Below the pieces are notes generated by a model. That model ran no database searches. It had not been told where the DNA came from and worked only from the letters and a program-made list of their open reading frames with translations. Shown here piece by piece: positions 1 to 49,197 of a stretch of DNA of 49,197 nucleotides. This stretch comes from Escherichia phage D2. Made by a program: the position numbers and the translations under genes. The stretch is taken from the sequence record OM475427. One strand, 5' to 3'. Numbering within the stretch: position 1 is the first letter of the stretch; each line of letters begins with the position of its first letter.

Positions 1-1
1 T

Positions 2-451
2 AGTAAGGGCATTGAATCTGTATTTGATACTGCCATGGCAATTCAGTGGTATGCGCAGAGGGAAACTGATATCGAAAACGAAAAGCTCCGCAAAGAACTG
101 GACGATTTGCGTGCGGCAGCGGAGTCAGATTTACAACCCGGCACCATTGACTATGAACGCTACCGGCTCACAAAAGCGCAGGCAGATGCGCAGGAACTGA
201 AAAATGCCCGTGAAGACGGAGTAGTGCTGGAAACTGAACTGTTTACCTTCATTCTGCAACGTGTGGCACAGGAGATTTCGGGGATACTTGTGCGTGTGCC
301 GTTGACATTACAGCGTAAATATCCGGACATTTCACCATCACACCTTGATGTGGTGAAAACTGAAATCGCGAAAGCCTCCAATGTTGCAGCTAAGGCCGGT
401 GAAAACGTGGGCGGGTGGATCGATGATTTCAGACGCGCAGAAGGCAGCTAA
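2..451 (+). CDS. nu1: Terminase small subunit (Nu1-like), 5'-truncated by window start
   Basis: In-frame translation from base 2 reads [30 protein letters not shown]..., homologous but not identical to lambda Nu1 from residue ~35 onward; overlaps the downstream large-subunit gene as in lambda. Confidence 0.8.
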
Positions 452-2351
452 TGCAGCCGGTGCGATAGCTACAGGGCTTTTATCTCTCATTATTCCTGTT
501 CCACTGACGACAGTTCAGTGGGCCAATAAACATTATTACCTTCCTAAAGAGTCGTCTTATACCCCGGGGCGGTGGGAAACACTGCCGTTTCAGCGGGCCA
601 TCATGAATGCGATGGGCAGCGACTACATCCGTGAGGTGAATGTGGTGAAGTCTGCCCGTGTCGGTTATTCCAAAATGCTGCTGGGTGTTTATGCCTACTT
701 TATAGAGCATAAGCAGCGCAACACCCTTATCTGGTTGCCGACGGATGGTGATGCCGAGAACTTTATGAAAACCCACGTTGAGCCGACTATTCGTGATATT
801 CCGTCGCTGCTGGCGCTGGCCCCGTGGTATGGCAAAAAGCACCGGGATAACACGCTCACCATGAAGCGTTTCACTAATGGGCGTGGCTTCTGGTGCCTGG
901 GCGGTAAAGCGGCAAAAAACTACCGTGAAAAGTCGGTGGATGTGGCGGGTTATGATGAACTTGCTGCTTTTGATGATGATATTGAACAGGAAGGCTCTCC
1001 GACGTTCCTGGGTGACAAGCGTATTGAAGGCTCGGTCTGGCCAAAGTCCATCCGTGGCTCCACGCCAAAAGTGAGAGGCACCTGTCAGATTGAGCGTGCA
1101 GCCAGTGAATCCCCGCATTTTATGCGTTTTCATGTTGCCTGCCCGCATTGCGGGGAGGAGCAGTATCTTAAATTTGGCGACAAAGAGACGCCGTTTGGCC
1201 TCAAATGGACGCCGGATGACCCCTCCAGCGTGTTTTATCTCTGCGAGCATAATGCCTGCGTCATCCATCAGTCTGAGCTTGACCAGAGTAACGGGCGGTG
1301 GATCTGTGAAAACACGGGCATGTGGACCCGTGACGGCCTGATGTTTTTCAGCGCCCGGGGTGATGAAATTCCGCCGCCGCGCTCCATCACTTTCCATATC
1401 TGGACGGCGTACAGTCCGTTCACCACCTGGGTACAGATTGTCTATGACTGGCTGGATGCACTGAAAGATCCCAACGGCCTGAAAACCTTTGTGAACACCA
1501 CGCTGGGCGAGACCTGGGAAGAGGCTGTGGGCGAAAAACTCGATCACCAGGTGCTGATGGATAAGGTTGTGCGTTACACGGCGGCGGTGCCTGCCCGGGT
1601 GGTTTATCTGACGGCGGGCATTGACTCGCAGCGAAACCGTTTTGAGATGTATGTCTGGGGATGGGCTCCGGGAGAGGAAGCCTTTCTGGTGGATAAAATC
1701 ATCATTATGGGGCGTCCCGATGAGGAAGAGACGCTGTTACGTGTGGATGCGGCGATCAACAAAAAATACCGCCATGCAGACGGAACCGAAATGACTATTT
1801 CCCGTGTCTGCTGGGACATCGGGGGGATCGATGGCGAAATCGTTTATCAGAGGTCAAAAAAACACGGTGTTTTCCGGGTGCTGCCGGTAAAAGGCGCATC
1901 TGTCTATGGCAAGCCGGTGATCACCATGCCAAAAACCCGCAATCAGCGGGGCGTGTATCTGTGTGAAGTGGGGACGGACACCGCAAAAGAAATTCTCTAT
2001 GCCCGTATGAAAGCCGATCCCACGCCTGTGGATGAAGCCACGTCGTATGCCATCCGTTTTCCTGATGATCCGGATATTTTTTCGCAGACAGAGGCGCAGC
2101 AACTGGTCGCGGAAGAGCTTGTGGAGAAGTGGGAAAAAGGAAAGATGCGTCTGCTGTGGGATAACAAAAAGCGGCGTAACGAAGCGCTGGACTGCCTGGT
2201 GTATGCCTACGCGGCATTACGTGTGTCCGTGCAACGCTGGCAGCTTGATCTGGCTGTACTGGCAAAATCCCGGGAAGAAGAGACGACCCGGCCAACCCTT
2301 AAAGAACTGGCAGCGAAGCTGTCCGGAGGAGTGAATGGTTACAGTCGCTGA
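423..2351 (+). CDS. A: Terminase large subunit gpA
   Basis: ORF 381-2351; long stretches near-identical to lambda gpA (e.g. [75 protein letters not shown]). Start at ATG 423 (MISDAQ...) is a guess; N-terminus differs from lambda. Confidence 0.9.
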
Positions 2352-2541
2352 ACTGCAGGCGCTGCGTCAGGCGCGCCTTGATTTATTAACCGGTAAACGG
2401 GTGGTGTCTGTCCAGAAAGATGGTCGCAGAATTGAATATACGGCGGCTTCTCTGGATGAGCTTAACCGGGCGATCAATGATGCGGAGTCGGTACTGGGGA
2501 CAACCCGGTGTCGCCGTCGTCCGCTGGGAGTGAGGTTATGA
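2335..2541 (+). CDS. W: Head-tail joining protein W
   Basis: 68 aa, same length as lambda W, shared motif LTGKRVVSVQKDGRRIEYTA; overlaps A and B as in lambda. Confidence 0.85.
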   Translation: MVTVAELQALRQARLDLLTGKRVVSVQKDGRRIEYTAASLDELNRAINDAESVLGTTRCRRRPLGVRL

Positions 2542-4127
2542 AACGAACGCCTGTCCTGATTGATGTGAACGGCGTTCCGCTTCGTGAGAGTCTCAGCTAC
2601 AACGGGGGCGGTGCAGGATTTGGCGGGCAAATGGCTGAGTGGTTGCCACCGGCGCAGAGTGCCGATGCGGCCCTGCTGCCCGCGTTGCGTCTGGGGAATG
2701 CCCGGGCAGATGATCTGGTGCGCAATAACGGAATAGCGGCTAATGCGGTGGCTCTGCATAAGGATCACATTGTCGGGCATATGTTTCTGATCAGCTACCG
2801 TCCGAACTGGCGCTGGCTGGGGATGCGGGAGACCGCAGCAAAAAGCTTTGTCGATGAGGTGGAGGCGGCCTGGTCGGAATACGCCGAAGGGATGTTTGGC
2901 GAGATCGACGTGGAAGGAAAACGCACGTTCACGGAATTTATCCGTGAAGGTGTGGGCGTTCATGCGTTTAACGGCGAAATCTTTGTGCAGCCGGTCTGGG
3001 ATACGGAAACCACGCAGTTATTCCGTACGCGTTTTAAAGCCGTGAGTCCGAAACGGGTGGACACGCCTGGACACGGTATGGGGAACCCTTTTCTGCGGGC
3101 CGGTGTGGAGGTCGATCGATATGGCCGTGCCGTCGCGTACCATATCTGTGAGGATGATTTTCCGTTCTCTGGTAGTGGACGATGGGAACGGATCCCGCGT
3201 GAACTTCCCACCGGGCGTCCGGCCATGTTGCATATTTTCGAGCCGGTGGAGGACGGGCAGACCCGTGGGGCTAATCAGTTTTACAGCGTCATGGAACGGC
3301 TGAAGATGCTCGATTCCCTGCAGGCAACACAGCTTCAGTCGGCCATAGTGAAGGCGATGTATGCAGCGACGATTGAAAGTGAACTTGATACCGAAAAGGC
3401 CTTTGAATATATCGCCGGCGCGCCACAGGAGCAGAAGGATAATCCGCTTATTAATATTCTGGAGAAGTTTTCCAGCTGGTATGACACGAATAACGTGACA
3501 CTGGGCGGTGTCAAAATTCCGCACCTTTTCCCTGGTGATGATCTGAAACTACAGACTGCGCAGGATTCAGACAATGGATTTTCTGCGCTTGAACAGGCGC
3601 TGCTGCGGTATATCGCCGCCGGTCTTGGCGTTTCCTACGAACAGTTGTCCCGTGATTACTCGAAGGTCAGTTACTCAAGTGCCCGCGCCTCCGCCAATGA
3701 GTCGTGGCGCTATTTTATGGGGCGGCGAAAATTTATTGCGGCCCGGCTGGCCACGCAGATGTTTTCCTGCTGGCTGGAAGAGGCACTTCTTCGGGGGATT
3801 ATTCGTCCGCCACGGGCACGTTTTGATTTTTATCAGGCGCGATCAGCCTGGTCACGGGCAGAGTGGATTGGTGCCGGAAGAATGGCCATTGACGGGCTCA
3901 AGGAAGTCCAGGAATCAGTGATGCGCATTGAAGCCGGACTGAGTACCTACGAGAAAGAGTGCGCAAAACGCGGTGACGACTATCAGGAAATTTTTGTCCA
4001 GCAGGTCCGTGAAACGATGGAGCGCCGTGCAGCCGGTCTTAAACCGCCCGCCTGGGCGGCTGCAGCATTTGAATCCGGGCTGCGACAATCAACAGAGGAG
4101 GAGAAGAGTGACAGCAGAGCTGCGTAA
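2538..4127 (+). CDS. B: Portal protein B
   Basis: MKRTPVLIDVNGVPLRESLSYNGGGAGFGGQMAEWLPP... essentially lambda gpB; start taken at the MKRTP methionine inside ORF 2508-4127. Confidence 0.9.
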   Translation: MKRTPVLIDVNGVPLRESLSYNGGGAGFGGQMAEWLPPAQSADAALLPALRLGNARADDLVRNNGIAANAVALHKDHIVGHMFLISYRPNWRWLGMRETAAKSFVDEVEAAWSEYAEGMFGEIDVEGKRTFTEFIREGVGVHAFNGEIFVQPVWDTETTQLFRTRFKAVSPKRVDTPGHGMGNPFLRAGVEVDRYGRAVAYHICEDDFPFSGSGRWERIPRELPTGRPAMLHIFEPVEDGQTRGANQFYSVMERLKMLDSLQATQLQSAIVKAMYAATIESELDTEKAFEYIAGAPQEQKDNPLINILEKFSSWYDTNNVTLGGVKIPHLFPGDDLKLQTAQDSDNGFSALEQALLRYIAAGLGVSYEQLSRDYSKVSYSSARASANESWRYFMGRRKFIAARLATQMFSCWLEEALLRGIIRPPRARFDFYQARSAWSRAEWIGAGRMAIDGLKEVQESVMRIEAGLSTYEKECAKRGDDYQEIFVQQVRETMERRAAGLKPPAWAAAAFESGLRQSTEEEKSDSRAA

Positions 4128-5625
4128 TCTCCCGCATATTGCCAGCATGGCCTTTAATGAGCCGCTGATGCTTGAACCCGCCTATGCGCGGGTTTTCTTT
4201 TGTGCGCTTGCAGGCCAGCTTGGGATCAGCAGCCTGACGGATGCGGTGTCCGGCGACAGCCTGACTGCCCAGGAGGCACTCGCGACGCTGGCATTATCCG
4301 GTGATGATGACGGACCACGACAGGCCCGCAGTTATCAGGTCATGAACGGCATCGCCGTGCTGCCGGTGTCCGGCACGCTGGTCAGCCGGACGCGGGCGCT
4401 GCAGCCGTACTCGGGGATGACCGGTTACAACGGCATTGTCGCCTGTCTTCAGCAGGCAATGGCGGATAGCCAGGTGCGGGGCGTACTGCTGGACATTGAC
4501 AGTCCGGGCGGGCAGGCCGCCGGCGCGTTTGACTGCGCTGACATGATTTACCGCCTCCGTCAGCAGAAGCCGGTCTGGGCACTGTGCAATGACACGGCCT
4601 GTTCTGCAGCCATGCTGCTGGCGTCGGCCTGCTCCCGACGGCTGGTTACCCAGACATCCCGTATCGGTTCCATTGGCGTGATGATGAGCCATGTCAGCTA
4701 TGCCGGTCATCTGGCGCAGGCCGGTGTGGATATCACGCTGATTTACTCAGGGGCGCACAAGGTGGATGGCAATCAGTTTGAAGCGTTGCCGGCAGAGGTT
4801 CGCCAGGACATGCAGCAGCGGATTGATGCGGCGCGCCGGATGTTTGCCGAAAAAGTGGCGATGTTTACCGGTCTGTCTGTTGATGCAGTCACAGGAACAG
4901 AGGCCGCTGTTTTTGAAGGTCAGTCCGGCATTGAGGCCGGGCTGGCGGATGAATTAATCAATGCGTCGGATGCCATCAGTGTGATGGCCACGGCGCTGAA
5001 CAGTAATGTCAGAGGAGGCACTATGCCGCAATTAACTGCAACGGAAGCCGCCGCGCAGGAGAACCAGCGAGTGATGGGGATCCTGACATGCCAGGAAGCG
5101 AAAGGACGTGAACAGCTTGCCACGATGCTGGCAGGACAACAGGGCATGAGCGTTGAACAGGCCCGGGCGATTCTGGCCGCGGCGGCACCGCAGCAGCCGG
5201 TGGCATCCACGCAGAGTGAAGCCGATCGCATTATGGCGTGTGAAGAAGCGAACGGTCGTGAACAACTGGCGGCAACGCTGGCGGCGATGCCGGAGATGAC
5301 GGTGGAAAAAGCCCGCCCGATCCTGGCTGCTTCACCGCAGGCGGATGCCGGACCATCACTCCGTGATCAGATCATGGCACTGGATGAGGCAAAAGGGGCT
5401 GAGGTGCAGGCTGAACAGCTGGCTGCCTGCCCGGGAATGACTGTGGAGTGCGCCCGGGCTGTGCTGGCTGCGGGATCAGGTAAGGCAGAACCGGTCTCTG
5501 CATCCACAACCGCCATGTTTGAACATTTCATGGCGAACCATTCACCGGCAGCGGTACAGGGTGGCGTGCCACAGACGTCAGCAGACGGTGATGCGGACGT
5601 GAAAATGCTCATGGCCATGCCATGA
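4108..5625 (+). CDS. C: Head protease/scaffold C (with nested Nu3-like scaffold region), C-terminal part expanded
   Basis: GTG start reading MTAELRNLPHIASMAFNEPLMLEPAYARVFF... as in lambda C (in frame with ORF 3973-5625). C-terminal region holds three diverged copies of the scaffold-like segment that lambda has once. Confidence 0.8.
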   Translation: MTAELRNLPHIASMAFNEPLMLEPAYARVFFCALAGQLGISSLTDAVSGDSLTAQEALATLALSGDDDGPRQARSYQVMNGIAVLPVSGTLVSRTRALQPYSGMTGYNGIVACLQQAMADSQVRGVLLDIDSPGGQAAGAFDCADMIYRLRQQKPVWALCNDTACSAAMLLASACSRRLVTQTSRIGSIGVMMSHVSYAGHLAQAGVDITLIYSGAHKVDGNQFEALPAEVRQDMQQRIDAARRMFAEKVAMFTGLSVDAVTGTEAAVFEGQSGIEAGLADELINASDAISVMATALNSNVRGGTMPQLTATEAAAQENQRVMGILTCQEAKGREQLATMLAGQQGMSVEQARAILAAAAPQQPVASTQSEADRIMACEEANGREQLAATLAAMPEMTVEKARPILAASPQADAGPSLRDQIMALDEAKGAEVQAEQLAACPGMTVECARAVLAAGSGKAEPVSASTTAMFEHFMANHSPAAVQGGVPQTSADGDADVKMLMAMP

Positions 5626-5661
5626 AGCCAGTGCTGACCATCAATAGGAGGTTTTAACAAT

Positions 5662-6009
5662 ATGGTGACGAAAACCATCACTGAACAGCGTGCGGAAGTA
5701 CGTATTTTTGCCGGTAATGATCCGGCTCATACCGCCACAGGCAGCAGCGGGATTTCTTCTGCAACACCGGCTCTGACGCCCCTGATGCTGGATGAAGCCA
5801 CCGGGAAACTGGTGGTCTGGGACGGACAGAAAGCCGGTAGTGCGGTTGGCATACTGGTACTGCCGCTTGAAGGCACAGAGACGGCGCTGACGTATTACAA
5901 GTCGGGAACCTTTGCGACGGAGGCAATCCACTGGCCTGAAAGTGTGGATGAACACAAAAAGGCCAACGCCTTTGCTGGCAGTGCCCTGAGTCACGCGGCG
6001 CTGCCGTAA
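5662..6009 (+). CDS. D: Head decoration protein D
   Basis: 115 aa, lambda D-like (NDPAHTATG..TPLMLD..KLVVWDG..AVGIL..YKSGTF..AFAG), correct position between C and E. Confidence 0.85.
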   Translation: MVTKTITEQRAEVRIFAGNDPAHTATGSSGISSATPALTPLMLDEATGKLVVWDGQKAGSAVGILVLPLEGTETALTYYKSGTFATEAIHWPESVDEHKKANAFAGSALSHAALP

Positions 6010-6066
6010 CACGTTATCAGGCCACCGCGCTGGCCTGACTGATTTCTGAATGAAAGGAACTGATTT

Positions 6067-7095
6067 ATGGGATTGTTTACGACCCGCCAGTTACTCGGTT
6101 ATACCGAACAAAAAGTTAAATTTCGTGCGCTGTTTCTGGAACTGTTTTTCCGCCGTACGGTGAATTTCCATACCGAAGAGGTGATGCTGGACAAAATTAC
6201 CGGAAAAACGCCGGTGGCGGCCTATGTCTCCCCGGTTGTTGAAGGAAAAGTGCTGCGTCATCGTGGTGGTGAAACCCGCGTGTTGCGTCCGGGCTACGTC
6301 AAGCCGAAACACGAATTTAATTACCAGCAGGCGGTTGAGCGCCTTCCTGGGGAAGATCCATCTCAACTGAATGATCCGGCTTACCGCCGTCTGCGTATCA
6401 TTACCGATAACCTCAAACAGGAAGAGCACGCGATTGTCCAGGTGGAAGAAATGCAGGCGGTAAATGCTGTGTTGTATGGCAAATACACCATGGAAGGAGA
6501 CCAGTTCGAGAAAATTGAGGTCGATTTTGGCAGGTCGACGAAGAATAACATCACTCAGGGTAGTGGTAAGGAGTGGTCAAAACAGGATCGTGACACGTTC
6601 GATCCTACACATGATATTGACCTCTACTGCGACCAGGCCAGCGGTCTTGTGAATATTGCCATTATGGACGGTACCGTCTGGCGTCTTCTGAATGGTTTTA
6701 AGCTGTTCCGCGAAAAACTGGATACCCGTCGCGGTTCAAATTCTCAACTCGAAACGGCAGTGAAAGATCTGGGCGCAGTGGTGTCCTTCAAGGGGTATTA
6801 CGGCGATCTGGCCATTGTGGTGGCGAAAATGTCTTATATAGCAGAAGACGGTATCGAAAAACGTTATCTTCCAGATGGCATGCTGGTTCTGGGGAATACT
6901 GCTGCAGATGGGATCCGTTGTTACGGTGCCATTCAGGATGCTCAGGCGTTGTCCGAAGGTGTGGTGGCCTCTTCCCGTTATCCGAAACACTGGCTGACGG
7001 TAGGGGATCCCGCCCGTGAATTTACCATGACGCAGTCCGCGCCGCTGATGGTGTTGCCGGACCCGGATGAGTTTGTGGTGGTACAGGTGAAATAA
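6067..7095 (+). CDS. E: Major capsid protein E
   Basis: 342 aa; length, position and sequence match lambda gpE. Confidence 0.9.
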   Translation: MGLFTTRQLLGYTEQKVKFRALFLELFFRRTVNFHTEEVMLDKITGKTPVAAYVSPVVEGKVLRHRGGETRVLRPGYVKPKHEFNYQQAVERLPGEDPSQLNDPAYRRLRIITDNLKQEEHAIVQVEEMQAVNAVLYGKYTMEGDQFEKIEVDFGRSTKNNITQGSGKEWSKQDRDTFDPTHDIDLYCDQASGLVNIAIMDGTVWRLLNGFKLFREKLDTRRGSNSQLETAVKDLGAVVSFKGYYGDLAIVVAKMSYIAEDGIEKRYLPDGMLVLGNTAADGIRCYGAIQDAQALSEGVVASSRYPKHWLTVGDPAREFTMTQSAPLMVLPDPDEFVVVQVK

Positions 7096-7103
7096 TCCGT
7101 GAG

Positions 7104-7132
7104 CGGGGGCGAAATGCCCCCGTGTCTTTTTT
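7104..7132 (+). terminator. Rho-independent terminator/attenuator after major capsid gene
   Basis: GC stem CGGGGGC/GCCCCCG with GAAAT loop followed by a T-run, 9 nt after the E stop codon. Confidence 0.5.
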
Positions 7133-7146
7133 CACAGGGGGCTGAT

Positions 7147-7521
7147 ATGGCAACGAAAGAGCAAAATCTGAAACGGCTTGATGAACTGGCCCTGATTCTG
7201 GGGCGTGAGCCGGATATATCCGGGAGTGCCGCAGAGATAGCGCAGCGGGTGGCAGAATGGGAAGAGGAAATGCAGTCATCCGGCGATGATGTACAGGTTA
7301 TGAATATGGATATCCGGGAGCGGGAAACCGCGGCTCATGATGTTCGTGAGGAAACATCCGGCGCGTTAACGCGCATCAGAGTTCTGACCTGCCTCCATCT
7401 CTGTGGCGTTGATGGTGAAACGGGGGAATCCGTTGAGCTTGCGGATGTTGGTCGGGTGATTCTGATTATGTCCTCAGATGCAAAAACACACGTTGACAAT
7501 AACGGGAGGCGCTGTGGCTGA
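7147..7521 (+). CDS. FI: DNA packaging/head completion protein FI-like
   Basis: ORF between E and FII; acidic protein in the FI position. Sequence diverges from lambda FI; start chosen at MATKEQNLKRL. Confidence 0.6.
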   Translation: MATKEQNLKRLDELALILGREPDISGSAAEIAQRVAEWEEEMQSSGDDVQVMNMDIRERETAAHDVREETSGALTRIRVLTCLHLCGVDGETGESVELADVGRVILIMSSDAKTHVDNNGRRCG

Positions 7522-7867
7522 TTTCGATAACCTGTTCGATGCTGCCATTGCCCGCGCCGATGAAACGATACGCGGGTACATGGGAACGTCAGCCACCATT
7601 ACATCCGGTGAGCAGTCAGGTGCGGTGATACGTGGTGTTTTTGATGACCCTGAAAATATCAGCTATGCCGGACAGGGCGTGCGCGTTGAAGGCTCCAGCC
7701 CGTCCCTGTTTGTCCGGACTGATGAGGTGCGGCAGCTGCGGCGTGGAGACACGCTGACCATCGGTGAGGAAAATTTCTGGGTAGATCGGGTTTCGCCGGA
7801 TGATGGCGGAAGTTGTCATCTCTGGCTTGGACGGGGCGTACCGCCTGCCGTTAACCGTCGCCGCTGA
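7514..7867 (+). CDS. FII: Head-tail connector FII
   Basis: GTG start; ADFDNLFDAAIARADETIRGYMGTSATITSGEQ... matches lambda FII over its full 117 aa. Confidence 0.85.
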   Translation: MADFDNLFDAAIARADETIRGYMGTSATITSGEQSGAVIRGVFDDPENISYAGQGVRVEGSSPSLFVRTDEVRQLRRGDTLTIGEENFWVDRVSPDDGGSCHLWLGRGVPPAVNRRR

Positions 7868-7878
7868 AAGGGGGATGT

Positions 7879-8457
7879 ATGGCCATAAAAGGTCTTGAGC
7901 AGGCCGTTGAAAACCTCAGCCGTATCAGCAAAACGGCGGTGCCTGGTGCCGCCGCAATGGCCATTAACCGCGTTGCTTCATCCGCGATATCGCAGTCGGC
8001 GTCACAGGTTGCCCGTGAGACAAAGGTACGCCGGAAACTGGTAAAGGAAAGGGCCAGGCTGAAAAGGGCCACGGTCAAAAATCCGCAGGCCAGAATCAAA
8101 GTTAACCGGGGGGATTTGCCCGTAATCAAGCTGGGTAATGCGCGGGTTGTCCTTTCGCGCCGCAGGCGTCGTAAAAAGGGGCAGCGTTCATCCCTGAAAG
8201 GTGGCGGCAGCGTGCTTGTGGTGGGTAACCGTCGTATTCCCGGCGCGTTTATTCAGCAACTGAAAAATGGCCGGTGGCATGTCATGCAGCGTGTGGCTGG
8301 GAAAAACCGTTACCCCATTGATGTGGTGAAAATCCCGATGGCGGTGCCGCTGACCACGGCGTTTAAACAAAATATTGAGCGGATACGGCGTGAACGTCTT
8401 CCGAAAGAGCTGGGCTATGCGCTGCAGCATCAACTGAGGATGGTAATAAAGCGATGA
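7879..8457 (+). CDS. Z: Tail completion protein Z
   Basis: 192 aa, same length and gene order as lambda Z; basic RRRRRKKGQR stretch. Confidence 0.85.
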   Translation: MAIKGLEQAVENLSRISKTAVPGAAAMAINRVASSAISQSASQVARETKVRRKLVKERARLKRATVKNPQARIKVNRGDLPVIKLGNARVVLSRRRRRKKGQRSSLKGGGSVLVVGNRRIPGAFIQQLKNGRWHVMQRVAGKNRYPIDVVKIPMAVPLTTAFKQNIERIRRERLPKELGYALQHQLRMVIKR

Positions 8458-8849
8458 AACATACTGAACTCCGTGCAGCCGTACTGGATGCACTGGAGAA
8501 GCATGACACCGGGGCGACGTTTTTTGATGGTCGCCCCGCTGTTTTTGATGAGGCGGATTTTCCGGCAGTTGCCGTTTATCTCACCGGCGCTGAATACACG
8601 GGCGAAGAGCTGGACAGCGATACCTGGCAGGCGGAGCTGCATATCGAAGTTTTCCTGCCTGCTCAGGTGCCGGATTCAGAGCTGGATGCGTGGATGGAGT
8701 CCCGGATTTATCCGGTGATGAGCGATATCCCGGCACTGTCAGATTTGATCACCAGTATGGTGGCCAGCGGCTATGACTACCGGCGCGACGATGATGCGGG
8801 CTTGTGGAGTTCAGCCGATCTGACTTATGTCATTACCTATGAAATGTGA
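8454..8849 (+). CDS. U: Tail terminator protein U
   Basis: 131 aa, same length and position as lambda U; 4-nt overlap with Z. Confidence 0.85.
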
Positions 8850-8856
8850 GGACGCT

Positions 8857-9597
8857 ATGCCTGTACCAAATCCTACAATGCCGGTGAAAGGTGCCGGGAC
8901 CACCCTGTGGGTTTATAAGGGGAGCGGTGACCCTTACGCGAATCCGCTTTCAGACGTTGACTGGTCGCGTCTGGCAAAAGTTAAAGACCTGACGCCCGGC
9001 GAACTGACCGCTGAGTCCTATGACGACAGCTATCTCGATGATGAAGATGCAGACTGGACTGCGACCGGGCAGGGGCAGAAATCTGCCGGAGATACCAGCT
9101 TCACGCTGGCGTGGATGCCCGGAGAGCAGGGGCAGCAGGCGCTGCTGGCGTGGTTTAATGAAGGCGATACCCGTGCCTATAAAATCCGCTTCCCGAACGG
9201 CACGGTCGATGTGTTCCGTGGCTGGGTCAGCAGTATCGGTAAGGCGGTGACGGCGAAGGAAGTGATCACCCGCACGGTGAAAGTCACCAATGTGGGACGT
9301 CCGTCGATGGCAGAAGATCGCAGCACGGTAACAGCGGCAACCGGCATGACCGTGACGCCTGCCAGCACCTCGGTGGTGAAAGGGCAGAGCACCACGCTGA
9401 CCGTGGCCTTCCAGCCGGAGGGCGTAACCGACAAGAGCTTTCGTGCGGTGTCTGCGGATAAAACAAAAGCCACCGTGTCGGTCAGTGGTATGACCATCAC
9501 CGTGAACGGCGTTGCTGCAGGCAAGGTCAACATTCCGGTTGTATCCGGTAATGGTGAGTTTGCTGCGGTTGCAGAAATTACCGTCACCGCCAGTTAA
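8857..9597 (+). CDS. V: Major tail tube protein V
   Basis: [39 protein letters not shown]... matches lambda gpV, including the C-terminal Ig-like region. Confidence 0.9.
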
Positions 9598-9612
9598 TCC
9601 GGAGAGTCAGCG

Positions 9613-10035
9613 ATGTTCCTGAAAACCGAATCATTTGAACATAACGGTGTGACCGTCACGCTTTCTGAACTGTCAGCCCTGCAGCGCATTGAGCATCTCG
9701 CCCTGATGAAACGGCAGGCAGAACAGGCGGAGTCAGACAGCAACCGGAAGTTTACTGTGGAAGACGCCATCAGAACCGGCGCGTTTCTGGTGGCGATGTC
9801 CCTGTGGCATAACCATCCGCAGAAGACGCAGATGCCGTCCATGAATGAAGCCGTTAAACAGATTGAGCAGGAAGTGCTTACCACCTGGCCCACGGAGGCA
9901 ATTTCTCATGCTGAAAACGTGGTGTACCGGCTGTCTGGTATGTATGAGTTTGTGGTGAATAATGCCCCTGAACAGACAGAGGACGCCGGGCCCGCAGAGC
10001 CTGTTTCTGCGGGAAAGTGTTCGACGGTGAGCTGA
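9613..10035 (+). CDS. G: Tail assembly chaperone G
   Basis: 140 aa, lambda G-like; slippery heptamer GGGAAAG at 10011-10017 near its 3' end. Confidence 0.85.
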   Translation: MFLKTESFEHNGVTVTLSELSALQRIEHLALMKRQAEQAESDSNRKFTVEDAIRTGAFLVAMSLWHNHPQKTQMPSMNEAVKQIEQEVLTTWPTEAISHAENVVYRLSGMYEFVVNNAPEQTEDAGPAEPVSAGKCSTVS

Positions 10036-10451
10036 GTTTTGCCCTGAAACTGGCGCGTGAGATGGGGCGACCCGACTGGCGTGCCATGCTTGCCGGGATG
10101 TCATCCACGGAGTATGCCGACTGGCACCGCTTTTACAGTACCCATTATTTTCATGATGTTCTGCTGGATATGCACTTTTCCGGGCTGACGTACACCGTGC
10201 TCAGCCTGTTTTTCAGCGATCCGGATATGCATCCGCTGGATTTCAGTCTGCTGAACCGGCGCGAGGCTGACGAAGAGCCTGAAGATGATGTGCTGATGCA
10301 GAAAGCGGCAGGGCTTGCCGGAGGTGTCCGCTTTGGCCCGGACGGGAATGAAGTTATCCCCGCTTCCCCGGATGTGGCGGACATGACGGAGGATGACGTA
10401 ATGCTGATGACAGTATCAGAAGGGATCGCAGGAGGAGTCCGGTATGGCTGA
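10017..10451 (+). CDS. T: T portion of the G-T tail assembly chaperone, made by programmed -1 frameshift from G
   Basis: ORF in the -1 frame starting at the GGGAAAG slippery site, the conserved lambdoid gpG/gpGT arrangement upstream of the tape measure gene. Confidence 0.75.
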   Translation: MFDGELSFALKLAREMGRPDWRAMLAGMSSTEYADWHRFYSTHYFHDVLLDMHFSGLTYTVLSLFFSDPDMHPLDFSLLNRREADEEPEDDVLMQKAAGLAGGVRFGPDGNEVIPASPDVADMTEDDVMLMTVSEGIAGGVRYG

Positions 10452-13005
10452 ACCGGTAGGCGATCTGGTCGTTGATTTGAGTCTGGATGCGGCCAGATTT
10501 GACGAGCAGATGGCCAGAGTCAGGCGTCATTTTTCTGGTACGGAAAGTGATGCGAAAAAAACAGCGGCAGTCGTTGAACAGTCGCTGAGCCGACAGGCGC
10601 TGGCTGCACAGAAAGCGGGGATTTCCGTCGGGCAGTATAAAGCCGCCATGCGTATGCTGCCTGCACAGTTCACCGACGTGGCCACGCAGCTTGCAGGCGG
10701 GCAAAGTCCGTGGCTGATCCTGCTGCAACAGGGGGGGCAGGTGAAGGACTCCTTCGGCGGGATGATCCCCATGTTCAGGGGGCTTGCCGGTGCGATCACC
10801 CTGCCGATGGTGGGGGCCACCTCGCTGGCGGTGGCGACCGGTGCGCTGGCGTATGCCTGGTATCAGGGCAACTCAACCCTGTCCGATTTCAACAAAACGC
10901 TGGTCCTTTCCGGCAATCAGGCGGGACTGACGGCAGATCGTATGCTGGTCCTGTCCAGAGCCGGGCAGGCGGCAGGGCTGACGTTTAACCAGACCAGCGA
11001 GTCACTCAGCGCACTGGTTAAGGCGGGGGTAAGCGGTGAGGCTCAGATTGCGTCCATCAGCCAGAGTGTGGCGCGTTTCTCCTCTGCATCCGGCGTGGAG
11101 GTGGACAAGGTCGCTGAAGCCTTCGGGAAGCTGACCACAGACCCGACGTCGGGGCTGACGGCGATGGCTCGCCAGTTCCATAACGTGTCGGCGGAGCAGA
11201 TTGCGTATGTTGCTCAGTTGCAGCGTTCCGGCGATGAAGCCGGGGCATTGCAGGCGGCGAACGAGGCCGCAACGAAAGGGTTTGATGACCAGACCCGCCG
11301 CCTGAAAGAGAACATGGGCACGCTGGAGACCTGGGCAGACAGGACTGCGCGGGCATTCAAATCCATGTGGGATGCGGTGCTGGATATTGGTCGTCCTGAT
11401 ACCGCGCAGGAGATGCTGATTAAGGCAGAGGCTGCGTATAAGAAAGCAGACGACATCTGGAATCTGCGCAAGGATGATTATTTTGTTAACGATGAAGCGC
11501 GGGCGCGTTACTGGGATGATCGTGAAAAGGCCCGTCTTGCGCTTGAAGCCGCCCGAAAGAAGGCTGAGCAGCAGACTCAACAGGACAAAAATGCGCAGCA
11601 GCAGAGCGATACCGAAGCGTCACGGCTGAAATATACCGAAGAGGCGCAGAAGGCTTACGAACGGCTGCAGACGCCGCTGGAGAAATATACCGCCCGTCAG
11701 GAAGAACTGAACAAGGCACTGAAAGACGGGAAAATCCTGCAGGCGGATTACAACACGCTGATGGCGGCGGCGAAAAAGGATTATGAAGCGACGCTGAAAA
11801 AGCCGAAACAGTCCAGCGTGAAGGTGTCTGCGGGCGATCGTCAGGAAGACAGTGCTCATGCTGCCCTGCTGACGCTTCAGGCAGAACTCCGGACGCTGGA
11901 GAAGCATGCCGGAGCAAATGAGAAAATCAGCCAGCAGCGCCGGGATTTGTGGAAGGCGGAGAGTCAGTTCGCGGTACTGGAGGAGGCGGCGCAACGTCGC
12001 CAGCTGTCTGCACAGGAGAAATCCCTGCTGGCGCATAAAGATGAGACGCTGGAGTACAAACGCCAGCTGGCTGCACTTGGCGACAAGGTTACGTATCAGG
12101 AGCGCCTGAACGCGCTGGCGCAGCAGGCGGATAAATTCGCACAGCAGCAACGGGCAAAACGGGCCGCCATTGATGCGAAAAGCCGGGGGCTGACTGACCG
12201 GCAGGCAGAACGGGAAGCCACGGAACAGCGCCTGAAGGAACAGTATGGCGATAATCCGCTGGCGCTGAATAACGTCATGTCAGAGCAGAAAAAGACCTGG
12301 GCGGCTGAAGACCAGCTTCGCGGGAACTGGATGGCAGGCCTGAAGTCCGGCTGGAGTGAGTGGGAAGAGAGCGCCACGGACAGTATGTCGCAGGTAAAAA
12401 GTGCAGCCACGCAGACCTTTGATGGTATTGCACAGAATATGGCGGCGATGCTGACCGGCAGTGAGCAGAACTGGCGCAGCTTCACCCGTTCCGTGCTGTC
12501 CATGATGACAGAAATTCTGCTTAAGCAGGCAATGGTGGGGATTGTCGGGAGTATCGGCAGCGCCATTGGCGGGGCTGTTGGTGGCGGCGCATCCGCGTCA
12601 GGCGGTACAGCCATTCAGGCCGCTGCGGCGAAATTCCATTTTGCAACCGGAGGATTTACGGGAACCGGCGGCAAATATGAGCCAGCGGGGATTGTTCACC
12701 GTGGTGAGTTTGTCTTCACGAAGGAGGCAACCAGCCGGATTGGCGTGGGGAATCTTTACCGGCTGATGCGCGGCTATGCCACCGGCGGTTATGTCGGTAC
12801 ACCGGGCAGCATGGCAGACAGCCGGTCGCAGGCGTCCGGGACGTTTGAGCAGAATAACCATGTGGTGATTAACAACGACGGCACGAACGGGCAGATAGGT
12901 CCGGCTGCTCTGAAGGCGGTGTATGACATGGCCCGCAAGGGTGCCCGTGATGAAATTCAGACACAGATGCGTGATGGTGGCCTGTTCTCCGGAGGTGGAC
13001 GATGA
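10444..13005 (+). CDS. H: Tail tape measure protein H
   Basis: 853 aa (lambda H length), coiled-coil-rich, C-terminal glycine-rich region, directly upstream of M. Confidence 0.9.
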   Translation: MAEPVGDLVVDLSLDAARFDEQMARVRRHFSGTESDAKKTAAVVEQSLSRQALAAQKAGISVGQYKAAMRMLPAQFTDVATQLAGGQSPWLILLQQGGQVKDSFGGMIPMFRGLAGAITLPMVGATSLAVATGALAYAWYQGNSTLSDFNKTLVLSGNQAGLTADRMLVLSRAGQAAGLTFNQTSESLSALVKAGVSGEAQIASISQSVARFSSASGVEVDKVAEAFGKLTTDPTSGLTAMARQFHNVSAEQIAYVAQLQRSGDEAGALQAANEAATKGFDDQTRRLKENMGTLETWADRTARAFKSMWDAVLDIGRPDTAQEMLIKAEAAYKKADDIWNLRKDDYFVNDEARARYWDDREKARLALEAARKKAEQQTQQDKNAQQQSDTEASRLKYTEEAQKAYERLQTPLEKYTARQEELNKALKDGKILQADYNTLMAAAKKDYEATLKKPKQSSVKVSAGDRQEDSAHAALLTLQAELRTLEKHAGANEKISQQRRDLWKAESQFAVLEEAAQRRQLSAQEKSLLAHKDETLEYKRQLAALGDKVTYQERLNALAQQADKFAQQQRAKRAAIDAKSRGLTDRQAEREATEQRLKEQYGDNPLALNNVMSEQKKTWAAEDQLRGNWMAGLKSGWSEWEESATDSMSQVKSAATQTFDGIAQNMAAMLTGSEQNWRSFTRSVLSMMTEILLKQAMVGIVGSIGSAIGGAVGGGASASGGTAIQAAAAKFHFATGGFTGTGGKYEPAGIVHRGEFVFTKEATSRIGVGNLYRLMRGYATGGYVGTPGSMADSRSQASGTFEQNNHVVINNDGTNGQIGPAALKAVYDMARKGARDEIQTQMRDGGLFSGGGR

Positions 13006-13331
13006 AGACCTTCCGCTGGAAAGTGAAACCCGGTATGGATGTGGCTTCGGTCCCTTCTGTAAGAAAGGTGCGCTTTGGTGATGGCTATTCTCAGCGAGCG
13101 CCTGCCGGGCTGAATGCCAACCTGAAAACGTACAGCGTGACGCTTTCTGTCCCCCGTGAGGAGGCCACGGTACTGGAGTCGTTTCTGGAAGAGCACGGGG
13201 GCTGGAAATCCTTTCTGTGGACGCCGCCTTATGAGTGGCGGCAGATAAAGGTGACCTGCGCAAAATGGTCGTCGCGGGTCAGTATGCTGCGTGTTGAGTT
13301 CAGCGCAGAGTTTGAACAGGTGGTGAACTGA
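13002..13331 (+). CDS. M: Tail tip protein M
   Basis: 109 aa, same length and position as lambda M. Confidence 0.85.
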   Translation: MKTFRWKVKPGMDVASVPSVRKVRFGDGYSQRAPAGLNANLKTYSVTLSVPREEATVLESFLEEHGGWKSFLWTPPYEWRQIKVTCAKWSSRVSMLRVEFSAEFEQVVN

Positions 13332-14029
13332 TGCAGGATATCCGGCAGGAAACACTGAATGAATGCACCCGTGCGGAGCAGTCGGCCAGCGTGGTGCTCT
13401 GGGAAATCGACCTGACAGAGGTCGGTGGAGAACGTTATTTTTTCTGTAATGAGCAGAACGAAAAAGGTGAGCCGGTCACCTGGCAGGGGCGACAGTATCA
13501 GCCGTATCCCATTCAGGGGAGCGGTTTTGAACTGAATGGCAAAGGCACCAGTGCGCGCCCCACGCTGACGGTTTCTAACCTGTACGGTATGGTCACCGGG
13601 ATGGCGGAAGATATGCAGAGTCTGGTCGGCGGAACGGTGGTCCGGCGTAAGGTTTACGCCCGTTTTCTGGATGCGGTGAACTTCGTCAACGGAAACAGTT
13701 ACGCCGATCCGGAGCAGGAGGTGATCAGCCGCTGGCGCATTGAGCAGTGCAGCGAACTGAGCGCGGTGAGTGCCTCCTTTGTACTGTCCACGCCGACGGA
13801 AACGGATGGCGCTGTTTTTCCGGGACGTATCATGCTGGCCAACACCTGCACCTGGACCTATCGCGGTGACGAGTGCGGTTATAGCGGTCCGGCTGTCGCG
13901 GATGAATATGACCAGCCAACGTCCGATATCACGAAGGATAAATGCAGCAAATGCCTGAGCGGTTGTAAGTTCCGCAATAACGTCGGCAACTTTGGCGGCT
14001 TCCTTTCCATTAACAAACTTTCGCAGTAA
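13331..14029 (+). CDS. L: Tail tip protein L
   Basis: 232 aa, same length and position as lambda L; cysteine-rich C-terminus. Confidence 0.85.
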   Translation: MQDIRQETLNECTRAEQSASVVLWEIDLTEVGGERYFFCNEQNEKGEPVTWQGRQYQPYPIQGSGFELNGKGTSARPTLTVSNLYGMVTGMAEDMQSLVGGTVVRRKVYARFLDAVNFVNGNSYADPEQEVISRWRIEQCSELSAVSASFVLSTPTETDGAVFPGRIMLANTCTWTYRGDECGYSGPAVADEYDQPTSDITKDKCSKCLSGCKFRNNVGNFGGFLSINKLSQ

Positions 14030-14034
14030 ATCCC

Positions 14035-14778
14035 ATGACACAGACAGAATCAGCGATTCTGGCGCACGCCCGGCGATGTGCGCCAGCGGAGTCGTGCGGC
14101 TTCGTGGTAAGCACGCCGGAGGGGGAAAGATATTTCCCCTGCGTGAATATCTCCGGTGAGCCGGAGGCGTATTTCCGTATGTCGCCGGAAGACTGGCTGC
14201 AGGCAGAAATGCAGGGTGAGATTGTGGCGCTGGTCCACAGCCACCCCGGTGGTCTGCCCTGGCTGAGTGAGGCCGACCGGCGGCTGCAGGTGCAGAGTGA
14301 TTTGCCGTGGTGGCTGGTCTGCCGGGGGACGATTCATAAGTTCCGCTGTGTGCCGCATCTCACCGGGCGGCGCTTTGAGCACGGTGTGACGGACTGTTAC
14401 ACACTGTTCCGGGATGCTTATCATCTGGCGGGGATTGAGATGCCGGACTTTCATCGTGAGGATGACTGGTGGCGTAACGGCCAGAATCTCTATCTGGATA
14501 ATCTGGAGGCGACGGGGCTGTATCAGGTGCCGTTGTCAGCGGCACAGCCGGGCGATGTGCTGCTGTGCTGTTTTGGTTCATCAGTGCCGAATCACGCCGC
14601 AATTTACTGCGGCGACGGCGAGCTGCTGCACCATATTCCTGAACAACTGAGCAAACGAGAGAGGTACACCGACAAATGGCAGCGACGCACACACTCCCTC
14701 TGGCGTCACCGGGCATGGCGCGCATCTGCCTTTACGGGGATTTACAACGATTTGGTCGCCGCATCGACCTTCGTGTGA
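14035..14778 (+). CDS. K: Tail tip assembly protein K
   Basis: Lambda K position; contains the HSHP motif (VALVHSHPGG) typical of the JAB/MPN metalloprotease domain and a C-terminal NlpC/P60-like region. Confidence 0.8.
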   Translation: MTQTESAILAHARRCAPAESCGFVVSTPEGERYFPCVNISGEPEAYFRMSPEDWLQAEMQGEIVALVHSHPGGLPWLSEADRRLQVQSDLPWWLVCRGTIHKFRCVPHLTGRRFEHGVTDCYTLFRDAYHLAGIEMPDFHREDDWWRNGQNLYLDNLEATGLYQVPLSAAQPGDVLLCCFGSSVPNHAAIYCGDGELLHHIPEQLSKRERYTDKWQRRTHSLWRHRAWRASAFTGIYNDLVAASTFV

Positions 14779-15347
14779 AAACGGGGGCTGAAGCCATCCG
14801 GGCACTGGCCACACAGCTCCCGGCGTTTCGTCAGAAACTGAGCGACGGCTGGTATCAGGTACGGATTGCCGGGCGGGACGTCAGCACGTCCGGGTTAACG
14901 GCGCAGTTACATGAGACTCTGCCTGATGGCGCTGTAATTCATATTGTTCCCAGAGTCGCCGGGGCCAAGTCAGGTGGCGTATTCCAGATTGTCCTGGGGG
15001 CTGCCGCCATTGCCGGATCATTCTTTACCGCCGGAGCCACCCTTGCAGCATGGGGGGCAGCCATTGGGGCCGGTGGTATGACCGGCATCCTGTTTTCTCT
15101 CGGTGCCAGTATGGTGCTCGGTGGTGTGGCGCAGATGCTGGCACCGAAAGCCAGAACTCCCCGTATACAGACAACGGATAACGGTAAGCAGAACACCTAT
15201 TTCTCCTCACTGGATAACATGGTTGCCCAGGGCAATGTTCTGCCTGTTCTGTACGGGGAAATGCGCGTGGGGTCACGCGTGGTTTCTCAGGAGATCAGCA
15301 CGGCAGACGAAGGGGACGGTGGTCAGGTTGTGGTGATTGGTCGCTGA
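14676..15347 (+). CDS. I: Tail tip assembly protein I
   Basis: 223 aa (lambda I length), N-terminal ubiquitin-like region and Gly/Ala-rich hydrophobic C-terminus; overlaps the K 3' end. Confidence 0.8.
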   Translation: MAATHTLPLASPGMARICLYGDLQRFGRRIDLRVKTGAEAIRALATQLPAFRQKLSDGWYQVRIAGRDVSTSGLTAQLHETLPDGAVIHIVPRVAGAKSGGVFQIVLGAAAIAGSFFTAGATLAAWGAAIGAGGMTGILFSLGASMVLGGVAQMLAPKARTPRIQTTDNGKQNTYFSSLDNMVAQGNVLPVLYGEMRVGSRVVSQEISTADEGDGGQVVVIGR

Positions 15348-15365
15348 TGCAAAATGTTTTATGTG

Positions 15366-15392
15366 AAACCGCCTGCGGGCGGTTTTGTCATT
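15366..15392 (+). terminator. Putative rho-independent terminator between I and J
   Basis: Stem AACCGCC/GGCGGTT with TGCG loop followed by TTTTGTCATTT. Confidence 0.4.
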
Positions 15393-15407
15393 TATGGAGC
15401 GTGAGGA

Positions 15408-18400
15408 ATGGGTAAAGGAAGCAGTAAGGGGCATACCCCGCGCGAAGCGAAGGACAACCTGAAGTCCACGCAGTTGCTGAGTGTGATCGATGCCATCAGC
15501 GAAGGGCCGATTGAAGGTCCGGTGGATGGCTTAAAAAGCGTGCTGCTGAACAGTACGCCGGTGCTGGACACTGAGGGGAATACCAACATATCCGGTGTCA
15601 CGGTGGTGTTCCGGGCTGGTGAGCAGGAGCAGACTCCGCCGGAGGGATTTGAATCCTCCGGCTCCGAGACGGTGCTGGGTACGGAAGTGAAATATGACAC
15701 GCCGATCACCCGCACCATTACGTCTGCAAACATCGACCGTCTGCGCTTTACCTTCGGTGTACAGGCACTGGTGGAAACCACCTCAAAGGGTGACAGGAAT
15801 CCGTCGGAAGTCCGCCTGCTGGTTCAGATACAACGTAACGGTGGCTGGGTGACGGAAAAAGACATCACCATTAAGGGCAAAACCACCTCGCAGTATCTGG
15901 CCTCGGTGGTGATGGGTAACCTGCCGCCGCGCCCGTTTAATATCCGGATGCGCAGGATGACGCCGGACAGCACCACAGACCAGCTGCAGAACAAAACGCT
16001 CTGGTCGTCATACACTGAAATCATCGATGTGAAACAGTGCTACCCGAACACGGCACTGGTCGGCGTGCAGGTGGACTCGGAGCAGTTCGGCAGCCAGCAG
16101 GTGAGCCGTAATTATCATCTGCGCGGGCGTATTCTGCAGGTGCCGTCGAACTATAACCCGCAGACGCGGCAATACAGCGGTATCTGGGACGGAACGTTTA
16201 AACCGGCATACAGCAACAACATGGCCTGGTGTCTGTGGGATATGCTGACCCATCCGCGCTACGGCATGGGGAAACGTCTTGGTGCGGCGGATGTGGATAA
16301 ATGGGCGCTGTATGTCATCGGCCAGTACTGCGACCAGTCAGTGCCGGACGGCTTTGGCGGCACGGAGCCGCGCATCACCTGTAATGCGTACCTGACCACA
16401 CAGCGTAAGGCGTGGGATGTGCTCAGCGATTTCTGCTCGGCGATGCGCTGTATGCCGGTATGGAACGGGCAGACGCTGACGTTCGTGCAGGACCGACCGT
16501 CGGATAAGACGTGGACCTATAACCGCAGTAATGTGGTGATGCCGGATGATGGCGCGCCGTTCCGCTACAGCTTCAGCGCCCTGAAGGACCGCCATAATGC
16601 CGTTGAGGTGAACTGGATTGACCCGAACAACGGCTGGGAGACGGCGACAGAGCTTGTTGAAGATACGCAGGCCATTGCCCGTTACGGTCGTAATGTTACG
16701 AAGATGGATGCCTTTGGCTGTACCAGCCGGGGGCAGGCACACCGCGCCGGGCTGTGGCTGATTAAAACAGAACTGCTGGAAACGCAGACCGTGGATTTCA
16801 GCGTCGGCGCAGAAGGGCTTCGCCATGTACCGGGCGATGTTATTGAAATCTGCGATGATGACTATGCCGGTATCAGCACCGGTGGTCGTGTGCTGGCGGT
16901 GAACAGCCAGACCCGGACGCTGACGCTCGACCGTGAAATCACGCTGCCATCCTCCGGTACCGCGCTGATAAGCCTGGTTGACGGAAGTGGCAATCCGGTC
17001 AGCGTGGAGGTTCAGTCCGTCACCGACGGCGTGAAGGTAAAAGTGAGCCGTGTTCCTGACGGTGTTGCTGAATACAGCGTATGGGAGCTGAAGCTGCCGA
17101 CGCTGCGCCAGCGACTGTTCCGCTGCGTGAGTATCCGTGAGAACGACGACGGCACGTATGCCATCACCGCCGTGCAGCATGTGCCGGAAAAAGAGGCCAT
17201 CGTGGATAACGGGGCGCACTTTGACGGCGAACAGAGTGGCACGGTGAATGGTGTCACGCCGCCAGCGGTGCAGCACCTGACCGCAGAAGTCACTGCAGAC
17301 AGCGGGGAATATCAGGTGCTGGCGCGATGGGACACACCGAAGGTGGTGAAGGGCGTGAGTTTCCTGCTCCGTCTGACCGTAACAGCGGACGACGGCAGTG
17401 AGCGGCTGGTCAGCACGGCCCGGACGACGGAAACCACATACCGCTTCACGCAACTGGCGCTGGGGAACTACAGGCTGACAGTCCGGGCGGTAAATGCGTG
17501 GGGGCAGCAGGGCGATCCGGCGTCGGTATCGTTCCGGATTGCCGCACCGGCAGCACCGTCGAGGATTGAGCTGACGCCGGGCTATTTTCAGATAACCGCC
17601 ACGCCGCATCTTGCCGTTTATGACCCGACGGTACAGTTTGAGTTCTGGTTCTCGGAAAAGCAGATTGCGGATATCAGACAGGTTGAAACCAGCACGCGTT
17701 ATCTTGGTACGGCGCTGTACTGGATAGCCGCCAGTATCAATATCAAACCGGGCCATGATTATTACTTTTATATCCGCAGTGTGAACACCGTTGGCAAATC
17801 GGCATTCGTGGAGGCCGTCGGTCGGGCGAGCGATGATGCGGAAGGTTACCTGGATTTTTTCAAAGGCAAGATAACCGAATCCCATCTCGGCAAGGAGCTG
17901 CTGGAAAAAGTCGAGCTGACGGAGGATAACGCCAGCAGACTGGAGGAGTTTTCGAAAGAGTGGAAGGATGCCAGTGATAAGTGGAATGCCATGTGGGCTG
18001 TCAAAATTGAGCAGACCAAAGACGGCAAACATTATGTCGCGGGTATTGGCCTCAGCATGGAGGACACGGAGGAAGGCAAACTGAGCCAGTTTCTGGTTGC
18101 CGCCAATCGTATCGCATTTATTGACCCGGCAAACGGGAATGAAACGCCGATGTTTGTGGCGCAGGGCAACCAGATATTCATGAACGACGTGTTCCTGAAG
18201 CGCCTGACGGCCCCCACCATTACCAGCGGCGGCAATCCTCCGGCCTTTTCCCTGACACCGGACGGAAAGCTGACCGCTAAAAATGCGGATATCAGTGGCA
18301 GTGTGAATGCGAACTCCGGGACGCTCAGTAATGTGACGATAGCTGAAAACTGTACGATAAACGGTACGCTGAGGGCGGAAAAAATCGTCGGGGACATTGT

Positions 18401-18797
18401 AAAGGCGGCGAGCGCGGCTTTTCCGCGCCAGCGTGAAAGCAGTGTGGACTGGCCGTCAGGTACCCGTACTGTCACCGTGACCGATGACCATCCTTTTGAT
18501 CGCCAGATAGTGGTGCTTCCGCTGACGTTTCGCGGAAGTAAGCGTACTGTCAGNCCAACAGTCATACTGGTATTCAACCTGTAAGCTGCAGGTGCTGAAG
18601 AACGGACAGGAAATCTTTCAGCAACCCGCGACGGATGTCAGCAGGGTATTTTCATCAGTCATTGATATGCCTNGTGGAGTGCAGGTATACAGATTAATCC
18701 GGCAGCGTCCGTCGTTGTTGATATTGCTTATGAAGGCTCCGGCAGTGGCGACTGGCGTACTGACGGATTCATCGTTGGGGTCGGTTATAAATTCTGA
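15408..18797 (+). CDS. J: Tail tip/host specificity protein J; apparent frameshifts near the 3' end coincide with ambiguous bases
   Basis: 1058-aa ORF 15408-18584 is lambda J-like. Frame moves to +1 near n at 18554 and back near n at 18672; the last segment (..[31 protein letters not shown]) is again in the start frame, and total length is a multiple of 3. Confidence 0.8.
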
Positions 18798-18819
18798 TTA
18801 GCCAGGTAACACAGTGTTA

Positions 18820-18850
18820 TGACAGCCCGCCGGAACCGGTGGGCTTTTTT
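18820..18850 (+). terminator. Putative rho-independent terminator downstream of J
   Basis: Hairpin GCCCGCCGG..CCGGTGGGC followed by TTTTTTGT just before the stf start; no lom-like gene is present between J and stf. Confidence 0.4.
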
Positions 18851-18855
18851 GTGGG

Positions 18856-20793
18856 GTGAATATGGCAGTAAAGATTTCAGGAGTCCTGAAAGACGGCACA
18901 GGAAAACCGGTACAGAACTGCACCATTCAGCTGAAAGCCAGACGTAACAGCACCACGGTGGTGGTGAACACGGTGGGCTCAGAGAATCCGGATGAAGCCG
19001 GGCGTTACAGCATGGATGTGGAGTACGGTCAGTACAGTGTCATCCTGCAGGTTGACGGTTTTCCACCATCGCACGCCGGGACCATCACCGTGTATGAAGA
19101 TTCACAACCGGGGACGCTGAATGATTTTCTCTGTGCCATGACGGAGGATGATGCCCGGCCGGAGGTGCTGCGTCGTCTTGAACTGATGGTGGAAGAGGTG
19201 GCGCGTAACGCGTCCGTGGTGGCACAGAGTACGGCAGACGCGAAGAAATCAGCCGGCGATGCCAGTGCATCAGCTGCTCAGGTCGCGGCCCTTGTGACTG
19301 ATGCAACTGACTCAGCACGCGCCGCCAGCACGTCCGCCGGACAGGCTGCATCGTCAGCTCAGGAAGCGTCCTCCGGCGCAGAAGCGGCATCAGCAACGTC
19401 AGAAGAAGCCTCCGCAGACAGTGAAGAGGCTTCCCGCCGTAATGCAGAGTCAGCCGCTGAAAATGCCGGAGTCGCCACCACAAAAGCGCGGGAGGCCGCA
19501 GCAGACGCAACAAAGGCCGGGCAGAAAAAGGATGAGGCTCTGTCGGCAGCGACACGAGCTGAAAAGGCGGCAGACCGCGCAGAAGCCGCAGCGGAAGTGA
19601 CTGCAGAGCCCTATGCGAATATAGTGCCGCCGCTGCCTGATGTGTGGATACCGTTTAACGATTCACTGGATATGATTGCGGGTTTTTCTCCGGGCTATAA
19701 AAAAATAGCTATTGGTGACGATGTGGTTCAGGTCGCCAGTGATAAACAGGTTAATTTCAGTCGCGCATCAACGGCAACATATATCAACAAATCTGGCGAA
19801 CTGAAAACGGCGGAAATTAATGAGCCGCGATTTGAGTGTGATGGCCTGCTTATTGAGGGACAAAGAACGAACTACATGCTCAATTCGGAAAGTCCAGCCA
19901 GCTGGGGGAAGTCATCAAACATGGATGTGCCCGAAACTGGGACGGATAGTTTTGGTTTTACTTATGGAAAGTTTGTCTGCAACGATTCTCTGGTTGGGCA
20001 AACTTCGGCTATTAATATGGCATCAATTGCTGCAACAAAGTCAGTTGATGTCTCAGGCGATAACAAGTACGTGACAACCTCATGCCGTTTTAAAACAGAA
20101 CGACAGGTAAGGTTACGTATACGGTTTGATAAGTATGATGGTAGTGCAACAACTTTTCTTGGCGATGCGTACATTGATACGCAAACGCTTGAAATTAATA
20201 TGACAGGTGGTGCTGCCGGCAGAATTACGGCACGAGTCAGGAAGGATAAGACCACGGGCTGGATTTTTGCAGAGGCAACGATTCAGGCAATTGATGGTGA
20301 GTTAAAAATAGGCTCTCAGATACAGTATTCTCCTGAGCAGGGTGGGGCAACAGTATCTGGTGACTATATTTATCTTGCCACCCCACAAGTAGAGAATGGG
20401 CCGTGTGTATCATCATTTATTATTTCAGGAGGCAGCGCAACGACAAGAGCCAGTGATTTGGTTAGTATCCCCACCAGAAATAATCTTTATAAGTTACCAT
20501 TTACTTTTTTACTTGAGATTCATAAAAACTGGGATATTGCACCAAACGCCGCACCCCGCGTGTGGGATATAGCAGCCAATACCGGGCAATCAGCAATTGC
20601 AGCAATCAACAGAGGTAGTGGTAAGTTATATATGAGTCTGTCAAACCCTTCAGGCTCGTATGTTAATAGCGCAGCGACAGATGTATTTGCAGAGAAAACC
20701 ACATTTGGATGTATTGCAAAAGCTGATGGTCACTTTCATGTGGTGACAAATGGTAAAGCGGTTAATGAAGTTTATTGTGAATATAATGGGTAA
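18856..20793 (+). CDS. stf: Side tail fiber protein (Stf-like), C-terminus bounded by IS66 inverted repeat
   Basis: N-terminal ~190 aa match lambda Stf (MAVKISGVLKDGTGKPVQNCTIQLKARRNSTTVVVNTVGSENPDEAGRYSMDVEYGQYSVILQVDGF...), then Ala/Ser-rich repeats and a divergent C-terminal domain. The stop codon TAA lies inside the IS terminal repeat (gTAAgcg). Confidence 0.75.
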   Translation: MNMAVKISGVLKDGTGKPVQNCTIQLKARRNSTTVVVNTVGSENPDEAGRYSMDVEYGQYSVILQVDGFPPSHAGTITVYEDSQPGTLNDFLCAMTEDDARPEVLRRLELMVEEVARNASVVAQSTADAKKSAGDASASAAQVAALVTDATDSARAASTSAGQAASSAQEASSGAEAASATSEEASADSEEASRRNAESAAENAGVATTKAREAAADATKAGQKKDEALSAATRAEKAADRAEAAAEVTAEPYANIVPPLPDVWIPFNDSLDMIAGFSPGYKKIAIGDDVVQVASDKQVNFSRASTATYINKSGELKTAEINEPRFECDGLLIEGQRTNYMLNSESPASWGKSSNMDVPETGTDSFGFTYGKFVCNDSLVGQTSAINMASIAATKSVDVSGDNKYVTTSCRFKTERQVRLRIRFDKYDGSATTFLGDAYIDTQTLEINMTGGAAGRITARVRKDKTTGWIFAEATIQAIDGELKIGSQIQYSPEQGGATVSGDYIYLATPQVENGPCVSSFIISGGSATTRASDLVSIPTRNNLYKLPFTFLLEIHKNWDIAPNAAPRVWDIAANTGQSAIAAINRGSGKLYMSLSNPSGSYVNSAATDVFAEKTTFGCIAKADGHFHVVTNGKAVNEVYCEYNG

Positions 20794-20874
20794 GCGTAAA
20801 CTGACCGCCGTATGTAGCCATCAGACGAGAATTGGTAACTTAGACGCCCATCTGATATAGACGGACATCTAAGT

Positions 20875-21300
20875 ATGGAATTACAGGACTGGCGAAAAGA
20901 ACCTCGTAAAAACTATTCGAATGAATTCAAACTTCGTATGGTGGAACTGGCATCACAACCTGGAGCTTGTGTTGCACAGATTGCACGTGAAAATGGCGTC
21001 AATGATAATGTTATTTTCAAATGGCTCAGGCTCTGGCAGAACGAAGGGCGTGTTTCGCGGCGTCTTCCGGTAACGACCTCTTCTGACACTGGCGTTGAAT
21101 TATTACCTGTAGAAATAACGCCGGATGAGCAGAAAGAACCTGTGGCGGCCATTGCGCCGTCTTTATCCACTTCCACTCAGACCAGAGTCAGTGCCAGTTC
21201 CTGCAAGGTGGAATTCCGTCACGGTAACATGACGCTGGAAAATCCATCGCCAGAGCTGCTCACAGTGTTGATCCGTGAACTGACCGGGAGGGGAAGATGA
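20875..21300 (+). CDS. tnpA: IS66 family accessory protein TnpA (orf1)
   Basis: 141 aa; HTH-containing N-terminus (NYSNEFKLRMVELASQPGACVAQIARENGVNDNVIFKWL) typical of IS66 orf1. Confidence 0.85.
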   Translation: MELQDWRKEPRKNYSNEFKLRMVELASQPGACVAQIARENGVNDNVIFKWLRLWQNEGRVSRRLPVTTSSDTGVELLPVEITPDEQKEPVAAIAPSLSTSTQTRVSASSCKVEFRHGNMTLENPSPELLTVLIRELTGRGR

Positions 21301-21647
21301 TCTCACTCCCATCAGGTACCCGTATCTGGCTCGTTGCCGGCGTTACCGATATGCGTAAATCCTTCAACGGACTGGGAGAACAGGTACAACATGTGCTGAA
21401 TGATAATCCCTTCTCCGGTCACCTGTTTATCTTCCGTGGCCGACGGGGTGACACCGTCAAAATTCTTTGGGCTGATGCTGATGGTCTGTGCCTGTTCACC
21501 AAACGCCTGGAGGAAGGCCAGTTTATCTGGCCTGCGGTACGTGACGGCAAGGTATCCATTACCCGCTCGCAACTGGCAATGCTCCTCGATAAGCTGGACT
21601 GGCGTCAGCCAAAAACATCCAGCCGTAACTCACTGACAATGTTGTAA
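21297..21647 (+). CDS. tnpB: IS66 family accessory protein TnpB (orf2)
   Basis: 116 aa; MISLPSGTRIWLVAGVTDMRKSFNGLGEQVQ... characteristic IS66 Orf2; 4-nt overlap with tnpA. Confidence 0.85.
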   Translation: MISLPSGTRIWLVAGVTDMRKSFNGLGEQVQHVLNDNPFSGHLFIFRGRRGDTVKILWADADGLCLFTKRLEEGQFIWPAVRDGKVSITRSQLAMLLDKLDWRQPKTSSRNSLTML

Positions 21648-21677
21648 AAAACTCCTGACCGCATTATAAAAACGGTC

Positions 21678-23277
21678 ATGAGTCAGAAATACCTCATTCG
21701 CATCGCAGAGCTGGAAAGGTTGCTCTCTGAGCAGGCTGAAGCCCTCCGTCAGAAAGACCAGCAACTGAGTCTGGTTGAAGAGACGGAAGCCTTCCTGCGC
21801 TCTGCACTGACACGTGCCGAAGAAAAGATCGAAGAAGATGAACGGGAAATAGAACATCTGCGGGCTCAGATAGAAAAACTGCGCCGGATGCTGTTCGGTA
21901 CCCGTTCTGAAAAACTGCGTCGTGAAGTTGAACTGGCTGAGGCTCTGCTGAAACAACGTGAACAGGACAGCGATCGTTACAGTGGGCGGGAAGACGATCC
22001 TCAGGTTCCCCGCCAGTTGCGACAGTCGCGCCATCGTCGTCCGTTACCGGCACACCTTCCCCGTGAAATACACCGCCTGGAGCCAGAAGAAAGCTGTTGC
22101 CCGGAGTGTGGCGGTGAGCTGGATTATCTGGGGGAAGTCAGCGCTGAACAGCTGGAACTGGTGAGCAGTGCCCTGAAAGTGATCCGCACAGAACGGGTAA
22201 AAAAAGCCTGTACAAAATGTGACTGTATTGTTGAAGCACCGGCGCCGTCCCGCCCGATAGAGCGTGGTATCGCGGGCCCCGGATTACTTGCCCGCGTGTT
22301 AACGGGAAAATACTGCGAACATCTGCCACTGTATCGTCAGAGTGAAATCTTTGCCCGCCAGGGTGTCGAACTGAGCCGGGCCTTACTCTCCAACTGGGTT
22401 GACGCGTGCTGCCAGTTAATGACACCGGTGAATGATGCCCTGTACCGTTATGTAATGAATACCCGCAAGGTTCACACTGATGACACACCGGTAAAGGTAC
22501 TGGCACCGGGTCAGAAAAAGGCGAAAACAGGGCGTATCTGGACGTATGTCCGGGATGATCGCAATGTGGGTTCGTCATCTCCTCCAGCGGTCTGGTTCGC
22601 GTACTCGCCGAACCGGCAGGGGAAACACCCGGAGCAACACCTCCGCCCCTTCCGGGGTATCCTGCAGGCGGATGCGTTCACAGGTTACGACAGGTTGTTC
22701 AGTGCAGAACGTGAAGGTGGTGCACTGACAGAAGTTGCGTGCTGGGCCCATGCCCGGCGAAAAATCCACGATGTATACATCAGCAGCAAAAGTGCGACGG
22801 CAGAAGAAGCCCTGAAGCGAATCAGTGAACTGTACGCCATCGAGGATGAAATACGGGGATTACCGGAGTCAGAGCGTCTTGCGGTCAGGCAGAAGAAGAG
22901 CAAACTGTTACTGGACTCACTGCATGCATGCATGGTGGAGAAAAATGCCACGCTATCCAAAAATCCAGACTGGGAGAATGGTTCAGCTGTGTACTGAATC
23001 AGTGGGGCGCACTCTGTTATTACAGTGTTGACGGTCAGGCGGAGGCAGACATAATGCCGCGGAAAAAGCCCTTTGTGCCATCTGTCTCGGAAATAAAAAC
23101 TTTATGTTCTTCGGCGGCGAGCGCAGTGCACTGTTGTATGGGCTTATCGGCACTTGCCTTCTGAACGNNATNGATCCGGAAGCGTATCTGCGCCATATNC
23201 TGAGCATACTGCCGGAATGGCCCTCCAACCGTGTTGACGAACTCCTGCCATGGAACGTAGTTCTCACCAATAAATAA
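21678..23277 (+). pseudogene. tnpC: IS66 family transposase TnpC, interrupted by two frameshifts
   Basis: Frame 0 ORF 21678-22997 (439 aa, coiled-coil N-terminus, zinc-finger CPECG), continues in another frame (KSRLGEWFSCVLNQWGALCYYSVDGQAEAD) and then a third (NAAEKAL..FMFFGGERSALLYGLIGTCLLN..YLRH.LSILPEWPSNRVDELLPWNVVLTNK*). The shifts at ~22955 and ~23045 are not at n positions. Confidence 0.7.
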
Positions 23278-23442
23278 GCGTCAATACGGTGCTCCGTTGA
23301 CGCTTACTTTAATCCGTTTTCTGAGCTTAGATTTTTCTGTTCCTACCCAGACCGTGGATTTGGAATTCATTTTTTGTCAGGTCAATGCTAATCGTTAAAA
23401 CGGCCATAACGCACCTCCACTGGAAGGTTTATCAGAGGTCGT

Positions 23443-23721
23443 ATGAAAGATTTAACTTTGAAGTTTCATGACAAACTGCAGTTTAAGGCCTTCCTGTCAT
23501 CTCTTGGCTGGGCGGAAGATGAAGACCTCCAGAATAAACTGTTAGTTGATGAAATTGGTTTCACCTACACAGAAACAGGGGTAACAGAAGAGGGAGAACC
23601 TGTCTGTATCCGGAATGATGGTTATTTTGTCAACATTCGCATTCTTGATGACTTGTTTGATGTTTCTGTATTCTCTGATTATGTCGTGGAGCTGGAAACA
23701 CCGCTTCGGGAATGGAGCTGA
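23443..23721 (+). CDS. Hypothetical protein (92 aa)
   Basis: ORF with ATG start between IS66 and sitD; no family recognised. Confidence 0.3.
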   Translation: MKDLTLKFHDKLQFKAFLSSLGWAEDEDLQNKLLVDEIGFTYTETGVTEEGEPVCIRNDGYFVNIRILDDLFDVSVFSDYVVELETPLREWS

Positions 23722-23733
23722 AAGGAGGAAATA

Positions 23734-24027
23734 ATGGATATAAGCCCCTTACTTCATGCACTTTGTGCTGTGGCTGCGCAGATACTGGTTGGTCTTTTTA
23801 CCGGAAACTGGGCTTACGGAGCGATAGCCGGTTGTACGTTCTTCATTGCGCGTGAACATACCCAGGCAGAATATCGCTGGATTGAAATGTTCGGGCATGG
23901 CAAGCGAATGAATATGCCGTGGTGGGGCGGTTTTGATCCGCGAGCTTGGGATGTGGCAAGCCTGATGGATTTTGCTGTGCCGGTGGTGGCGTGTCTGCTG
24001 GTCTGGCTGTTGGTTAATCGTGGGTGA
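23734..24027 (+). CDS. Hypothetical membrane protein (97 aa)
   Basis: ORF with hydrophobic segments; preceded by GGAGG-like RBS (aaaggaggaaataATG); no family recognised. Confidence 0.3.
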   Translation: MDISPLLHALCAVAAQILVGLFTGNWAYGAIAGCTFFIAREHTQAEYRWIEMFGHGKRMNMPWWGGFDPRAWDVASLMDFAVPVVACLLVWLLVNRG

Positions 24028-24119
24028 AAAAAGGTGANCTGNANATNGCAACGGAGGAAGAAACCNCGTTGCTGGAAGCCNGGAANAAGTATCGGGTGTT
24101 GCTGNNCTCGGATGTTGTG

Positions 24120-24977
24120 CTAATTGGGTGATAACAGATCCTGTGTATGGGAGTTTCCCTTTTTGCGTGCGTTGATGCTGGTAACGGCAAACGTCATGAT
24201 GAACAAAACCGCGAATAAGACGACAATCGTCGGAGCTGGTGCGCTGTCGATAAAAAAGGACAACCAGACACCAGTCATTGACACTATTACCGATATGCCA
24301 GTCGCCAGTAGGAGCGCAATATGAAAGCGTTGTGTCAGGAGTACCGCAATGGCGCCAGGCGCAATGAGCAGAGAAATGGAGAGAATGATACCTACCGCTT
24401 TCAGCGTCGCCACAATGGTCAGAGAGACCATGCACAGCAGCCCATAATGCAGCCATCTCGTATGCAAACCGCTTACCTGCGCCTGTTGATAATCAAAGCT
24501 GAACAGCAAAAAATCCCGCCATTTTACGCTAATAACAAGTGTAACCAGCCCGGCAATAANCATCGTCTGGATTATATCGCCGATGGTTATCCCGAGCATG
24601 TCGCCGAANAGAATATGGTCAAGATGTNCGTCTGGTTTGACTGCAATATACAAGATCAGANCTGCGGCAAACATGCCAGANAANACNATCCCCATCACTG
24701 TATCTTGCTTGATTCGGCTGTTGTCTTTCAGGTATCCCGTCGCCACCGCGCAGAATACTCCGGCGACGAATGCCCCTGTAGCCAAAGGTAACCCCAGAAT
24801 CCAGGCAAGCACGATGCCAGGAAAAACCGCATGACTCATCGCGTCACCCATCAGTGCCCAACCTTTCAGGACCAGAAAGACCGACAGCAGCGCACAGGGT
24901 ATGGAAACTACCAGTGAAATCAGCAGTGCGTGACTCATAAAGGTGAACTGCAGTGGCTCCAGTAATAATGCCATCAT
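24120..24977 (-). CDS. sitD: Mn/Fe ABC transporter permease SitD (contains ambiguous bases)
   Basis: 285-aa polytopic membrane protein, paralogous to the upstream permease; several n/X positions. Confidence 0.85.
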   Translation of the reverse strand: MMALLLEPLQFTFMSHALLISLVVSIPCALLSVFLVLKGWALMGDAMSHAVFPGIVLAWILGLPLATGAFVAGVFCAVATGYLKDNSRIKQDTVMGXXXSGMFAAXLILYIAVKPDXHLDHIXFGDMLGITIGDIIQTMXIAGLVTLVISVKWRDFLLFSFDYQQAQVSGLHTRWLHYGLLCMVSLTIVATLKAVGIILSISLLIAPGAIAVLLTQRFHIALLLATGISVIVSMTGVWLSFFIDSAPAPTIVVLFAVLFIMTFAVTSINARKKGNSHTQDLLSPN

Positions 24978-25831
24978 GAGCGATCCTCCAGCGCCTTATG
25001 CGCACGCCGACGATTTGCCAAAAGCCCATGGGTGGGCGCAAAGACAAATGCTAAAAGAAACAGCAGTGTCTGCGCCACCACGATGATTCCACCTGTCGCG
25101 CCGTCCAGAAAGTAACTGACCCACGCGCCGAGGAAACTGGTTACACTGCCAATAGTTACAGCAATCATGAGCAGGCGGGGAAAACGATCGGTTAACAACC
25201 ATGCTGTTGCACCGGGAGTCACCACCAGACAGATCACCAGAAAGGCACCAACCGTTTGCAGCGCCGCAACGGTCGAAACCGACAGCAGGGTGAAGAAGAG
25301 GAGTTTTAATCTGCCCGGATGCAATCCAATAGCACGGGCGTGATTCTCGTCGAAAAAGGTCACCATAAGATCTTTCCATTTGAAAAAAAGCACGATGATC
25401 GAGAGAATGCCAATGATAGTGAGTTGCAGGATATCCGCCGGATCGATTGCCAGAATATTGCCCAGGACGATGGTCTGAATGTTCACAGATGTCGGGTTCA
25501 ATGACACCATAAACAGCCCCAGGCCAAAAAAGGACGAGAAGATCAGACCGATGATGGCATCTTCTTTTAAGCGGGTGCGTTGGTTAAGAAACAGCATGCT
25601 GCCCGCAGCCAGTCCGCCGGAAAAGAAGGCTCCCAGAGAAAACGGAAGCCCCAGCATATATGCCCCCGCAACACCCGGGACAATAGAGTGCGACAACGCA
25701 TCGCCAATCAGCGACCAGCCTTTTAGCATCAGATAGCATGACAGGAAAGCGCAGAGACCGCCGACCATCGCCGAGACCCACATCGCATTGAGCATATATT
25801 CATAGCTGAAGGGTTCCAGTAGCACGTTCAT
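24974..25831 (-). CDS. sitC: Mn/Fe ABC transporter permease SitC
   Basis: 285 aa, ABC-3 family permease; 4-nt overlaps with sitB and sitD. Confidence 0.9.
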
Positions 25832-26655
25832 CTTTCTTCCCTCTGCACCGCTGACGGTCGATGAGCCACAAAAGGGCGTTCATCGTCAGTAATAATGCTT
25901 TCTTCCGAGCCGTTAAGTGTGACATGGCGCAGTACGCCGCTAAAAGCCAGCTCTAGGTTCTCGGCTGTAAAAGTGGTGTCTGTCGGCCCGCTTGCCAGGA
26001 CGGTGCCTTTGACCATGACCGTATAATCGCAAAATGTCGTGACGGATCCGAGATTGTGTGTTGAGACAAGCATCGTTTTGCCTTCCGCGCGTAACTCCCT
26101 CAACAGGCTGATGATTTTGGCTTCGGTTTTCACATCAACGCCAGTAAAAGGTTCATCCAGCAGGATCACATCACCCTGCTGTGCAATCGCTCTCGCCAGA
26201 AAGACGCGTTTCTTTTGTCCACCGGAAAGCTCGCCGATTTGTCGATGGCGAAAATTCACCATATCGACACGTTCCAGCGCATCGGTGACAATTTGACGAT
26301 CCCTCTTTTTGGCGATACGCAACATACCCATATGCCCATAGCGGCCCATCATCACCACATCTTCCACCAGTACAGGAAATGACCAGTCAACCTCTTCTGA
26401 CTGAGGGACGTAGGCAACCAGGTTTTTCTGTAACGCCTGTCGCGTGGGAATACCCAGAACAGATATCTTTCCGCTGGTCAGACGCACAAATCCCATAATC
26501 GCTTTAAACAACGTCGATTTTCCGGAACCGTTTACCCCAACCAGAGCGGCAATAGATCCACTTGGTACTGTGAAGGATGCATCGCGCAGTGCTGTGTGCC
26601 CGTTATGCCAGGTGACAGCAACATCATTAACGACAATGCCTGCAGATTGCATCAT
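25828..26655 (-). CDS. sitB: Mn/Fe ABC transporter ATP-binding protein SitB
   Basis: Walker [13 protein letters not shown] signature LSGGQKKR, Walker B ILLDEP. Confidence 0.9.
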
Positions 26656-27569
26656 TATTTCTCCCTTTTCCCGGCTTTAATTCCCTGTACCAGCGTACTG
26701 GTAGTAACCTTAAGAAGGTCGATATACGTCGGTACCGGGCCGTTTTCTGTGCTCAGGGAATCGACATAGAGCACACCGCCGTAGTGTGCGCCGGTTTCAC
26801 GCGCAACCTGACGCGCTGGTTTATCGGAAATCGTACTCTCGCTAAAGACTGCCGGGATATGATTTTTCTTAACTATATCAACAACCTTACGTACCTGCTG
26901 CGGTGTTCCTTGTTGATCGGCATTAATCGGCCACAGATAAAGCTCTTTTAGCCCCAAATCGCGTGCGAGATAAGAAAAAGCCCCTTCACTGGTGACCATC
27001 CATCGCTGATTCTCAGGGAGTTCCGTAATCTGCTTACGCAGGGGGGCAAGGGTTTGGGTAATCTTGGCTTTATAAGTATCGGCATTGCGTTGGTAGGTTT
27101 GTGCATTTGCCGGATCGTATTTTATCAACGCATCACGAATATTATCGACGTAAATCAGAGCATTATCTGGCGACATCCATGCATGGGGGTTAGGTTTGCC
27201 CTCATAGGGTCCTTCGGTGATCCCTACAGGCGTCACACCCGAAGAGACAATTACTTCTGGAACCCCATTGAGATGCTGGTAAAAGCGTTGGAACCACAAT
27301 TCCAGATTCATACCATTGGCGAGAATCAGTTGTGCCCCCTGCGCACGTTTAATATCGCCAGGGGTAGGCTGATACTCATGAATTTCTGCACCAGGCTTGG
27401 TTATGGATGAGACTTCTGCAGCATCTCCCGCCACGTTTTTGGCCATATCCGCGATGATGGTAAATGTTGTAATGACCTTAAATTTTTCAGTTGCACTTGC
27501 CTGAAATGCGATCGAGCAGGTGAGTGCGAGGCCCCCCAAGAGCATGGTTACTTTTTTTATTGAGCGCAT
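26655..27569 (-). CDS. sitA: Periplasmic Mn/Fe-binding protein SitA
   Basis: 304 aa with signal peptide; cluster-9 metal-binding protein, first gene of a sitABCD-type operon. Confidence 0.9.
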
Positions 27570-27601
27570 AATTTAGTACCTATAGTGAGCAAAATTAGAA
27601 C

Positions 27602-27623
27602 AAACATAGCAACGGCTATGTTT
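27602..27623 (-). promoter_or_regulatory. MntR box upstream of sitA
   Basis: Perfect inverted repeat AAACATAGC-N4-GCTATGTTT about 33 bp upstream of the sitA start, matching the E. coli MntR operator pattern. Confidence 0.6.
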
Positions 27624-27645
27624 TATAGCATAACCTATACAGAAT

Positions 27646-27664
27646 GAAAATGATTATCATTAAC
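27646..27664 (-). promoter_or_regulatory. Fur box upstream of sitA
   Basis: GAAAATGATTATCATTAAC matches the Fur consensus GATAATGATAATCATTATC at 16 of 19 positions. Confidence 0.55.
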
Positions 27665-27762
27665 ATCTTTGAGGCCCAAAACAGGGATTAGTTTGTTTCC
27701 TGCTGGATGAAAGGACTCTTGGGATAGCACATGCCGCACGAAGAGCAGCATTACATGATGTT

Positions 27763-28002
27763 TTGTCGAATGAGCTACGAATCCTGATAGAAATACGAAA
27801 CAAGCTAGCACATGGACAATGGATCTATCCCTTCAATAATGAAGGAAATACTGTGGACCCTGATAAATATAAATTAATCAATAAAGAAAACTTGCAGTCA
27901 CTCCAATTCAAATATTCATTAGCACAGCATTTAGTTGACGCTGTACATGATTTGGTTGTAAGTCCTACGACATTCGAACGAGATTTCGAAAGCCATTTTT
28001 AA
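27763..28002 (+). CDS. Hypothetical protein fragment with HEPN-like Rx4HG motif
   Basis: 79-aa ORF with a TTG start only; contains IRNKLAHGQW (R-x4-H-G) reminiscent of HEPN/Abi families; AT-rich surroundings. Possibly a gene remnant. Confidence 0.25.
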   Translation: MSNELRILIEIRNKLAHGQWIYPFNNEGNTVDPDKYKLINKENLQSLQFKYSLAQHLVDAVHDLVVSPTTFERDFESHF

Positions 28003-28366
28003 AAATTATATCAAGTACGAACAAACTTAGTGACAAAAGACTACGAAAAATATAAAACAATTTTAGTATTAAGTAGAGAGAAATTTCGTTCTGCTAGGAC
28101 GCAGCAATAGGTTCATGAGATTCTCTGATACTTGTTACCTTAGTAAGCCTTAAATTTTTAAAAATTCTTTTACGTCCACTCCTCGCTCATAACAGGCATT
28201 AACTACATTTATCTTCATTGGCTATGCAAGTCGTAATAAAAGGTGGGACAAAACTGAGACACATAAGCTCTCACAAAGGTCTGCAAGGCCTCACATGTAT
28301 TGAGATGTTAATAAAATGTAGACTTGTAATTTTGATATAAATGGTAGATAAAACCTTTCCCCACCC

Positions 28367-28647
28367 CTGGTGCAAACATCGGTGACGAATGCGCCCTGTT
28401 TGAAGCCACCCACGGTACTGCGCCGAAATATGCCGGTCAGGACAAAGTAAATCCTGGCTCTATTATTCTCTCCGCTGAGATGATGCTGCGCCATATGGGT
28501 TGGACTGAAGCGGCTGACCTGATTGTTAAAGGTATGGAAGGCGCAATCAATGCCAAGACCGTAACTTATGACTTCGAACGTCTGATGGAAGGCGCTAAGC
28601 TGCTGAAATGTTNCGAGTTTGGCGACGCGATCATCAAGAACATGTAA
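28367..28647 (+). pseudogene. icd: 3' fragment of icd (isocitrate dehydrogenase), last ~93 codons, at the phage attachment site
   Basis: Translation [92 protein letters not shown] matches the Icd C-terminus; upstream sequence is unrelated to icd. Confidence 0.85.
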
Positions 28648-28671
28648 TCACTACATGTGTTAAATATTTAA

Positions 28672-28698
28672 ACGGGCGTGTTATACGCCCGTTGTTTT
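28672..28698 (+). terminator. Rho-independent terminator after the icd 3' end
   Basis: Hairpin ACGGGCGTG-TTAT-ACGCCCGT followed by TGTTTTAT. Confidence 0.5.
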
Positions 28699-28753
28699 AT
28701 GATGATGTAAAATCTTCCCCAAAACTTTCCCCAAAACNNNNNNTGGCTATTTT

Positions 28754-29896
28754 CTATGCTGTTTTGATATCTACGATAATCCAGTCTTTACCACGATCAT
28801 CATTGTATCGGTCGGTCATTTTTCTGGATTTATGGCCTAACAACTTTTGCGTATCCAGACCCTGTTCCCGATATAACCGTTCTGACAGAGATCGCTGCTC
28901 ATGAAATGTGGGCGCAGTTCCTTGCTCCCATTTTATGCCACATTTTTCCCTGGCCTTTTTAAAAGCCGTTGTCAGAGTATTCGCAGAAACCTGGTCTCCT
29001 CTGTTTGCTTGAGAGGTTGTGTGACGGTAATGGACCAGATATTTACTAACAACAGCATCCCTGCACTGAGATATAACTTCACGAAGGGTAATATTCAGAG
29101 CATCGCATTTCAGGTTAAGCGGAATAGCAAGTTTTGAACCGGTTTTTTCCTGAGTAATGTGCAACATGTCGTCCCAGATATCAGAGAATTTCAAATTGCA
29201 GATATCGCCTAAACGTTGTCCAGTAACAAGAGCAAGTAGCATGCCGCATTTTAAATAGGGCTGCCGTCTGCTTACGCTTTCAAATATTGCCTGCCATTCG
29301 GGCAGTGATAATCTTTGGCGGTTTACTCGATTTCGCGGTTGTTTTGTTGCCTGCGCTGGGTTAAATCCTGGCGGAACATGTCCTGCGTGTTGTGCTTCTT
29401 TGAAGACGTCGATTAACACCATTCTCACGACTTGCGCCATCCTGTTATGACCTTCAGCCTTTACAGCATCAATTATTTCGGCAATATCAAGTGCGGTAAT
29501 ATCCTTGAGGTGTTGCATTCCACAATGCTCACGGAAAAGACGAATGGGTTTGCCTTTTTGCCGATAGGAGTTGGGTCTTAGTTCATTATGTTGCAGCCTG
29601 TCCTCCTGGATAGAAATATATTTATCAAGCCATTCTGTCACCGTAATGTCTGAGCGCCTGCCTTTCATTCTTTCCAGACGCTCATTGACGCTTAATATTT
29701 GTCGGGTACGTTGTTCAGCAATAATGGTATTTGCTTCAGTAGCAACTTGTTTTGCTTCATTCNCATCAGTTCCTAAGCTATGAAAACGACCGGATAGTGG
29801 ATGTTTGTATTGCCAATATACCTTTCCGGTTCGCTTATCTAATTTGCAATATAAATTGGGTATAGAGATTTTGTGAGATCGGGGTCTAGCAGCCAT
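28754..29896 (-). CDS. int: Tyrosine site-specific integrase (e14 IntE-like)
   Basis: 380 aa; C-terminal catalytic region with conserved R..HxxR..Y (LLGHKSRKMTDRY); 3' end converges on the icd fragment. Confidence 0.9.
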   Translation of the reverse strand: MAARPRSHKISIPNLYCKLDKRTGKVYWQYKHPLSGRFHSLGTDXNEAKQVATEANTIIAEQRTRQILSVNERLERMKGRRSDITVTEWLDKYISIQEDRLQHNELRPNSYRQKGKPIRLFREHCGMQHLKDITALDIAEIIDAVKAEGHNRMAQVVRMVLIDVFKEAQHAGHVPPGFNPAQATKQPRNRVNRQRLSLPEWQAIFESVSRRQPYLKCGMLLALVTGQRLGDICNLKFSDIWDDMLHITQEKTGSKLAIPLNLKCDALNITLREVISQCRDAVVSKYLVHYRHTTSQANRGDQVSANTLTTAFKKAREKCGIKWEQGTAPTFHEQRSLSERLYREQGLDTQKLLGHKSRKMTDRYNDDRGKDWIIVDIKTA

Positions 29897-30122
29897 CAGC
29901 GATTATCCGTTGGAGTTTTGGGTTTGCGTTTATTGGGAGTTGCGGTTCTGCAAGCGTTCCTACAAAACGGGAATTTCGGTCAATCATCCAGTAGCGACCA
30001 ACTTTTATAGCGGGTGGGGCCATCATTTTCCCTTGCGCGTATTTTTTCAGAACTCGCTCACTTGGTGCTAAGTCCCCAAATTCTTCTTTAGCCCAGTCCT
30101 GTAAAGTGATTAGTCGAGACAT
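29886..30122 (-). CDS. xis: Excisionase / AlpA-like DNA-binding protein
   Basis: 78-aa ORF directly upstream of and overlapping int by 11 nt, in the excisionase position. Confidence 0.6.
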   Translation of the reverse strand: MSRLITLQDWAKEEFGDLAPSERVLKKYAQGKMMAPPAIKVGRYWMIDRNSRFVGTLAEPQLPINANPKLQRIIADGC

Positions 30123-30261
30123 TTGTCCTCCTCTTAGCTGCTGAGGGAGTTTGTGACCGATATATCTGACATGATATTAAGCTCATGGCAGGTACATCTC
30201 TTGACTGGTCATAGAGATAAATTTAATGCTGAGAAATGCAGTATTGAATTTATCAAATTTT

Positions 30262-30549
30262 CTATTTCCTGCGTATGGCACGTAACTTCTTAATGTGTTC
30301 TGCCGTTTCGATCTCTTCTGCTATCCGATCTGCATCAGCTTTATTCACAGGTTCAAAGTCATGATTAAAGCGGACGTTCTCCTGGTCGCGGCGTTTGATG
30401 TATTGCTGGTTTCTTTCCCGTTCATCCAGCAGTTCCAGCACAATCGATGGTGTTACCAATTCATGGAAAAGGTCTGCGTCAAATCCCCAGTCGTCATGCA
30501 TTGCCTGCTCTGCCGCTTCACGCAGTGCCTGAGAGTTAATTTCGCTCAC
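30262..30549 (-). CDS. Hypothetical early protein (95 aa)
   Basis: Acidic ORF in the xis-to-exo early region; overlaps the upstream gene by 4 nt. Confidence 0.4.
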   Translation of the reverse strand: MSEINSQALREAAEQAMHDDWGFDADLFHELVTPSIVLELLDERERNQQYIKRRDQENVRFNHDFEPVNKADADRIAEEIETAEHIKKLRAIRRK

Positions 30550-30767
30550 TTCGAACCTCTCTGTTTACTGATAAGTTCCAGATCCTCCTGGCAACTTGCA
30601 CAAGTCCGACAACCCTGAACGACCAGGCGTCTTCGTTCATCTATCGGATCGCCACACTCACAACAATGAGTGGCAGATATAGCCTGGTGGTTCAGGCGGC
30701 GCATTTTTATTGCTGTGTTGCGCTGTAATTCTTCTATTTCTGATGCTGAATCAATGATGTCTGCCAT
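30546..30767 (-). CDS. DksA/TraR-family C4 zinc-finger protein
   Basis: 73 aa with CxxC..17..CxxC (CCECGDPIDERRRLVVQGCRTCASC). Confidence 0.6.
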   Translation of the reverse strand: MADIIDSASEIEELQRNTAIKMRRLNHQAISATHCCECGDPIDERRRLVVQGCRTCASCQEDLELISKQRGSK

Positions 30768-30817
30768 CTTTCATTAATCCCTGAACTGTTGGTTAATACG
30801 CTTGAGGGTGAATGCGA

Positions 30818-30843
30818 ATAATAAAAAAGGAGCCTGTAGCTCC
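30818..30843 (-). terminator. Putative rho-independent terminator in the leftward early operon
   Basis: On the minus strand, hairpin GGGAGCUACAGGCUCC followed by UUUUUUAUUAUU. Confidence 0.4.
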
Positions 30844-30865
30844 CTGATGATTTTGCTTTTCATGT

Positions 30866-31048
30866 TCATCGTTCCTTAAAGACGCCGTTTAACATGCCGA
30901 TTGCCAGGCTTAAATGAGTCGGTGTGAATCCCATCAGCGTTACCGTTTCGCGGTGCTTCTTCAGTACGCTACGGCAAATGTCATCGACGTTTTTATCCGG
31001 AAACTGCTGTCTGGCTTTTTTTGATTTCAGAATTAGCCTGACGGGCAA
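30866..31048 (-). CDS. Lambda orf60a-like protein
   Basis: 60-aa ORF; sequence recalled as lambda orf60a (MPVRLILKSKKARQQFPDKNVDD...). Confidence 0.5.
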   Translation of the reverse strand: MPVRLILKSKKARQQFPDKNVDDICRSVLKKHRETVTLMGFTPTHLSLAIGMLNGVFKER

Positions 31049-31178
31049 TGCTGCGAAGGGCGTTTTCCTGCTGAGGTGTCATTGAACAAGTCCCATGTCG
31101 GCAAGCATAAGCACACAGAATATGAAGCCCGCTGCCAGAAAAATGCATTCCGTGGTTGTCATACCTGGTCTCTCTCAT
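30993..31178 (-). CDS. Lambda orf61-like protein
   Basis: 61-aa ORF; overlaps neighbours as in the lambda orf61/orf63 cluster. Confidence 0.45.
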   Translation of the reverse strand: MRETRYDNHGMHFSGSGLHILCAYACRHGTCSMTPQQENALRSIARQANSEIKKSQTAVSG

Positions 31179-31350
31179 CTGCTTCTGCTTTCGCCACCAT
31201 CATTTCCAGCTTTTGTGAAAGGGATGCGGCTAACGTATGAAATTCTTCGTCTGTTTCTACTGGTATTGGCACAAACCTGATTCCAATTTGAGCAAGGCTA
31301 TGTGCCATCTCGATACTCGTTCTTAACTCAACAGAAGATGCTTTGTGCAT
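31159..31350 (-). CDS. Lambda orf63-like protein
   Basis: 63-aa ORF, MHKASSVELRTSIEMAHSLAQIGIRFVPIPVETDEEFHTLAASL... Confidence 0.5.
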   Translation of the reverse strand: MHKASSVELRTSIEMAHSLAQIGIRFVPIPVETDEEFHTLAASLSQKLEMMVAKAEADERDQV

Positions 31351-31501
31351 ACAGCCCCTCGTTTATTATTTATCTCCTCAGCCAGCCGCTGTGCTTTCAG
31401 TGGATTTCGGATAACAGAAAGGCCGGGAAATACCCAGCCTCGCTTTGTAACGGAGTAGACGAAAGTGATTGCGCCTACCCGGATATTATCGTGAGGATGC
31501 G

Positions 31502-32182
31502 TCATCGCCATTGCTCCCCAAATACAAAACCAATTTCAGCCAGTGCCTCGTCCATTTTTTCGATGAACTCCGGCACGATCTCGTCAAAACTCGCCATGTA
31601 CTTTTCATCCCGCTCAATCACGACATAATGCAGGCCTTCACGCTTCATACGCGGGTCATAGTTGGCAAAGTACCAGGCATTTTTTCGCGTCACCCACATG
31701 CTGTACTGCACCTGGGCCATGTAAGCTGACTTTATGGCCTCGAAACCACCGAGCCGGAACTTCATGAAATCCCGGGAGGTAAACGGGCATTTCAGTTCAA
31801 GGCCGTTGCCGTCACTGCATAAACCATCGGGAGAGCAGGCGGTACGCATACTTTCGTCGCGATAGATGATCGGGGATTCAGTAACATTCACGCCGGAAGT
31901 GAATTCAAACAGGGTTCTGGCGTCGTTCTCGTACTGTTTTCCCCAGGCCAGTGCTTTAGCGTTAACTTCCGGAGCCACACCGGTGCAAACCTCAGCAAGC
32001 AGGGTGTGGAAGTAGGACATTTTCATGTCAGGCCACTTCTTTCCGGAGCGGGGTTTTGCTATCACGTTGTGAACTTCTGAAGCGGTGATGACGCCGAGCC
32101 GTAATTTGTGCCACGCATCTTCCCCCTGTTCGACAGCTCTCACATCGATCCCGGTACGCTGCAGGATAATGTCCGGTGTCAT
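31502..32182 (-). CDS. exo: Lambda exonuclease (Red-alpha)
   Basis: 226 aa, near-identical to lambda Exo ([65 protein letters not shown]...). Confidence 0.95.
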
Positions 32183-32964
32183 GCTGCCACCTTCTGCTCT
32201 GCGGCTTTCTGTTTCAGGAATCCAAGAGCTTTTACTGCTTCGGCCTGTGTCAGTTCTGACGATGCACGAATGTCGCGGCGAAATATCTGGGAACAGAGCG
32301 GCAATAAGTCGTCATCCCATGTTTTATCCAGGGCGATCAGCAGAGTGTTAATCTCCTGCATGGTTTCATCGTTAACCGGAGTGATGTCGCGTTCCGGCTG
32401 ACGTTCTGCAGTGTATGCAGTATTTTCGACAATGCGCTCGGCTTCATCCTTGTCATAGATACCAGCAAATCCGAAGGCCAGACGGGCACACTGAATCATG
32501 GCTTTATGACGTAACATCCGTTTGGGATGCGACTGCCACGGCCCCGTGATTTCTCTGCCTTCGCGAGTTTTGAATGGTTCGCGGCGGCATTCATCCATCC
32601 ATTCGGTAACGCAGATCGGATGATTACGGTCCTTGCGGTAAATCCGGCATGTACAGGATTCATTGTCCTGCTCAAAGTCCATGCCATCAAACTGCTGGTT
32701 TTCATTGATGATGCGGGACCAGCCATCAACGCCCACCACCGGAACGATGCCATTCTGCTTATCAGGAAAGGCGTAAATTTCTTTCGTCCACGGATTAAGG
32801 CCGTACTGGTTGGCAACGATCAGTAATGCGATGAACTGCGCATCGCTGGCATCACCTTTAAATGCCGTCTGGCGAAGAGTGGTGATCAGTTCCTGTGGGT
32901 CGACAGAATCCATGCCGACACGTTCAGCCAGCTTCCCAGCCAGCGTTGCGAGTGCAGTACTCAT
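32179..32964 (-). CDS. bet: Recombination protein Bet (Red-beta)
   Basis: 261 aa, lambda Bet ([66 protein letters not shown]...). Confidence 0.95.
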
Positions 32965-32969
32965 TCGTT

Positions 32970-33386
32970 TTATACCTCTGAATCAATATCAACCTGGTGG
33001 TGAGCAATGGTTTCAACCATGTACCGGATGTGTTCTGCCATGCGCTCCTGAAACTCAACATCGTCATCAAACGCACGGGTAATGGATTTTTTGCTGGCCC
33101 CGTGGCGTTGCAAATGATCGATGCATAGCGATTCAAACAGGTGCTGGGGCAGGCCTTTTTCCATGTCGTCTGCCAGTTCTGCCTCTTTCTCTTCACGGGC
33201 GAGCTGCTGGTAGTGACGCGCCCAGCTCTGAGCCTCAAGACGATCCTGAATGTAATAAGCGTTCATGGCTGAACTCCTGAAATAGCTGTGAAAATATCGC
33301 CCGCGAAATGCCGGGCTGATTAGGAAAACAGGAAAGGGGGTTAGTGAATGCTTTTGCTTGATCTCAGTTTCAGTATTAATATCCAT
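32970..33386 (-). CDS. gam: Gam, RecBCD inhibitor
   Basis: 138 aa, lambda Gam ([76 protein letters not shown]...). Confidence 0.9.
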
Positions 33387-33484
33387 TTTTTATAAGCGTC
33401 GACGGCTTCACGAAACATCTTTTCATCGCCAATAAAAGTGGCGATAGTGAATTTAGTCTGGATAGCCATAAGTGTTTGATCCAT
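33341..33484 (-). CDS. kil: Kil (FtsZ-targeting host-killing protein)
   Basis: 47 aa, [47 protein letters not shown], matching lambda Kil; overlaps the gam start by 46 nt as in lambda. Confidence 0.85.
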
Positions 33485-33549
33485 TCTTTGGGACTCCTGG
33501 CTGATTANNTNTNNNNAANGNGTTTCCATCCGTCACGTAATTTACGCAT
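33451..33549 (-). CDS. cIII: cIII-like protein (N-terminally different from lambda; interrupted by n bases; boundaries approximate)
   Basis: Minus-strand ATG preceded by AGGAG, reading MRKLRDGWK..., matching the lambda cIII core (ITRKLRDGWKRLIDILNQ). An n run (33508-33521) interrupts the reading. Confidence 0.45.
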
Positions 33550-33824
33550 AAAAACTCCTGCCCGTAAGCTGGGCTGCTGAACATATAGAGACTTCTGCGC
33601 GTATTCAGGCGGTGGATGGCCGCCGGTTGTCATAACTAAGCCGCCTCGTTGAAGCGACTGAGGTATGAGGTGTTGAGTTGATTTCAGCTGGTCACACCGA
33701 CGTTCACGCGTCCGCTTCACCCCTCGCACTCCCCGGAGCCTGCTGAAATTCAAGCTGCGGATCTAAGCGGTCATCGCAACGGTGAATCAGGTGATTGCCG
33801 TATCGTTGTGTTGTTGCGACATGG

Positions 33825-33945
33825 TGATAATAGCTATTGTTATTGGCTGTATCAATACTTATTGCTATTGATTGATGTGTTTTGATATTAACTGTTTGAT
33901 AGCAAAAAGAATTAATTTTGTGACTTGTATCGCATAGCGATAACT
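33825..33945. promoter_or_regulatory. Putative leftward early promoter/operator region (OL-like)
   Basis: Contains GCTATTGTTAT (33833-33843) and TTGCTATTGAT (~33862-33872), motifs that recur in the cI-cro intergenic region, plus palindrome TATCGCATAGCGATA (33928-33942). Lies between the cIII-like gene and the cargo cassette. Confidence 0.35.
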
Positions 33946-33990
33946 GAAGGGAGGATGTGGTGGTTTTTCGAACGGTTTGTGTGATGAGGG

Positions 33991-34020
33991 GACAAAAGAA
34001 AACCCGGCACGGTGGCCGGG
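33991..34020 (-). terminator. Rho-independent terminator downstream of the ASCH gene
   Basis: On the minus strand, hairpin CCCGGCCACCGUGCCGGG followed by UUUUCUUUUGU, immediately after the stop of ORF 34025-34402. Confidence 0.5.
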
Positions 34021-34024
34021 ATTC

Positions 34025-34402
34025 TTACGCAGGTAGGTAAAGATATGATTGTGGTGGCTTAATATTACTACCTAGAGCAGAGATAGGAATTGGTTCTTTA
34101 TATCTTTCCACTTCACCAATTTTTATTGCGTAGGCCTTTTCTCTACCTGAATAATATGAGTCATAAAATTGCTTAGAAATACCTGCGTGTTTTTCCGTCT
34201 TTTTCCAAAGAGATTCCGGTTCGTCACTTAGTATTGATTCAATACGGAATTGACCAACAACTTTACCTAATGGCATCGTGGCATAAATAACAACGGTGCT
34301 AATTTGCGGATTTTTGAATATACCTTTACGAAACTCGAACCGCTTTGTTCCGTTCAATATTTTTTCTGCAAACTCAGGCTTAATGGATAATAAAACTTTC
34401 AT
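34025..34402 (-). CDS. ASCH-domain protein (125 aa)
   Basis: N-terminal G-x-K-x-x-E-x-R motif (NGTKRFEFRK) characteristic of ASCH/PUA-like domains; AT-rich; overlaps the upstream gene by 23 nt. Confidence 0.6.
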   Translation of the reverse strand: MKVLLSIKPEFAEKILNGTKRFEFRKGIFKNPQISTVVIYATMPLGKVVGQFRIESILSDEPESLWKKTEKHAGISKQFYDSYYSGREKAYAIKIGEVERYKEPIPISALGSNIKPPQSYLYLPA

Positions 34403-35453
34403 TTATCTTGCCTAACTCGATGATCTTTAAGAACTGCTCATTTGTGAGTTTAAAGTGACTCCATCGGAATGCACGCGAACCATTTAGCCCCACATGATCT
34501 ATTAAAATAGCACGATTGGGTCTCTTTGGCAAAGACAGATTGTATGTGAATCTTATAATGAAAGGGTATCGACGTTCTTTATAGATTTTTCTGAGTTCAT
34601 CTTCAGAAAATACGCTAAAACGAATACAATAGTCTACAAAACTATCTTCGCTTAAAAATTCAGAAATATTTTTTACGCTCTCAACTACACATAATGTACT
34701 GGCTACAGAACGATAGCGAGCTGGCCCTTTTTTGTCTCCGGTTCTATAGATGACAATGATATCTCCTCTTTTCATTCCCATCACAGAACGCATTCCACAT
34801 ATGTAAATTTTATGAATGCTGTTAGCATGGGATATATCTTTGACAATATCTGGTGATTCATTTACAAGTTTTGAATCAGGGAATAGTCTAGTGTGATATT
34901 CGGGATAAATCGCCAGTAAATATTTGTTGGCCCTTGATGTCATTATTCGAGGGTAATCTAATAAAATATCACCATAAGGCTCATGCAAAGACCTCGCATA
35001 TACAAACTCTTTCCCGTTATGTGTTTCTTTTTCACCATGAATGTAAAATCCGTACGTTTGGAAAAGTTTTATTAGATGGACGTGTTTGTCGAAAACAGTA
35101 ACATAAATATCATCAGATTTTGATGAAAATGCATGGTCAAACGCTTTTTTTAGAAATCGTTGTCCGCGAAGGGTGCCTTTAGATTCAAATTTGAATGTTC
35201 CTATCTTTAGATGACGTCCTGGTGGGAGCGCTGGATTAATGTCATTTGCATCATCATTTTCTTTTAGATACATAAAACCTTCGATTTTATGCTTGTCATC
35301 ATAGAGCACATAAGCTGATTCTCCTTCTCTGGCTTTTTTTTCTAACCAAAGAGGAAACTCTTTATAATCTTTTTTTAAAGAGTCAAAAAATGGGTCATTG
35401 TGATCAAAATCAGAGAATTTCTCATATTTTAAAGTATCCATTAAGTTCTCCAT
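34380..35453 (-). CDS. Hypothetical 357-aa protein, possible GNAT-like N-terminal region, unknown C-terminal domain
   Basis: Long AT-rich ORF directly downstream of cI on the same strand. Weak acetyltransferase-like motif (KGTLRGQRFLKKAF..VTVFDKHVHLIKLFQTYGF). C-terminal half has a D..ExK-like pattern (GDIIVIYRTGD..LCVVESVK). No confident family assignment. Confidence 0.45.
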   Translation of the reverse strand: MENLMDTLKYEKFSDFDHNDPFFDSLKKDYKEFPLWLEKKAREGESAYVLYDDKHKIEGFMYLKENDDANDINPALPPGRHLKIGTFKFESKGTLRGQRFLKKAFDHAFSSKSDDIYVTVFDKHVHLIKLFQTYGFYIHGEKETHNGKEFVYARSLHEPYGDILLDYPRIMTSRANKYLLAIYPEYHTRLFPDSKLVNESPDIVKDISHANSIHKIYICGMRSVMGMKRGDIIVIYRTGDKKGPARYRSVASTLCVVESVKNISEFLSEDSFVDYCIRFSVFSEDELRKIYKERRYPFIIRFTYNLSLPKRPNRAILIDHVGLNGSRAFRWSHFKLTNEQFLKIIELGKINESFIIH

Positions 35454-35521
35454 TCTAAAATGAATAATTAAGTTGTTTTACTGAATGAGCACAATGCCCG
35501 GTTGATAATTTTTAATTGGTA

Positions 35522-36214
35522 CTATCCATGCTTCCTATACGTCTGCGGCATGCTCCCAATAACTTTCCCGAAGATAAATACCCGGTTCATCTCATCTTTC
35601 TCGATCGGGTCCCACGGTGAGTAGCTTTTGTTATCAGAGATAACCAGCAGCTTATCCTTCATCATTTGCAGGCGCTTTACATGGGCTGTGTCGTCGTACA
35701 GAAACGCATAGATACCATCACCGTCGAAAGATTTAACCGTGATATCAACGAATAGAAGATCACCAGGTTCAATCGTTCCTGACATGCTGTCACCGCGTAC
35801 GTTAATGATGCGGATATTTTCTGCCTTCCTACCATCGAACATGTGACGAGCATCGTCAAACGAGTACTCAACCGAGCGTAGAACTTCTACAAACTCACGG
35901 TTGATGACTCCCGGCCCGGCACTCACTTCTATATCAAGAACGTCAATCTTGAAGTATTTGGGATGGTTGGCAGTAGGCTTCCCTAATTGTTGACCGTCAT
36001 TTCTCATCGGGCCTATGCCTGATGAGAGCCACTCTGTTCGAACACCCAATGCATTAGCTATTTCAACAATTTTTGTTGAGCCGCGCGCGTTGCCGCTTGT
36101 CAGTCTCCAGATTGTGGGTTGAGCTACGCCAGACGCCTTTGCAAGAGCGCCTTGAGACATTCCAGATTGTTCCATCGCTAGGTTTAAGCGATCAGCAAGA
36201 GTTTCTTTTTTCAT
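35522..36214 (-). CDS. cI: CI-like prophage repressor (HTH plus LexA/S24 peptidase-like domain)
   Basis: N-terminal HTH (MSQGALAKASGVAQPTIWRL) and C-terminal S24-like domain with GDSM (Ser) and VKRL (Lys) motifs. ATG at 36214 preferred; the ORF track extends to a TTG at 36250. Divergently placed against cro. Confidence 0.85.
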   Translation of the reverse strand: MKKETLADRLNLAMEQSGMSQGALAKASGVAQPTIWRLTSGNARGSTKIVEIANALGVRTEWLSSGIGPMRNDGQQLGKPTANHPKYFKIDVLDIEVSAGPGVINREFVEVLRSVEYSFDDARHMFDGRKAENIRIINVRGDSMSGTIEPGDLLFVDITVKSFDGDGIYAFLYDDTAHVKRLQMMKDKLLVISDNKSYSPWDPIEKDEMNRVFIFGKVIGSMPQTYRKHG

Positions 36215-36324
36215 AAGTTTTAATTTATACGCTTGCGTATTGATGGTCAAAACACGTTTTGCTATTGTTATGATTAATACGCATTGCTATTATTTATTCA
36301 TTGTAATACCAATAGGAATTAATA
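36215..36324. promoter_or_regulatory. Putative OR/PRM-PR operator-promoter region between cI and cro
   Basis: Perfect palindrome ATACGCTTGCGTAT (36227-36240), related ATACGCATTGCTAT (36277-36290), and GCTATTGTTAT (36261-36271) / TTGCTATTAT (36284-36293), shared with the OL-like region. Confidence 0.45.
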
Positions 36325-36552
36325 ATGACAAATCAAACCATTCAACTCGCAATCAGTATTACAGGTAGTCAAAAACGACTGGCAGATCTATGCGGTGTAG
36401 CCCAGCCCACTGTTTGGCGTTGGCTACACGGTGGCGGAATTGATGCCCGCTATGTAATGAAAATTGTCTCAGCCACTGGTGGAAAGATTAAACCAGCAGA
36501 TATTCGTCCCGACCTCGCACCATTGTTTAACGCGAGTAATTCTGCCGCCTAA
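36325..36552 (+). CDS. cro: Cro-like HTH regulator (YdaS family)
   Basis: 75 aa, HTH (SQKRLADLCGVAQPTVWRWLHGG), divergent from cI. Confidence 0.7.
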   Translation: MTNQTIQLAISITGSQKRLADLCGVAQPTVWRWLHGGGIDARYVMKIVSATGGKIKPADIRPDLAPLFNASNSAA

Positions 36553-36576
36553 TCTGCGGCGTTAACTGATAAGGCA

Positions 36577-37122
36577 ATGACTATGCAACCACTTACATAC
36601 CAACAGACTAGCGGATTTAGCCCGACTGCGGTGATAAATCGTTCTCAAACAAAACAGGCGCCAGGCCACGAAAAAATCCGTGATGCCGTTCGCGCCTGGT
36701 CGGCTGCAGATAATCAGGATGTTGTTGCCGCACTCATTGTGAATGAGTATCGGGAGCAGGGCGGCGGCACCATCGATTTTCCTGATGATGTCAGCCGTGC
36801 ACGCCAGAAGCTGTTCCGCTTCCTCGATAACAAATTCGATTCTGAAAAATACCGAAATAACGTGCGTGAACTGACCCCGGCAATTCTGGCGGTACTACCG
36901 CTGGAATATCGCGGCCACCTGGTTGAGCAGGATAGCTTCATGGCTCGGCTGGCTGAAATGGAAAAGGAACTCAGTGAGGCAAAACAGGCTGTCATTCTCA
37001 ACGCACCACGCCACCAGAAACTGAAGGAGATGAGTGAAGGCATTGTGTCGATGTTTCGTGTGGACCCGGATCTGGCTGGTCCACTGATGGCGATGGTCAC
37101 CACCATGCTGGGGGCAATATGA
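36577..37122 (+). CDS. YdaT-family protein in the cII position
   Basis: 181 aa; EYREQGGG and LTPAILAVLPLEYRGHL resemble Rac prophage YdaT (EYLRQGGG, LIPAILAILPRELRHRL); located right after cro. Confidence 0.55.
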   Translation: MTMQPLTYQQTSGFSPTAVINRSQTKQAPGHEKIRDAVRAWSAADNQDVVAALIVNEYREQGGGTIDFPDDVSRARQKLFRFLDNKFDSEKYRNNVRELTPAILAVLPLEYRGHLVEQDSFMARLAEMEKELSEAKQAVILNAPRHQKLKEMSEGIVSMFRVDPDLAGPLMAMVTTMLGAI

Positions 37123-37208
37123 CAGGTTCGGAAATGGCGAAAGCCGGTCTGCGCGAACAGAACCGACTTTCAGGTGCAAATCGTAACACACTCATTGCGG
37201 GAGGAATT

Positions 37209-38140
37209 ATGGCAAACACTGCTGAGATATTCAATTTTCCAGTGCCGGATGTGGCACAAAAGGAGCCGCGCGTGGCAGATCTCGATGATGGTTATACGCG
37301 CATTGCAAATGAGTTGCTGGAAGCTGTGATGCTGGCCGGATTAACACAGCACCAGCTTCTGGTCTTCCTGGCTGTCATGCGCAAAACATATGGCTTTAAT
37401 AAAAAACTGGATTGGGTGAGCAACGAGCAACTTTCCGAGTTGACCGGGATATTGATTCTCAACTTAGCGAGATTACAAAGTTACCTGTCAAACGGTGCAA
37501 TGAAGCCAAGTTAGAACTCGTCAGAATGAATATTATCAAGCAGCAAGGCGGCATGTTTGGACCAAATAAAAACATCTCAGAATGGTGCATCCCTCAAAAC
37601 GAGGGAAAATCCCCTAAAACGAGGGATAAAACATCCCTCAAATTGGGGGATTGCTATCCCTCAAAACAGGGGGACACAAAAGACACTATTACAAAAGAAA
37701 AAAGAAAAGATTATTCGTCAGAGAATTCTGGCGAATCCTCTGACCAGCCAGAAAACGACCTTTCTGTGGTGAAACCGGATGCTGCAATTCAGAGCGGCAG
37801 CAAGTGGGGGACAGCAGAAGACCTGACCGCCGCAGAGTGGATGTTTGACATGGTGAAGACTATCGCACCATCAGCCAGAAAACCGAATTTTGCTGGGTGG
37901 GCTAACGATATCCGCCTGATGCGTGAACGTGACGGACGTAACCACCGCGACATGTGTGTGCTGTTCCGCTGGGCATGCCAGGACAACTTCTGGTCCGGTA
38001 ACGTGCTGAGCCCGGCCAAACTCCGCGATAAGTGGACCCAACTCGAAATCAACCGTAACAAGCAACAGGCAGGCGTGACAGCCAGCAAACCAAAACTCGA
38101 CCTGACAAACACAGACTGGATTTACGGGGTGGATCTATGA
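37209..38140 (+). pseudogene. O: Replication initiator O, split by a frameshift at a ~30-bp imperfect tandem duplication
   Basis: N-terminal part (ORF to 37514) is a diverged O N-domain. C-terminal part (ORF 37412-38140) matches lambda O from DSQLSEITKLPVKRCNEAKLELVRMNIIKQQGGMFGPNKNISEWCIPQNEGKSPKTRDK... in a different frame. The junction has two adjacent homologous copies (SNEQLSELTG / DSQLSEITK). Confidence 0.7.
37588..37720 (+). repeat. ori-lambda: four iterons plus AT-rich region inside O
   Basis: ATCCCTCAAAACGAGGGA, AAATCCCCTAAAACGAGGGA, ACATCCCTCAAATTGGGGGA, CTATCCCTCAAAACAGGGGGA, then ACAAAAGAAAAAAGAAAAGATTATTCG, matching the lambda origin. Confidence 0.85.
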
Positions 38141-38838
38141 AAAACATCGCCGCACAGATGGTTAACTTTGACCGTGAGCAGATGCGTCGGATCGCCAACA
38201 ACATGCCGGAACAGTACGACGAAAAGCCGCAGGTACAGCAGGTAGCGCAGATCATCAACGGTGTGTTCAGCCAGTTACTGGCAACTTTCCCGGCGAGCCT
38301 GGCTAACCGTGACCAGAACGAAGTGAACGAAATCCGTCGCCAGTGGGTTCTGGCTTTTCGGGAAAACGGGATCACCACGATGGAACAGGTTAACGCAGGA
38401 ATGCGCGTAGCCCGTCGGCAGAATCGACCATTTCTGCCATCACCCGGGCAGTTTGTTGCATGGTGCCGGGAAGAAGCATCCGTTACCGCCGGACTGCCAA
38501 ACGTCAGCGAGCTGGTTGATATGGTTTACGAGTATTGCCGGAAGCGAGGCCTGTATCCGGATGCGGAGTCTTATCCGTGGAAATCAAACGCGCACTACTG
38601 GCTGGTTACCAACCTGTATCAGAACATGCGGGCCAATGCGCTTACTGATGCGGAATTACGCCGTAAGGCCGCAGATGAGCTTGTCCATATGACTGCGAGA
38701 ATTAACCGTGGTGAGGCGATCCCTGAACCAGTAAAACAACTTCCTGTCATGGGCGGTAGACCTCTAAATCGTGCACAGGCTCTGGCGAAGATCGCAGAAA
38801 TCAAAGCTAAGTTCGGACTGAAAGGAGCAAGTGTATGA
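38137..38838 (+). CDS. P: Replication protein P (DnaB helicase loader)
   Basis: 233 aa, lambda P sequence and length. Confidence 0.95.
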   Translation: MKNIAAQMVNFDREQMRRIANNMPEQYDEKPQVQQVAQIINGVFSQLLATFPASLANRDQNEVNEIRRQWVLAFRENGITTMEQVNAGMRVARRQNRPFLPSPGQFVAWCREEASVTAGLPNVSELVDMVYEYCRKRGLYPDAESYPWKSNAHYWLVTNLYQNMRANALTDAELRRKAADELVHMTARINRGEAIPEPVKQLPVMGGRPLNRAQALAKIAEIKAKFGLKGASV

Positions 38839-39125
38839 CGGGCAAAGAGGCAATTATTCATTACCTGGGGACGCATAATAGCTTCTGTGCGCCGGACGTT
38901 GCCGCGCTAACAGGCGCAACAGTAACCAGCATAAATCAGGCCGCGGCTAAAATGGCACGGGCAGGTCTTCTGGTTATCGAAGGTAAGGTCTGGCGAACGG
39001 TGTATTACCGGTTTGCTACCAGGGAAGAACGGGAAGGAAAGATGAGCACGAACCTGGTTTTTAAGGAGTGTCGCCAGAGTGCCGCGATGAAACGGGTATT
39101 GGCGGTATATGGAGTTAAAAGATGA
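38835..39125 (+). CDS. ren: Ren
   Basis: 96 aa, lambda Ren (MTGKEAIIHYLGTHNSFCAPDVAALTGATVTSINQAAAKMARAGLLVIEGKVWRTVYYRFATREERE...). Confidence 0.9.
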   Translation: MTGKEAIIHYLGTHNSFCAPDVAALTGATVTSINQAAAKMARAGLLVIEGKVWRTVYYRFATREEREGKMSTNLVFKECRQSAAMKRVLAVYGVKR

Positions 39126-39150
39126 CCATCTACATTACTGAGCTAATAAC

Positions 39151-39180
39151 AGGCCTGCTGGTAATCGCAGGCCTTTTTAT
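39151..39180 (+). terminator. tR2-like rho-independent terminator
   Basis: Hairpin AGGCCTGC..GCAGGCCT followed by TTTTTATTT immediately after ren. Confidence 0.5.
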
Positions 39181-39198
39181 TTGGGGGAGAGGGAAGTC

Positions 39199-39537
39199 AT
39201 GAAAAAACTAACCTTTGAAATTCGATCTCCAGCACATCAGCAAAACGCTATTCACGCAGTACAGCAAATCCTTCCAGACCCAACCAAACCATTATGGCCA
39301 TCTGTTGGTACAATTATTTGTTATTGTGCATCATTCTGGTTATTAGCTCAGACGCTGGCTTATATACCTACAGGGATTGCTTATGCTATCTGGTCAGGAG
39401 TCGGTATTGTCCTGATTAGCTTACTATCATGGGGATTTTTCGGCCAACGGTTGGACCTGCCAGCCATTATAGGCATGATGTTGATTTGTGCCGGTGTGTT
39501 GGTTATTAATTTATTGTCACGAAGCACACCACATTAA
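39199..39537 (+). pseudogene. In-frame fusion of ninB 5' end (32 codons) to emrE 3' end (about 80 codons)
   Basis: MKKLTFEIRSPAHQQNAIHAVQQILPDPTKP (lambda NinB N-terminus) joined to WPSVGTIICYCASFWLLAQTLAYIPTGIAYAIWSGVGIVLISLLSWGFFGQRLDLPAIIGMMLICAGVLVINLLSRSTPH (EmrE from about residue 31); lacks EmrE TM1. Confidence 0.7.
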
Positions 39538-39792
39538 AAATAATTTATTTTTAAACGACTAAAATATGGAGGTTCGTATATTTGTATGGGCCTCGTTTTA
39601 TGCTTTTTGTTAATGTCTTTAGTTTTTATTCATTCTTTTGATCTTTCAAGACCATGGTGTAAGAAAATTGCAATACGATTATTGTTGTATATTCAAGATA
39701 ATGTGACCTTAATTGTCTTTTTAAATAAAAATTAAACAAAAATCATATCTCACCACTAAGGTTTATAAAAGCATACTTTAGCAGGTGTCACC

Positions 39793-41319
39793 ATGAAAAA
39801 AGCCATAGCATATATGCGATTTTCATCACCAGGTCAGATGTCTGGTGATTCATTAAACCGCCAGAGAAGGCTTATTACTGAATGGCTAAAGGTAAATAGT
39901 GATTATTACCTTGATACCGTAACGTATGAAGATTTGGGGTTAAGCGCATTCAATGGAAAGCATGCACAATCAGGAGCTTTTTCGGAATTTTTAGATGCTA
40001 TAGAACATGGTTACATATTGCCAGGGACTACATTGTTAGTTGAAAGTCTGGACAGACTTTCAAGAGAAAAAGTCGGTGAAGCGATTGAGCGTCTGAAATT
40101 GATTTTGAATCACGGTATTGATGTTATAACTCTTTGCGATAATACAGTCTATAATATAGACTCATTGAATGAGCCATATTCATTAATAAAAGCCATACTT
40201 ATAGCACAAAGGGCAAATGAAGAAAGCGAGATAAAGTCAAGTCGGGTTAAATTATCATGGAAGAAAAAACGGCAGGATGCACTGGAATCAGGCACGATTA
40301 TGACGGCGTCTTGTCCGAGATGGCTCTCATTGGATGACAAAAGAACAGCTTTTATTCCAGACCCCGACAGGGTGAAAACGATTGAGCTAATTTTTAAACT
40401 CAGGATGGAAAGGCGATCATTGAATGCAATAGCTAAGTATTTAAATGATCATGCTGTAAAAAATTTTTCAGGAAAAGAAAGTGCATGGGGGCCTTCTGTA
40501 ATTGAAAAATTATTAGCGAATAAAGCTCTGATAGGTATATGCGTACCTTCATATCGTGCAAGAGGGAAAGGGATAAGTGAAATCGCTGGCTATTATCCCA
40601 GAGTCATATCAGATGATTTGTTTTACGCTGTACAGGAAATTCGGTTGGCACCTTTTGGTATTAGCAATAGTAGCAAGAATCCTATGCTAATAAATCTACT
40701 TCGAACAGTTATGAAGTGTGAGGCTTGTGGTAATACCATGATTGTTCATGCGGTATCTGGACGTTTGCATGGCTATTATGTTTGTCCGATGAGAAGATTA
40801 CATCGATGTGACAGGCCATCAATAAAAAGAGATTTGGTTGATTATAATATCATTAATGAATTGCTTTTTAATTGTAGCAAAATTCAACCAGTTGAAAACA
40901 AGAAAGATGCTAATGAAACTTTAGAGTTAAAAATTATTGAGCTTCAGATGAAAATTAATAATTTAATCGTTGCATTGTCTGTCGCGCCTGAAGTTACCGC
41001 TATAGCAGAGAAAATAAGACTATTAGATAAGGAATTACGAAGGGCTTCGGTATCATTAAAAACTTTGAAGAGTAAAGGGGTGAGTTCACTTGGTGATTTT
41101 CATGCTATTGATTTAACCAGTAAAAATGGGCGAGAGCTATGTCGTACACTTGCCTATAAAATATTCGAAAAAATTATAATTAATACAGATAATAAAACCT
41201 GTGATATCTATTTTATGAATGGCATTGTTTTTAAACACTATCCTTTAATGAAAGTAATATCCGCCCAGCAGGCGATAAGTACTCTTAAATATATGGTTGA
41301 TGGTGAGGTTTATTTTTGA
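39793..41319 (+). CDS. ybcK: Large serine recombinase (DLP12 YbcK-like)
   Basis: 508 aa; N-terminal resolvase/invertase catalytic domain (AYMRFSSPGQ..SLNRQ) and large C-terminal recombinase/zinc-ribbon domain; AT-rich. Confidence 0.85.
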   Translation: MKKAIAYMRFSSPGQMSGDSLNRQRRLITEWLKVNSDYYLDTVTYEDLGLSAFNGKHAQSGAFSEFLDAIEHGYILPGTTLLVESLDRLSREKVGEAIERLKLILNHGIDVITLCDNTVYNIDSLNEPYSLIKAILIAQRANEESEIKSSRVKLSWKKKRQDALESGTIMTASCPRWLSLDDKRTAFIPDPDRVKTIELIFKLRMERRSLNAIAKYLNDHAVKNFSGKESAWGPSVIEKLLANKALIGICVPSYRARGKGISEIAGYYPRVISDDLFYAVQEIRLAPFGISNSSKNPMLINLLRTVMKCEACGNTMIVHAVSGRLHGYYVCPMRRLHRCDRPSIKRDLVDYNIINELLFNCSKIQPVENKKDANETLELKIIELQMKINNLIVALSVAPEVTAIAEKIRLLDKELRRASVSLKTLKSKGVSSLGDFHAIDLTSKNGRELCRTLAYKIFEKIIINTDNKTCDIYFMNGIVFKHYPLMKVISAQQAISTLKYMVDGEVYF

Positions 41320-41643
41320 GTAATAATCACTTTTTCAACCGTGCTATGGTATGAAAGTAAAGTAACTAATATGATATTAACTATCTTGAACGAAGCGCCC
41401 TGAGCTATAGTTTTACTATAGGCACTGTCACTGGATGTTGGCATTCTTGCTCTAGTAGCTCAACAATACCCAATCACAAAACAATTCACTGATAACAAAC
41501 TTTGTGCACGTGCTTGGTTATGGCGAACAGGTGATGTTAACCTCTTGCCAGAATGCCACTCCACTTCATTAAGTATCTGAGCACCGAGAGGCTGGTCACG
41601 CCCCCATTAAAAATAATTTCTTTTGAATCGAGTGAAATAGGTT

Positions 41644-41670
41644 AGCCCGCATAAGTGCGGGCTGCTTTTT
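41644..41670 (+). terminator. Rho-independent terminator between convergent ybcK and esterase genes
   Basis: Hairpin AGCCCGC-ATAAGT-GCGGGCT followed by GCTTTTT. Confidence 0.45.
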
Positions 41671-42712
41671 ACAGGTCAGCGTTTGTTTTTTGTTGTTGGG
41701 TAGCGGTTTTTATGGGGGTTCCCAGGTTTTTAGTAAACCACTCAACAACTCTGTTTATAATAATTGGCTGATACCATGTATTATCGCCATGCTCGGCCCC
41801 TTCTACCAGCACGTACTCAGCGTTATCACCGTTCTTCTTCAACATCCTGAATAGTTTGGCGCTTTGCTCAGGTGAAACCAGAGTGTCTTTGCTACCATGC
41901 ATAATAAGAAATGGGGGTTTTACTCCTTTCATATGTCCGATTGGACTGGCGTTTAGCGCTTTTTCTTTTGACGCTGTGATGGGGGCTCCCGCAAAATTTC
42001 TGAATGCAGGGCCATTGATCATTAAGGCTTCGGTTACGGCAGGAGAGCGATGAACCTCCTGCACTGATTCAGGGAACCCCTCGCCAATATTCAACAAGTC
42101 AGAAATCCCATAAAGTGTGGCAACTGCCTGAACATCTGAGGATTGCTGAAGAAAGTCACCTTTATCAAAGGTTTTGTCACCATTTGTAGTTCCCATCATC
42201 TGGGCAAGCCATCCACCGGCAGAGTCACCCAGAACTCCGATTCTTTGAGGATCAATCCCATAATTGCTGGCATGCTCTCTCAGGTAACGTATTGCAGCTT
42301 TTCCATCCTCAACTGGTGCTGGAAATGTATCAGGAATTGTTCTGTATTCTACAGCGGCCACAACAAAACCAGCTTCTGCCAGAGCCATTCTCATTTCAAT
42401 AAATTTGTCATGTTCAGAAGACATGAATCCGCCGCCGGGATAATAAATAATGGCTGGTTTTAAATCATTTGTTCGCGGGACAAGAACTGACATGTGAAGC
42501 TGTCTGACAGAACGAGTTCCTTTTATCTGGGAATAAACAACATCACCAATGAGATCGACCTGGTTTCTGGTCGGTGAAACACTAATGATATCTGCACCCG
42601 GGGTGTAACCAGGAAGATTAGTCTGGACAGGTGTTGCACAACTCCCGACCGACATGGCCATTGACATACCATACAATAGTGTTGCAGATGATAATATCTT
42701 GTTAATTTTCAT
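41669..42712 (-). CDS. Secreted alpha/beta-hydrolase (esterase/lipase-like), probable lipoprotein
   Basis: Signal peptide with lipobox-like SVGSC; HGG-type oxyanion motif (YYPGGGF); nucleophile elbow GDSAGG; C-terminal HG (GAEHGD). Confidence 0.7.
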   Translation of the reverse strand: MKINKILSSATLLYGMSMAMSVGSCATPVQTNLPGYTPGADIISVSPTRNQVDLIGDVVYSQIKGTRSVRQLHMSVLVPRTNDLKPAIIYYPGGGFMSSEHDKFIEMRMALAEAGFVVAAVEYRTIPDTFPAPVEDGKAAIRYLREHASNYGIDPQRIGVLGDSAGGWLAQMMGTTNGDKTFDKGDFLQQSSDVQAVATLYGISDLLNIGEGFPESVQEVHRSPAVTEALMINGPAFRNFAGAPITASKEKALNASPIGHMKGVKPPFLIMHGSKDTLVSPEQSAKLFRMLKKNGDNAEYVLVEGAEHGDNTWYQPIIINRVVEWFTKNLGTPIKTATQQQKTNADL

Positions 42713-43159
42713 GTTTTACATGCCTTGACTTATCGGATGAAATTCTCTTACTGAATTTAACGGCAGTTTAATAGCCGTACAACTCGTGGTAGCCAGGGAA
42801 ATATCCCAGTCGTGGTTAAGGTTGTACTTGACGGCTATTATTTCAACAATGCTTAAAGTGAGAGCTTAAGGTTATGCGTATGTTTTACAGTCCGAGTAGA
42901 TTCTGACCAATAGCTTCTTTGTATAATTCTGTCAGAAATAAATCTTGGCTTGCATGAAGTTTGAGACCTTATCTTGTTTGATTATGAATAATCAATTCGC
43001 CATAATTGTATCACCGGAGCCTGAACAACTCCGGTGACTTCTGCGCTAAACGGGGACGTTTATGCGCACACACAATCCAAACTCTCTTCTCCCTTCACAG
43101 ATGCAGAAATGCACCTGCGTTTTTTTGCATCCAGCGTCTGACCTCTGTGGAGGTGAAGC

Positions 43160-43615
43160 GTGAACCTACCACAAGATGGCATCAAACTGCATCGCGGTAA
43201 CTTCATCGCTATCGGCCAGCAGATCCAGCCTTATCTGGAGGACGGAAAATGCTTTCGCATGGTGCTTAAACCGTGGCGTGAGAAACGCAGTCTTTCCCAG
43301 AATGCACTCAGCCATATGTGGTACAGCGAAATCAGTGAATACCTCATCAGCAGGGGGAAATCGTTCGCTACCGCAGCATGGGTAAAAGATGCTCTCAAAC
43401 ACACATACCTCGGTTATGAAACCAAGGACCTGGTTGATGTCGTAACCGGCGAAATCACTACTATCCAGTCGTTACGCCATACCTCCGATCTTGATACCGG
43501 AGAGATGTATGTCTTCCTGTGTAAGGTTGAAGCCTGGGCGATGAATATTGGCTGCCACCTGACTATTCCGCAGAGCTGCGAGTTCCAGCTGCTGCGCGAC
43601 AAGCAGGAGGCGTAA
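43160..43615 (+). CDS. ybcN: YbcN / NinB-family protein
   Basis: 151 aa, GTG start with GGAGGTG RBS; DLP12 ybcN-like; shares the S-L-S-Q-N motif seen in NinB/Orf-family proteins. Confidence 0.7.
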
Positions 43616-43785
43616 TGGCTACACCGCTTATTCGTGTCATGAACGGACACATCTACAAAGTACCAAATCGTCGTAAGCGTAAACCTGAGCTGAAGCCATC
43701 CGAAATACCAACACTGCTCGGGTATACCGCCAGCCTGGTTGATAAAAAATGGTTGCGACTGGCAGCAAGGAGGAATCATGGCTGA
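43615..43785 (+). CDS. ninE: NinE
   Basis: 56-aa [59 protein letters not shown], overlapping the ybcN stop (TAATG). Confidence 0.7.
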   Translation: MATPLIRVMNGHIYKVPNRRKRKPELKPSEIPTLLGYTASLVDKKWLRLAARRNHG

Positions 43786-44068
43786 TTTGAGAAAAGCAGC
43801 GCGTGGTCGGGAATGCCAGGTAAGAATCCCTGGCGTATGTAATGGCAATCCTGAAACGTCAGTACTGGCACATATCCGGCTGGCTGGATTGTGCTGTACC
43901 GGTATCAAACCGCCAGACCTGATTGCCACCATTGCATGTTCTGCCTGCCACGACGAAATCGACCGTCGCACGCATTTTGTTGACGCTGGATATGCAAAAG
44001 AATGCGCGCTGGAAGGTATGGCGAGAACACAGGTTATCTGGCTGAAAGAGGGGGTAATTAAGGCGTGA
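43778..44068 (+). CDS. ybcO: YbcO-like protein (DUF1364, putative nuclease)
   Basis: 96 aa from ATG preceded by AGGAGG; cysteine-rich ([20 protein letters not shown]). Confidence 0.7.
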
Positions 44069-44427
44069 ATACTTACCACATCACACTACCCTGGCCGCCG
44101 AGCAATAATCGCTATTACCGCCATAATCGCGGACGCACGCATATCAGCGCAGAGGGGCAGGCATACCGCGATAATGTCGCCCGAATCATTAAAAACGCAA
44201 TGCTGGATATCGGCCTGGCTATTCCTGTGAAAATCAGCATTGAGTGCCACATGCCGGATCGCCGTCGCCGTGACCTTGATAATCTGCAAAAGGCCGCTTT
44301 TGACGCACTCACCAAAGCAGGTTTCTGGCTGGATGATGCTCAGGTCGTTGATTACCGCGTTGTGAAGATGCCCGTTACCAAAGGTGGGAAGCTGGAGCTG
44401 ACTATCACTGAACTGGGAGATGAATGA
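44065..44427 (+). CDS. rusA: Holliday junction resolvase RusA
   Basis: 120 aa, [38 protein letters not shown]... matches RusA. Confidence 0.9.
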
Positions 44428-44564
44428 TGTTTGAGTCTTATATGGCAGAGCGTCTTCGCCGCCGCTGGGTGCGCCTGCGCTTATATCGTTTTCCTGGTTC
44501 TGTTTTGACCGATTACCGAATACTGAAGAATTACGCCAAAACCCTGACAGGAGCAGGAGTATGA
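44424..44564 (+). CDS. ylcG: YlcG-like small protein
   Basis: 46-aa [49 protein letters not shown] overlapping the rusA stop. Confidence 0.5.
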
Positions 44565-44649
44565 AGTCAGAGATAACAATCAACTAATACTGTTTTGTTG
44601 ATTTTTGCTTGTAATTGGCGTTCTGGTCTGATTTTTGTGGAGTAAGTTG

Positions 44650-45033
44650 ATGCGTGATATTCAGATGGTTCTTGAGCGTTGGGGAGCGTGGGCGGCTAAT
44701 AATCATGAAGATGTGACCTGGTCGTCCGTTGCCGCCGGTTTTAAGGGATTAATTCCTTCAAAAGTAAAATCTCGCCCGCAATGTTGTGACGATGACGCGA
44801 TGATCATTTGCGGGTGCATGGCCCGTCTGAAAAAGAACAACAGCGATTTACACGATTTATTAGTAGATTATTATGTATGTGGTATGACATTCATGTCACT
44901 GGCAAGTAAGCATTGCTGCTCGGATGGTTATATCGGGAAAAGGTTACAGAAGGCTGAGGGCATAATTGAAGGGATGTTAATGGCATTAGATATCCGGTTA
45001 GATATGGATATCGTTGCTAATAATTCTAATTGA
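44650..45033 (+). CDS. quuD: Late gene antiterminator Q (QuuD / Q21-82 type)
   Basis: [39 protein letters not shown]...; cysteine-rich zinc-binding region ([12 protein letters not shown]); followed by a terminator about 140 nt downstream. Confidence 0.8.
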
Positions 45034-45059
45034 TATGCAATTGTTTACTAAAAGTTATT

Positions 45060-45083
45060 AAAAATGGGGCGTGGAAACGCCCC
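45060..45083 (-). terminator. Possible minus-strand terminator downstream of nmpC
   Basis: On the minus strand, GGGGCGUUUCCACGCCCC followed by AUUUUUAAUAACUUUU. Confidence 0.3.
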
Positions 45084-45170
45084 CAAAATAAAGGGTAATA
45101 TATAACAGAAGGTTTATATAGTAAGAAGCAAGGTAGTGCTTCTAAAGGAAGTGGCTTGAGGGCTCCACTT

Positions 45171-45210
45171 ATATGTTGCGGAGGCAAAGCCTCCCGCAAC
45201 ATATCTTTTT
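45171..45210 (+). terminator. tR'-like rho-independent terminator downstream of Q (end of a 6S-like late leader)
   Basis: 15-bp stem ATATGTTGCGGAGGC/GCCTCC(C)GCAACATAT with AAA loop, followed by CTTTTTCG. Confidence 0.5.
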
Positions 45211-45221
45211 CGTAAGTCAGA

Positions 45222-46304
45222 TTAGAACTGATAAACCAGACCTACAGCGACGATGTCGTCGGTATCAATACCAGCTGTTTTGGTAAACTTACTATCGTCA
45301 ATTAAGTTGATTTTGTAATCAACAAAAGTGGACATGTTTTTATTAAAGTAGTAAGTAGCACCGACATCGACATACTTGACTAAGTCTCGGTCACCATGAA
45401 CACCAAGGTCTTTACCTTTTGACTGAAGGTAAGCAACAGATGGTCGCAGACCGAAGTCAAACTGATATTGTGCTACTGCTTCAAAGTTTTGTGCTTTGTT
45501 TGCAATATGGTTATTACCAAAAACGGTCATATTCTGAGTTTCAGAATATGTGGTAGCCAGATAGATATTGTTCGCATCATATTTCAGGCCTGCAGCCCAT
45601 ACTTCCGCATTTTTGCCGGAGGCATTGAATTTGCTCTTACCATAGGCGACCTGACCGTCAGTGCGATCTGATTTAGCATAGGTTGCACCCACGCCGAATC
45701 CTTCATACTCATAAGTAGTGGAGAAACCGAAACCATCACCATTGACTTCAGTTACGTCAGTGCGGTCATTTTTACCCTGATACTGAGCAGCAAAGTTCAG
45801 GCCATCGACCAGACCAAAGAAGTCGTTGTTACGATAAGTTGCAACACCAGTAGTGCGACCAGTCATGAACACATCTGTTTGGGTCCAGGTATCACCACCG
45901 AATTCTGGCAGGACGTCAGTCCACGCACCGATGTCGTATGCTACACCGTAGTTACGGCCGTAATCGATTGAGCCGTAATCACCAAATTTCAGGCCTGCAA
46001 ATGCAAGACGGGTTTTGTCTTTGGAAGAACCTTGAGATTCAGCACGGTTGCCTTTGAATTCATATTCCCACTGACCGAAACCAGTCAGTTGATCGTTGAT
46101 TTGGGTTTCACCTTTGAAGCCAAGACGGGCATAAGTAGTATCACCATCATCTGCATCATTAGAGGAGAAGTAGTGCTTGGCATTAACTTTCCCGTATAGA
46201 TCCAGCTTGTTACTGTCTTTATTATAAATTTCAGCTGCCTGAGCAGACATCGCCATCAGTACTGATGCAGCTACAGCAGAAATTGCCACTGTTAATTTTT
46301 TCAT
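45222..46304 (-). CDS. nmpC: Outer membrane general porin (NmpC/OmpD/OmpC family), apparently intact
   Basis: 360 aa; signal peptide ending AQA; mature N-terminus AEIYNKD..KLDLYGK; C-terminal VGLVYQF with terminal Phe. Confidence 0.85.
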
Positions 46305-46893
46305 TGTACGCCCTTTTTTTTGAACTATTATTAAAAAATGATGTCACTGCGCGATAAATATTCATCTAATCAATGCGATTATTTCAAGATGTAAGTTTTA
46401 GTTTCTCATTTAATTTGTGAAGTAGATCTCTATTTTTATCTGAACCTTTTCTATCTAATCCTATTCATGGCTCTTGTTTGAACGAAAATAAATCTATTAG
46501 CTAATTTATATTAATGGCACTTATTTATAAGCGCTCTATAATTCTTTAGCTTAATTTAAACAAACTAAAAATAACATCGGAAATTATTCATTGGTTATTT
46601 GTTGAAGTTTTCTTATGTATTTGTGGTGGTGTTTTGAACACTCGGTGGCATTCTCACAAATATCATTTAGTAGTTTACGTACGTAAAAAATTGGTTATGC
46701 TGTTAAGAGTGGTTACTTCGTCACACAGCTTAAACCCGCCGTCGAGCGGGTTTTTCCATTTTTTGAGTCTCGATATTAGCTGATAACCCAATACCTGAGT
46801 TATTCACTGACTCCGAATCTGTTACGTTTCTGCCTTTATTGCGATACGTAGTATCCCCTTAATTTACACCCGCTTTGTCTGCGAGGTGGGGTT

Positions 46894-47109
46894 ATGAAAT
46901 CCATGGATAAGTTAACAACGGGTGTCGCCTATGGCACCTCAGCAGGTAGTGCCGGGTACTGGTTTTTACAGTTGCTCGATAAAGTCACTCCGTCACAGTG
47001 GGCTGCAATCGGTGTGCTGGGTAGCCTGGTTTTTGGCCTGCTGACGTATCTGACAAATCTTTATTTCAAGATTAAAGAAGACAGGCGTAAGGCTGCGAGA
47101 GGAGAGTAA
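46894..47109 (+). CDS. essD: Pinholin (S21-type class II holin) with dual-start motif
   Basis: 71 aa, [26 protein letters not shown]..., two TMDs; Met1-Lys-Ser-Met4 dual start as in phage 21 S21. Confidence 0.85.
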
Positions 47110-47113
47110 TCCA

Positions 47114-47606
47114 ATGACTCAAGACTATGAACTGGTTGTGAAAGGAGTCCGGTGGGGCTGTTGCCATAGCGTCTGTGCTCATCACTGGTCCGAGTGGTGA
47201 CGATGGCCTGGAAGGTGTCAGCTACATACCATACAAAGATATCGTTGGCGTATGGACTGTATGTCACGGACACACCGGAAAAGACATCATGCTCGGTAAA
47301 ACGTATACCGAAGCAGAATGCAAAGCCCTCCTGAATAAAGACCTTGCCACTGTCGCCAGACAAATTAACCCGTACATCAAAGTCGATATACCGGAAACAA
47401 CGCGCGGCGCTCTTTGCAGCAGATTAAGGAGCGTGGCGCTTTANCNNNNNNTNNATCGTGGTGATATCCGTCAGGCAATCGACCGTTGCAGCAATATCTG
47501 GGCTTCACTGCCGGGCGCTGGTTATGGTCAGTTCGAGCATAAGGCTGACAGCCTGATTGCAAAATTCAAAGAAGCGGGCGGAACGGTCAGAGAGATTGAT
47601 GTATGA
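47114..47606 (+). pseudogene. R: Endolysin, chimeric: P21-type lysozyme 5' part joined out of frame to lambda R transglycosylase 3' part
   Basis: Frame 0 (47175-~47405) encodes SAR-lysozyme-like [79 protein letters not shown]. From ~47411 another frame reads [10 protein letters not shown]; after an n run, [49 protein letters not shown] (lambda R C-terminus). The 5' ATG at 47114 is in yet another frame. Confidence 0.6.
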
Positions 47607-48046
47607 GCAGAGTCACCGCGATTATCTCCGCTCTGGTTATCTGCATCATCGTCTGCCTGTCATGGGCTGTTAATCATTACCGTGATAACGCCATTACCTA
47701 CAAAGCCCAGCGCGACAAAAATGCCAGAGAACTGAAGCTGGCGAACGCGGCAATTACTGACATGCAGATGCGTCAGCGTGATGTTGCTGCGCTCGATGCA
47801 AAATACACGAAGGAGTTAGCTGATGCTAAAGCTGAAAATGATGCTCTGCGTGANNNNNTTNCCGCTGGTCGTCGTCGGTTGCACATCAAAGCAGTCACCG
47901 CCGCCTCCGGCGTGGATGATGGTGCCAGCCCCAGACTTACTGACACCGCTCAACGGGATTATTTCGTTCTCAGAGAGCGCATCGAAACCGTAACTAACCA
48001 ATTGAATGGTCTGCAAGAGTATGTGAGATCACAGTGTTCATATTAG
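47603..48046 (+). CDS. Rz: Spanin inner-membrane subunit Rz (i-spanin)
   Basis: [83 protein letters not shown]... matches lambda Rz; n run at 47845-47852. Confidence 0.85.
47823..47993 (+). CDS. Rz1: Spanin outer-membrane lipoprotein Rz1 (o-spanin), embedded in Rz in the +1 frame
   Basis: Embedded [13 protein letters not shown]...[43 protein letters not shown]: lipobox (VVGC) and proline-rich mature region. Confidence 0.7.
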
Positions 48047-48084
48047 AAAAGTCTTATCATAAGATTTTTGTATATGGATGCATT

Positions 48085-48459
48085 ATGTCTCAATACGCTC
48101 AAGCCGCTTTAAATGCTTATCAATTGGTTGCTCATAACTCAATGTCTCCTCGTGATGCATGGGAGGCTGCTGTCGCTGAGGTTACAGAAAGCGAATCGGC
48201 AAGAAAGAAGGGATGCCCAAGGGCAACGTTTCTCGCTCTGGCGGATAGCGGTTATCTGAAGAATGTAAAACAACATCATGGGGAGAAAAAGATCGGTAAG
48301 TTGTACCAAAGGGCAATTGAAGTTGCGAATCTGATTCTTGATTTACCCGGAATTAGCAAAGCTGAGCTAGTTGATAAAACTTGCTATAAAGACAGGCAAG
48401 GGTCTTATGACATTGCTCTAACTCTCGCTCAGCACGGATTACTCCAGCGTCCTCAATAA
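48085..48459 (+). CDS. Hypothetical protein (124 aa) between Rz and cos
   Basis: ORF starting MSQYAQAALNAYQLVAHNSMSPRDAWEAAVAEV...; no family recognised. Confidence 0.35.
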   Translation: MSQYAQAALNAYQLVAHNSMSPRDAWEAAVAEVTESESARKKGCPRATFLALADSGYLKNVKQHHGEKKIGKLYQRAIEVANLILDLPGISKAELVDKTCYKDRQGSYDIALTLAQHGLLQRPQ

Positions 48460-48557
48460 GATATTAAGTGATTTATGGCCTCGCTTTTAGCGGGGCTTTT
48501 TCATATCTGAATCTCACCATGCATATCATCACCTGACTGGAACGTCAGGAGAATTCG

Positions 48558-48794
48558 TTACCGGGATTCGATAAAGGTATTCAAGCCTGACACATTATGC
48601 GCTGTATCGTCGCCGTATTCCTGCATTAACCATGACCGTAGCCCGACGGGGAATTCCTTCTGCGCGAGTGTGCGGGCGTATTCAGTGNNNNGATTTGTAT
48701 TGTCTGAAGTTGTTTTTACGTTAAGTTGATGCAGATCAATTAATACGATACCTGCGTCATAATTGATTATTTGACGTGGTTTGATGGCCTCCAC
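48558..48794 (-). CDS. Hypothetical protein (78 aa, contains ambiguous bases)
   Basis: Minus-strand ORF between Rz and cos; n positions inside; no family recognised. Confidence 0.2.
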   Translation of the reverse strand: MEAIKPRQIINYDAGIVLIDLHQLNVKTTSDNTNXXTEYARTLAQKEFPVGLRSWLMQEYGDDTAHNVSGLNTFIESR

Positions 48795-48864
48795 GCACGT
48801 TGTGATATGTAGATGATAATCATTATCACTTTACGGGTCCTTTCCGGTGATCCGACAGGTTACG

Positions 48865-48876
48865 GGGCGGCGACCT
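48865..48876 (+). other. cos: cosN cohesive-end site (lambda type), with flanking cosQ/cosB
   Basis: ...GATCCGACAGGTTACG|GGGCGGCGACCT|CGCGGGTTTTCGCTATTTATGAAAATTTTCCGGTTTAAGGCGTTTCCG... matches the lambda right-end/left-end junction with the 12-nt cohesive sequence GGGCGGCGACCT. Confidence 0.85.
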
Positions 48877-49053
48877 CGCGGGTTTTCGCTATTTATGAAA
48901 ATTTTCCGGTTTAAGGCGTTTCCGTTCTTCTTCGTCATAACTTAATGTTTTTATTTAAAATACCCTCTGAAAAGAAAGGAAACGACAGGTGCTGAAAGCG
49001 AGCTTTTTGGCCTCTGTCGTTTCCTTTCTCTGTTTTTGTCCGTGGAATGAACA

Positions 49054-49197
49054 ATGGAAGTCAACAAAAAGCAGCTGGCTGACATTTTCGGTGCGAGTAT
49101 CCGTACCATTCAGAACTGGCAGGAACAGGGAATGCCCGTTCTGCGAGGCGGTGGCAAGGGTAATGAGGTGCTTTATGACTCTGCCGCCGTCATAAAA
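49054..49197 (+). CDS. nu1: Terminase small subunit Nu1 (lambda type), 3'-truncated by window end
   Basis: MEVNKKQLADIFGASIRTIQNWQEQGMPVLRGGGKGNEVLYDSAAVIK matches the lambda Nu1 N-terminus, about 190 bp downstream of cosN. Confidence 0.9.
   Translation, partial: MEVNKKQLADIFGASIRTIQNWQEQGMPVLRGGGKGNEVLYDSAAVIK

Follow-up and report, generated by a model that had tools for sequence, protein, structure and literature searches.

The closest described relative of the sequence analysed here is Escherichia phage 4A7 (LR595864.1 / NC_049946.1; Bievrevirus bv4A7), with the near-identical records Lambda_4C10, 1W and 3W. Its annotated gene order is Nu1-A...J-stf, IS66-type element, sitABCD, icd' fragment, int-xis-exo-bet-gam, immunity, O-P-ren, nin/Q, porin, lysis, cos. 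Natural icd prophages of the 4A7/21 type, e.g. that of E. coli ST131 (NZ_OX637961.1), share the integration module, icd followed by int and xis, and are present as a single copy in att-to-att order with one continuous 21-type Nu1 (549-nt CDS). The ST131 prophage is 99.7-99.9% identical to 4A7, to which it aligns in two directly adjoining pieces without a break at the point where the end of the 4A7 record joins its start. The second relative is phage lambda (NC_001416.1), represented also by the same laboratory's lambda in the deposits 4W (OM475432.1) and E26-Berryhill (OM475435.1). Finally, there are the classical lambda/21 hybrids, which our sequence resembles at first sight in that its cos and the N-terminus of Nu1 are those of lambda, while most of the terminase is 21-type.

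The window, that is, the whole stretch of 49,197 nt analysed here, is the GenBank record of Escherichia phage D2 from start to end. Its chimeric terminase, portal and side tail fibre are exactly the phage D2 proteins ULG00721.1, ULG00723.1 and ULG00741.1, the last of which forms a singleton cluster. We believe, with a probability of roughly 0.88, that the window is a reference-guided consensus chimera with the 4A7 record as scaffold and does not correspond to any contiguous natural DNA molecule. There is no biological novelty in its sequence.

Composition of the window

The window is collinear with 4A7 (LR595864.1, 49,168 nt) from base 1 to approximately 48.96 kb. Base 1 is the same in both, and the offsets do not exceed 24 nt across 49 kb. 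This collinearity with the 4A7 annotation bears out the lambda virion gene order described in the initial annotation. The window starts and stops in Nu1 and has the virion order because the 4A7 record was linearised within the terminase small-subunit gene; since the window is itself the record of a phage genome rather than a piece of chromosome, its vegetative order requires no special explanation.

A greedy exact-match parse assigned 59.5% of the window to 4A7, 38.4% to lambda and 2.1% to other (blended or host) sequence. The portions base-for-base identical to 4A7 (about 60%) include the IS66-type element, sitABCD, the icd'/int module, the immunity region and the DLP12-like nin/Q/porin/lysis region. 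Compared with 4A7, nine blocks (38%) are lambda instead, 130 nt of the phage att arm are replaced by icd proper, and the 21-type cos and Nu1 5' end are replaced by those of lambda. In total, 18.9 kb are 99.6-100% identical to lambda, Ns aside, and cover FII to J, lom/stf, ea22 to cIII, ori-O-P-ren-ninB', R'-Rz' and cos-Nu1'. The lambda head genes (except for two short patches), b region, att/int, immunity region and nin-Q-S are missing. The ST131 prophage aligns to the window in nine pieces, broken at places where lambda sequence spills over, and none of the natural icd prophages has these junctions. The patchwork demonstrated in this way consists of the following parts.

1..593, plus strand: 4A7-type, 21-type Nu1 from codon 33 (2-451) and start of the terminase large subunit; exactly 4A7 1-593
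594..1266, plus strand: lambda patch within the terminase large-subunit gene, in register; 100% lambda 882-1554; edges with 6 and 4 nt common to both parents
1267..3931, plus strand: 4A7-type, 3' part of the terminase large subunit, W, portal; exactly 4A7 1267-3931
3932..4437, plus strand: lambda patch, portal/protease genes; lambda 4242-4747, 1 mismatch in 506 nt; edges with 2 and 3 nt common to both parents
4438..7496, plus strand: 4A7-type head genes (protease/scaffold, D, E, FI); exactly 4A7 4438-7496
7497..18554, plus strand: lambda patch, FII to J; lambda 7595-18651, 99.98%; spills 242 and 214 nt past the 4A7/lambda homology block 7739-18340
18555..18673, plus strand: 119-nt 4A7-type island between two lambda patches, 1 mismatch to 4A7; bounds marked by Ns at 18554 and 18673
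18674..19396, plus strand: lambda patch, lom 3' end and 5' part of stf (orf-401); 100% lambda 19462-20184; creates the chimeric side tail fibre; edges with 1 and 0 nt common to the parents
19397..30374, no strand assigned: 4A7-type b region and att/int, from the stf 3' part to xis, with blended or foreign stretches 22883-23440 and 28364-28684; contains the next five features
~20875-23290: IS66-family element
22883..23440, plus strand: blended 3' end of this element; parsed into 12-46-nt fragments, with no match in 4A7, lambda or any single E. coli genome (best of 5,426: 92.5%)
24120-27569, minus strand: sitDCBA
28364..28493, plus strand: 130 nt from the bacterial icd gene itself; identical to K-12 icd, and displayed in a three-way alignment
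28754-29896, minus strand: int; the region also holds the icd' fragment/attP and xis
30375..33546, minus strand: lambda patch, ea22, exo, bet, gam, kil, cIII; lambda 30221-33394; spills 197 and 199 nt past homology block 30596-33371, junctions with 0 nt in common
31170-31226: 57-nt 4A7-type island inside the preceding patch
33547..37454, no strand assigned: 4A7-type immunity region and O 5' part; 100% 4A7
37455..39291, plus strand: lambda patch, ori iterons, O 3' part, P, ren, ninB 5' end; 100% lambda 38900-40736; junctions with 1 and 0 nt common to both parents
39292..47415, no strand assigned: 4A7-type (DLP12-like) region, emrE 3' part, ybcK, hydrolase, ybcN, ninE, ybcO, rusA, Q, porin, holin, endolysin 5' part; small foreign SNP clusters at 44042-44086 and 46989-47150
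47416..47896, plus strand: lambda patch, R 3' part and Rz 5' part; lambda 45780-46259
47897..48676, plus strand: 4A7-type, Rz 3' part and downstream ORFs; exactly 4A7 47917-48696 (in blastn the same block is 47896-48676, 100%, 781 nt)
48677..49197, plus strand: lambda right end, cos (48864/48865) and Nu1 codons 1-48; lambda 48314-48502, then 1-334

In bins 1-7500, up to and including bin 7251-7500, all sites are 4A7 or lambda, and the number of window-unique sites is zero.

Junctions and ambiguous positions

The properties of the junctions were determined directly. The two parents agree over only 0-6 nt at each of the 15. Five 4A7/lambda homology blocks are longer than 300 nt with an identity of 78% or higher; all of them are lambda-type in the window, as is the cos block (97 nt at 78%), and both flanks of every lambda block consist of lambda-specific DNA. 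Patch edges that fall outside homology lie 171-242 nt beyond it, in non-homologous DNA. The spill-overs often exchange equal lengths (197 for 197, 181 for 181, 187 for 187).

The deposited 4A7 genome (LR595864.1, genus Bievrevirus) very probably served as a scaffold that was overwritten by laboratory phage lambda sequence wherever the similarity sufficed for alignment. The overwriting lambda sequence continues about 170-240 nt into non-homologous DNA. Small amounts of sequence from the E. coli chromosome and from cryptic prophages overwrote the scaffold likewise, and elsewhere the 4A7 sequence was left as it was. We infer the software route, the reference used and the make-up of the sample, essentially lambda and host DNA: most likely, Illumina reads were mapped in Geneious to the 4A7 reference, positions without coverage were filled from this reference, and ambiguity codes were afterwards converted to N.

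The window contains 58 Ns (0.12%), which stand singly or in runs no longer than 6. Those at 24038-24106 sit exactly on lambda/4A7 differences in a short stretch common to both phages, and 30 of the 58 are no more than 50 nt away from a patch edge. As had been suggested, the Ns are a sign of a chimera. The accompanying proposal of a chimeric or collapsed assembly of two prophages holds in its first half: the window is a chimera, but not of two loci joined once, since at least nine lambda-identical patches, together with small host-derived ones, sit on the 4A7 coordinate frame.

Collapse during de novo assembly, with co-resident lambdoid prophages or phages merged by an assembler that switches at shared repeats, is consistent with the plain mixture of two parental sequences and with Ns at sites where the parents differ. 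However, graph assemblers switch paths only in shared k-mers, and the identity at the junctions does not exceed 6 nt, most of them lying 171-242 nt outside any homology. Further, a de novo assembly would not have kept the start base, length and coordinates of the 4A7 record. Neither do the equal-length replacements of unrelated sequence, nor the reference-length sibling deposits with their wrap-around overhangs, agree with such a collapse, and we regard it as improbable.

Broken genes and window ends

Several genes are observed to be broken at the patch edges. O is frameshifted at the left junction of the lambda patch 37455-39291; this junction (37454/37455) is spanned by none of 50,697 phage records. 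At the right junction of the same patch, the N-terminus of emrE is exchanged for that of ninB. J is truncated at the right junction of the patch 7497-18554, and its C-terminus is garbled. R is a fusion of two unrelated lysozymes/endolysins with in-frame stops near the start. All four genes are intact in 4A7. The in-register swaps in the head genes all leave the reading frames open.

These open frames would also be expected if D2 were a genuine hybrid formed by multiple recombination between lambda and a 4A7-type prophage, e.g. by Red-mediated relaxed homologous recombination, in which case the deposit would be a more or less true description of the phage. Lambdoid phages are mosaic, the laboratory concerned worked with lambda as well as with lysogens of 4A7-type phages, and lambda/21 hybrids that cross over within the terminase genes are reportedly classical laboratory constructs of the Feiss laboratory. 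However, at least 15 crossovers would be needed, none of them within shared identity of more than 6 nt. As every lambda block is flanked by lambda-specific DNA, the donor molecules had lambda context and were not hybrid. Because O is frameshifted, J lacks the receptor-binding end and the endolysin fuses two different folds with early in-frame stops, such a hybrid would be unable to replicate, adsorb or lyse. Finally, its ends fail to close into a Nu1 gene. This explanation seems slightly less probable still than assembly collapse.

The right end carries the first 48 codons of lambda Nu1 (49054-49197): the lambda-type ATG is at 49054, and the window stops right behind codon 48 (...GKGNEVLYDSAAVIK). 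The left end (2-451) encodes phage-21-type Nu1 from residue 33 onward. Translation of both ends supports the earlier observation of homologous but divergent Nu1 sequences; the overlap, given there as 34 and 39 nt, is real but somewhat longer, about 46 nt (16 codons, residues 33-48). The best local alignment of the two ends covers 42 positions, of which about half are identical. If the window is closed into a circle, the joint reads ...VIK-TAG-TAA, and because of these stop codons the two ends are not parts of one gene, whereas the same join in the 4A7 record creates an intact 183-codon ORF, the full Nu1. The window differs from the classical lambda/21 hybrids in the same region: its Nu1 parts are in no common reading frame, overlap by 16 codons and meet at stops, and the swap points lie outside shared identity.

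In the reference-guided chimera, the lambda cos/Nu1 patch at the right end (236 nt in place of 190 nt of 4A7) passes the scaffold end by about 46 nt, so that codons 33-48 are duplicated in divergent form; we ascribe the end-to-end Nu1 overlap to this overshoot. The mismatched ends are an assembly artefact, with no biology behind them.

The icd piece 28364-28493 replaces an AT-rich phage arm of 4A7 of equal length. In the ST131 chromosome the sequence is contiguous from 28364 on, and icd adjoins attL only in the chromosome of a lysogen. On the left, the window returns to the 4A7 phage arm after 130 nt only, and the junction 28363/28364 is spanned by none of 5,426 complete E. coli genomes. The suggestion of two related lambdoid prophages in tandem at icd, with the window reaching from the middle of one to the middle of the next, would account for the vegetative order, the two Nu1 alleles at the ends and the genuine icd ahead of the att core, but can be dismissed almost entirely, as the window is an entire phage deposit with the 4A7 start base and no surrounding chromosome, the icd piece gives way to the phage arm at a junction seen in none of these 5,426 genomes, the int-proximal junction of a tandem pair would be a hybrid att (attP-like) and not icd 5' sequence, natural lysogens have a single 4A7-type prophage there with icd-int...tail order and one continuous Nu1, and the other 14 abrupt junctions would be left unexplained.

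Foreign sequence and the source of reads

The SNP clusters in icd'/int, ybcO-rusA and holin-R match none of 4A7, lambda and K-12. Together with seven Ns in sitD (24560-24687), these non-parental clusters show that something other than lambda contributed and that the sample held additional related sequence, e.g. a host prophage. A part of the 4A7-type sequence may therefore be truly covered by reads.

The probable source paper is Berryhill et al. 2023, where Illumina NextSeq data were "analyzed using Geneious Prime"; the D2 record is probably linked to it by adjacent protein accessions and by the name of the sibling E26-Berryhill, while no stated accession connecting the two turned up. A point against the proposed route is that the spill-overs of up to 242 nt are longer than one 151-nt NextSeq read; iterative mapping or paired or longer reads would be needed.

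The sibling deposits follow their references closely. Siblings 1W and 3W are identical to 4A7 at 99.996% or more, and 4W and E26-Berryhill to lambda at approximately 99.99%. In 1W, 4W and E26-Berryhill, 61-178 nt around a reference-length core wrap to the opposite end of that reference. Two indels set the lambda patches of the window apart from NC_001416, and both recur in 4W and E26-Berryhill: one nucleotide is deleted at lambda 139 and one is inserted after 14266. The patches therefore stem from actual sequencing reads of the lambda used in that laboratory. Across cos, the window is 100% identical to E26-Berryhill and 4W, the deletion at lambda 139 included.

Composition of the record

The sequence deposited as Escherichia phage D2 is collinear, from its first nucleotide, with the genome of Escherichia phage 4A7 (LR595864.1), a member of the genus Bievrevirus. 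Window positions 1-20000 align with 4A7 1-20000, positions 20001-45000 with 4A7 20001-45020, and the remainder with 4A7 up to 48975. Base 1 of the window is base 1 of 4A7, the coordinate offset never exceeds 24 nt, and the lengths are 49,197 nt (window) and 49,168 nt (4A7), a difference of +29 nt. The 4A7 annotation runs from a partial Nu1 through A...J, stf, three IS66-type ORFs, sitDCBA, a 153-nt icd fragment, int and xis to exo-bet-gam, the immunity region, O-P-ren, emrE/ybcK/nin/rusA/Q, the porin, S-R-Rz and cos. This agrees with the initial annotation, which had described the lambda virion gene order across the window. The window is an entire deposited phage record and no piece of a chromosome, and so the virion order requires no additional explanation.

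Exact look-up of three chimeric products returned D2 proteins.

Chimeric proteins and their exact matches
423-2348, terminase large subunit: ULG00721.1 of Escherichia phage D2
2538-4124, portal: ULG00723.1 of Escherichia phage D2
18862-20790, side tail fibre (Stf): ULG00741.1 of Escherichia phage D2

The D2 protein accessions directly precede those of Escherichia phage 1W (ULG00792.1 onward, OM475428.1), and the same series includes 3W, 4W and E26-Berryhill. The records of these four siblings are labelled "partial genome", with "Eschericia coli lysogens" (spelled as in the records), USA, as the source.

Compared with 4A7, the window splits into blocks at 95-100% identity. Between them lie unalignable stretches of 120-240 nt, nearly equal in length to the 4A7 DNA that they replace. 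Both the unalignable stretches and the blocks at 95-96% consist of phage lambda sequence (NC_001416).

Lambda-type ranges of the window (each 99.6-100% identical to lambda, Ns excluded)
7497-18605
18674-19396
30375-33546
37454-39291
47414-47977
48677-49197

By a greedy exact-match parse, 4A7 accounts for 59.5% of the window and lambda for 38.4%, which leaves 2.1% belonging to neither parent. The 4A7 part includes long uninterrupted stretches at 100% identity, such as ones of 3,908 nt and 4,750 nt; the 60% of the window identical to 4A7 may be reference showing through, however, and is uninformative on the real D2 phage. In a three-way alignment, bins 1-7500 contain no window-unique sites, all sites matching either 4A7 or lambda, which rules out ordinary divergence or a natural mosaic as the explanation of the 95-96% identity in the left arm. 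Inversion or scrambling of the 120-240-nt gaps is likewise ruled out, as reverse-complement identity is no better than forward identity and the gaps are lambda or icd. A 57-nt island identical to 4A7 was observed at 31170-31226 within a long lambda patch, in the orf61/orf63 region where the parents are locally divergent; a short drop-out of reads, at which the consensus took over the reference, would fit this pattern.

Junctions between the parents and broken genes

At the 15 junctions the two parents share only 0-6 nt of identity, which is chance level. Superposition of the homology map and the patch map shows that all five 4A7/lambda homology blocks (at least 78% identity, longer than 300 nt) are lambda-type in the window, and so is the 97-nt homology block at cos. 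Ten of the 15 junctions are found 171-242 nt beyond the nearest homology block, in DNA that has no counterpart in the other parent. The lambda blocks thus keep lambda-specific neighbours on both sides and then end abruptly.

Several genes are broken. A frameshift disrupts O at 37454, J is cut off at 18554 and lacks its C-terminal end, and in emrE ninB codons take the place of the first 29. The endolysin gene R combines a 4A7-type lysozyme with the lambda transglycosylase, an unrelated enzyme, and has stops close to its start. Independent recovery of the junctions was checked at three places: the O junction, the att junction and the IS66 3' end. The O junction is spanned by none of 50,697 phage records, and the junction at 28363/28364 by none of 5,426 complete E. 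coli genomes; among the same genomes, the best match to the IS66 3' end is 92.5%.

We conclude, with a probability of about 0.88, that the sequence is an artefact of reference-guided consensus calling, in which reads of one genome were called onto the reference of another. The initial annotation had offered a chimeric or collapsed assembly of two prophages as one of its two explanations. A chimera it is; the mechanism is a reference-guided consensus rather than an assembly of two prophages.

A lambdoid hybrid of lambda and a 21/4A7-type phage produced by homologous recombination was considered and rejected. The parental switches fall outside shared tracts, with 0-6 nt in common; the junctions were not recovered in independent sequences at the three places checked; and a viable phage would have to live with a frameshifted O, a truncated J, an R fusion with stops and two unjoined halves of Nu1. 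It is very improbable that the D2 sample held a multi-crossover hybrid of lambda and a 4A7-type phage whose true junctions lie within the homology blocks, the record being a distorted image of it. Such a phage might have lambda cos and the DNA-binding end of lambda Nu1 on a mostly 21-type terminase, and might also have the lambda tail, Red and replication modules. If real, it would exemplify Red-type exchange on a large scale, with an infecting lambda and a wild resident prophage as partners.

Traces of probable read mapping in D2 and its siblings

Consensus calling onto 4A7 accounts for the retention of the start point, length and coordinates of the reference, for donor sequence only at alignable places with a bounded spill-over (lambda sequence running past the homology), the rest being reference, and for ambiguity calls where read pile-ups are mixed or poorly aligned. 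Of the 58 Ns in the window, which occur singly or in runs of up to 6, 30 are no more than 50 nt from a patch edge. In a short tfa-like stretch common to lambda and 4A7 (24038-24106), Ns stand exactly at each difference between the two. This placement fits ambiguity calls in pile-ups whose read ends were mixed or badly aligned.

The sibling deposits are built in the same way. 1W and 3W are 4A7 at an identity of at least 99.996%; for 4W and E26-Berryhill the match is lambda, at about 99.99%. In 1W, 4W and E26, 61-178 nt flanking a core of reference length wrap to the other end of the reference. The lambda patches of the window have two indels relative to NC_001416 in common with 4W and E26: a 1-nt deletion at lambda 139 (window 49002/49003) and one additional nucleotide after lambda 14266 (14266/14267; window 14169). 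The match to 4W and E26 continues unbroken across cos. Therefore the source of the lambda sequence is actual reads of lambda from that laboratory rather than a database entry, and these indels rule out simple copying of the GenBank lambda reference. Both look akin to corrections already known for the original lambda reference. Since the spill-overs exceed the length of one 151-nt read, an iterative mapping or similar step is implied.

We infer that the D2 record probably originates from Berryhill et al. (PNAS 2023, PMC10089163). That study used temperate lambda and wild lysogens from M.-A. Petit, with Illumina NextSeq 2000 sequencing "analyzed using Geneious Prime".

The 1W record contains 39 Ns. 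Its last ~365 nt (49298-49662), after the wrap-around overhang, are annotated as a partial hypothetical protein, and megablast against 4A7 gave no hit of 60 nt or more for them. This record may also hold a foreign read overhang.

Record ends, the icd piece and further sources

At the right end, lambda Nu1 starts at 49054 and the window stops exactly after its codon 48. The left end carries a phage-21-type Nu1 beginning at residue 33. The ends overlap by 16 homologous, divergent codons, about 46 nt, and the homologous but divergent Nu1 segments reported by the initial annotation are thus confirmed. Lambda DNA of 236 nt, comprising cos (48864/48865) and Nu1 codons 1-48, takes the place of the final 190 nt of the 4A7 frame, and the patch extends about 46 nt past the end of the scaffold. 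What looked like "two alleles of Nu1" is an overhang of lambda reads at the right end of a 4A7-framed consensus. The last 98 nt of 4A7 joined to its first 451 nt give an intact Nu1 of 183 codons; the end of the window joined to its start reads ...VIK-stop-stop, and the Nu1 halves have no continuous frame. The end-to-start join of 4A7 is unbroken in a natural ST131 lysogen, where 4A7 28501-49168 abuts 4A7 1-14310 at locus 35310/35311, with 99.7-99.9% identity.

The gene order in ST131 strain 86 is rluE, icd, int, xis...Q, porin, lysis genes, a complete 549-nt small-terminase gene, and head and tail genes, that is, one prophage in att-to-att order. It therefore gives no support to two lambdoid prophages in tandem at icd, the other explanation proposed initially. 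The latter is refuted, as the window is a full phage record in which both ends are phage Nu1, with no bacterial chromosome flank, and no attP-like hybrid site between copies was found, icd proper being set directly against the 4A7 phage arm.

4A7 integrates into icd, and its own icd 3' fragment adjoins int. Upstream of this fragment the window contains 130 nt of icd proper (28364-28493), identical to E. coli K-12 icd, in place of the AT-rich arm of 4A7. Only in a lysogen chromosome do icd proper and the fragment run together without a break. The match to ST131 begins exactly at 28364; to the left, the sequence reverts to the 4A7 phage arm. The icd piece is a spill-over patch from chromosomal reads, and not the attL of a prophage within the window.

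A few segments come from neither parent. The icd piece, the blended IS66 3' end and the small SNP clusters make up the 2.1% that the parse left over.

Segments unlike 4A7 and lambda (the four SNP clusters also match neither e14 nor DLP12 of K-12)
22883-23440, blended IS66 3' end
28551-28684, SNP cluster in icd'
29225-29279, SNP cluster
44042-44086, SNP cluster in ybcO-rusA
46989-47150, SNP cluster in holin-R, introducing stops near the start of the endolysin gene

K-12 as the sole third donor is ruled out, as neither K-12 nor DLP12 sequence accounts for the icd' SNPs, the clusters at 44042-44086 and 46989-47150 or the IS66 3' end. The Ns in sitD and the unmatched SNP clusters point to further related sequence in the sample, probably a host prophage. 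Part of the 4A7-type sequence may thus have had read support; this leaves the conclusion unchanged that the sequence as written corresponds to no real molecule.

The way in which the record was constructed accounts for the mismatched Nu1 ends, the icd piece and the mosaic, none of which is a biological novelty; the value of the observation is in data hygiene, the flagging of a chimeric public record. For the most part, the D2 record seems to consist of the 4A7 reference, overwritten in places by lambda, and neither its taxonomy nor its apparent cargo (sitABCD, the IS66 element, emrE) is a reliable guide to the phage sequenced. Chimeric D2 proteins are already in protein databases: in a collection of 15 billion proteins, Stf (ULG00741.1) forms a cluster by itself, as representative and only member, illustrating how spurious protein families arise. 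Such records can seed false calls of "novel mosaics" or "recombination hotspots" in comparative phage genomics, and are a useful negative control for a genome-scan pipeline.

The O/ori segment of MW057783.1, 'Campylobacter phage CJLB-4' (48,361 nt), is 100% lambda and annotated as lambda O; the record looks like lambda under another name, by contamination or mislabelling.

In 4A7, an independent deposit, an IS66-family element and the sitABCD manganese/iron transporter lie between stf and att (4A7 20875-27584, window 20875-27569). Sit genes are also listed at the same place in the related records ev017, ev207 and 1H12. This looks like genuine cargo of the 4A7 phage group, and its presence in "D2" may be just the reference showing through. 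The nin-to-lysis region of 4A7 (window 39205-47100) has the gene set and order of the K-12 cryptic prophage DLP12, with emrE, ybcK, ybcN, ninE, ybcO, rusA, ylcG, quuD, an nmpC-like porin, essD, rrrD and rzpD common to both; intact relatives of DLP12 are thus still active phages.

What the first reader, a model, noticed from the sequence alone, without database searches (positions are those of the whole stretch)
5040..5480. Triplicated scaffold-like repeat in the C/Nu3 C-terminal region
Where lambda C/Nu3 has one copy of a ~40-residue segment (RIMGILNCEEAHGREEQARVLAETPGMTVKTARRILAAAPQ-like), this gene has three diverged tandem copies (RVMGILTCQEAKGREQLATMLAGQQGMSVEQARAILAAAAPQQ / RIMACEEANGREQLAATLAAMPEMTVEKARPILAASPQAD / QIMALDEAKGAEVQAEQLAACPGMTVECARAVLAAGSG), making C about 65 residues longer. 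Expansion of the scaffold domain could alter procapsid assembly or size determination.
Basis: seen in the sequence. Interest (0 to 1): 0.45.

Follow-up and report, generated by a model that had tools for sequence, protein, structure and literature searches.

The report
Known triple repeat in phage scaffold
The three tandem ~40-residue repeats are real, but they are the "Tri boxes" already annotated in the head protease/scaffold gene of coliphage 21, a common variant of the single-copy lambda C/Nu3 scaffold module, so this is an ordinary, previously described feature.

Summary
Gene C (window 4108-5625, 505 aa) carries three tandem 43-46-residue units (5059-5196, 5218-5346, 5359-5487). They are 53-62% identical to each other, z = 10-18 against shuffles. 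Lambda C has one unit.

It is not new. GenBank M81255 (phage 21 head operon) annotates the same segments as "Tri1 box / Tri box / Tri3 box, function unknown". The window's scaffold region is 98% identical in protein to phage 21, and genes D and E are 99% identical.

The three-unit region occurs in 1864 of 5426 complete E. coli genomes. The lambda one-unit region occurs in 3201.

The unit is a small three-helix bundle (AF2 pLDDT 87) with no Pfam model. It sits at the C-terminal end of S49 and ClpP-type head proteases and nested scaffold proteins across many bacterial phyla. It is nearly always single-copy, with 2, 3 or 4 copies in a few lineages.

An internal start (SD 5011-5018, ATG 5023) would yield a 200-aa scaffold made of three units on flexible linkers plus a tail.

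The most likely role (inferred, not shown) is a multivalent protein-binding module for prohead assembly. Nothing supports a change in capsid size. Interest is low.

The parts
4108..5625 (+). Gene C / phage 21 gene 5 equivalent: head maturation protease fused to the scaffold domain (GTG start, 505 aa)
   Evidence: ORF and translation. 90% identical to phage 21 gp5 and 69% to lambda C. phrog_53 head maturation protease.
4348..4998 (+). S49 (SppA-like) serine protease domain
   Evidence: Pfam PF01343 E=1.5e-34. Aligns to B. subtilis SppA 3rst_A at E=1.3e-16, with the nucleophile serine aligned.
5011..5018 (+). Shine-Dalgarno sequence AGAGGAGG for the nested scaffold gene
   Evidence: Sequence. 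The same site is annotated as a putative RBS of gene 6 in phage 21 records M81255 and OL657228.
5023..5625 (+). Nested in-frame scaffold gene (phage 21 gene 6 / lambda Nu3 equivalent), 200 aa
   Evidence: ATG 5 nt after the SD. 196/200 identical to phage 21 gp6. Annotated CDS. phrog_8399 head scaffolding protein is matched three times.
5059..5196 (+). Repeat unit R1 (Tri1 box, annotated equivalent 5090-5193); ortholog of the single lambda unit
   Evidence: Clusters with the lambda unit and with the first units of other proteins. AF2 three-helix bundle, pLDDT 86.7.
5197..5217 (+). Linker 1 (PVASTQS), predicted flexible
   Evidence: pLDDT dips below 50 at scaffold residues 61-63.
5218..5346 (+). 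Repeat unit R2 (Tri box, annotated equivalent 5230-5340)
   Evidence: Groups by position with the second units of Salmonella homologs.
5347..5358 (+). Linker 2 (AGPS)
5359..5487 (+). Repeat unit R3 (Tri3 box, annotated equivalent 5371-5484)
   Evidence: Groups by position with the third units of Salmonella homologs.
5488..5622 (+). C-terminal tail (45 aa) with two short predicted helices (AMFEHFM..., ...VKMLMA)
   Evidence: AF2 helices at scaffold residues 160-173 and 191-196. A tail of median 48 aa follows the last unit in homologs.

Best explanation
Shown: the segment is the triplicated 'Tri box' region of a phage-21-type head protease/scaffold gene (phage 21 genes 5/6, lambda C/Nu3). Each box encodes a ~40-residue unit predicted to fold as an independent three-helix bundle. 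The three units are joined by short flexible linkers and followed by a ~45-residue tail. They are present both in the full-length protease (505 aa) and in the predicted 200-aa scaffold protein that would start at the internal SD/ATG at 5023. The triplication is old. R1 is the ortholog of the single unit of lambda and of most other phages. R2 and R3 are extra copies already present before the E. coli and Salmonella phage lineages split. All three are kept under purifying selection. Inferred: each unit is a protein-protein binding module that attaches scaffold and protease to the growing shell, to the major capsid protein and/or the portal. If so, a three-unit scaffold is trivalent, whereas lambda Nu3 has a single unit. 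The expected effect is on scaffold-to-capsid stoichiometry or avidity, not on the T=7 capsid geometry.
Against: No experiment or structure assigns a function to the unit; the GenBank note says 'function unknown'. The binding partner is unknown. The tail, not the units, could be the capsid-binding element. Two-unit in-frame deletion variants exist in nature, so three copies may not be strictly required, although those may be defective prophages. The units are neutral to acidic by inspection of the sequence, unlike the basic coat-binding helix-turn-helix of the P22 scaffold. Expression from the internal start is inferred from sequence and from the annotations of phage 21, N15 and phi80, not measured here.
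Confidence: 0.6

Rival explanations
1. The units are self-association (oligomerisation) modules of the scaffold. The C-terminal tail is what binds the capsid protein, and extra units change scaffold multimer size rather than valency for the shell.
For: Lambda Nu3-Nu3 interaction has been reported (PMC3224144). A conserved tail always follows the last unit. The tail's first helix (ALDRLM in lambda, AMFEHFM here) aligns with helix A of a unit.
Against: AF2 predicts no contacts between the three units of one chain (pTM 0.28). There is no direct evidence either way.
Confidence: 0.2
2. The extra copies are functionally near-neutral length variation produced by unequal recombination. Copy number drifts without consequence for assembly.
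For: Copy number ranges from 1 to 4 among close relatives. Natural in-frame recombinant deletions exist (P0022, P0016, one IMG/VR locus), as does a recent 4-copy amplification (P0027). Both one-unit and three-unit forms are common in E. coli.
Against: The three copies have persisted long enough to saturate synonymous sites while keeping the core residues. They are positionally orthologous across E. coli, Salmonella, Trabulsiella and Providencia prophages. Each unit shows purifying selection. Deletion variants are rare: one in-frame R1/R2 deletion among 80 IMG/VR loci.
Confidence: 0.15
3. The repeated DNA carries a nucleic-acid-level function (CII-binding sites, an RNA element, or an antisense gene), and the protein repeat is secondary.
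For: Record OL657228 annotates two pattern-based 'CII binding sites' on the minus strand in this region. Four antisense ORFs of 61-104 aa overlap it.
Against: The pattern TTGYNNNNNNTTGY occurs 9 times in the window against 10.95 expected by chance. No Rfam match at E <= 1 in 3500-7500. No Pfam match for the antisense ORFs. Conservation between units is at codon positions 1-2 of the C frame, not at DNA level.
Confidence: 0.02

Closest known systems
Phage 21 genes 5 and 6 with 'Tri1/Tri/Tri3 boxes' (GenBank M81255; complete genome OL657228)
   Same: Same gene, same three repeats at the same positions, and the same internal RBS and ATG for the nested 200-aa scaffold. 196/200 residues are identical in the scaffold part, and the neighbouring genes shp/D and 7/E are 99% identical.
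   Different: Four amino-acid substitutions in the scaffold part. The first ~70 residues of C in the window are lambda-type instead of 21-type.
Lambda gpC protease / gpNu3 scaffold
   Same: Same S49 protease domain, same nested-gene arrangement, and the same unit (R1 vs the lambda unit 28/44 identical) followed by a short tail.
   Different: Lambda has one unit preceded by a ~48-residue linker rich in Ala, Thr, Ser and Val. The window has three units and a 12-residue lead. The product from the SD-preceded ATG is 131 aa in lambda and 200 aa here.
N15 gp5/gp6 and phi80 gene 5/gene 6, plus other single-unit S49 protease-scaffold genes
   Same: The unit is present near the C-terminus and a nested scaffold gene is annotated. 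Single copy is the rule in 75 of 81 ORFs from species-representative genomes.
   Different: One unit only.
ClpP-type (PF00574) prophage head protease-scaffold fusions of Alphaproteobacteria
   Same: They carry the same unit and a tail at the C-terminus.
   Different: Different protease family, and a single unit.
P22 gp8 scaffold C-terminal helix-turn-helix coat-binding domain (established knowledge; cited in PMC11922011)
   Same: A small helical module at the C-terminal end of a scaffold protein; a plausible functional analogy.
   Different: No sequence or fold match was retrieved. The unit here has three helices, is not basic, and is repeated.

Membership tests
Phage 21-type gene 5/6 (lambda C/Nu3 family) head protease-scaffold with Tri boxes | N-terminal S49 (SppA-like) protease domain | tested here: met
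   PF01343 E=1.5e-34. SppA structures 3rst/4kwb E~1e-16, with the nucleophile Ser aligned to Ser.
Phage 21-type gene 5/6 (lambda C/Nu3 family) head protease-scaffold with Tri boxes | Three tandem Tri boxes in the C-terminal third | tested here: met
   The annotated boxes of M81255 map to window 5090-5193, 5230-5340 and 5371-5484. Significance is shown.
Phage 21-type gene 5/6 (lambda C/Nu3 family) head protease-scaffold with Tri boxes | Nested in-frame scaffold gene with its own ribosome-binding site | tested here: met
   AGAGGAGG at 5011-5018 and ATG at 5023, identical to the annotated phage 21 gene 6 start. Translation itself is not testable here.
Phage 21-type gene 5/6 (lambda C/Nu3 family) head protease-scaffold with Tri boxes | Synteny portal - protease/scaffold - decoration protein - major capsid protein | tested here: met
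   B 2508-4127, C 4108-5625, D/shp 5662-6009, E/7 6067-7095. D and E are 99% identical to phage 21.
Phage 21-type gene 5/6 (lambda C/Nu3 family) head protease-scaffold with Tri boxes | Complete Ser/Lys catalytic dyad of S49 peptidases | tested here: inconclusive
   Ser aligns with the SppA nucleophile. The SppA general-base Lys column aligns to Tyr, with a Lys four residues downstream.
P22-type scaffold coat-binding helix-turn-helix | Sequence or fold similarity to the P22 gp8 C-terminal domain | tested here: not met
Any Pfam domain or repeat family covering the unit | Match above threshold to a curated model | tested here: not met
   No family over aa 306-505 of C. None of 21 units matches any Pfam model better than E=0.047. 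NCBIfam has none. Only PHROG families cover it.

The most novel reading that the evidence does not exclude
The ~40-residue three-helix unit would be the still-uncharacterised capsid- or portal-docking domain shared by the whole class of S49 and ClpP head protease/scaffold proteins (1296 representative proteins, no Pfam model, no solved structure). Its copy number (1 to 4) would set scaffold valency and hence scaffold-to-capsid stoichiometry. Phage 21 versus lambda would then be a natural, genetically tractable pair for testing how valency affects T=7 prohead assembly.
Probability: 0.4. Interest if true: 0.35.

Novelty: already known. Interest (0 to 1): 0.12.

Why it matters
It matters little as a discovery. 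The triplication was annotated in the phage 21 head operon record decades ago, and it is carried by roughly a third of complete E. coli genomes. The residual value is descriptive. The unit is a widespread, compact three-helix module of phage protease/scaffold proteins that has no Pfam model and no assigned function. Natural copy-number variants (1, 2, 3 and 4) offer a ready-made series for asking how scaffold valency affects prohead assembly.

Tried and rejected
- DNA-level tandem repeat detection found nothing useful: TRF gave no rows, and seed-based repeats were short and weak.
- Pfam and NCBIfam have no model for the unit.
- The PDB sequence search matched only the protease domain.
- Foldseek of the whole 200-aa model against PDB gave nothing, as expected for three units on flexible linkers.
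- tblastn of one unit against phage records was truncated by the low-complexity filter and did not separate tandem copies, so it could not be used to count copies.
- Literature searches for the phage 21 head-gene paper, for 'Tri box' discussion and for gpNu3 domain mapping found nothing usable. The gpNu3 paper PMC3247018 is not held.
- Nucleic-acid-level readings were rejected: CII sites are at chance level, there is no Rfam hit, and the antisense ORFs have no family.
- The first protein homology search returned mostly fragments, so its copy-number counts were cross-checked with IMG/VR loci, species-representative genomes and the representative library.
- The best-150 representative list is inflated by lambda-type fragments.

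Full report
**What is there.** The window is a lambdoid phage genome with the head-gene order portal B (2508-4127), C (GTG 4108-5625, 505 aa), decoration gene (5662-6009) and major capsid gene (6067-7095). I place the units at aa 318-363 (nt 5059-5196), 371-413 (5218-5346) and 418-460 (5359-5487).

**Is the repeat real?** Pairwise local alignment scores are 79-101, against 23-25 +/- about 5 for 2000 shuffles each. That gives z = 10.7-17.7, with no shuffle reaching the observed score, and 53-62% identity. R1 is most like the single lambda unit (28/44 identical, z = 23.6). Lambda C (439 aa) has one unit, and the window's C is 66 residues longer. The repeat is invisible at DNA level. Units share 68-82% identity at codon positions 1-2 but only 35-41% at position 3. 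This is an old duplication held by selection on the protein.

**It is already described.** The C region from window 4317 onward is 96.7% identical in DNA to phage 21, and 97.5% to phages 4A7, Lambda_4C10, 1W and 3W. The GenBank record of the phage 21 head operon (M81255) annotates three repeat_regions in gene 6: 'Tri1 box', 'Tri box' and 'Tri3 box', each 'function unknown; putative'. They map to window 5090-5193, 5230-5340 and 5371-5484. The scaffold part is 196/200 identical to phage 21 gp6, D is 114/115 identical and E is 340/342 identical. Identity to lambda is 46%, 53% and 62% respectively.

**The nested gene.** Phage 21 records annotate an internal gene 6 with its own RBS. The window has the same AGAGGAGG (5011-5018) and ATG (5023), giving a 200-aa product. 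In lambda the positionally equivalent ATG (record 5342, Met309 of C) is preceded by CAGGAGGG and would give 131 aa. RefSeq instead annotates nu3 from 5132 (201 aa). PHROG profiles of both lengths exist. The window's predicted scaffold is therefore essentially three units plus a tail. Lambda's equivalent is a ~48-residue lead, one unit and a tail.

**How common, and what copy numbers.**
- The three-unit region (5023-5625) is found at >= 80% coverage in 1864 of 5426 complete E. coli genomes, with 2922 places in all. The lambda one-unit region is found in 3201 genomes.
- In IMG/VR, 598 stretches encode relatives of the protease part. Of 83 ORFs analysed (80 IMG/VR loci, lambda, and two phage 21 loci), 77 have three full units. 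The rest are lambda itself, contig-end truncations, and one in-frame R1/R2 recombinant deletion.
- Other variants exist in the protein collection: two units through R1/R2 or R2 deletions (P0022, P0016), and four units (P0027).
- A profile of 21 diverse units (A2) finds 1296 representative proteins at E <= 0.001 among 1.84 billion. Of the best 150, 138 have one unit, 9 have two and 3 have three. Many of the 150 are fragments.
- In one-genome-per-species contigs, 75 of 81 unit-bearing ORFs have one unit, 2 have two and 4 have three. The three-unit ORFs are from E. coli, Shigella, Trabulsiella and Providencia. Hosts span Gamma- and Alphaproteobacteria, Acidobacteria, Leptospira, bdellovibrios, Planctomycetes and others.
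- Some alphaproteobacterial carriers have a ClpP-type (PF00574) protease instead of an S49 protease in front of the unit.
- A neighbour-joining tree of units puts R1 with the lambda unit and with all first units. R2 and R3 group by position with the Salmonella proteins. The extra units of the four-copy protein cluster with each other, indicating a recent independent amplification.

**Selection.** Among 48 distinct ungapped alleles, nonsynonymous/synonymous variant ratios are 0.62, 0.85 and 0.75 in R1, R2 and R3, and 0.73 in the tail. All three units are constrained to a similar degree.

**Mechanism (inferred).** The unit is an independently folding module that travels with two different protease families and with stand-alone scaffolds. 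It is always near the C-terminus and always followed by a 40-55-residue tail. Lambda Nu3 interacts with E, with C and with itself in two-hybrid assays, and is required for portal incorporation (PMC3224144). By analogy with the C-terminal helical coat-binding domains of other scaffolds (established knowledge; cited in PMC11922011), I take the units to be protein-binding modules that tether scaffold and protease to the shell. A three-unit chain would then be trivalent. I put this at about 0.45. The identity of the feature itself is near certain. The rivals are:
- units as oligomerisation modules, with the tail as the docking element;
- near-neutral copy-number drift;
- a DNA- or RNA-level function. 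This last one is rejected: CII-pattern matches are at chance (9 observed against 10.95 expected), there is no Rfam hit, and the antisense ORFs have no family.

**Capsid size.** Nothing suggests the triplication changes capsid size. The capsid protein is the same length as lambda's. Three-unit phages have lambda-sized genomes. SHP of phage 21 decorates the lambda lattice (PMC7602432).

**Verdict.** Interest is low.

Noticed in passing
window 3998-4437: A 440-nt stretch (end of portal gene B plus the first ~110 codons of C) matches phage lambda (NC_001416 4308-4747) exactly. It is flanked by exact matches to phage 21 (window 3229-3931 and 4430-4667). The closest whole-genome relatives (4A7, 3W, 1W, Lambda_4C10) lack this patch. 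No complete E. coli genome has the 21|lambda|21 junction region at >95% over its length. It looks like a recent gene conversion with lambda itself.
   Followed up: partly
L001 (lambda NC_001416) record 5132 vs 5342: RefSeq annotates nu3 from 5132 (201 aa) with no obvious SD upstream. The ATG at 5342 is preceded by CAGGAGGG, gives 131 aa, and is positionally equivalent to the phage 21 gene 6 start and to window 5023. PHROG profiles of both lengths exist.
   Followed up: partly
proteins P0022, P0016, P0027; one IMG/VR locus among L004-L083: Natural copy-number variants exist. In-frame deletions have hybrid R1/R2 junctions (GREQLA or VEQAR breakpoints), consistent with recombination between repeats. 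A four-unit protein has extra units 82-89% identical to each other, indicating recent amplification.
   Followed up: partly
L101, L127, L142, L144, L117, L152 (alphaproteobacterial genome loci): The same unit plus tail sits at the C-terminus of head proteases that did not match the window's S49 protease domain. Pfam scans of the two tested (L101, L144) gave the ClpP family (PF00574), and the others show the same N-terminal motifs. The scaffold module is therefore shared between two protease families.
   Followed up: partly
protein P0060 (174 aa, E. coli): An N-terminus with motifs typical of HK97-type prohead proteases is joined directly to R3 plus the tail of the 21-type scaffold. It is either a real recombinant or an assembly/frameshift chimera.
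   Followed up: no
window 5488-5540; lambda C aa ~403-420: The first tail helix (AMFEHFM here, ALDRLM in lambda) aligns with helix A of a repeat unit (DRIMA). The tail may therefore begin with a degenerate partial unit.
   Followed up: no
window 5028-5041 and 5262-5275 (minus strand): Record OL657228 annotates 'CII binding sites' here by pattern. The pattern occurs 9 times in the window against 10.95 expected by chance, so these are chance matches.
   Followed up: yes
window 5059-5487 (unit family in general): The unit has no Pfam or NCBIfam model despite 1296 representative proteins matching at E <= 0.001. It could be defined as a new domain family.
   Followed up: partly

What the first reader, a model, noticed from the sequence alone, without database searches (positions are those of the whole stretch)
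20780..23320. IS66-family element inserted at the 3' end of the side tail fiber gene with no target-site duplication, adjoining the sit island
The stf stop codon is supplied by the IS terminal inverted repeat (gTAAgcg), so the native stf 3' end and any tfa gene are probably missing. The 8 bp flanking the two IS ends differ (tataatgg / tttaatcc), arguing against simple transposition and for an IS-mediated deletion or recombination that joined the tail fiber gene to the sitABCD region. tnpC carries two frameshifts not associated with n bases, so this copy may be non-autonomous.
Basis: seen in the sequence. Interest (0 to 1): 0.6.

Follow-up and report, generated by a model that had tools for sequence, protein, structure and literature searches.

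The report
ISEc23 in phage tail-fibre gene
This is an ordinary, already catalogued insertion sequence (ISEc23) sitting in the side-tail-fibre gene of a phage-21-like coliphage that carries sitABCD. The odd features (no target duplication, broken transposase) come from about 550 bases of E. coli C host chromosome spliced into this record, most likely an assembly error.

Summary
An IS66-family element occupies window 20790-23307, its left inverted repeat supplies the stf stop codon, the 8-bp flanks differ, and tnpC has two frameshifts.

The interpretation does not hold.
- The element is ISEc23.
- The same insertion occurs in 124 complete E. coli genomes, five phage records (4A7, 4C10, 1W, 3W) and an IMG/VR contig. 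All eight copies I read base by base have a perfect 8-bp duplication, TATAATGG.
- Phage 21, ev207, ev017 and Perceval show the empty site, with the same order stf-orf92-orf97-sitDCBA. So the stf-sit adjacency predates the IS and nothing was deleted. The insertion only cuts off the last 43 of 686 Stf codons.

In this window alone, 22883-23433 is replaced.
- 22883-23167 matches one E. coli C chromosomal IS66 remnant at 285/285.
- 23200-23433 matches a second E. coli C remnant plus its flank at 234/234.
- The four n's in between fall exactly on the positions where the two remnants differ.
- Both frameshifts lie in the first piece.
- A third E. coli C piece (icd, 249/249) sits at 28364-28612.

The foreign junctions occur in no other sequence searched. 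The most likely cause is host DNA merged into the consensus. Real recombination is a minor rival. Interest is low.

The parts
18865..20793 (+). Truncated side tail fibre gene stf (642 codons from the ATG used in the 4A7 annotation; a GTG at 18856 is an alternative start). Ends ...EVYCEYNG followed by a TAA from the IS.
   Evidence: ORF list. Pfam phage_tail_N, E=6.5e-75. Alignment to the 686-aa phage 21 Stf shows that the last 43 aa are cut off.
20782..20789 (+). Left copy of the 8-bp target site TATAATGG
   Evidence: Single copy in the phage 21 empty site; duplicated on both sides of the IS in all relatives read.
20790..22882 (+). Authentic ISEc23 portion: left repeat 20790-20813, tnpA 20875-21300, tnpB 21297-21647, and the 5' 1205 nt of tnpC from 21678
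   Evidence: No differences from the RefSeq-annotated ISEc23 in E. coli SE15 or from phage 4A7. Pfam domains.
22883..23167 (+). Foreign piece A: tnpC 3' region replaced by the IS66 remnant found next to cobU in E. coli C. It carries both -1 frameshifts and the 12-nt deletion.
   Evidence: 285/285 identical to NZ_CP020543.1 1837056-1837340. Only about 86% identical to ISEc23. The remnant is annotated 'frameshifted; incomplete' in E. coli C and ATCC 11775.
23168..23199 (+). Switch zone between pieces A and B, with n at 23168, 23169, 23172 and 23199
   Evidence: These four n's are exactly the four positions in this zone where the two E. coli C remnants differ (AC/GT, T/C, C/T).
23200..23433 (+). 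Foreign piece B: right end of the IS66 remnant next to tmaR/yeeX in the CP4-44 region (to 23307, including the right repeat 23284-23307), plus 126 nt of its own chromosomal flank (23308-23433). This occupies the place of the second TATAATGG and the stf tail.
   Evidence: 234/234 identical to the E. coli C yeeX-side locus. Also identical in K-12 MG1655. The overlapping stretch 23230-23433 is 100% identical in the listed hits, and 3212 genomes cover at least 80% of it.
23434..23446 (+). Last 13 nt of the native stf 3' end, including its TGA (23444-23446), which overlaps the orf92 ATG. Phage sequence resumes here.
   Evidence: Identity to SE15 and 4A7 resumes at 23434. Only 2 nt (AG) are shared at the junction.
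23443..24027 (+). orf92 (23443-23721) and orf97 (23734-24027): conserved small genes between stf and sitD, function unknown
   Evidence: Present in the same place in IS-free phage 21. They match phrog_1361 and phrog_1443, both of unknown function, and have no Pfam hit.
24120..27569 (-). sitDCBA iron/manganese ABC transporter moron
   Evidence: ORFs. Annotated in SE15, 4A7 and phage 21.
28364..28612 (+). A second host-derived stretch in the same record: E. coli C icd sequence replacing about 122 nt of phage DNA upstream of the phage's icd' copy. It ends at an n (28613).
   Evidence: 249/249 identical to E. coli C icd, against 96.7% to the icd of a B2 lysogen. No record among 5426 genomes covers the query spanning junction 28363|28364.

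Best explanation
The window is a complete genome of about 49 kb from a phage-21-like, icd-integrating lambdoid coliphage. It is co-linear with Escherichia phage 4A7 and starts at the same base.

Shown:
- An ancestor acquired ISEc23 (IS66 family) by ordinary transposition into the stf gene. The insertion duplicated the 8-bp target TATAATGG and split off the last 43 codons, which lie in a region with a weak, below-cutoff resemblance to a ConA-like lectin domain.
- The sitABCD moron was already downstream of stf before that event.
- This insertion allele is widespread in B2 E. coli prophages (SE15 and 123 other complete genomes). Phages 4A7 and 4C10 carry it and appear to belong to the plaque-purified set of Mathieu et al., although the paper's main text does not name them.
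- In this one record, the last 425 nt of the IS and the following 126 nt are written over by two pieces of E. coli C chromosome. These are two degenerate IS66 remnants, from loci about 14 kb apart, that share homology with the ISEc23 3' end. A third E. coli C piece (icd) overwrites phage sequence next to the phage's icd' copy.

Inferred: these pieces are host-DNA reads or contigs from an E. coli C type propagation or lysogen host. They were recruited through shared repeats and merged into the phage consensus. On this reading the missing target duplication, the lost stf tail and the tnpC frameshifts are artefacts of the record, not biology.
For: IS identity and simple transposition:
- Window 19800-22882 is identical to SE15, where the element is annotated as ISEc23.
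- 124 complete genomes and 5 phage records cover the same stf::ISEc23-orf92 stretch.
- TATAATGG lies on both sides in L001, L006, L007, L009, L010 and L011. Other ISEc23 copies also have perfect 8-bp duplications (GACATTAT, TTATTAAC), which confirms where the ends lie.
- The empty site, with a single TATAATGG and an intact 686-aa Stf followed by orf92-orf97-sitDCBA, is present in phage 21. Searches point the same way for ev207, ev017, Perceval and PhiR63_2.

The patch is host DNA:
- 22883-23167 is 285/285 identical to the E. coli C cobU-side remnant.
- 23200-23433 is 234/234 identical to the E. coli C yeeX-side remnant plus flank.
- In the E. coli C record these two loci are about 14 kb apart and in opposite orientation.
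- K-12 MG1655 lacks the first remnant in the 20 kb around cobU.

Signs of a consensus artefact:
- The four n's fall exactly on the positions that discriminate the two remnants.
- Each host piece takes over close to where its homology to the phage begins.
- The right junction shares only 2 nt.
- Replaced and replacing lengths are nearly equal: 126 vs 128 nt at the IS, and 120 vs 122 nt at icd.
- The icd piece is 249/249 identical to E. coli C and ends at an n.
- The right-junction 32-mer is absent from IMG/VR, JGI metagenomes and GTDB genomes. No complete E. coli genome or phage record covers either foreign junction.
- The record carries other clusters of low-quality n's.
Against: - No reads are available, so the artefact is inferred, not shown.
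- I could not name the pipeline that would produce such length-neutral splices. An assembler normally needs overlap to join the yeeX flank to orf92.
- The phage encodes Exo/Bet-type recombinases (annotated in 4A7 and Ecol_448), which can recombine short, diverged homologies. A real crossover inside the IS is therefore conceivable.
- Apart from n's, the host pieces are error-free, so they are not simply bad base calls.
- The rest of the window differs from 4A7 in many mosaic patches that look natural. The window is therefore not merely 4A7 with noise.
Confidence: 0.8

Rival explanations
1. Real recombinant. While growing on, or lysogenising, an E. coli C type host, the phage's ISEc23 3' end recombined with the host's IS66 remnants (homeologous crossover near 22883). 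An illegitimate join at 23433|23434 then captured 126 nt of CP4-44 flank and deleted the stf tail. Separately, aberrant excision captured 120 nt of host icd.
For: - The host pieces are exact E. coli C sequence.
- The stretch from 28364 rightwards reads like an attL junction of an E. coli C lysogen.
- The phage carries exo/bet/gam.
- Lambdoid phages are known to form transducing variants by aberrant excision (established knowledge).
Against: - It needs at least three junctions at the IS (ISEc23 x cobU-side remnant, cobU-side x yeeX-side remnant from a locus 14 kb away in inverted orientation, and yeeX flank x stf with 2 nt of homology), plus another illegitimate junction at icd.
- Both replacements are length-neutral to within 2 nt.
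- The n's sit exactly on the positions that discriminate the paralogues, which signals mixed reads, not a clonal recombinant.
- The junctions are seen nowhere else.
Confidence: 0.12
2. One reading: an IS66-mediated adjacent deletion, or recombination between two IS copies, removed the stf 3' end and a tfa gene and fused stf to a sit island.
For: In this window the flanks differ, and the stf tail is absent.
Against: - IS-free relatives have the same stf-orf92-orf97-sitDCBA order, so nothing between stf and sit is missing.
- All sequence from 23434 onward is co-linear with relatives.
- The right flank is 126 nt of an unrelated chromosomal locus followed by a return to the expected phage sequence. 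A deletion cannot produce that.
- All other copies of this insertion that I read have the duplication.
Confidence: 0.03
3. The target duplication and tnpC decayed by point mutation in this lineage (an old, degenerating IS copy).
For: The two 8-mers share 5 of 8 bases. tnpC has frameshifts.
Against: - The IS is 100% identical to active-looking ISEc23 up to 22882, then switches abruptly to 100% identity with another locus.
- The right flank is identical over 126 nt to the CP4-44 flank and is not a mutated stf tail.
Confidence: 0.01

Closest known systems
ISEc23 (IS66 family), as annotated by RefSeq/PGAP in E. coli SE15 (ECSF_RS05810-05820) and 123 other complete genomes
   Same: Same element, same insertion site in stf, same orientation. 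Identical sequence over 20790-22882, including the left repeat, tnpA, tnpB and the 5' part of tnpC.
   Different: In the window the last 425 nt (2518 bp in total, against 2532 bp) come from other IS66-family remnants. tnpC is frameshifted, and the right-hand TATAATGG is absent.
Escherichia phage 4A7 / Lambda_4C10 (Bievrevirus; LR595864.1, LR595861.1), and phages 1W and 3W
   Same: Whole-genome co-linearity, and the same first base as 4A7. Same stf::ISEc23, orf92, orf97, sitDCBA, icd', attP and int.
   Different: The window differs in many mosaic patches (about 96% identity over the left arm). It also carries three E. coli C-derived stretches and scattered n's that these records lack.
Phage 21 (OL657228.1), ev207, ev017, Perceval
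   Same: Same tail-fibre / sit / icd-attP architecture. They represent the uninterrupted target site.
   Different: No IS. Stf is intact at 686 aa (read directly in phage 21).
Laboratory lambda (PaPa), which carries an stf frameshift (established knowledge, not tested here)
   Same: A lambdoid phage that remains plaque-forming with a disrupted side tail fibre gene. The stf::ISEc23 phages 4A7 and 4C10 appear to be plaque-purified isolates of the Mathieu study.
   Different: The disruption there is a 1-bp frameshift, not an IS insertion.

Membership tests
IS66 family insertion sequence | Three-gene organisation tnpA-tnpB-tnpC, with an IS66 Orf2 (TnpB_IS66) protein and a DDE_Tnp_IS66 transposase | tested here: met
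   Pfam: HTH_Tnp_1 (tnpA); TnpB_IS66, E=1.1e-36; DDE_Tnp_IS66, E=1.8e-72; plus zf-IS66 and LZ_Tnp_IS66
IS66 family insertion sequence | Imperfect terminal inverted repeats beginning GTAAGCG | tested here: met
   24-nt repeats at 20790-20813 and 23284-23307, 83% complementary. The right repeat in the window belongs to the foreign remnant, but it is identical to the ISEc23 right repeat over its last 45 nt.
IS66 family insertion sequence | 8-bp target-site duplication | tested here: not met
   The window has tataatgg / tttaatcc. The feature is met (TATAATGG on both sides) in all eight relatives' copies read, and in two other ISEc23 copies. The failure in the window is due to the foreign patch.
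IS66 family insertion sequence | Intact transposase ORF (autonomous copy) | tested here: not met
   The window's tnpC is split over three frames. The 4A7 and SE15 copies encode an intact 537-aa TnpC.
ISEc23 specifically | Near-identity to the reference element | tested here: met
   No mismatches to the PGAP-annotated ISEc23 of SE15 over 20790-22882. About 86% identity beyond that point.
Phage-21-like icd-integrating lambdoid phages carrying sitABCD | Gene order J-stf-orf92-orf97-sitDCBA-icd'-attP-int | tested here: met
   Co-linear with phage 21 and 4A7
IS-mediated adjacent deletion | Loss of sequence between the IS end and a distal point, relative to IS-free relatives | tested here: not met
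   All genes downstream of stf in phage 21 are present and co-linear from 23434 onward. Only a length-neutral replacement is seen.

The most novel reading that the evidence does not exclude
The patch is real. Through the 3' end of its resident ISEc23, a temperate coliphage recombined with degenerate IS66 remnants in the chromosome of a new host (E. coli C type) and captured flanking host DNA. At attL it also picked up host icd sequence by imprecise excision. A phage-borne IS would then act as a portable homology handle for capturing host DNA.
Probability: 0.1. Interest if true: 0.45.

Novelty: already known. Interest (0 to 1): 0.1.

Why it matters
Biologically it matters little. stf::ISEc23 in the sit-carrying icd prophage is a common, already annotated allele in the 124 complete E. 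coli genomes found here (SE15 among them). It arose by textbook transposition.

The practical value is as a caution. An apparent 'IS without target duplication plus decayed transposase' can be produced when host-chromosome paralogues of a repeat are merged into a phage assembly. Here, n's at the positions that discriminate the paralogues, together with exact matches to an indicator-strain genome, give the artefact away.

Whoever curates this record should treat 22883-23433 and 28364-28612 as suspect.

Tried and rejected
- I tested whether the n's in sitD (24038-24106, 24560-24687) mark a collapsed second sit copy, such as a ColV-type plasmid sit. Only 1 of 41 polymorphic sites coincides with an n, so these are plain low-quality calls.
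- I looked for a single genome holding the whole patch 22883-23433 contiguously. There is none among 5426 complete E. coli genomes; the best hits are two-piece matches at 89-91%.
- I tested K-12 MG1655 as the sole source of the patch. It has the yeeX-side remnant. It lacks the cobU-side remnant in the 20 kb around cobU.
- I looked for a closer overall relative of the window. Nothing exceeds about 96.7% over the left arm in phages or complete genomes.
- I searched for the right junction in IMG/VR, JGI metagenomes and GTDB genomes, with no hits.
- My first guess at the E. coli C icd coordinates was wrong. I found the gene by walking along the chromosome.
- The literature searches found no paper describing this IS insertion. 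Mathieu et al. 2020 describe sitABCD as a lambda moron but do not mention the IS or the phage names in the main text.
- I considered that all mosaic patches relative to 4A7 might be mapping artefacts. I rejected this as unproven, because most are 70-90% identical homologous alleles typical of lambdoid mosaicism.
Full report
**1. What is there**

The element occupies window 20790-23307 (2518 bp). Its imperfect inverted repeats are 24 nt long and begin GTAAGCG.

It encodes three genes:
- tnpA, 20875-21300 (HTH_Tnp_1)
- tnpB, 21297-21647 (TnpB_IS66)
- tnpC, from 21678 (LZ_Tnp_IS66, zf-IS66, DDE_Tnp_IS66)

The upstream ORF (18856/18865-20793) has the prophage tail-fibre N-terminal domain. It ends in a TAA formed by bases 2-4 of the left repeat. 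The 8 nt outside the ends are tataatgg and tttaatcc. tnpC runs through three frames because of two -1 shifts, and it also has a 12-nt deletion.

**2. Identity and context**

The window is a whole lambdoid phage genome. It runs terminase, head, tail, J, stf, IS, orf92, orf97, sitDCBA, icd', attP, int, early genes and lysis genes. It is co-linear with Escherichia phage 4A7 and begins at the same base.

The IS is ISEc23. Window 19800-22882 shows no difference from E. coli SE15, where PGAP annotates the element as ISEc23. The same stf::ISEc23-orf92 stretch is covered in 124 complete E. coli genomes and five phage records. Two IMG/VR contigs carry the left junction.

Mathieu et al. 2020 purified their sequenced temperate phages on the indicator strains MG1655 hsdR or E. 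coli C (PMC6969025). The main text does not name 4A7 or 4C10, but their names and record series suggest they belong to that set. If so, phages with this insertion form plaques.

**3. The insertion was ordinary transposition, and nothing was deleted**

Phage 21 carries the empty site...GTGAATATAATGGTGTGACC..., inside an intact 686-aa stf. That gene is followed by the same orf92, orf97 and sitDCBA. ev207, ev017, Perceval and PhiR63_2 match the two flanks contiguously without the IS.

In SE15, Ecol_448, 4A7, 4C10 and an IMG/VR contig, the IS is flanked on both sides by TATAATGG. The remaining 43 stf codons follow (VTADKNIRF...RQLKEVV), with a TGA that overlaps the orf92 ATG. Two unrelated ISEc23 copies also have perfect 8-bp duplications, which confirms where the ends lie.

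So the stf-sit adjacency predates the IS, and no tfa-like gene has been lost relative to intact relatives. orf92 and orf97 belong to PHROG families of unknown function.

The intact Stf C-terminus (residues 560-681) gives a weak Laminin_G_3 / ConA-like match that falls below the Pfam cut-off. The insertion at residue 643 probably breaks the distal domain, but this is an inference.

**4. Why this window lacks the duplication**

Against SE15 and 4A7, the window is identical up to 22882 and again from 23434. In between it diverges sharply. The divergent stretch has three parts:

| Window | Content | Evidence |
|---|---|---|
| 22883-23167 | 285/285 identical to a degenerate IS66 remnant beside cobU in E. 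coli C | |
| 23168-23199 | 32-nt switch zone with four n's | |
| 23200-23433 | 234/234 identical to a second remnant beside tmaR/yeeX (CP4-44 region) of E. coli C, plus 126 nt of its own flank | |

- The first remnant is annotated 'frameshifted; incomplete' in E. coli C. Both -1 shifts and the 12-nt deletion of the window's tnpC are features of this remnant.
- The four n's fall exactly on the four positions in the switch zone where the two remnants differ.
- The second remnant and flank are also identical in K-12. For the overlapping stretch 23230-23433, 3212 genomes cover at least 80% and the listed hits are 100% identical.
- In the E. coli C record the two loci lie about 14 kb apart, in opposite orientation.
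- The patch rejoins phage sequence at 23433|23434 with 2 nt of shared sequence. It replaces 128 nt with 126 nt.

**5. A second case in the same record**

Window 28364-28612 is 249/249 identical to E. coli C icd. It is only 96.7% identical to the icd of a B2 lysogen. It replaces about 122 nt of phage DNA upstream of the phage's icd' copy, begins at a junction with no homology, and ends at an n.

Neither foreign junction is present in any of 5426 complete E. coli genomes. The IS right junction is also absent from the phage collection, IMG/VR, JGI metagenomes and GTDB genomes.

**6. Interpretation**

Three exact E. coli C segments each start where host and phage share a repeat (IS66 homology or the icd duplication). 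Each overhangs about 120-126 nt into non-homologous sequence. The two replacements are length-neutral to within 2 nt, and n's mark the switch points. This pattern fits host-derived reads or contigs merged into a phage consensus. The source could be an E. coli C type propagation host, or lysogens in the lysate.

The record shows other clusters of low-quality n's. J also appears broken next to n's.

A real recombinant cannot be excluded without reads. It would need at least four junctions, two of them illegitimate, two coincidences of length, and n's that happen to fall on the paralogue-discriminating sites. I put the artefact at about 0.8 and real recombination at about 0.1.

**7. Comparison with the known, and verdict**

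The element is a member of the IS66 family and is specifically ISEc23. The two family features that fail here (the 8-bp duplication and an intact transposase) fail only inside the foreign patch. Both are met in every other copy of the same insertion that I read.

The proposed IS-mediated deletion is not supported. The feature is already known and annotated, and the anomaly is most likely an artefact of the record. Interest is low.

Noticed in passing
window 28364-28612 (junction 28363|28364; n at 28613): 249 nt identical to the E. coli C icd gene replace phage sequence upstream of the phage's icd' copy. From 28364 rightwards the sequence reads like the attL junction of an E. coli C lysogen. 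No record among 5426 complete genomes covers the left junction.
   Followed up: yes
window 28700-28743: The attP region has two CTTCCCCAAAA-type subsites followed by a run of six n's. 4A7 has three subsites, so the repeat number is uncertain in this record.
   Followed up: partly
window 15408-18806 (n at 18554 and 18673): The tail-tip gene J ends prematurely at 18584 (1058 aa, against 1132 aa in 4A7), within a divergent receptor-binding patch (about 72% identity to 4A7) flanked by n's. This is either a sequencing error or a different, broken J allele.
   Followed up: partly
window 1-49197: The window is a complete phage genome that starts at exactly the same base as phage 4A7, inside the small terminase gene. 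Yet it differs from 4A7 in about 15 length-preserving mosaic patches. Several n clusters lie within about 40 nt of patch boundaries (18554, 18673, 33508-33521, 47444-47454, 47854-47861, 48688-48691). This hints at a reference-ordered or merged consensus.
   Followed up: partly
window 24038-24106 and 24560-24687: Two clusters of isolated n's (9 and 7) lie in the orf97-sitD spacer and the start of sitD, and within sitD. They do not coincide with differences from plasmid-borne sit alleles, so they look like plain low-quality base calls.
   Followed up: yes
window 39181-39537, 39793-41319, 41669-42712, 45222-46304: Further moron-like cargo, named from the 4A7 and Ecol_448 annotations: an EmrE-type SMR efflux gene, a ybcK recombinase, an alpha/beta hydrolase and an OmpC/OmpD/NmpC-type porin.
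   Followed up: no
L015 11996-12338 and L016 5169-5306 (E. coli C); L005 2420-2578 (K-12): Two degenerate IS66-family right-end remnants bracket the CP4-44 / cobU region in E. coli C, in inverted orientation. K-12 MG1655 keeps only the yeeX-side one. For window 23230-23433, which spans that remnant's last 78 nt and its 126-nt flank, 3212 complete genomes cover at least 80% of the stretch.
   Followed up: partly

Follow-up and report, generated by a model that had tools for sequence, protein, structure and literature searches.

A phage-borne sitABCD manganese/iron uptake operon with predicted Fur and MntR operators in the lambdoid Escherichia phage D2

The window, which here means the whole stretch of 49,197 nucleotides analysed (Escherichia phage D2, OM475427), is a complete lambda-like temperate phage genome in virion order and in its attP form, and is a mosaic of lambda and 4A7/phage-21 sequence. 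A sitABCD operon, oriented away from the late (tail) operon, lies between the tail fibre/IS66 region and an icd fragment, where a preliminary description of this DNA had placed it; stf, IS66, icd' and the integrase gene were located by Pfam and by translation (Table 1). That description had also called the operon prophage cargo. It is phage cargo, although not that of an integrated prophage, as the window carries the attP junction in virion order. The IS66 element ends in GTAAGCG...CGCTTAC, and its 8-bp duplication, TATAATGG, is seen in 4A7. The int-xis segment is 97% identical to that of phage 21, and icd' from 28484 onward aligns with the icd' of both 4A7 and phage 21. Judged by its tyrosine integrase with an arm-binding domain beside icd'-attP, phage D2 is a lambdoid phage of the predicted icd-integrating class (phage 21/e14 type). 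Integration would place sit at attR, with 0.9 kb between it and the displaced icd fragment. An Rfam scan of the whole window and a tRNA scan returned no matches, and neither Pfam nor PADLOC gave a match to the small flanking ORFs, to the remnant at 27706-28002 or to ORF 31 of phage 21.

Table 1. Positions of the sit operon, its predicted control sites and the neighbouring phage features in the window
Feature	Position	Strand	Remarks
Side tail fibre gene, truncated at its 3' end by IS66	18856..20793	+	Pfam phage_tail_N (PF08400); 99.2% to phage 21 stf up to 20789
IS66-family element, three ORFs	20790..23307	+	HTH_Tnp_1 (PF01527), TnpB_IS66 (PF05717), DDE_Tnp_IS66 (PF03050)
Two small conserved phage ORFs closing the tail fibre module	23443..24027	+	92 and 97 aa; also in sit-less mEp460_4F5 and 2G7b
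Mobile sit module	24093..27705	-	3.6 kb; operon, 136-bp promoter/operator region and 27-bp tail
sitD	24120..24977	-	285 aa; permease; Pfam ABC-3, E=1e-71; 7 Ns inside
sitC	24974..25831	-	285 aa; permease; Pfam ABC-3 (PF00950), E=6e-83
sitB	25828..26655	-	275 aa; ABC ATPase; Pfam ABC_tran (PF00005)
sitA	26655..27569	-	304 aa; Mn/Fe periplasmic substrate-binding protein; Pfam ZnuA (PF01297), E=9e-86
MntR operator, box 2 (predicted)	27602..27623		Perfect palindrome AAACATAGC-N4-GCTATGTTT, 0 mismatches; full site AAACATAGCAACGGCTATGTTT
Sigma-70 promoter of sitABCD (inferred)	27622..27650	-	-35 TTTTCA (27650-27645), 17-nt spacer, -10 TATAAA (27627-27622)
MntR-type box 1 (putative)	27621..27642		Imperfect; core ATAGG-N4-GCTAT on the sitA strand, 27625-27638
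Fur box (predicted)	27646..27664		16/19 on the plus strand; 17/19 on the sitA strand (GTTAATGATAATCATTTTC)
icd 3' fragment by attP	28369..28647	+	Translates to the Icd C-terminus; genuine phage copy only about 28484-28647
attP P'-arm repeats (CTTCCCCAAAA type), partly N	28714..28743		Aligned to the annotated attP of phage 21 (OL657228.1)
Integrase	28754-29896	-	Lambda-type; Pfam Arm-DNA-bind_1 (PF09003), Phage_integrase (PF00589)
Excisionase	29886-30122	-	Pfam Exc

The complete sitA-sitB-sitC-sitD set claimed beforehand was recovered as four intact minus-strand ORFs, each matched to its family. Neighbouring genes overlap by 1 (sitA/sitB), 4 (sitB/sitC) and 4 nt (sitC/sitD) and are translationally coupled, the sitA stop and the sitB start sharing one nucleotide in TAATG. 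SitA, SitB and SitC show 100% identity to their counterparts in phage 4A7 and E. coli A13. SitD is as long as in these two references and differs from them solely in five X residues (positions 97, 99, 106, 117 and 140), which correspond to seven Ns (24560, 24609, 24628, 24661, 24681, 24684 and 24687). The preliminary description had raised the question of frameshifts or stops at these Ns; they are substitutions, and hidden frameshifts were ruled out because every ORF length and all other residues equal those of the references. A mixture of phage and plasmid sit alleles was likewise ruled out as the source of the Ns, only 3 of the 9 Ns in 24093-27705 falling at sites where the alleles differ. 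By identity, the Sit proteins of phage D2 are widespread E. coli alleles.

The make-up of the operon, with one ABC ATPase and two ABC-3 permeases among four genes in the order A-B-C-D, is that of a cluster A-I importer. SitB scores 589 bits with NCBIfam equivalog NF011630 ('manganese/iron ABC transporter ATP-binding protein'), well above its cut-off of 393. The closest solved structure to SitA is that of Yersinia pestis YfeA (5UXS; E=4e-125, residues 24-297), and H64, H129, E195 and D270 of SitA align to YfeA positions 76, 141, 207 and 282. These four positions, taken as the metal ligands of YfeA, are conserved in the alignment of SitA with YfeA, a component of the chromosomal yfe system. A His-His-Glu-Asp site distinguishes binding proteins for Mn/Fe from the His-rich Zn type. 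From these family and ligand matches, the phage operon is predicted to encode a Mn/Fe ABC importer of the SitABCD/YfeABCD type (cluster A-I), in which periplasmic SitA would bind Mn2+ or Fe2+ via its His-His-Glu-Asp site and hand the metal to the SitC/SitD permease pair, energised by the SitB ATPase. The same four-gene ABC importer is found as sitABCD in Salmonella enterica SPI-1, Shigella and E. coli, and PMC3852070 gives both Mn2+ and Fe2+ as substrates of the Salmonella, APEC and Shigella orthologues. Salmonella SitA is about 75% identical to the phage protein; the Salmonella sit operon is chromosomal, in a pathogenicity island, and not phage-borne.

The operon and its upstream region form a mobile module, whose bounds are the exact extent of homology (96.8%) with the sit copy of IncF (ColV-type) plasmids, both MntR-type boxes and the Fur box included. 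The plasmid copy is flanked by IS1 and crcB, not by phage genes. At the sitA side phage 21 departs from the window sequence at 27706, and at the other side the left flank of the sit-less phage 2G7b matches up to 24104. The GC content of the module is about 50%, against 35-46% in its flanks. Promoter-like -35 and -10 hexamers and host operators are carried within the module, and the sit promoter with its operators is 97-100% identical across phages, plasmids and chromosomes. The record pMY504-2 (99.6% identity) was considered as a plasmid copy and rejected, being a linear record with chromosomal genes beside a prophage.

The window is collinear with the plaque-forming phages 4A7, 3W, 1W and Lambda_4C10 and with the classic phage 21, all of which have sitDCBA at the same place. 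In Lambda_4A7 (Escherichia phage 4A7, NC_049946.1) the order is likewise stf, IS66, two small ORFs, sitDCBA, icd', attP and int; window positions 23434-28363 are collinear with it at 99.66% DNA identity, and the Fur box is shared. Phage 21 (OL657228.1), which integrates in icd, holds sitDCBA at 21967-25416, between its side tail fibre module and icd'-attP-int, with 99.1% DNA identity over window positions 23434-27706. It differs in having no IS66 in stf, in its immunity, Q and lysis modules, and in the stretch from the sit promoter to the P arm, where it has 1.5 kb of other sequence with a 252-aa ORF. The left flank is common to mEp460_4F5 and 2G7b, while the cargo differs: DinI plus another integrase in the former, and a methyltransferase, a hydrolase and OmpT in the latter. 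A slot in the b region, with the tail fibre module on one side and attP on the other, and the occurrence of sit in some related phages but not in others are traits of morons. A simple scan of 24028-24119, downstream of sitD, detected no intrinsic terminator-like site, and one classic moron feature is therefore missing.

Whether sit moves with the phage was a comparison proposed in the preliminary description. At least 25 phage-collection records, including the coliphage isolates of Mathieu et al. and phage 21, hold sit in this slot. Of 5426 complete E. coli genomes, 2337 (43%) contain the module and 1067 (about a fifth) have the operon with both phage flanks. E. coli A13, for example, has a lambdoid prophage of this type integrated at icd, with the operon and the displaced icd fragment at its attR end. 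According to Mathieu et al. (2020, PMC6969025), about 70% of gut lambda-like coliphages, Lambda_4A7 among them, carry sitABCD together with a Fur box. With high confidence, sitABCD may be regarded as a self-contained lysogenic-conversion cassette ('moron') that a temperate coliphage of the lambda/phage-21 type carries in its non-essential b region, under predicted Fur/MntR control and perhaps of benefit to the lysogen.

It is very improbable that sit is instead host or island DNA joined to the phage by misassembly, or that it lies on a decayed prophage remnant and is not the cargo of a functional phage. Consistent with such an origin are the 58 Ns of the window, its lambda-identical and 4A7-like mosaic, two artefact-like patches of host-derived sequence beside repeats (23314-23433 and 28364-28483), and reviews in which 'PAI sit' is unstable and occupies various places on the chromosome (PMC7545054). 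In addition, some sit copies are IS-flanked and beside aerobactin genes. The patches, however, are 120 nt each and outside the operon, while the collinearity with 4A7 runs through 23434-28363 and the phage-collection records place sit in the same slot. The Ns and both host-like patches, which make the quality of the window sequence imperfect, are confined to the D2 side of the comparison with 4A7. The patch at 23314-23433 adjoins the right end of IS66 and, contiguous with that end, is 100% identical in 3212 E. coli chromosomes. The patch at 28364-28483 is host icd sequence, and its icd junction was not found in 5426 genomes, 50,697 phage records or IMG/VR. Aberrant excision of the lambda-gal kind was considered as the source of the longer icd fragment; a consensus artefact is the likelier explanation because there is a second patch of 120 nt, because both patches rejoin phage sequence in register and because the junction is absent elsewhere.

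Upstream of sitA, a perfect MntR-type palindrome and a 16/19 Fur box had been proposed, and both hold, the latter with a better score on the sitA strand than on the plus strand. The palindrome, box 2, is a perfect match at 27602-27623 to the operator AACATAGC-N4-GCTATGTT, the consensus quoted in PMC1698941, and it fits the enterobacterial MntR consensus AACATAGCnnnnGCTATGTT given in that paper, which cites Ikeda 2005. It sits 33-54 bp upstream of the sitA ATG, adjoining the inferred -10 hexamer, and 0.01 matches are expected by chance per shuffled window when up to three mismatches are allowed. Fur boxes were defined by a score of about 16/19 or better against GATAATGATAATCATTATC, for which the chance expectation in the window is also 0.01. 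Both operators are less than 110 bp from the sitA start. The Fur box at 27646-27664 is marked in Supplementary Fig. 7 of Mathieu et al. (PMC6969025), where MntR sites are not mentioned.

A second MntR-type site, box 1, had been overlooked in the preliminary description. Its core, with one mismatch, is exactly 19 bp upstream of that of box 2, and in phage D2 it is a weak palindrome (9/18 mismatches to the full consensus). Of 23 enterobacterial sitA promoters, 22 have paired MntR-type cores at this spacing, with Erwinia, Pantoea, Salmonella, IncF plasmids and phage D2 represented; K-12 mntH has a single core. A search of the literature for paired MntR sites at sitA gave no match. The ATAGC-N4-GCTAT core of box 2 is kept in all 23 promoters examined, and the Fur core AATGATAAT(C/T)ATTT in 11/11 aligned sitA promoters; a good Fur-box match was not found in the Pantoea sitA promoters. 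The motifs for both regulators are kept across diverged enterobacterial sitA promoters, whose mean column identity is 54%.

The hexamers of the sit promoter, as read from the sequence, agree with the consensus at 9 of 12 positions. TTTTCA/TATAAA was not listed by the consensus promoter scan, which demands T at position 6 of the -10 hexamer. With the promoter so placed, the Fur box would overlap the -35 hexamer, box 1 would span the spacer and the -10 hexamer, and box 2 would span the start region.

The lambda cos region also holds a Fur-like 16/19 match (48809-48827), the third in the window and presumably meaningless. It illustrates that such matches can arise without function, yet the proposal that the sit motifs are chance or vestigial, with the operon constitutive or otherwise controlled in its phage context, is hardly credible given the expectation of 0.01 for each motif, their closeness to the sitA start, the keeping of position and core across genera while the flanks diverge, the same arrangement at K-12 mntH, and the repression of Salmonella sit by both regulators that PMC8970401 cites. 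By sequence comparison, both motifs are real and non-random as predicted operators, conserved in orthologous promoters.

E. coli K-12 mntH has identical 9-bp MntR half sites (AAACATAGC/GCTATGTTT) and a Fur box upstream of its MntR box, as in sit, and is subject to dual repression by Fur and MntR (Patzer and Hantke 2001, as cited in PMC3852070). It has a single MntR palindrome against the two of sit, and MntH is an NRAMP symporter, not an ABC importer. The Salmonella arizonae promoter is laid out like that of the phage, with a Fur-like box preceding two ATAGC-N4-GCTAT cores at 19-bp spacing. Only the E. coli phage lineage has the perfect MntR palindrome: Salmonella box 2 has three mismatches to the full 22-mer, and in the IncF plasmid copy, box 2 has one core mismatch (ATAGT) and the core of box 1 is perfect. 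Yersinia is without MntR, and yfe is controlled by Fur alone, according to PMC3852070.

Dual MntR/Fur repression of sit is established in Salmonella. A sitA-lacZ fusion was assayed there in fur and mntR mutants, and the same paper (PMC8970401) cites the dual repression of sitABCD from earlier work. PMC3852070 describes MntR as a repressor of MntH and SitABCD, and for the sit operons of Salmonella and Shigella there are reports of Mn-dependent repression through bound Mn2+-MntR (PMC8970401, PMC3852070). By homology to Salmonella and Shigella, the phage D2 copy would probably also be regulated by Fur and MntR. The Fe2+-Fur and Mn2+-MntR complexes of the lysogen host would silence sit when either metal is plentiful, and limitation of Fe and Mn would release the operon in the lysogen. 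The cassette would bring its own 136-bp control region, comprising a sigma-70 promoter, one Fur box and two MntR-type palindromes.

An alternative is that sit serves mainly the lytic cycle, as an auxiliary metabolic gene expressed in the circular phage by early leftward pL/int read-through and not mainly from its own metal-regulated promoter in lysogens. In the attP form int and xis precede sit on the minus strand, which all three share, and the only strong minus-strand terminator detected from int to sitA is the icd hairpin at 28671-28693; the early b-region genes ea47, ea31 and ea59 of lambda hold this position and orientation. The conservation of the host-type promoter and operators in phages, plasmids and chromosomes nevertheless argues that selection maintains sit's own promoter; furthermore, integration parts sit from pL, an importer based on a periplasmic binding protein has little time to act in the lytic cycle, and no antiterminator was identified, so that a mainly lytic role has scarcely any likelihood.

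Expression in lysogens from sit's own promoter, the preferred reading, could be combined with read-through. It is conceivable, though doubtful, that sit control is more elaborate than the published one Fur plus one MntR box and that early leftward read-through in the unintegrated phage adds a second mode of expression. If both MntR-type sites bind MntR, perhaps cooperatively or on opposite helix faces, the response to Mn may be steeper than that of mntH or have a different threshold. If read-through occurs, sit would be metal-regulated in lysogens and phage-driven during infection.

Extraintestinal E. coli, Shigella and Salmonella are known to owe fitness and virulence in part to sitABCD, and the fact that active, plaque-forming temperate phages carry it accounts for the spread of a complete, correctly regulated metal uptake system among gut E. 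coli. Since sitABCD and its Fur box had been described on this phage group in 2020 (Mathieu et al., PMC6969025), the window adds no new biology, and the additions made here are modest only, namely the exact bounds of the 3.6-kb phage/plasmid module and the conserved second MntR-type site in sit promoters.

Beyond the sit region, phage D2 departs from 4A7 in its tail genes, the ea22-to-kil segment, O/P/ren and cos/nu1, which are 99.6-100% identical to phage lambda. Four segments of equal length that appeared 'unrelated' to 4A7 (30375-30571, 33348-33546, 37455-37673 and 39111-39291) were considered as artefacts and prove to be phage lambda alleles; the D2 sequence may be a lambda hybrid.

The genes of the window follow the lambda virion order over 49.2 kb. 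Terminase, head and tail genes, J, the side tail fibre gene, IS66, two small ORFs and sitDCBA are followed by icd', attP, int, xis, the recombination genes, the cI/cro immunity region, O and P, with Q, an ompC-like porin gene, the lysis genes and cos at the right end. The complete sitABCD operon described earlier between the tail fibre/IS66 and an icd fragment is confirmed in order and in all four ORFs. The window is collinear with Escherichia phage 4A7 (Lambda_4A7, NC_049946.1), Lambda_4C10, 1W and 3W, of which 4A7 and Lambda_4C10 originate from the coliphage collection of Mathieu et al., and sitDCBA occupies the same place in phage 21 (OL657228.1), the classic lambdoid phage that integrates in icd. 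E. coli A13 carries a phage of this type inserted at icd, where no further operon separates sit from the icd 3' fragment displaced to attR; ycgX, bluR and bluF lie beyond that fragment. The contiguous sit-icd'-attP-int of the window is the excised form. The preliminary description of sit as prophage cargo is thus right about a phage-borne operon, while the sequence is a phage genome in virion order and not a prophage; with this correction, and a second concerning the number of MntR-type sites, its interpretation is supported.

Features of the sit region and of the neighbouring IS66 and icd sequences
Feature	Coordinates	Strand	Description
sitA	27569-26655	minus	304 aa ORF; ZnuA PF01297 (Pfam)
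sitB	26655-25828	minus	275 aa ORF; ABC_tran (Pfam)
sitC	25831-24974	minus	285 aa ORF; ABC-3 (Pfam)
sitD	24977-24120	minus	285 aa ORF; ABC-3 (Pfam)
Putative sitABCD -35	27650-27645	minus	TTTTCA, read from sequence
Putative sitABCD -10	27627-27622	minus	TATAAA, read from sequence; 17-nt spacer from -35
IS66-family element	20790-23307		ends GTAAGCG/CGCTTAC
IS66 patch	23314-23433		120 nt right of IS66 end; flank of chromosomal IS66 remnant
icd patch	28364-28483		120 nt of icd coding sequence upstream of genuine phage icd'

Overlaps of 1, 4 and 4 nt join adjacent sit ORFs, as is typical of translationally coupled genes. SitA matches the solved YfeA of Yersinia pestis (5UXS) with E=4e-125. For SitB, the NCBIfam equivalog 'manganese/iron ABC transporter ATP-binding protein' scores 589 bits, above its cut-off of 393. 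Residues H64, H129, E195 and D270 of SitA align with YfeA positions 76, 141, 207 and 282, which correspond to the His-His-Glu-Asp ligands of the Mn/Fe-type site. Seven of the 58 Ns in the window lie inside sitD, and the preliminary description had raised the prospect of frameshifts behind them. The translated products of the four genes have the same lengths in the window, 4A7, A13 and phage 21, and those of the window differ from 4A7 and A13 only by five X residues, all in SitD; therefore no frameshift is hidden by the Ns.

Homology to an IncF plasmid copy extends over exactly 24093-27705 (96.8% identity). The shared stretch thus adds 27 bp after the sitD stop and 136 bp in front of the sitA start, enough to take in the three operator sites. 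The sequence of phage 21 departs from that of the window at 27706. On the other side, the left flank is shared with the sit-less phages 2G7b (up to 24104) and mEp460_4F5 (up to 24012), both of which carry other cargo between this flank and the integrase. The GC content is about 50% in the sit module, compared with 35% at 27700-28300. From these module ends, divergence points and GC contrast it follows that the slot is a variable cargo site and that sit is a discrete 3.6-kb insert, always accompanied by its own control region. Beyond the border, the AT-rich stretch 27706-28002 retains the 3' part of an ORF that contains an Rx4H motif (EIRNKLAH) and whose reading frame is open across the module border. 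It has no Pfam or PADLOC match and shares 72% protein identity with an unannotated stretch of a plasmid of the cyanobacterium Kovacikia; it may be a truncated HEPN-like gene.

The perfect MntR-type palindrome previously noted upstream of sitA, AAACATAGCAACGGCTATGTTT, lies at 27602-27623 (box 2) with 0 mismatches, where shuffled windows give 0.01 matches even with up to 3 mismatches allowed. It fits the enterobacterial MntR consensus AACATAGCnnnnGCTATGTT as quoted in PMC1698941, and its 9-bp half sites are the same as those of the mntH box of E. coli K-12 (NC_000913.3). The Fur box at 27646-27664 matches at 17/19 positions on the sitA sense strand and, in agreement with the earlier score, at 16/19 on the plus strand (chance expectation 0.01). 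The sole further Fur-like match within the window, GTAGATGATAATCATTATC (16/19, 48809-48827), falls in the cos region of lambda, immediately ahead of the cohesive end, and is probably a chance resemblance. If transcribed, the minus-strand RNA of box 2 would form a 9-bp hairpin followed by a U-rich stretch, which is flagged by a terminator scan; its folding energy (-9.8 kcal/mol, z = -1.7 against shuffles) is not significant alone. Downstream of sitD the scan found no terminator-like site.

A second MntR-type core, ATAGG-TTAT-GCTAT, is found on the sitA strand at 27625-27638 (22-mer 27621-27642, box 1), exactly 19 bp upstream of the core of the perfect palindrome. A core with one mismatch is expected 1.07 times per window and is unremarkable alone; the fixed register and the conservation of the pair make this putative second site credible. 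Paired cores at the exact 19-bp spacing are present in 22 of the 23 sitA promoters examined (loci including L003, L085 and L005-L024), which include phage 21, the IncF plasmid, Salmonella, Klebsiella, Enterobacter, Erwinia and Pantoea, whereas a single core is present at K-12 mntH. Of the two boxes, the upstream one is closer to a palindrome in some genera, and it is perfect in Enterobacter. The MntR site of the preliminary description stands, but as one of two MntR-type sites. No mention of a second site in sitA promoters was found among the openly accessible papers searched.

Upstream regions of sitA loci fetched from other genera were used to assess conservation. The ATAGC-N4-GCTAT core is located 40-85 bp from the start codon in all 20 Enterobacterales promoters, and in about half of them a Fur-like box lies another 20-40 bp upstream of the core. 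Eleven aligned promoters have a mean column identity of only 54%, and their invariant columns map to the Fur core and the MntR cores. Neither motif was found in alphaproteobacterial sit promoters, consistent with the control of these operons by Mur (PMC1698941). The putative promoter hexamers of the window agree with 9 of 12 consensus positions; they were skipped by a consensus promoter scan, which demands T at the last -10 position. From these hexamers we infer a layout in which the Fur box would overlap the -35, box 1 would cover the spacer and the -10, and box 2 would lie over the transcript start.

Of 5426 complete E. coli genomes, 2337 carry the sit module, which occupies 1683 chromosomal and 1061 plasmid places; both phage flanks accompany it in 1067 genomes. 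In a different lambdoid prophage next to uspF/ompN, sitABCD follows the tail fibre genes at the right end (L089 7021-10470). Another strain has the operon flanked by IS elements, alongside the aerobactin genes iucCD-iutA (L090 6928-10398), which agrees with the literature on 'PAI sit' (PMC7545054). Mathieu et al. 2020 (PMC6969025), who determined the genomes of these phages, reported sitABCD, termed a moron, in 70% of the lambda-like coliphages that they studied. For four of the phages, 4A7 included, they marked a Fur box ahead of the operon (Supplementary Fig. 7); MntR is not mentioned there. In Salmonella, Shigella and APEC, sitABCD is described as transporting Mn2+/Fe2+ and as repressed by MntR and Fur (PMC8970401, PMC3852070). 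The observation of a phage-borne, operator-equipped sitABCD is therefore correct, and already known and explained.

Stretches 99.0-100% identical to lambda (7497-18605, 18674-19396, 30375-33546, 37454-39291 and 48677-49197) contain the tail genes Z to J, ea22 to kil, O/P/ren, and cos with the nu1 start. Outside them the window follows 4A7 and phage 21, being 4A7-like in the stf'-IS66-sit-attP-int-xis block (19397-30374), the immunity region and the Q/lysis region. The window is therefore either a hybrid of lambda with a 21-type phage or a consensus built from mixed templates. The IS66 element interrupts the side tail fibre gene about 130 nt from its end, and the 8-bp duplication TATAATGG of this insertion is seen in 4A7. 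Its transposase ORF, near the Ns at 23168-23199, is shorter in the window (439 aa) than in 4A7 (537 aa).

Two 120-nt patches replace phage sequence base for base, after which the phage resumes in register; Ns are clustered in the vicinity, and the sit operon is untouched by either patch. The IS66 patch differs from the stf 3' end found there in 4A7; joined to the IS end, it occurs as one uninterrupted stretch, with 100% identity, in 3212 E. coli genomes. The icd patch, which stands where P-arm sequence belongs, makes the icd fragment by attP 120 nt longer than in 4A7 and phage 21, and the extra sequence is 100% E. coli icd. Its junction (28363/28364) is absent from 5426 E. coli genomes, 50,697 phage records and IMG/VR. 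The most economical reading of both patches is that the consensus took up host reads that extended past a shared repeat, and the icd patch is probably such an artefact; a real aberrant excision is a possible source of the icd patch, but leaves the IS66 patch unexplained. Two other candidate cargo genes (coordinates given: 45222-46304 and 39181-39537) are the ompC-like porin gene between Q and the lysis genes and, according to the 4A7 annotation, a small multidrug-efflux gene (QacE/EmrE-like).

Follow-up and report, generated by a model that had tools for sequence, protein, structure and literature searches.

The attachment of phage 21 and e14 to the isocitrate dehydrogenase gene (icd) of Escherichia coli, in which a phage-borne copy replaces the 3' end of the gene, is a classic and already known system. 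Phage 21 and e14 share a single icd site and differ in their integration and excision specificities (Campbell essay, PMC3530522). In E. coli K-12, one end of e14 lies 165 nt ahead of the icd stop codon, and the other is marked by the pseudogene icdC, also 165 nt in length; the extent of 165 nt is common to the e14 boundary, to icdC and to the ICDH pseudogene of phage 21 (OL657228, M61865; Schneider, Campbell and co-workers). In the phage 21 record, an “ICDH-like” pseudogene for the last 53 residues is annotated together with a terminator and an attP whose three P' sites are labeled as the subsites P1P2P3 (consensus YYTTCCCCAAAA), while att is unmentioned in the genome announcement (PMC9119081). 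The phage 21-type layout comprises three P' sites of the sequence YYTTCCCCAAAA and one P-arm site located about 120 nt to the left of the core. The organization of e14 is different. Its integrase gene is separated from icd by about 3.3 kb, which contain ymfD, ymfE and lit, and the arm repeats beside the e14 copy in the K-12 attL are of the TTATCAAAA type.

Here we investigated a locus with an icd 3' fragment in Escherichia phage D2 (sequence record OM475427; the complete stretch of 49,197 nt is referred to as the window). The gene order was derived from the ORF map and from the annotated genome of 4A7 (LR595864, 49,168 bp), a nearly collinear phage, and runs from terminase, head, tail, J, stf, an IS66-family element and sitDCBA via att, int, xis and exo/bet/gam to immunity, replication, the nin region, Q, lysis and cos. 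The lambda cosN sequence GGGCGGCGACCT is present at position 48865, and the first base of the window corresponds to the first base of the 4A7 record inside Nu1, with a similar total length. The window corresponds to one unit length of a lambdoid genome; its order is vegetative (circular-map) with a contiguous attP and is not that of a single prophage. This organization, together with the shared start with 4A7, identifies the icd piece as the phage-borne copy beside attP. For positions 23000-31000, the only stretch searched, the closest phage records are 4A7, 3W, 4C10 and 1W (95% coverage, 98.7% identity), and phage 21 matches with 85% coverage and 98.1% identity. The four former phages (Bievrevirus; LR595864 and relatives) share with the window the start of the record, the size of about 49.2 kb, the IS66-family element and the sit operon. 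Phage 21 likewise carries sitABCD as cargo in the b region upstream of its att site.

The earlier note on this DNA reported a 281-bp fragment for about the last 93 residues of isocitrate dehydrogenase, located 107 bp from the convergent 3' end of a tyrosine integrase gene and accompanied by an excisionase gene. Translation, Pfam and the ORF map confirm this arrangement, and the assignment to the end of icd holds. The exact figures have to be modified: identity to icd starts at 28364 at the DNA level, directly after the end of the phage matches at 28363, so the fragment (28364-28647) has a length of 284 nt, and 106 nt separate its stop codon from that of int. The reading frame at 28369-28647 encodes 92 residues plus stop, 89 of which are identical to residues 325-416 of the K-12 protein; a single X in the translation results from an N at 28613. 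The fragment covers the last 86 positions (263-348 of 348) of the Pfam profile Iso_dh with an E value of 3.9e-24. The remainder of icd is absent upstream, as had been noted, and the fragment is not contiguous with a complete icd gene. Positions 23434-28363 instead represent the b region of phage 4A7 with 99.66% identity. Thousands of E. coli chromosomes contain the same icd-int-xis arrangement with about 98% identity, which places it far beyond chance. The canonical replacement end is restricted to the last 165 nt of the fragment; the 120 nt ahead of it represent the host B arm and are suspect.

The two adjacent genes allow the type of the module to be determined (Table 1). The integrase contains the Pfam domains Arm-DNA-bind_1 (E 6.8e-28) and Phage_integrase (E 1.2e-23); it is identical to the integrase of phage 21 at 377 of 380 positions (99%), and to IntE of e14 at only 60%. 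The excisionase (Pfam Exc, E 6.7e-6) is identical to phage 21 Xis at all 78 positions. The orientation of int, convergent to icd, is also shared with phage 21, and the P' arm repeats have the sequence YYTTCCCCAAAA and not TTATCAAAA. The identities of both proteins and the arm repeats document that the module is of the phage 21 type and not of the e14 type. The earlier designation as “e14-type” and “IntE-like” is consequently correct only at the level of principle. e14 shares the attB in icd and the principle of a 165-nt replacement 3' end, and its displaced remnant icdC is located at attR. We are confident that this DNA is the integration module (attP-int-xis) of a lambdoid phage of the phage 21 type and that its icd fragment is phage-borne; the extra 120 nt probably do not belong to the genuine phage.

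Table 1. Features of the att-int-xis region of Escherichia phage D2 (positions in the window; a slash marks the junction).
Feature	Position	Strand	Remarks
Distal P arm and end of b region	28200..28363	+	phage-specific, common to phages 4A7 and 21
P arm-type Int site, truncated	28355..28366	+	reads CTTTCCCCA/CCC instead of CTTTCCCCAAAA
Extra icd (host B arm)	28364..28483	+	120 nt, Icd residues about 324-361
Canonical phage-borne icd 3' end	28483..28647	+	165 nt, last 54 codons plus stop
Att core / putative crossover interval	28484..28493	+	TGCTGCGCCA; inferred from SNPs
Predicted intrinsic terminator	28671..28702	+	hairpin and T run; would terminate reconstituted icd
P'1 arm-type Int site	28713-28724	+	exact YYTTCCCCAAAA
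P'2 arm-type Int site	28725-28736	+	exact YYTTCCCCAAAA
int	28754..29896	-	380 aa; lambda-family tyrosine integrase, phage 21 specificity
xis	29886..30122	-	78 aa; excisionase, 11-nt overlap with start of int

The position of the core was delimited with an alignment of the window, phage 21, 4A7, the attL and attR of K-12 and the attL of a lysogen. Identity between phage and host starts at 28484, and position 28494 is the first SNP that distinguishes e14 from the native gene; the K-12 attL carries the e14 allele and its attR (icdC) the native one. Strand exchange would therefore be located within 28484-28493. The comparison of the icd 3' ends that the earlier note had proposed thereby brackets the putative crossover by means of the K-12 attL and attR and assigns the fragment to the phage. 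A palindrome, CCATATGG, at 28491-28498 overlaps the predicted interval.

To the right of the core, the terminator postulated in the earlier note is supported by a predicted hairpin (28671-28693; -17.7 kcal/mol, z = -3.3) with a subsequent T run, and the same terminator is annotated in the GenBank record of phage 21. Its loop is inverted and reads GTGTTATAC in the window versus GTATAACAC in all compared copies; the inverted loop has no match in IMG/VR. Two P' repeats are intact, and a run of Ns at 28738-28743 occupies the place where phage 21 and 4A7 carry P'3. Further differences from phage 21 are SNPs within the 165 nt. A search for the attL of exactly this phage, based on the 374-nt stretch from icd to the arm sites, retrieved no identical E. 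coli genome, and the best match showed 97.1% identity.

To the left of the core, the distal P arm up to 28363 is 100% identical to that of 4A7, 4C10, 1W and 3W, and it contains a cII-box-like motif (TTGYN6TTGY) on the minus strand at 28273-28286. Phage 21 and 4A7 exhibit an exact YYTTCCCCAAAA at the position homologous to the truncated P arm-type site, where the window lacks a match to YYTTCCCCAAAA even with two mismatches permitted. The IHF consensus WATCAANNNNTTR has two matches in 4A7 and one in phage 21, and none at the P-arm position of the att site of the window. The AT-rich proximal P arm with its IHF-type sites is hence not found at this place; 120 nt of icd are located there, which may represent a sequence artefact.

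By homology to lambda and phage 21, the integrase would bind the YYTTCCCCAAAA arm-type sites and the core, situated at the left boundary of the 165-nt stretch of icd homology, and recombine the phage with chromosomal icd, with a probable crossover within TGCTGCGCCA. Upon integration, the phage-borne 165 nt and the terminator would replace the last 54 codons of icd, thereby leaving an intact gene at attL in the order icd-int-xis. The native 3' end would be moved to the far end of the prophage, where it would persist as a pseudogene at attR comparable to icdC of K-12, and the joint action of Xis and Int would run the integration backwards. Occupied attL sites are found in E. coli genomes, in which a complete icd is directly followed by int and xis with about 98% identity (e.g., NZ_CP076706 and strain FXCREC028). 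These sites and the orthology to phage 21 support the earlier proposal, in which the phage uses the 3' end of icd as its insertion site and brings a replacement end along.

The unusual feature of the window is the 120 nt of icd that precede the canonical 165 nt. This segment is identical to the icd B arm of K-12 and has a GC content of 53%; the 122 nt of proximal P arm that it replaces are AT-rich (18% GC in 4A7). The blunt join (...CTTTCCCCA/CCCCTGG...) deletes the last three bases of the sole P arm-type site. A comparison with the native attB reconstructed from the B arm of the K-12 attL and icdC revealed 100% identity for 28364-28610, and from 28636 onwards the sequence is of the phage type, including the flank of the terminator and the arm sites. 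The match to the junction probe ends at 28363 in all 26 phage records retrieved with it; these records continue with the 122-nt proximal P arm of 18% GC and harbor only the canonical 165 nt of icd. 4A7, 4C10, 1W and 3W carry the normal attP with IHF-consensus sites. Megablast searches with a junction-centered 151-mer detected the junction between distal P arm and icd neither in 50,697 phage records nor in 5,426 complete E. coli genomes, and searches with exact patterns in IMG/VR, the GTDB representative genomes and the JGI metagenome contigs were likewise negative. A CCCC microhomology at the junction was considered and rejected: both CCCC runs are present in the window (CCCCACCCC), and the join is therefore blunt. 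Within the 165 nt, TGTTNCGAG at 28611-28616 was considered as a blend of the serine codons TCA and AGC that would prove mixed templates; a single change from A to C (TCC) fits equally well.

The structure of the window as a whole is relevant for the interpretation of this junction. In contrast to the 4A7 group, several of its blocks are 99.6-100% identical to lambda, namely 7497-18553 (99.99%), 18674-19396 (100%), 30375-33546 (99.65%), and 37454-39291 (100%); these and a further lambda block at 48677-49197 alternate with 4A7-like blocks such as 33547-37454 (100%). The window contains 34 runs of Ns. The two that were inspected closely (33508-33521 and 47444-47454) are located 30-40 nt from a block switch, and the Ns at 18554, 18673 and 48688-48691 adjoin one. 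An interpretation of the N runs as sites polymorphic between lambda and 4A7 was discarded, since the runs are irregular, of low quality and located 30-40 nt away from the switches. Gene J is a chimera: lambda J extends to 18553 and is followed by an N, a +1 frameshift, 118 nt of 4A7-type J, a further N and the 3' end of lambda lom. J lacks its last ~45 codons and lom its first ~165, and the product of this join is nonsense and non-functional. The foreign sequence at 18674-19396 comprises 723 nt versus 725 nt in 4A7, a length-preserving overlay that recurs at the att site with 120 versus 122 nt. Start and end of the window share an overlap of about 51 nt within Nu1 and represent two alleles, the lambda type at the end and the 21 type at the start; when they are joined, Nu1 is out of frame.

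We rank a mixed-template assembly artefact above a real product of aberrant excision and regard it as the probable origin of the extra 120 nt. The uniqueness and bluntness of the junction, the near-equal length of the exchanged segments, the J/lom chimera, the N runs and the ends that do not close all argue for this explanation. The sample would have contained several templates (lambda, a 4A7-like phage and host DNA), and host icd reads may have overwritten the poorly covered proximal P arm with its 18% GC in a reference-scaffolded or iteratively mapped consensus. Two observations count against an artefact. The position 28363/28364 itself is free of Ns or other ambiguities, and the homology is of the phage type from 28611 onwards, where host-type sequence might be expected after an overwriting by host reads.

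The alternative scenario is that the 120-nt extension is real, which we consider possible and the less probable reading. Aberrant excision via illegitimate recombination would then have exchanged the proximal P arm for host icd derived from the attL B arm. The phage could, just as tentatively, be viewed as a miniature analogue of the gal/bio-type specialised transducing phages of lambda, which carry hybrid att sites of the attL or attR type as a result of illegitimate excision. In both cases bacterial DNA in place of phage arm DNA would be adjacent to the core; the window differs by an exchange of only 120 nt with a near-perfect compensation of length, by the lack of a transduced gene and by its doubtful authenticity. 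The att site would, on this doubtful premise, be attB-like from -120 to about +127 and embedded in phage arms. The complete identity of 28364-28610 to a native K-12-type attB is consistent with such an origin, as are the clean junction without Ns in its vicinity and the blunt join, which is typical of illegitimate recombination. Repeated lysogeny with crossovers inside the homology would account for the mosaic of SNPs in the 165 nt. However, the junction is absent from every collection searched, the agreement of 120 and 122 nt would be an unlikely coincidence for random illegitimate breakpoints, and other chimeric joins of non-biological nature are demonstrated in the window. Aberrant excisants of lambda normally account for about 1e-5 to 1e-6 of a lysate, and a rare excisant would not dominate the consensus unless it had been plaque-purified.

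The earlier note had left two alternatives for the fragment, a phage-borne copy next to attP, which our analysis supports, and a chromosomal remnant displaced between tandem prophages, which it does not. Tandem prophages of the same phage do exist. In E. coli FXCREC028, two copies with identical proteins are arranged in tandem at icd, the first with icd-int-xis at 253.7-256.5 kb; further on, sit is followed by an icd pseudogene of about 165-168 nt and by int-xis at 203-205 kb. The junction between both prophages aligns as an ordinary attP with an AT-rich P arm and 165 nt of icd, which documents that the copy at a tandem junction is phage-borne and not a chromosomal remnant. It is very improbable that the window represents such a chromosomal junction, because it comprises exactly one unit length, opens at the first base of the 4A7 record and lacks flanking host genes; the identity of the fragment would be the same anyway, given that the junction is a regular attP with the phage-borne copy. 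Still more remote is an origin of the fragment as an attR remnant comparable to icdC, with the native 3' end of icd displaced, or as part of a complete icd broken by misassembly: 28484-28610 does carry the K-12 icdC alleles, but an attR would be followed by host genes (iraM in K-12) and not by arm-type sites and int, the sequence is of the phage type from 28636 onwards, and phage b-region DNA instead of icd precedes 28364.

Closely related isolates have been sequenced, and the phage carries little weight as a discovery. Our analysis settles the ambiguity of the earlier note in favor of a phage-borne copy at attP and assigns the module to the phage 21 type. The alternation of lambda-identical with 4A7-like blocks and the non-functional joins cast doubt on the fine-scale oddities of the window, which, including the longer icd fragment, are not to be trusted at face value. 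If the 120 nt were nevertheless genuine, which we hold to be doubtful, illegitimate excision would have turned attP into an attB- or attL-like site within phage arms with preserved spacing. Int-mediated integration of such a phage would be expected to be poor owing to the missing IHF sites and the damaged P arm-type site, and its insertion might mainly proceed by RecA- or Red-dependent homologous recombination over the ~284 nt of icd. It would then represent a natural test of the P-arm elements that are needed by the phage 21 intasome and, as a minor natural variant of the att site, would be of interest to researchers who specialise in site-specific recombination.

Two sequence types alternate along the genome. 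Lambda-type blocks (7497-18553, 18674-19396, 30375-33546, 37454-39291 and 48677-49197) are 99.65-100% identical to laboratory lambda, and the blocks that alternate with them are 99.5-100% identical to 4A7, a closely related and nearly collinear Escherichia phage (LR595864). At each of the two N runs that were inspected closely, the switch between blocks lies 30-40 nt away. The window looks like a hybrid of lambda and a 4A7-like phage, or like a consensus assembled from mixed templates.

Gene J is a non-functional chimera. Its lambda part is followed by an N and a +1 frameshift, then by a short 4A7-type part, and after a second N by the 3' end of lambda lom together with stf (see table). The last ~45 codons of J and the first ~165 codons of lom are missing from the window, and the foreign stretch comprises 723 nt versus 725 nt at the same place in 4A7. 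Both window ends (49147-49197 and 1-50) carry the same stretch of Nu1, but the end has the lambda-type and the start the 21-type allele. This overlap of ~51 nt and the loss of the Nu1 reading frame upon joining of the ends show that the record does not close cleanly into a circle.

Coordinates of features in the window
Feature	Position	Strand	Remarks
Gene J chimera	18540-19396
Lambda J part	ends 18553		then N, +1 frameshift
4A7-type J part			118 nt after frameshift; second N at 18673
Lambda lom 3' end + stf			last part, after N at 18673
IS66-family element	20875-23300		three ORFs; inserted 3' of side tail fibre gene
sitDCBA operon	23749-27569	-	complete iron/manganese ABC transporter; b region, immediately left of attP
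cII-box-like motif	28273-28286	-	TTGCAGACCTTTGT (TTGYN6TTGY); single; b region, downstream of int
icd terminator loop	28678-28686		GTGTTATAC
Cargo-like gene, nin/Q region	39181-39537
Cargo-like gene, nin/Q region	39793-41319
Cargo-like gene, nin/Q region	41669-42712	-
Cargo-like gene, nin/Q region	45222-46304	-
Lambda cosN	48865-48876		GGGCGGCGACCT

The hairpin of the icd terminator has stems identical to those of all copies compared, namely phage 21, 4A7, icdC of K-12 and the attL of a lysogen, whereas its loop, which reads GTATAACAC in all of them, is inverted in the window. An exact match to this inverted loop was sought in IMG/VR and none was found; it could represent a genuine flip of the hairpin or an error in the consensus.

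Phages 21 and 4A7 also carry sit as cargo left of attP, and so do many E. coli icd prophages; in the window, N clusters are located inside sitD (24560-24687) and close to its 3' end (24038-24106). The 4A7 record lists the ORFs of the IS66-family element as 'Mobile element protein'; the third encodes 439 aa in the window versus 537 aa in 4A7, and further Ns are present in the region of the element (23168-23199). The cargo-like genes of the nin/Q region are collinear with 4A7 genes annotated as EmrE-like SMR transporter, YbcK, alpha/beta hydrolase and OmpD-like porin.

Two tandem copies of the prophage occupy icd in E. coli FXCREC028 (NZ_CM135822.1, about 203-256 kb; stretches L002, 6275-6442, and L011), and the standard attP-type junction between them consists of a 165-nt icd pseudogene and the AT-rich P arm. 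Around the area of the cII-box-like motif, cII binding sites are annotated in the phage 21 record, and Campbell reported that int is under cII control from sequences downstream of the gene (PMC3530522).

What the first reader, a model, noticed from the sequence alone, without database searches (positions are those of the whole stretch)
33825..36324. Non-lambda immunity region: shared operator-like motifs on both sides, YdaS/YdaT-type cro/cII, no recognisable N
The red genes and O/P are lambda-identical, but the region between them is not: a different cI-like repressor, a 75-aa Cro-like YdaS-family regulator followed by a 181-aa YdaT-family protein, and no N-like ORF between the OL-like region and cIII. 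The motif GCTATTG(T)TAT occurs twice in the cI-cro intergenic region and twice in the putative OL region, together with perfect palindromes ATACGCTTGCGTAT and TATCGCATAGCGATA; these are candidate repressor/Cro operators. Without N, delayed-early expression must depend on another antitermination mechanism or on terminator-free operons.
Basis: partly seen in the sequence, partly recalled or inferred. Interest (0 to 1): 0.5.

Follow-up and report, generated by a model that had tools for sequence, protein, structure and literature searches.

The report
Common N-less lambdoid immunity switch
This is the lysis–lysogeny switch of a very common E. coli lambda-like prophage (phage 4A7 type), sitting between lambda-derived flanks; it has no N antiterminator, and no known substitute was found in it, but it is otherwise an ordinary member of a known kind.

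Summary
The region is real. It is 100% identical (33547-37454) to the immunity region of Escherichia phage 4A7/Lambda_4C10/1W/3W, and its specificity part occurs in 719 of 5,426 complete E. coli genomes.

Contents:
- an SOS-type cI (HTH_3 + Peptidase_S24);
- a two-gene defence-candidate cassette (PADLOC PDC-M11) in the rex position, followed by a terminator;
- a YdaS-type Cro and a YdaT-type CII analogue.

There are three such sites, possibly four, at each of OL and OR. They are spaced 20-25 bp and overlap promoter-like pL, pR and pRM, as in lambda. ATACGCTTGCGTAT is OR3. TATCGCATAGCGATA is not an immunity operator.

N is truly absent: I found no N/Nun/phi80-N similarity, no nut-like pair and no HK022/HK639-type put RNA. 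An arginine-rich ORF in the pL leader is not conserved as coding.

Native relatives have no terminator at the tL1, tR1 or tR2 positions, so the early genes nearest each promoter need no antitermination. How Q is reached is unresolved. A conserved promoter and structured leader upstream of ninB-Q is a candidate.

The window itself is a lambda/4A7 mosaic with non-homologous junctions, one of which frameshifts O.

The parts
33827..33855 (-). pL-like promoter, TTGATA-17-TATTAT. The -10 lies in OL1 and the -35 between OL1 and OL2.
   Evidence: 10 of 12 consensus matches. The same site is found in 4A7.
33830..33843 (.).
   Evidence: OR-trained matrix scores 13.5 bits. The homoimmune O157 prophage has ATAGCCATTGCTAT here.
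33855..33868 (.). OL2 candidate, ATACTTATTGCTAT.
   Evidence: Best non-training hit of the OR-trained matrix, 17.3 bits. It is present in inverted orientation in the O157 prophage.
33875..33888 (.). OL3 candidate, ATGTGTTTTGATAT (weak).
   Evidence: Read by eye and by its 20-bp spacing from OL2. It is not among the top hits of the OR-trained matrix.
33899..33912 (.). Possible fourth OL site, ATAGCAAAAAGAAT.
   Evidence: 13.2 bits with the OR-trained matrix and 15.4 bits with the OL-trained matrix.
33928..33942 (.). Inverted repeat TATCGC-ATA-GCGATA. Not an immunity operator; function unknown.
   Evidence: It is kept beside a different OL in PhiR47_2 and is absent from the homoimmune O157 prophage.
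34003..34020 (-). Intrinsic terminator ending the cI-PDC-M11 operon (CCCGGCCACCGTGCCGGG followed by a T-run).
   Evidence: It is conserved in Perceval and PhiR47_2.
34025..34402 (-). ASCH-domain protein = PDC-M11B, in the rex position. It is called GevA antitoxin in PV340567.
   Evidence: PDLC04425, 6.8e-52.
34380..35453 (-). 357-aa protein = PDC-M11A. It is called GevT toxin in PV340567.
   Evidence: PDLC04419, 2.1e-133.
35522..36214 (-). cI repressor, 230 aa. It has an HTH_3 N-terminal domain and an S24 autocleavage C-terminal domain (an Ala-Gly dipeptide in SAGPG, plus GDSM and VKRL stretches).
   Evidence: It is 45% identical to HK639 cI.
36222..36250 (-). pRM-like promoter, TTGACC-17-TAAATT.
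36227..36240 (.).
   Evidence: It is identical in the O157 prophage.
36252..36265 (.). OR2 candidate, ACACGTTTTGCTAT.
   Evidence: The OL-trained matrix scores 16.1 bits. It is invariant.
36277..36290 (.). OR1 candidate, ATACGCATTGCTAT.
   Evidence: The OL-trained matrix scores 19.3 bits, its best non-training hit. It is invariant.
36265..36293 (+). pR-like promoter, TTGTTA-17-TATTAT, with an extended -10 TG.
36306..36319 (.). Possible fourth OR site in the cro leader, ATACCAATAGGAAT.
   Evidence: 15.0 and 17.6 bits in the two cross-trained scans.
36325..36552 (+). Cro analogue, YdaS family, 75 aa.
36577..37122 (+). CII analogue, YdaT family, 181 aa.
   Evidence: (phrog_163 CII-like, 4.4e-67). 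53% identical to the HK639 protein. Only 24.6 bits to CP-933P YdaT, 8bt1.
33550..33820 (-). About 270-nt pL leader with no N gene. Its promoter-distal 100 nt is a conserved kil-leader element.
33453..33549 (-). Truncated lambda cIII (codons 24-54) fused in frame to the ATG of the 4A7 kil gene. It contains the run of Ns (33508-33521), which is 2 nt short.
37454..37454 (.). 4A7/lambda junction inside gene O. It causes a -1 frameshift and duplicates the QLSE(L/I)T motif.

Best explanation
**What it is.** The region is the bistable immunity switch of a 4A7-type (Bievrevirus) lambda-like phage.

**How it is built.**
- A LexA-like repressor, cI, has an N-terminal HTH and a C-terminal S24 self-cleaving domain.
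- I infer that cI binds as dimers to 14-bp sites of 6-2-6 geometry, roughly ATAC/G-N-N-N-T-T-G-C-T-A-T.
- These sites occur three times, possibly four, at OL and at OR. They overlap pL and pR and shut both off. pRM then transcribes cI together with a two-gene defence-candidate cassette (PDC-M11) up to an intrinsic terminator.
- After SOS cleavage of cI, pR expresses a YdaS-type Cro and a YdaT-type CII analogue, followed by O, P and ren. pL expresses kil, gam, bet and exo.

**Why no N is needed for the proximal early genes.**
- There is no N, nut or put.
- In native relatives no intrinsic terminator was found at the tL1, tR1 or tR2 positions, so the first early genes on each side need no antitermination.
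- A convergent-gene terminator and an antisense gene lie between ren and Q. I therefore infer that Q is reached from a separate, conserved promoter and structured leader upstream of ninB-Q, not from pR.

**Shown versus inferred.** Shown: gene families, repeated sites, promoter and terminator matches, absence of N/nut/put, and distribution. Inferred: which protein binds which site, promoter activity, and the route to Q.
For: **Identity and distribution**
- 100% identity to 4A7, 4C10, 1W and 3W.
- The cI HTH, OR and cro start occur in 719 of 5,426 E. coli genomes. The pL leader occurs in 2,231 of 5,426.

**Gene families**
-.

**Operators**
- Cross-validated weight matrices and simulations support the sites.
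- Site spacing is 25/25 bp at OR and 25/20 bp at OL.
- Promoter-like hexamers are placed as in lambda.
- A homoimmune O157 prophage keeps OR1-3 identical and changes only the spacers. It carries matching OL sites, one of them inverted.
- Heteroimmune PhiR47_2 has the same cI C-terminal domain, a different HTH and entirely different repeats.
- In HK639, whose cI is 45% identical, three ATAACC-NN-GGTTAT sites (the same 6-2-6 geometry) are spaced 24 and 25 bp next to the annotated pR.

**No N, nut or put**
-.

**Terminators**
- Four relatives carry a terminator before the kil leader (phi80, just after its N gene; HK225; KO-TP1; BHUENT6); this phage has none there.
- 4A7 has no tR2.
- A strong terminator follows ybcK, and the esterase gene runs antisense.

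**nin promoter and leader**
- Conserved in 4A7, HK639 and phage 82.

**Published**
- YdaS/YdaT as Cro/CII equivalents: PMC5917428, PMC8630535, PMC9986795.
Against: - No binding or transcript data exist for this immunity type.
- OL3 scores poorly with the OR-trained matrix.
- Terminator-like hairpins remain in the pL operon upstream of xis and int, in 4A7 as well (30867-30853 and 31464-31442 in 4A7 coordinates). Full leftward expression may therefore still need help.
- From my own recollection of the literature, not checked here: rusA in the related DLP12 prophage is reported to be silent, which argues that the nin promoter alone is not enough.
- The window's own O gene is frameshifted and lambda's tR2 is present. 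The sequence as written may not be a viable phage.
Confidence: 0.72

Rival explanations
1. The roughly 150-nt promoter-proximal part of the pL leader (33820-33670) is a new kind of cis-acting antiterminator RNA. It would play the role of HK022/HK639 put but be unrelated in sequence.
For: - The leader is kept at 96% identity or more in 2,231 E. coli genomes. It is kept next to different immunity regions and morons.
- HK639, the closest studied relative found here, has an annotated putL-like RNA in the same position.
- Terminator-like sites remain further down the pL operon.
Against: - The fold is no more stable than shuffled sequence (z = -0.78).
- Observed substitutions break two of the three candidate helices without compensation.
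- No counterpart exists in the pR transcript or in the nin leader.
- No similarity to put profiles that do detect putL and putR reciprocally.
- The conservation could simply reflect a young, recombining module.
Confidence: 0.13
2. A cryptic N-like protein is encoded in the pL leader. This would be the arginine-rich frame ...GVKRTRERRCDQLKS... (TTG at 33753), hidden by poor annotation or sequence errors.
For: - The motif resembles the arginine-rich N-terminus of lambda N (my own reading).
- The ORF runs in frame into kil in 4A7 (136 aa). Some records annotate a long 'Kil' of 129-139 aa.
Against: - PhiR68_2 has a CAG-to-TAG stop in this frame. Turner has a 1-nt deletion before the kil ATG.
- Substitutions run about 3 synonymous to 6 non-synonymous.
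- PGAP calls only the 68-aa Kil.
- The only PHROG match is Kil, at residues 60-136. There is no Pfam match.
- tblastn with lambda N, phi80 N and HK022 Nun gives only noise.
- No boxA/boxB-like pair was found.
Confidence: 0.03
3. The lack of N is an artefact of a chimeric or low-quality assembly of this window.
For: - The window alternates between lambda and 4A7-like blocks, with junctions at non-homologous positions.
- The 33547 junction is found in none of 5,426 E. coli genomes and in none of the phage records that matched this stretch.
- O is frameshifted, emrE is truncated, and Ns are scattered through the sequence.
Against: - The pL-to-kil arrangement without N lies wholly inside the block that is 100% identical to 4A7.
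- The same arrangement is found in independently sequenced phages (4A7, 4C10, 1W, 3W, Perceval, the PhiR series) and in thousands of E. coli chromosomes.
Confidence: 0.02

Closest known systems
Phage HK639 early region (NC_016158)
   Same: - It has the same three regulators: an S24 cI (45% identical), a 75-aa YdaS-type Cro and a 181-aa YdaT-type CII analogue (53% identical).
- OR has three 14-bp 6-2-6 sites spaced 24-25 bp.
- It has no N.
- It has a homologous hairpin in the cII-O gap.
- It has the same nin promoter and leader.
   Different: - HK639 carries an annotated putL-like antiterminator RNA downstream of pL. This phage has no detectable put.
- The operator half-sites differ: ATAACC in HK639, ATACGC/ATAGCA here.
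Lambda immunity region (cI/rexAB, OL, OR, cro, cII, N/nut)
   Same: - Divergent pRM and pR over a tripartite OR, and a tripartite OL over pL with similar spacing.
- An SOS-cleavable repressor co-transcribed with a defence cassette in the rex position.
- A Cro-then-CII gene order.
- An oop-like antisense element after cII.
   Different: - Cro and CII belong to unrelated families (YdaS, YdaT).
- Operators are 14 bp rather than 17 bp.
- There is no N, nutL or nutR, and no terminator at the tL1 or tR1 position. The 5' part of cIII is missing.
CP-933P PaaR2-YdaS-YdaT and Rac RacR-YdaS-YdaT modules
   Same: YdaS acts as Cro and YdaT as CII in a lambdoid switch (PMC8630535, PMC9986795, PMC5917428). 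The Pfam families match above their cut-offs.
   Different: - The repressor here is a classical S24 cI, not PaaR2 or RacR.
- YdaT is only distantly related to the solved CP-933P protein (24.6 bits).
- The TTGATT-N6-AATCAA operator is not at the cro 3' end. It is found upstream of ninB instead.
HK022 put-mediated antitermination
   Same: A lambdoid phage without N.
   Different: - No putL or putR. Profiles built from 11 put sequences find each other in HK022 (E about 3e-5) but nothing in this window (best E 0.26, at an irrelevant site).
- No Nun.

Membership tests
Lambdoid immunity region (cI / OR / Cro switch) | Divergent repressor and cro genes separated by a multipartite operator that overlaps pR and pRM. 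| tested here: met
   Three 14-bp sites sit at 36227, 36252 and 36277. pR (36265-36293) and pRM (36250-36222) matches interleave with them. This is prediction only; there are no binding data.
Lambdoid immunity region (cI / OR / Cro switch) | A second operator cluster with the same site type over pL. | tested here: met
   The OR-trained matrix finds 33828, 33853 and 33897 as its top non-training hits. pL lies at 33855-33827.
Lambdoid immunity region (cI / OR / Cro switch) | A repressor with a LexA-like self-cleavage domain (SOS inducible). | tested here: met
   Peptidase_S24 at 1.3e-18. An Ala-Gly dipeptide (SAGPG) and the GDSM and VKRL stretches are conserved. That these are the cleavage site and the catalytic Ser/Lys is my inference by analogy with LexA. 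Cleavage itself was not tested.
N/nut antitermination (lambda, P22, phi21, phi80) | An N-family protein encoded just downstream of pL. | tested here: not met
   Only 270 nt separate pL from the first gene. There is no Pfam or PHROG N match. tblastn with lambda N, phi80 N and HK022 Nun gives E of 1.8 or worse, at unrelated places.
N/nut antitermination (lambda, P22, phi21, phi80) | Paired nutL and nutR (boxA plus a boxB hairpin) in both early transcripts. | tested here: not met
   The pL and pR transcripts share no element (best 11-mer, E 0.46). BoxA-like matches are at chance level and none lies in the leaders.
put RNA antitermination (HK022, HK639) | A put-like two-stem RNA downstream of pL and/or pR. 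| tested here: not met
   nhmmer profiles (putL, putR, core) give no hit below E 0.26 and none in the early leaders. The positive control in HK022 works. A pattern scan gives chance-level hits. There is no blastn-short similarity to the HK022 early region.
YdaS / YdaT (Cro / CII equivalents) | Pfam YdaS_toxin and YdaT_toxin domains, adjacent, and divergent from the repressor. | tested here: met
   54.6 bits (cut-off 30) and 103.6 bits (cut-off 21). PHROG phrog_163, CII-like, at 4.4e-67.
YdaS / YdaT (Cro / CII equivalents) | A YdaT operator TTGATT-N6-AATCAA at the 3' end of ydaS, as in CP-933P. | tested here: not met
   No such repeat lies in 36440-36640. The only perfect copy is at 42978-42995, upstream of ninB. 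The specificity of this diverged YdaT is unknown.
PADLOC PDC-M11 defence candidate | Adjacent A and B proteins both matching the PDC-M11 models. | tested here: met
   PDC-M11A at 2.1e-133 and PDC-M11B at 6.8e-52. Defence activity was not tested.

The most novel reading that the evidence does not exclude
A very widespread family of lambda-like E. coli prophages has neither N/nut nor put: its pL leader is in about 40% of complete genomes and this immunity type in about 13%. The family may switch on its late regulator Q by a mechanism not yet described.

The best candidate is the conserved control region upstream of ninB-Q (42978-43165). It has:
- a promoter whose -35 lies in an inverted repeat TTGATT-N6-AATCAA. 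The arms are invariant and the spacer varies in 4A7, HK639 and phage 82. The repeat matches the published YdaT operator consensus exactly;
- an invariant hairpin, then a second hairpin;
- a terminator embedded in a conserved 33-codon upstream ORF.

This would make Q expression a separately regulated, possibly YdaT-controlled and translation-attenuated step, rather than a read-through from pR.
Probability: 0.2. Interest if true: 0.6.

Novelty: new member of a known kind. Interest (0 to 1): 0.3.

Why it matters
As an immunity region it is routine: another heteroimmune lambdoid switch, already deposited in several phage genomes and built from published families. Its value is practical. It gives explicit operator and promoter predictions for an immunity type carried by roughly one in eight sequenced E. 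coli, including O157:H7 and the Crohn's-associated strain LF82.

The open point is how such N-less, put-less phages time Q and late-gene expression. If the nin-leader control region is the answer, it would add a third solution to the delayed-early-to-late transition in lambdoid phages, beside N and put. It might also bear on the reported silence of rusA and Q in the DLP12 prophage.

Tried and rejected
- **Rfam.** A gathering-threshold scan of the whole window found nothing. A permissive scan of 33300-37300 gave only eukaryotic-family noise.
- **HK022 similarity.** blastn-short against the HK022 early region gave only short matches at E 0.004 or worse; the only ones in the early region fall in the S24 part of cI, and none in the pL or pR leaders.
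- **put.** A degenerate pattern recovered put sequences from viral contigs. The MAFFT alignment of putL and putR was mis-registered, so I dropped the covariance model and used nhmmer profiles instead. These were negative, with a working positive control.
- **Arginine-rich leader ORF as N.** Rejected on a stop codon, an indel and the substitution pattern in relatives.
- **Shared element between the pL and pR transcripts, or between the pL and nin leaders.** None found.
- **boxA scan.** Chance level.
- **Fold of the pL leader and of the cro-end hairpin.** Not more stable than shuffles.
- **TATCGCATAGCGATA as an operator.** Rejected by comparative context.
- **CP-933P YdaT operator near cro.** With up to two mismatches the hits are at chance level (5 hits against 3.0 expected).
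- **Literature.** Searches for GevT/GevA and for the PhiR phages found no paper. King et al. 2011 on HK639 is not held. What I say about it rests on the GenBank annotation and my own recollection.
- **The 33547 junction.** Searched for in E. coli genomes and absent.
Full report
**What is there**

Window 33547-37454 is 100% identical, without gaps, to Escherichia phage 4A7 (NC_049946, genus Bievrevirus). Phages Lambda_4C10, 1W and 3W are 100% identical over 33547-37200, the part compared. Perceval, a prophage of strain LF82, shares the same control regions with a different gene cassette beside cI.

Read leftward from cro, the region contains:
- cI at 35522-36214(-), with HTH_3 and Peptidase_S24 domains;
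- a 357-aa protein and a 125-aa ASCH protein. These match the PADLOC defence candidate PDC-M11A/B and are labelled GevT/GevA in record PV340567;
- an intrinsic terminator at 34020-34003;
- the OL/pL region.

Rightward lie a 75-aa YdaS-family Cro and a 181-aa YdaT-family protein, which PHROGs classes as a CII-like activator. YdaS and YdaT as functional equivalents of Cro and CII are published for Rac and CP-933P (PMC5917428, PMC8630535, PMC9986795).

This immunity type is common. The cI HTH, OR and cro start occur in 719 of 5,426 complete E. coli genomes at 90% identity or more.

**The operators**

GCTATTGTTAT occurs once on each side, not twice. The repeated unit is a 14-bp site with two 6-bp half-sites and a 2-bp centre.

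| Cluster | Site | Start | Sequence |
|---|---|---|---|
| OR | OR3 | 36227 | ATACGCTTGCGTAT |
| OR | OR2 | 36252 | ACACGTTTTGCTAT |
| OR | OR1 | 36277 | ATACGCATTGCTAT |
| OL | OL1 | 33830 | ATAGCTATTGTTAT |
| OL | OL2 | 33855 | ATACTTATTGCTAT |
| OL | OL3 | 33875 | ATGTGTTTTGATAT |

Spacing is 25 and 25 bp at OR, and 25 and 20 bp at OL. Lambda's annotated operators are spaced 23 and 24 bp at OR, and 24 and 20 bp at OL.

The evidence that these sites exceed chance:
- A weight matrix trained only on the OR sites ranks OL2, a site at 36304-36321, OL1 and a site at 33897-33914 as its four best non-training hits in 98 kb of both strands. The matrix trained on OL returns OR1, 36304-36321, OR2 and 33897-33914.
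- Simulated sequence gives 1.24 hits at that threshold, anywhere in the window.
- OL3 is the weakest call. The two extra sites may be fourth operators.
- By contrast, 6+6 inverted repeats with a 2-3-nt spacer are frequent, 40 in the window. The two 'palindromes' alone are therefore weak evidence.

Promoter-like hexamers sit where lambda's do:
- pL, TTGATA-17-TATTAT, over OL1 and OL2;
- pR, TTGTTA-17-TATTAT, over OR2 and OR1;
- pRM, TTGACC-17-TAAATT, next to OR2 and into OR3.

Comparison with relatives supports the assignment:
- A homoimmune O157:H7 prophage, whose cI is 98% identical, keeps OR1-3 unchanged. Its substitutions fall only in the spacers. Its OL carries ATACTAATTGCTAT and ATAGCCATTGCTAT, one of them inverted relative to the window.
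- PhiR47_2 has the same cI C-terminal domain but a different HTH. Its repeats in both control regions are entirely different (AAAACAAC...GTTGTT type).
- HK639 has three ATAACC-NN-GGTTAT sites spaced 24 and 25 bp next to its annotated pR.

TATCGCATAGCGATA (33928-33942) does not fit the matrix. It survives beside the different OL of PhiR47_2 and is missing from the homoimmune O157 prophage. It is therefore not an immunity operator, and I have no function for it.

**N is truly absent**

The pL start, near 33820, is only about 270 nt from the first ATG, at 33549. Several tests all came back negative:
- No Pfam or PHROG N family matches.
- tblastn with lambda N, phi80 N and HK022 Nun gives only noise.
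- The leader has an in-frame arginine-rich stretch (GVKRTRERRCDQLKS) that looks like an N arginine-rich motif. In PhiR68_2 that frame has a TAG stop, and Turner has a 1-nt deletion before the kil ATG. Substitutions run roughly 3 synonymous to 6 non-synonymous. PGAP calls only the 68-aa KilR-like Kil.
- The run of Ns (33508-33521) lies in a lambda cIII fragment. It is 2 nt shorter than lambda, which explains the apparent frameshift there.
- No nut-like pair exists. The pL and pR transcripts share nothing beyond chance, and boxA-like matches are at chance level.
- No put exists. Profiles built from 11 putL and putR sequences detect each other in HK022 at E about 3e-5. They find nothing relevant in the window.

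HK639 is the closest studied relative I found. Its cI is 45% and its YdaT-type CII analogue 53% identical, and it also lacks N. GenBank annotates a putL-like antiterminator RNA after its pL. This phage differs from HK639 precisely in lacking that RNA.

**How it can do without N**

In phi80, HK225, Klebsiella phage KO-TP1 and Enterobacter phage BHUENT6, a conserved element upstream of kil is preceded by a clear intrinsic terminator. In phi80 that terminator follows the N gene. The conserved element is CATACC...GTTATGACAACCGGCGGCCATCCACCGCC, with an upstream ORF beginning MTTGGHPPP. In this phage the terminator is absent, and the leader runs straight into the element.

On the right, cro and ydaT are 24 nt apart. 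ydaT, O, P and ren are contiguous or nearly so.

The strong tR2 hairpin at 39151-39174 lies in a block that is 100% lambda. Native 4A7 has no terminator after ren. So the early genes nearest each promoter (kil, gam, bet and exo on the left; cro to ren on the right) have no terminator-like site ahead of them in native 4A7, apart from two weak 5-6-bp matches inside coding sequence.

This does not explain everything:
- Terminator-like sites remain before xis and int.
- Between ren and Q, 4A7 has a strong terminator after ybcK (41643-41664 in the window), and a 1-kb gene lies on the opposite strand.

Upstream of ninB-Q there is a promoter-like site, TTGATT-17-CATAAT, at 42978-43006. The phage 82 record X92588 already annotates it as a putative promoter. 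Its features:
- Its -35 lies in the inverted repeat TTGATT-N6-AATCAA.
- The arms are invariant and the spacer differs in 4A7, HK639 and phage 82.
- Homology between these phages begins exactly there.
- The repeat equals the footprinted operator of CP-933P YdaT (PMC9986795). This phage's YdaT is only distantly related to that protein.
- The roughly 150-nt leader that follows is nearly invariant. It has a 10-bp hairpin, a second hairpin, a C-rich stretch, and a terminator-like hairpin inside a conserved 33-codon upstream ORF.

I consider a separately controlled Q operon the most likely route to late expression. This is inference only.

**The window itself**

The window alternates between lambda and 4A7-like blocks. 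Three junctions are not at homologous positions:
- 33546/33547 joins lambda cIII codon 24 to the kil ATG.
- 37454 lies inside O, gives a -1 frameshift and duplicates the QLSE(L/I)T motif.
- 39291/39292 joins lambda ninB codon 31 to emrE codon 30.

The first junction is absent from all 5,426 E. coli genomes and from the phage collection. Scattered Ns occur at about a dozen spots.

The window is thus a hybrid: a laboratory or natural recombinant, or a consensus of a mixed population. As written it may not be viable. This does not affect the immunity block, which is intact and native.

**Verdict**

The object is a new, uncharacterised but ordinary member of the lambdoid immunity-region family. 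It belongs to the cI(S24)-YdaS-YdaT subclass also seen in HK639. The absence of N is real and shared by thousands of prophages. The mechanism that replaces N for late-gene activation is not known.

Noticed in passing
window 42978-43165 (also L138 42998-43185, L136 8742-8930, L011 50-240): A conserved control region lies upstream of ninB(ybcN)-rusA-Q.
- It has a promoter-like site, TTGATT-17-CATAAT.
- It has an inverted repeat TTGATT-N6-AATCAA with invariant arms and a variable spacer in three phages. The repeat is identical to the CP-933P YdaT operator consensus.
- It has an invariant 10-bp hairpin and a second hairpin.
- It has a terminator-like hairpin (43099-43122) inside a conserved 33-codon upstream ORF.

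It may be how N-less phages control Q.
   Followed up: partly
window 33568-33668 (-); L004 3001-3057; L003 2501-2561; L009 2501-2583: A strongly conserved element lies upstream of kil. It has an upstream ORF starting MTTGGHPPP (ATG at 33633) and a hairpin GGCGG-CCATCCA-CCGCC. It is invariant from E. coli phages to phi80, HK225 and Klebsiella and Enterobacter phages. In those four phages (phi80, HK225, KO-TP1, BHUENT6) a terminator precedes it. The polyproline leader peptide suggests translational control of kil.
   Followed up: partly
whole window; junctions at 7496/7497, 19396/19397, 30374/30375, 33546/33547, 37454, 39291/39292, about 47415, 47896, 48676/48677: The window is a patchwork of lambda (J02459) and 4A7-like blocks and runs through cos (48865-49197 = lambda 1-334). 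Three junctions are non-homologous: O is frameshifted, emrE is fused to the first 31 codons of lambda ninB, and cIII is reduced to 32 codons. Ns are scattered at about a dozen spots. This suggests a hybrid phage or a mixed-population consensus.
   Followed up: yes
window 37141-37173 and 37206-37234 (-): A hairpin lies in the cII(ydaT)-O gap. It is kept by compensatory changes in the window, HK639 and KO-TP1. A leftward promoter-like site, TTGAAT-17-CATAAT, sits at the start of O. Together they look like an oop-type antisense RNA. HK639 annotates the same spot as 'M3-like RNA'.
   Followed up: partly
window 34025-35453 (-): The rex position holds PADLOC candidate system PDC-M11 (A is a 357-aa protein with an acetyltransferase-like N-terminus; B is an ASCH protein). 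Relatives with the same or similar switch carry other cargo there: SIR2, HipA-like, a lipoprotein, a transmembrane protein. It is a defence and moron hotspot.
   Followed up: partly
window 36544-36560 (+): A GC hairpin, GCCGC-CTAATCT-GCGGC, spans the cro stop codon. The stem is conserved in HK639 (GCCGC-TTAACG-GCGGC). No U-run follows it. Its function is unknown.
   Followed up: no
window 36319-36336 (+): TTAATAATGACAAATCAA overlaps the cro start codon and is two mismatches from the YdaT consensus repeat. The homoimmune O157 prophage has TTGATAATGACAAATCAA, one mismatch. At this tolerance the hits are at chance level for the window.
   Followed up: partly
window 45222-46304 (-), 46514-46542 (+), 46732-46753 (+): An OmpC/NmpC-like porin gene is inserted between Q and a likely late promoter (ATGGCA-17-TATAAT). 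A terminator-like hairpin follows, ahead of the holin gene. The layout resembles DLP12.
   Followed up: no
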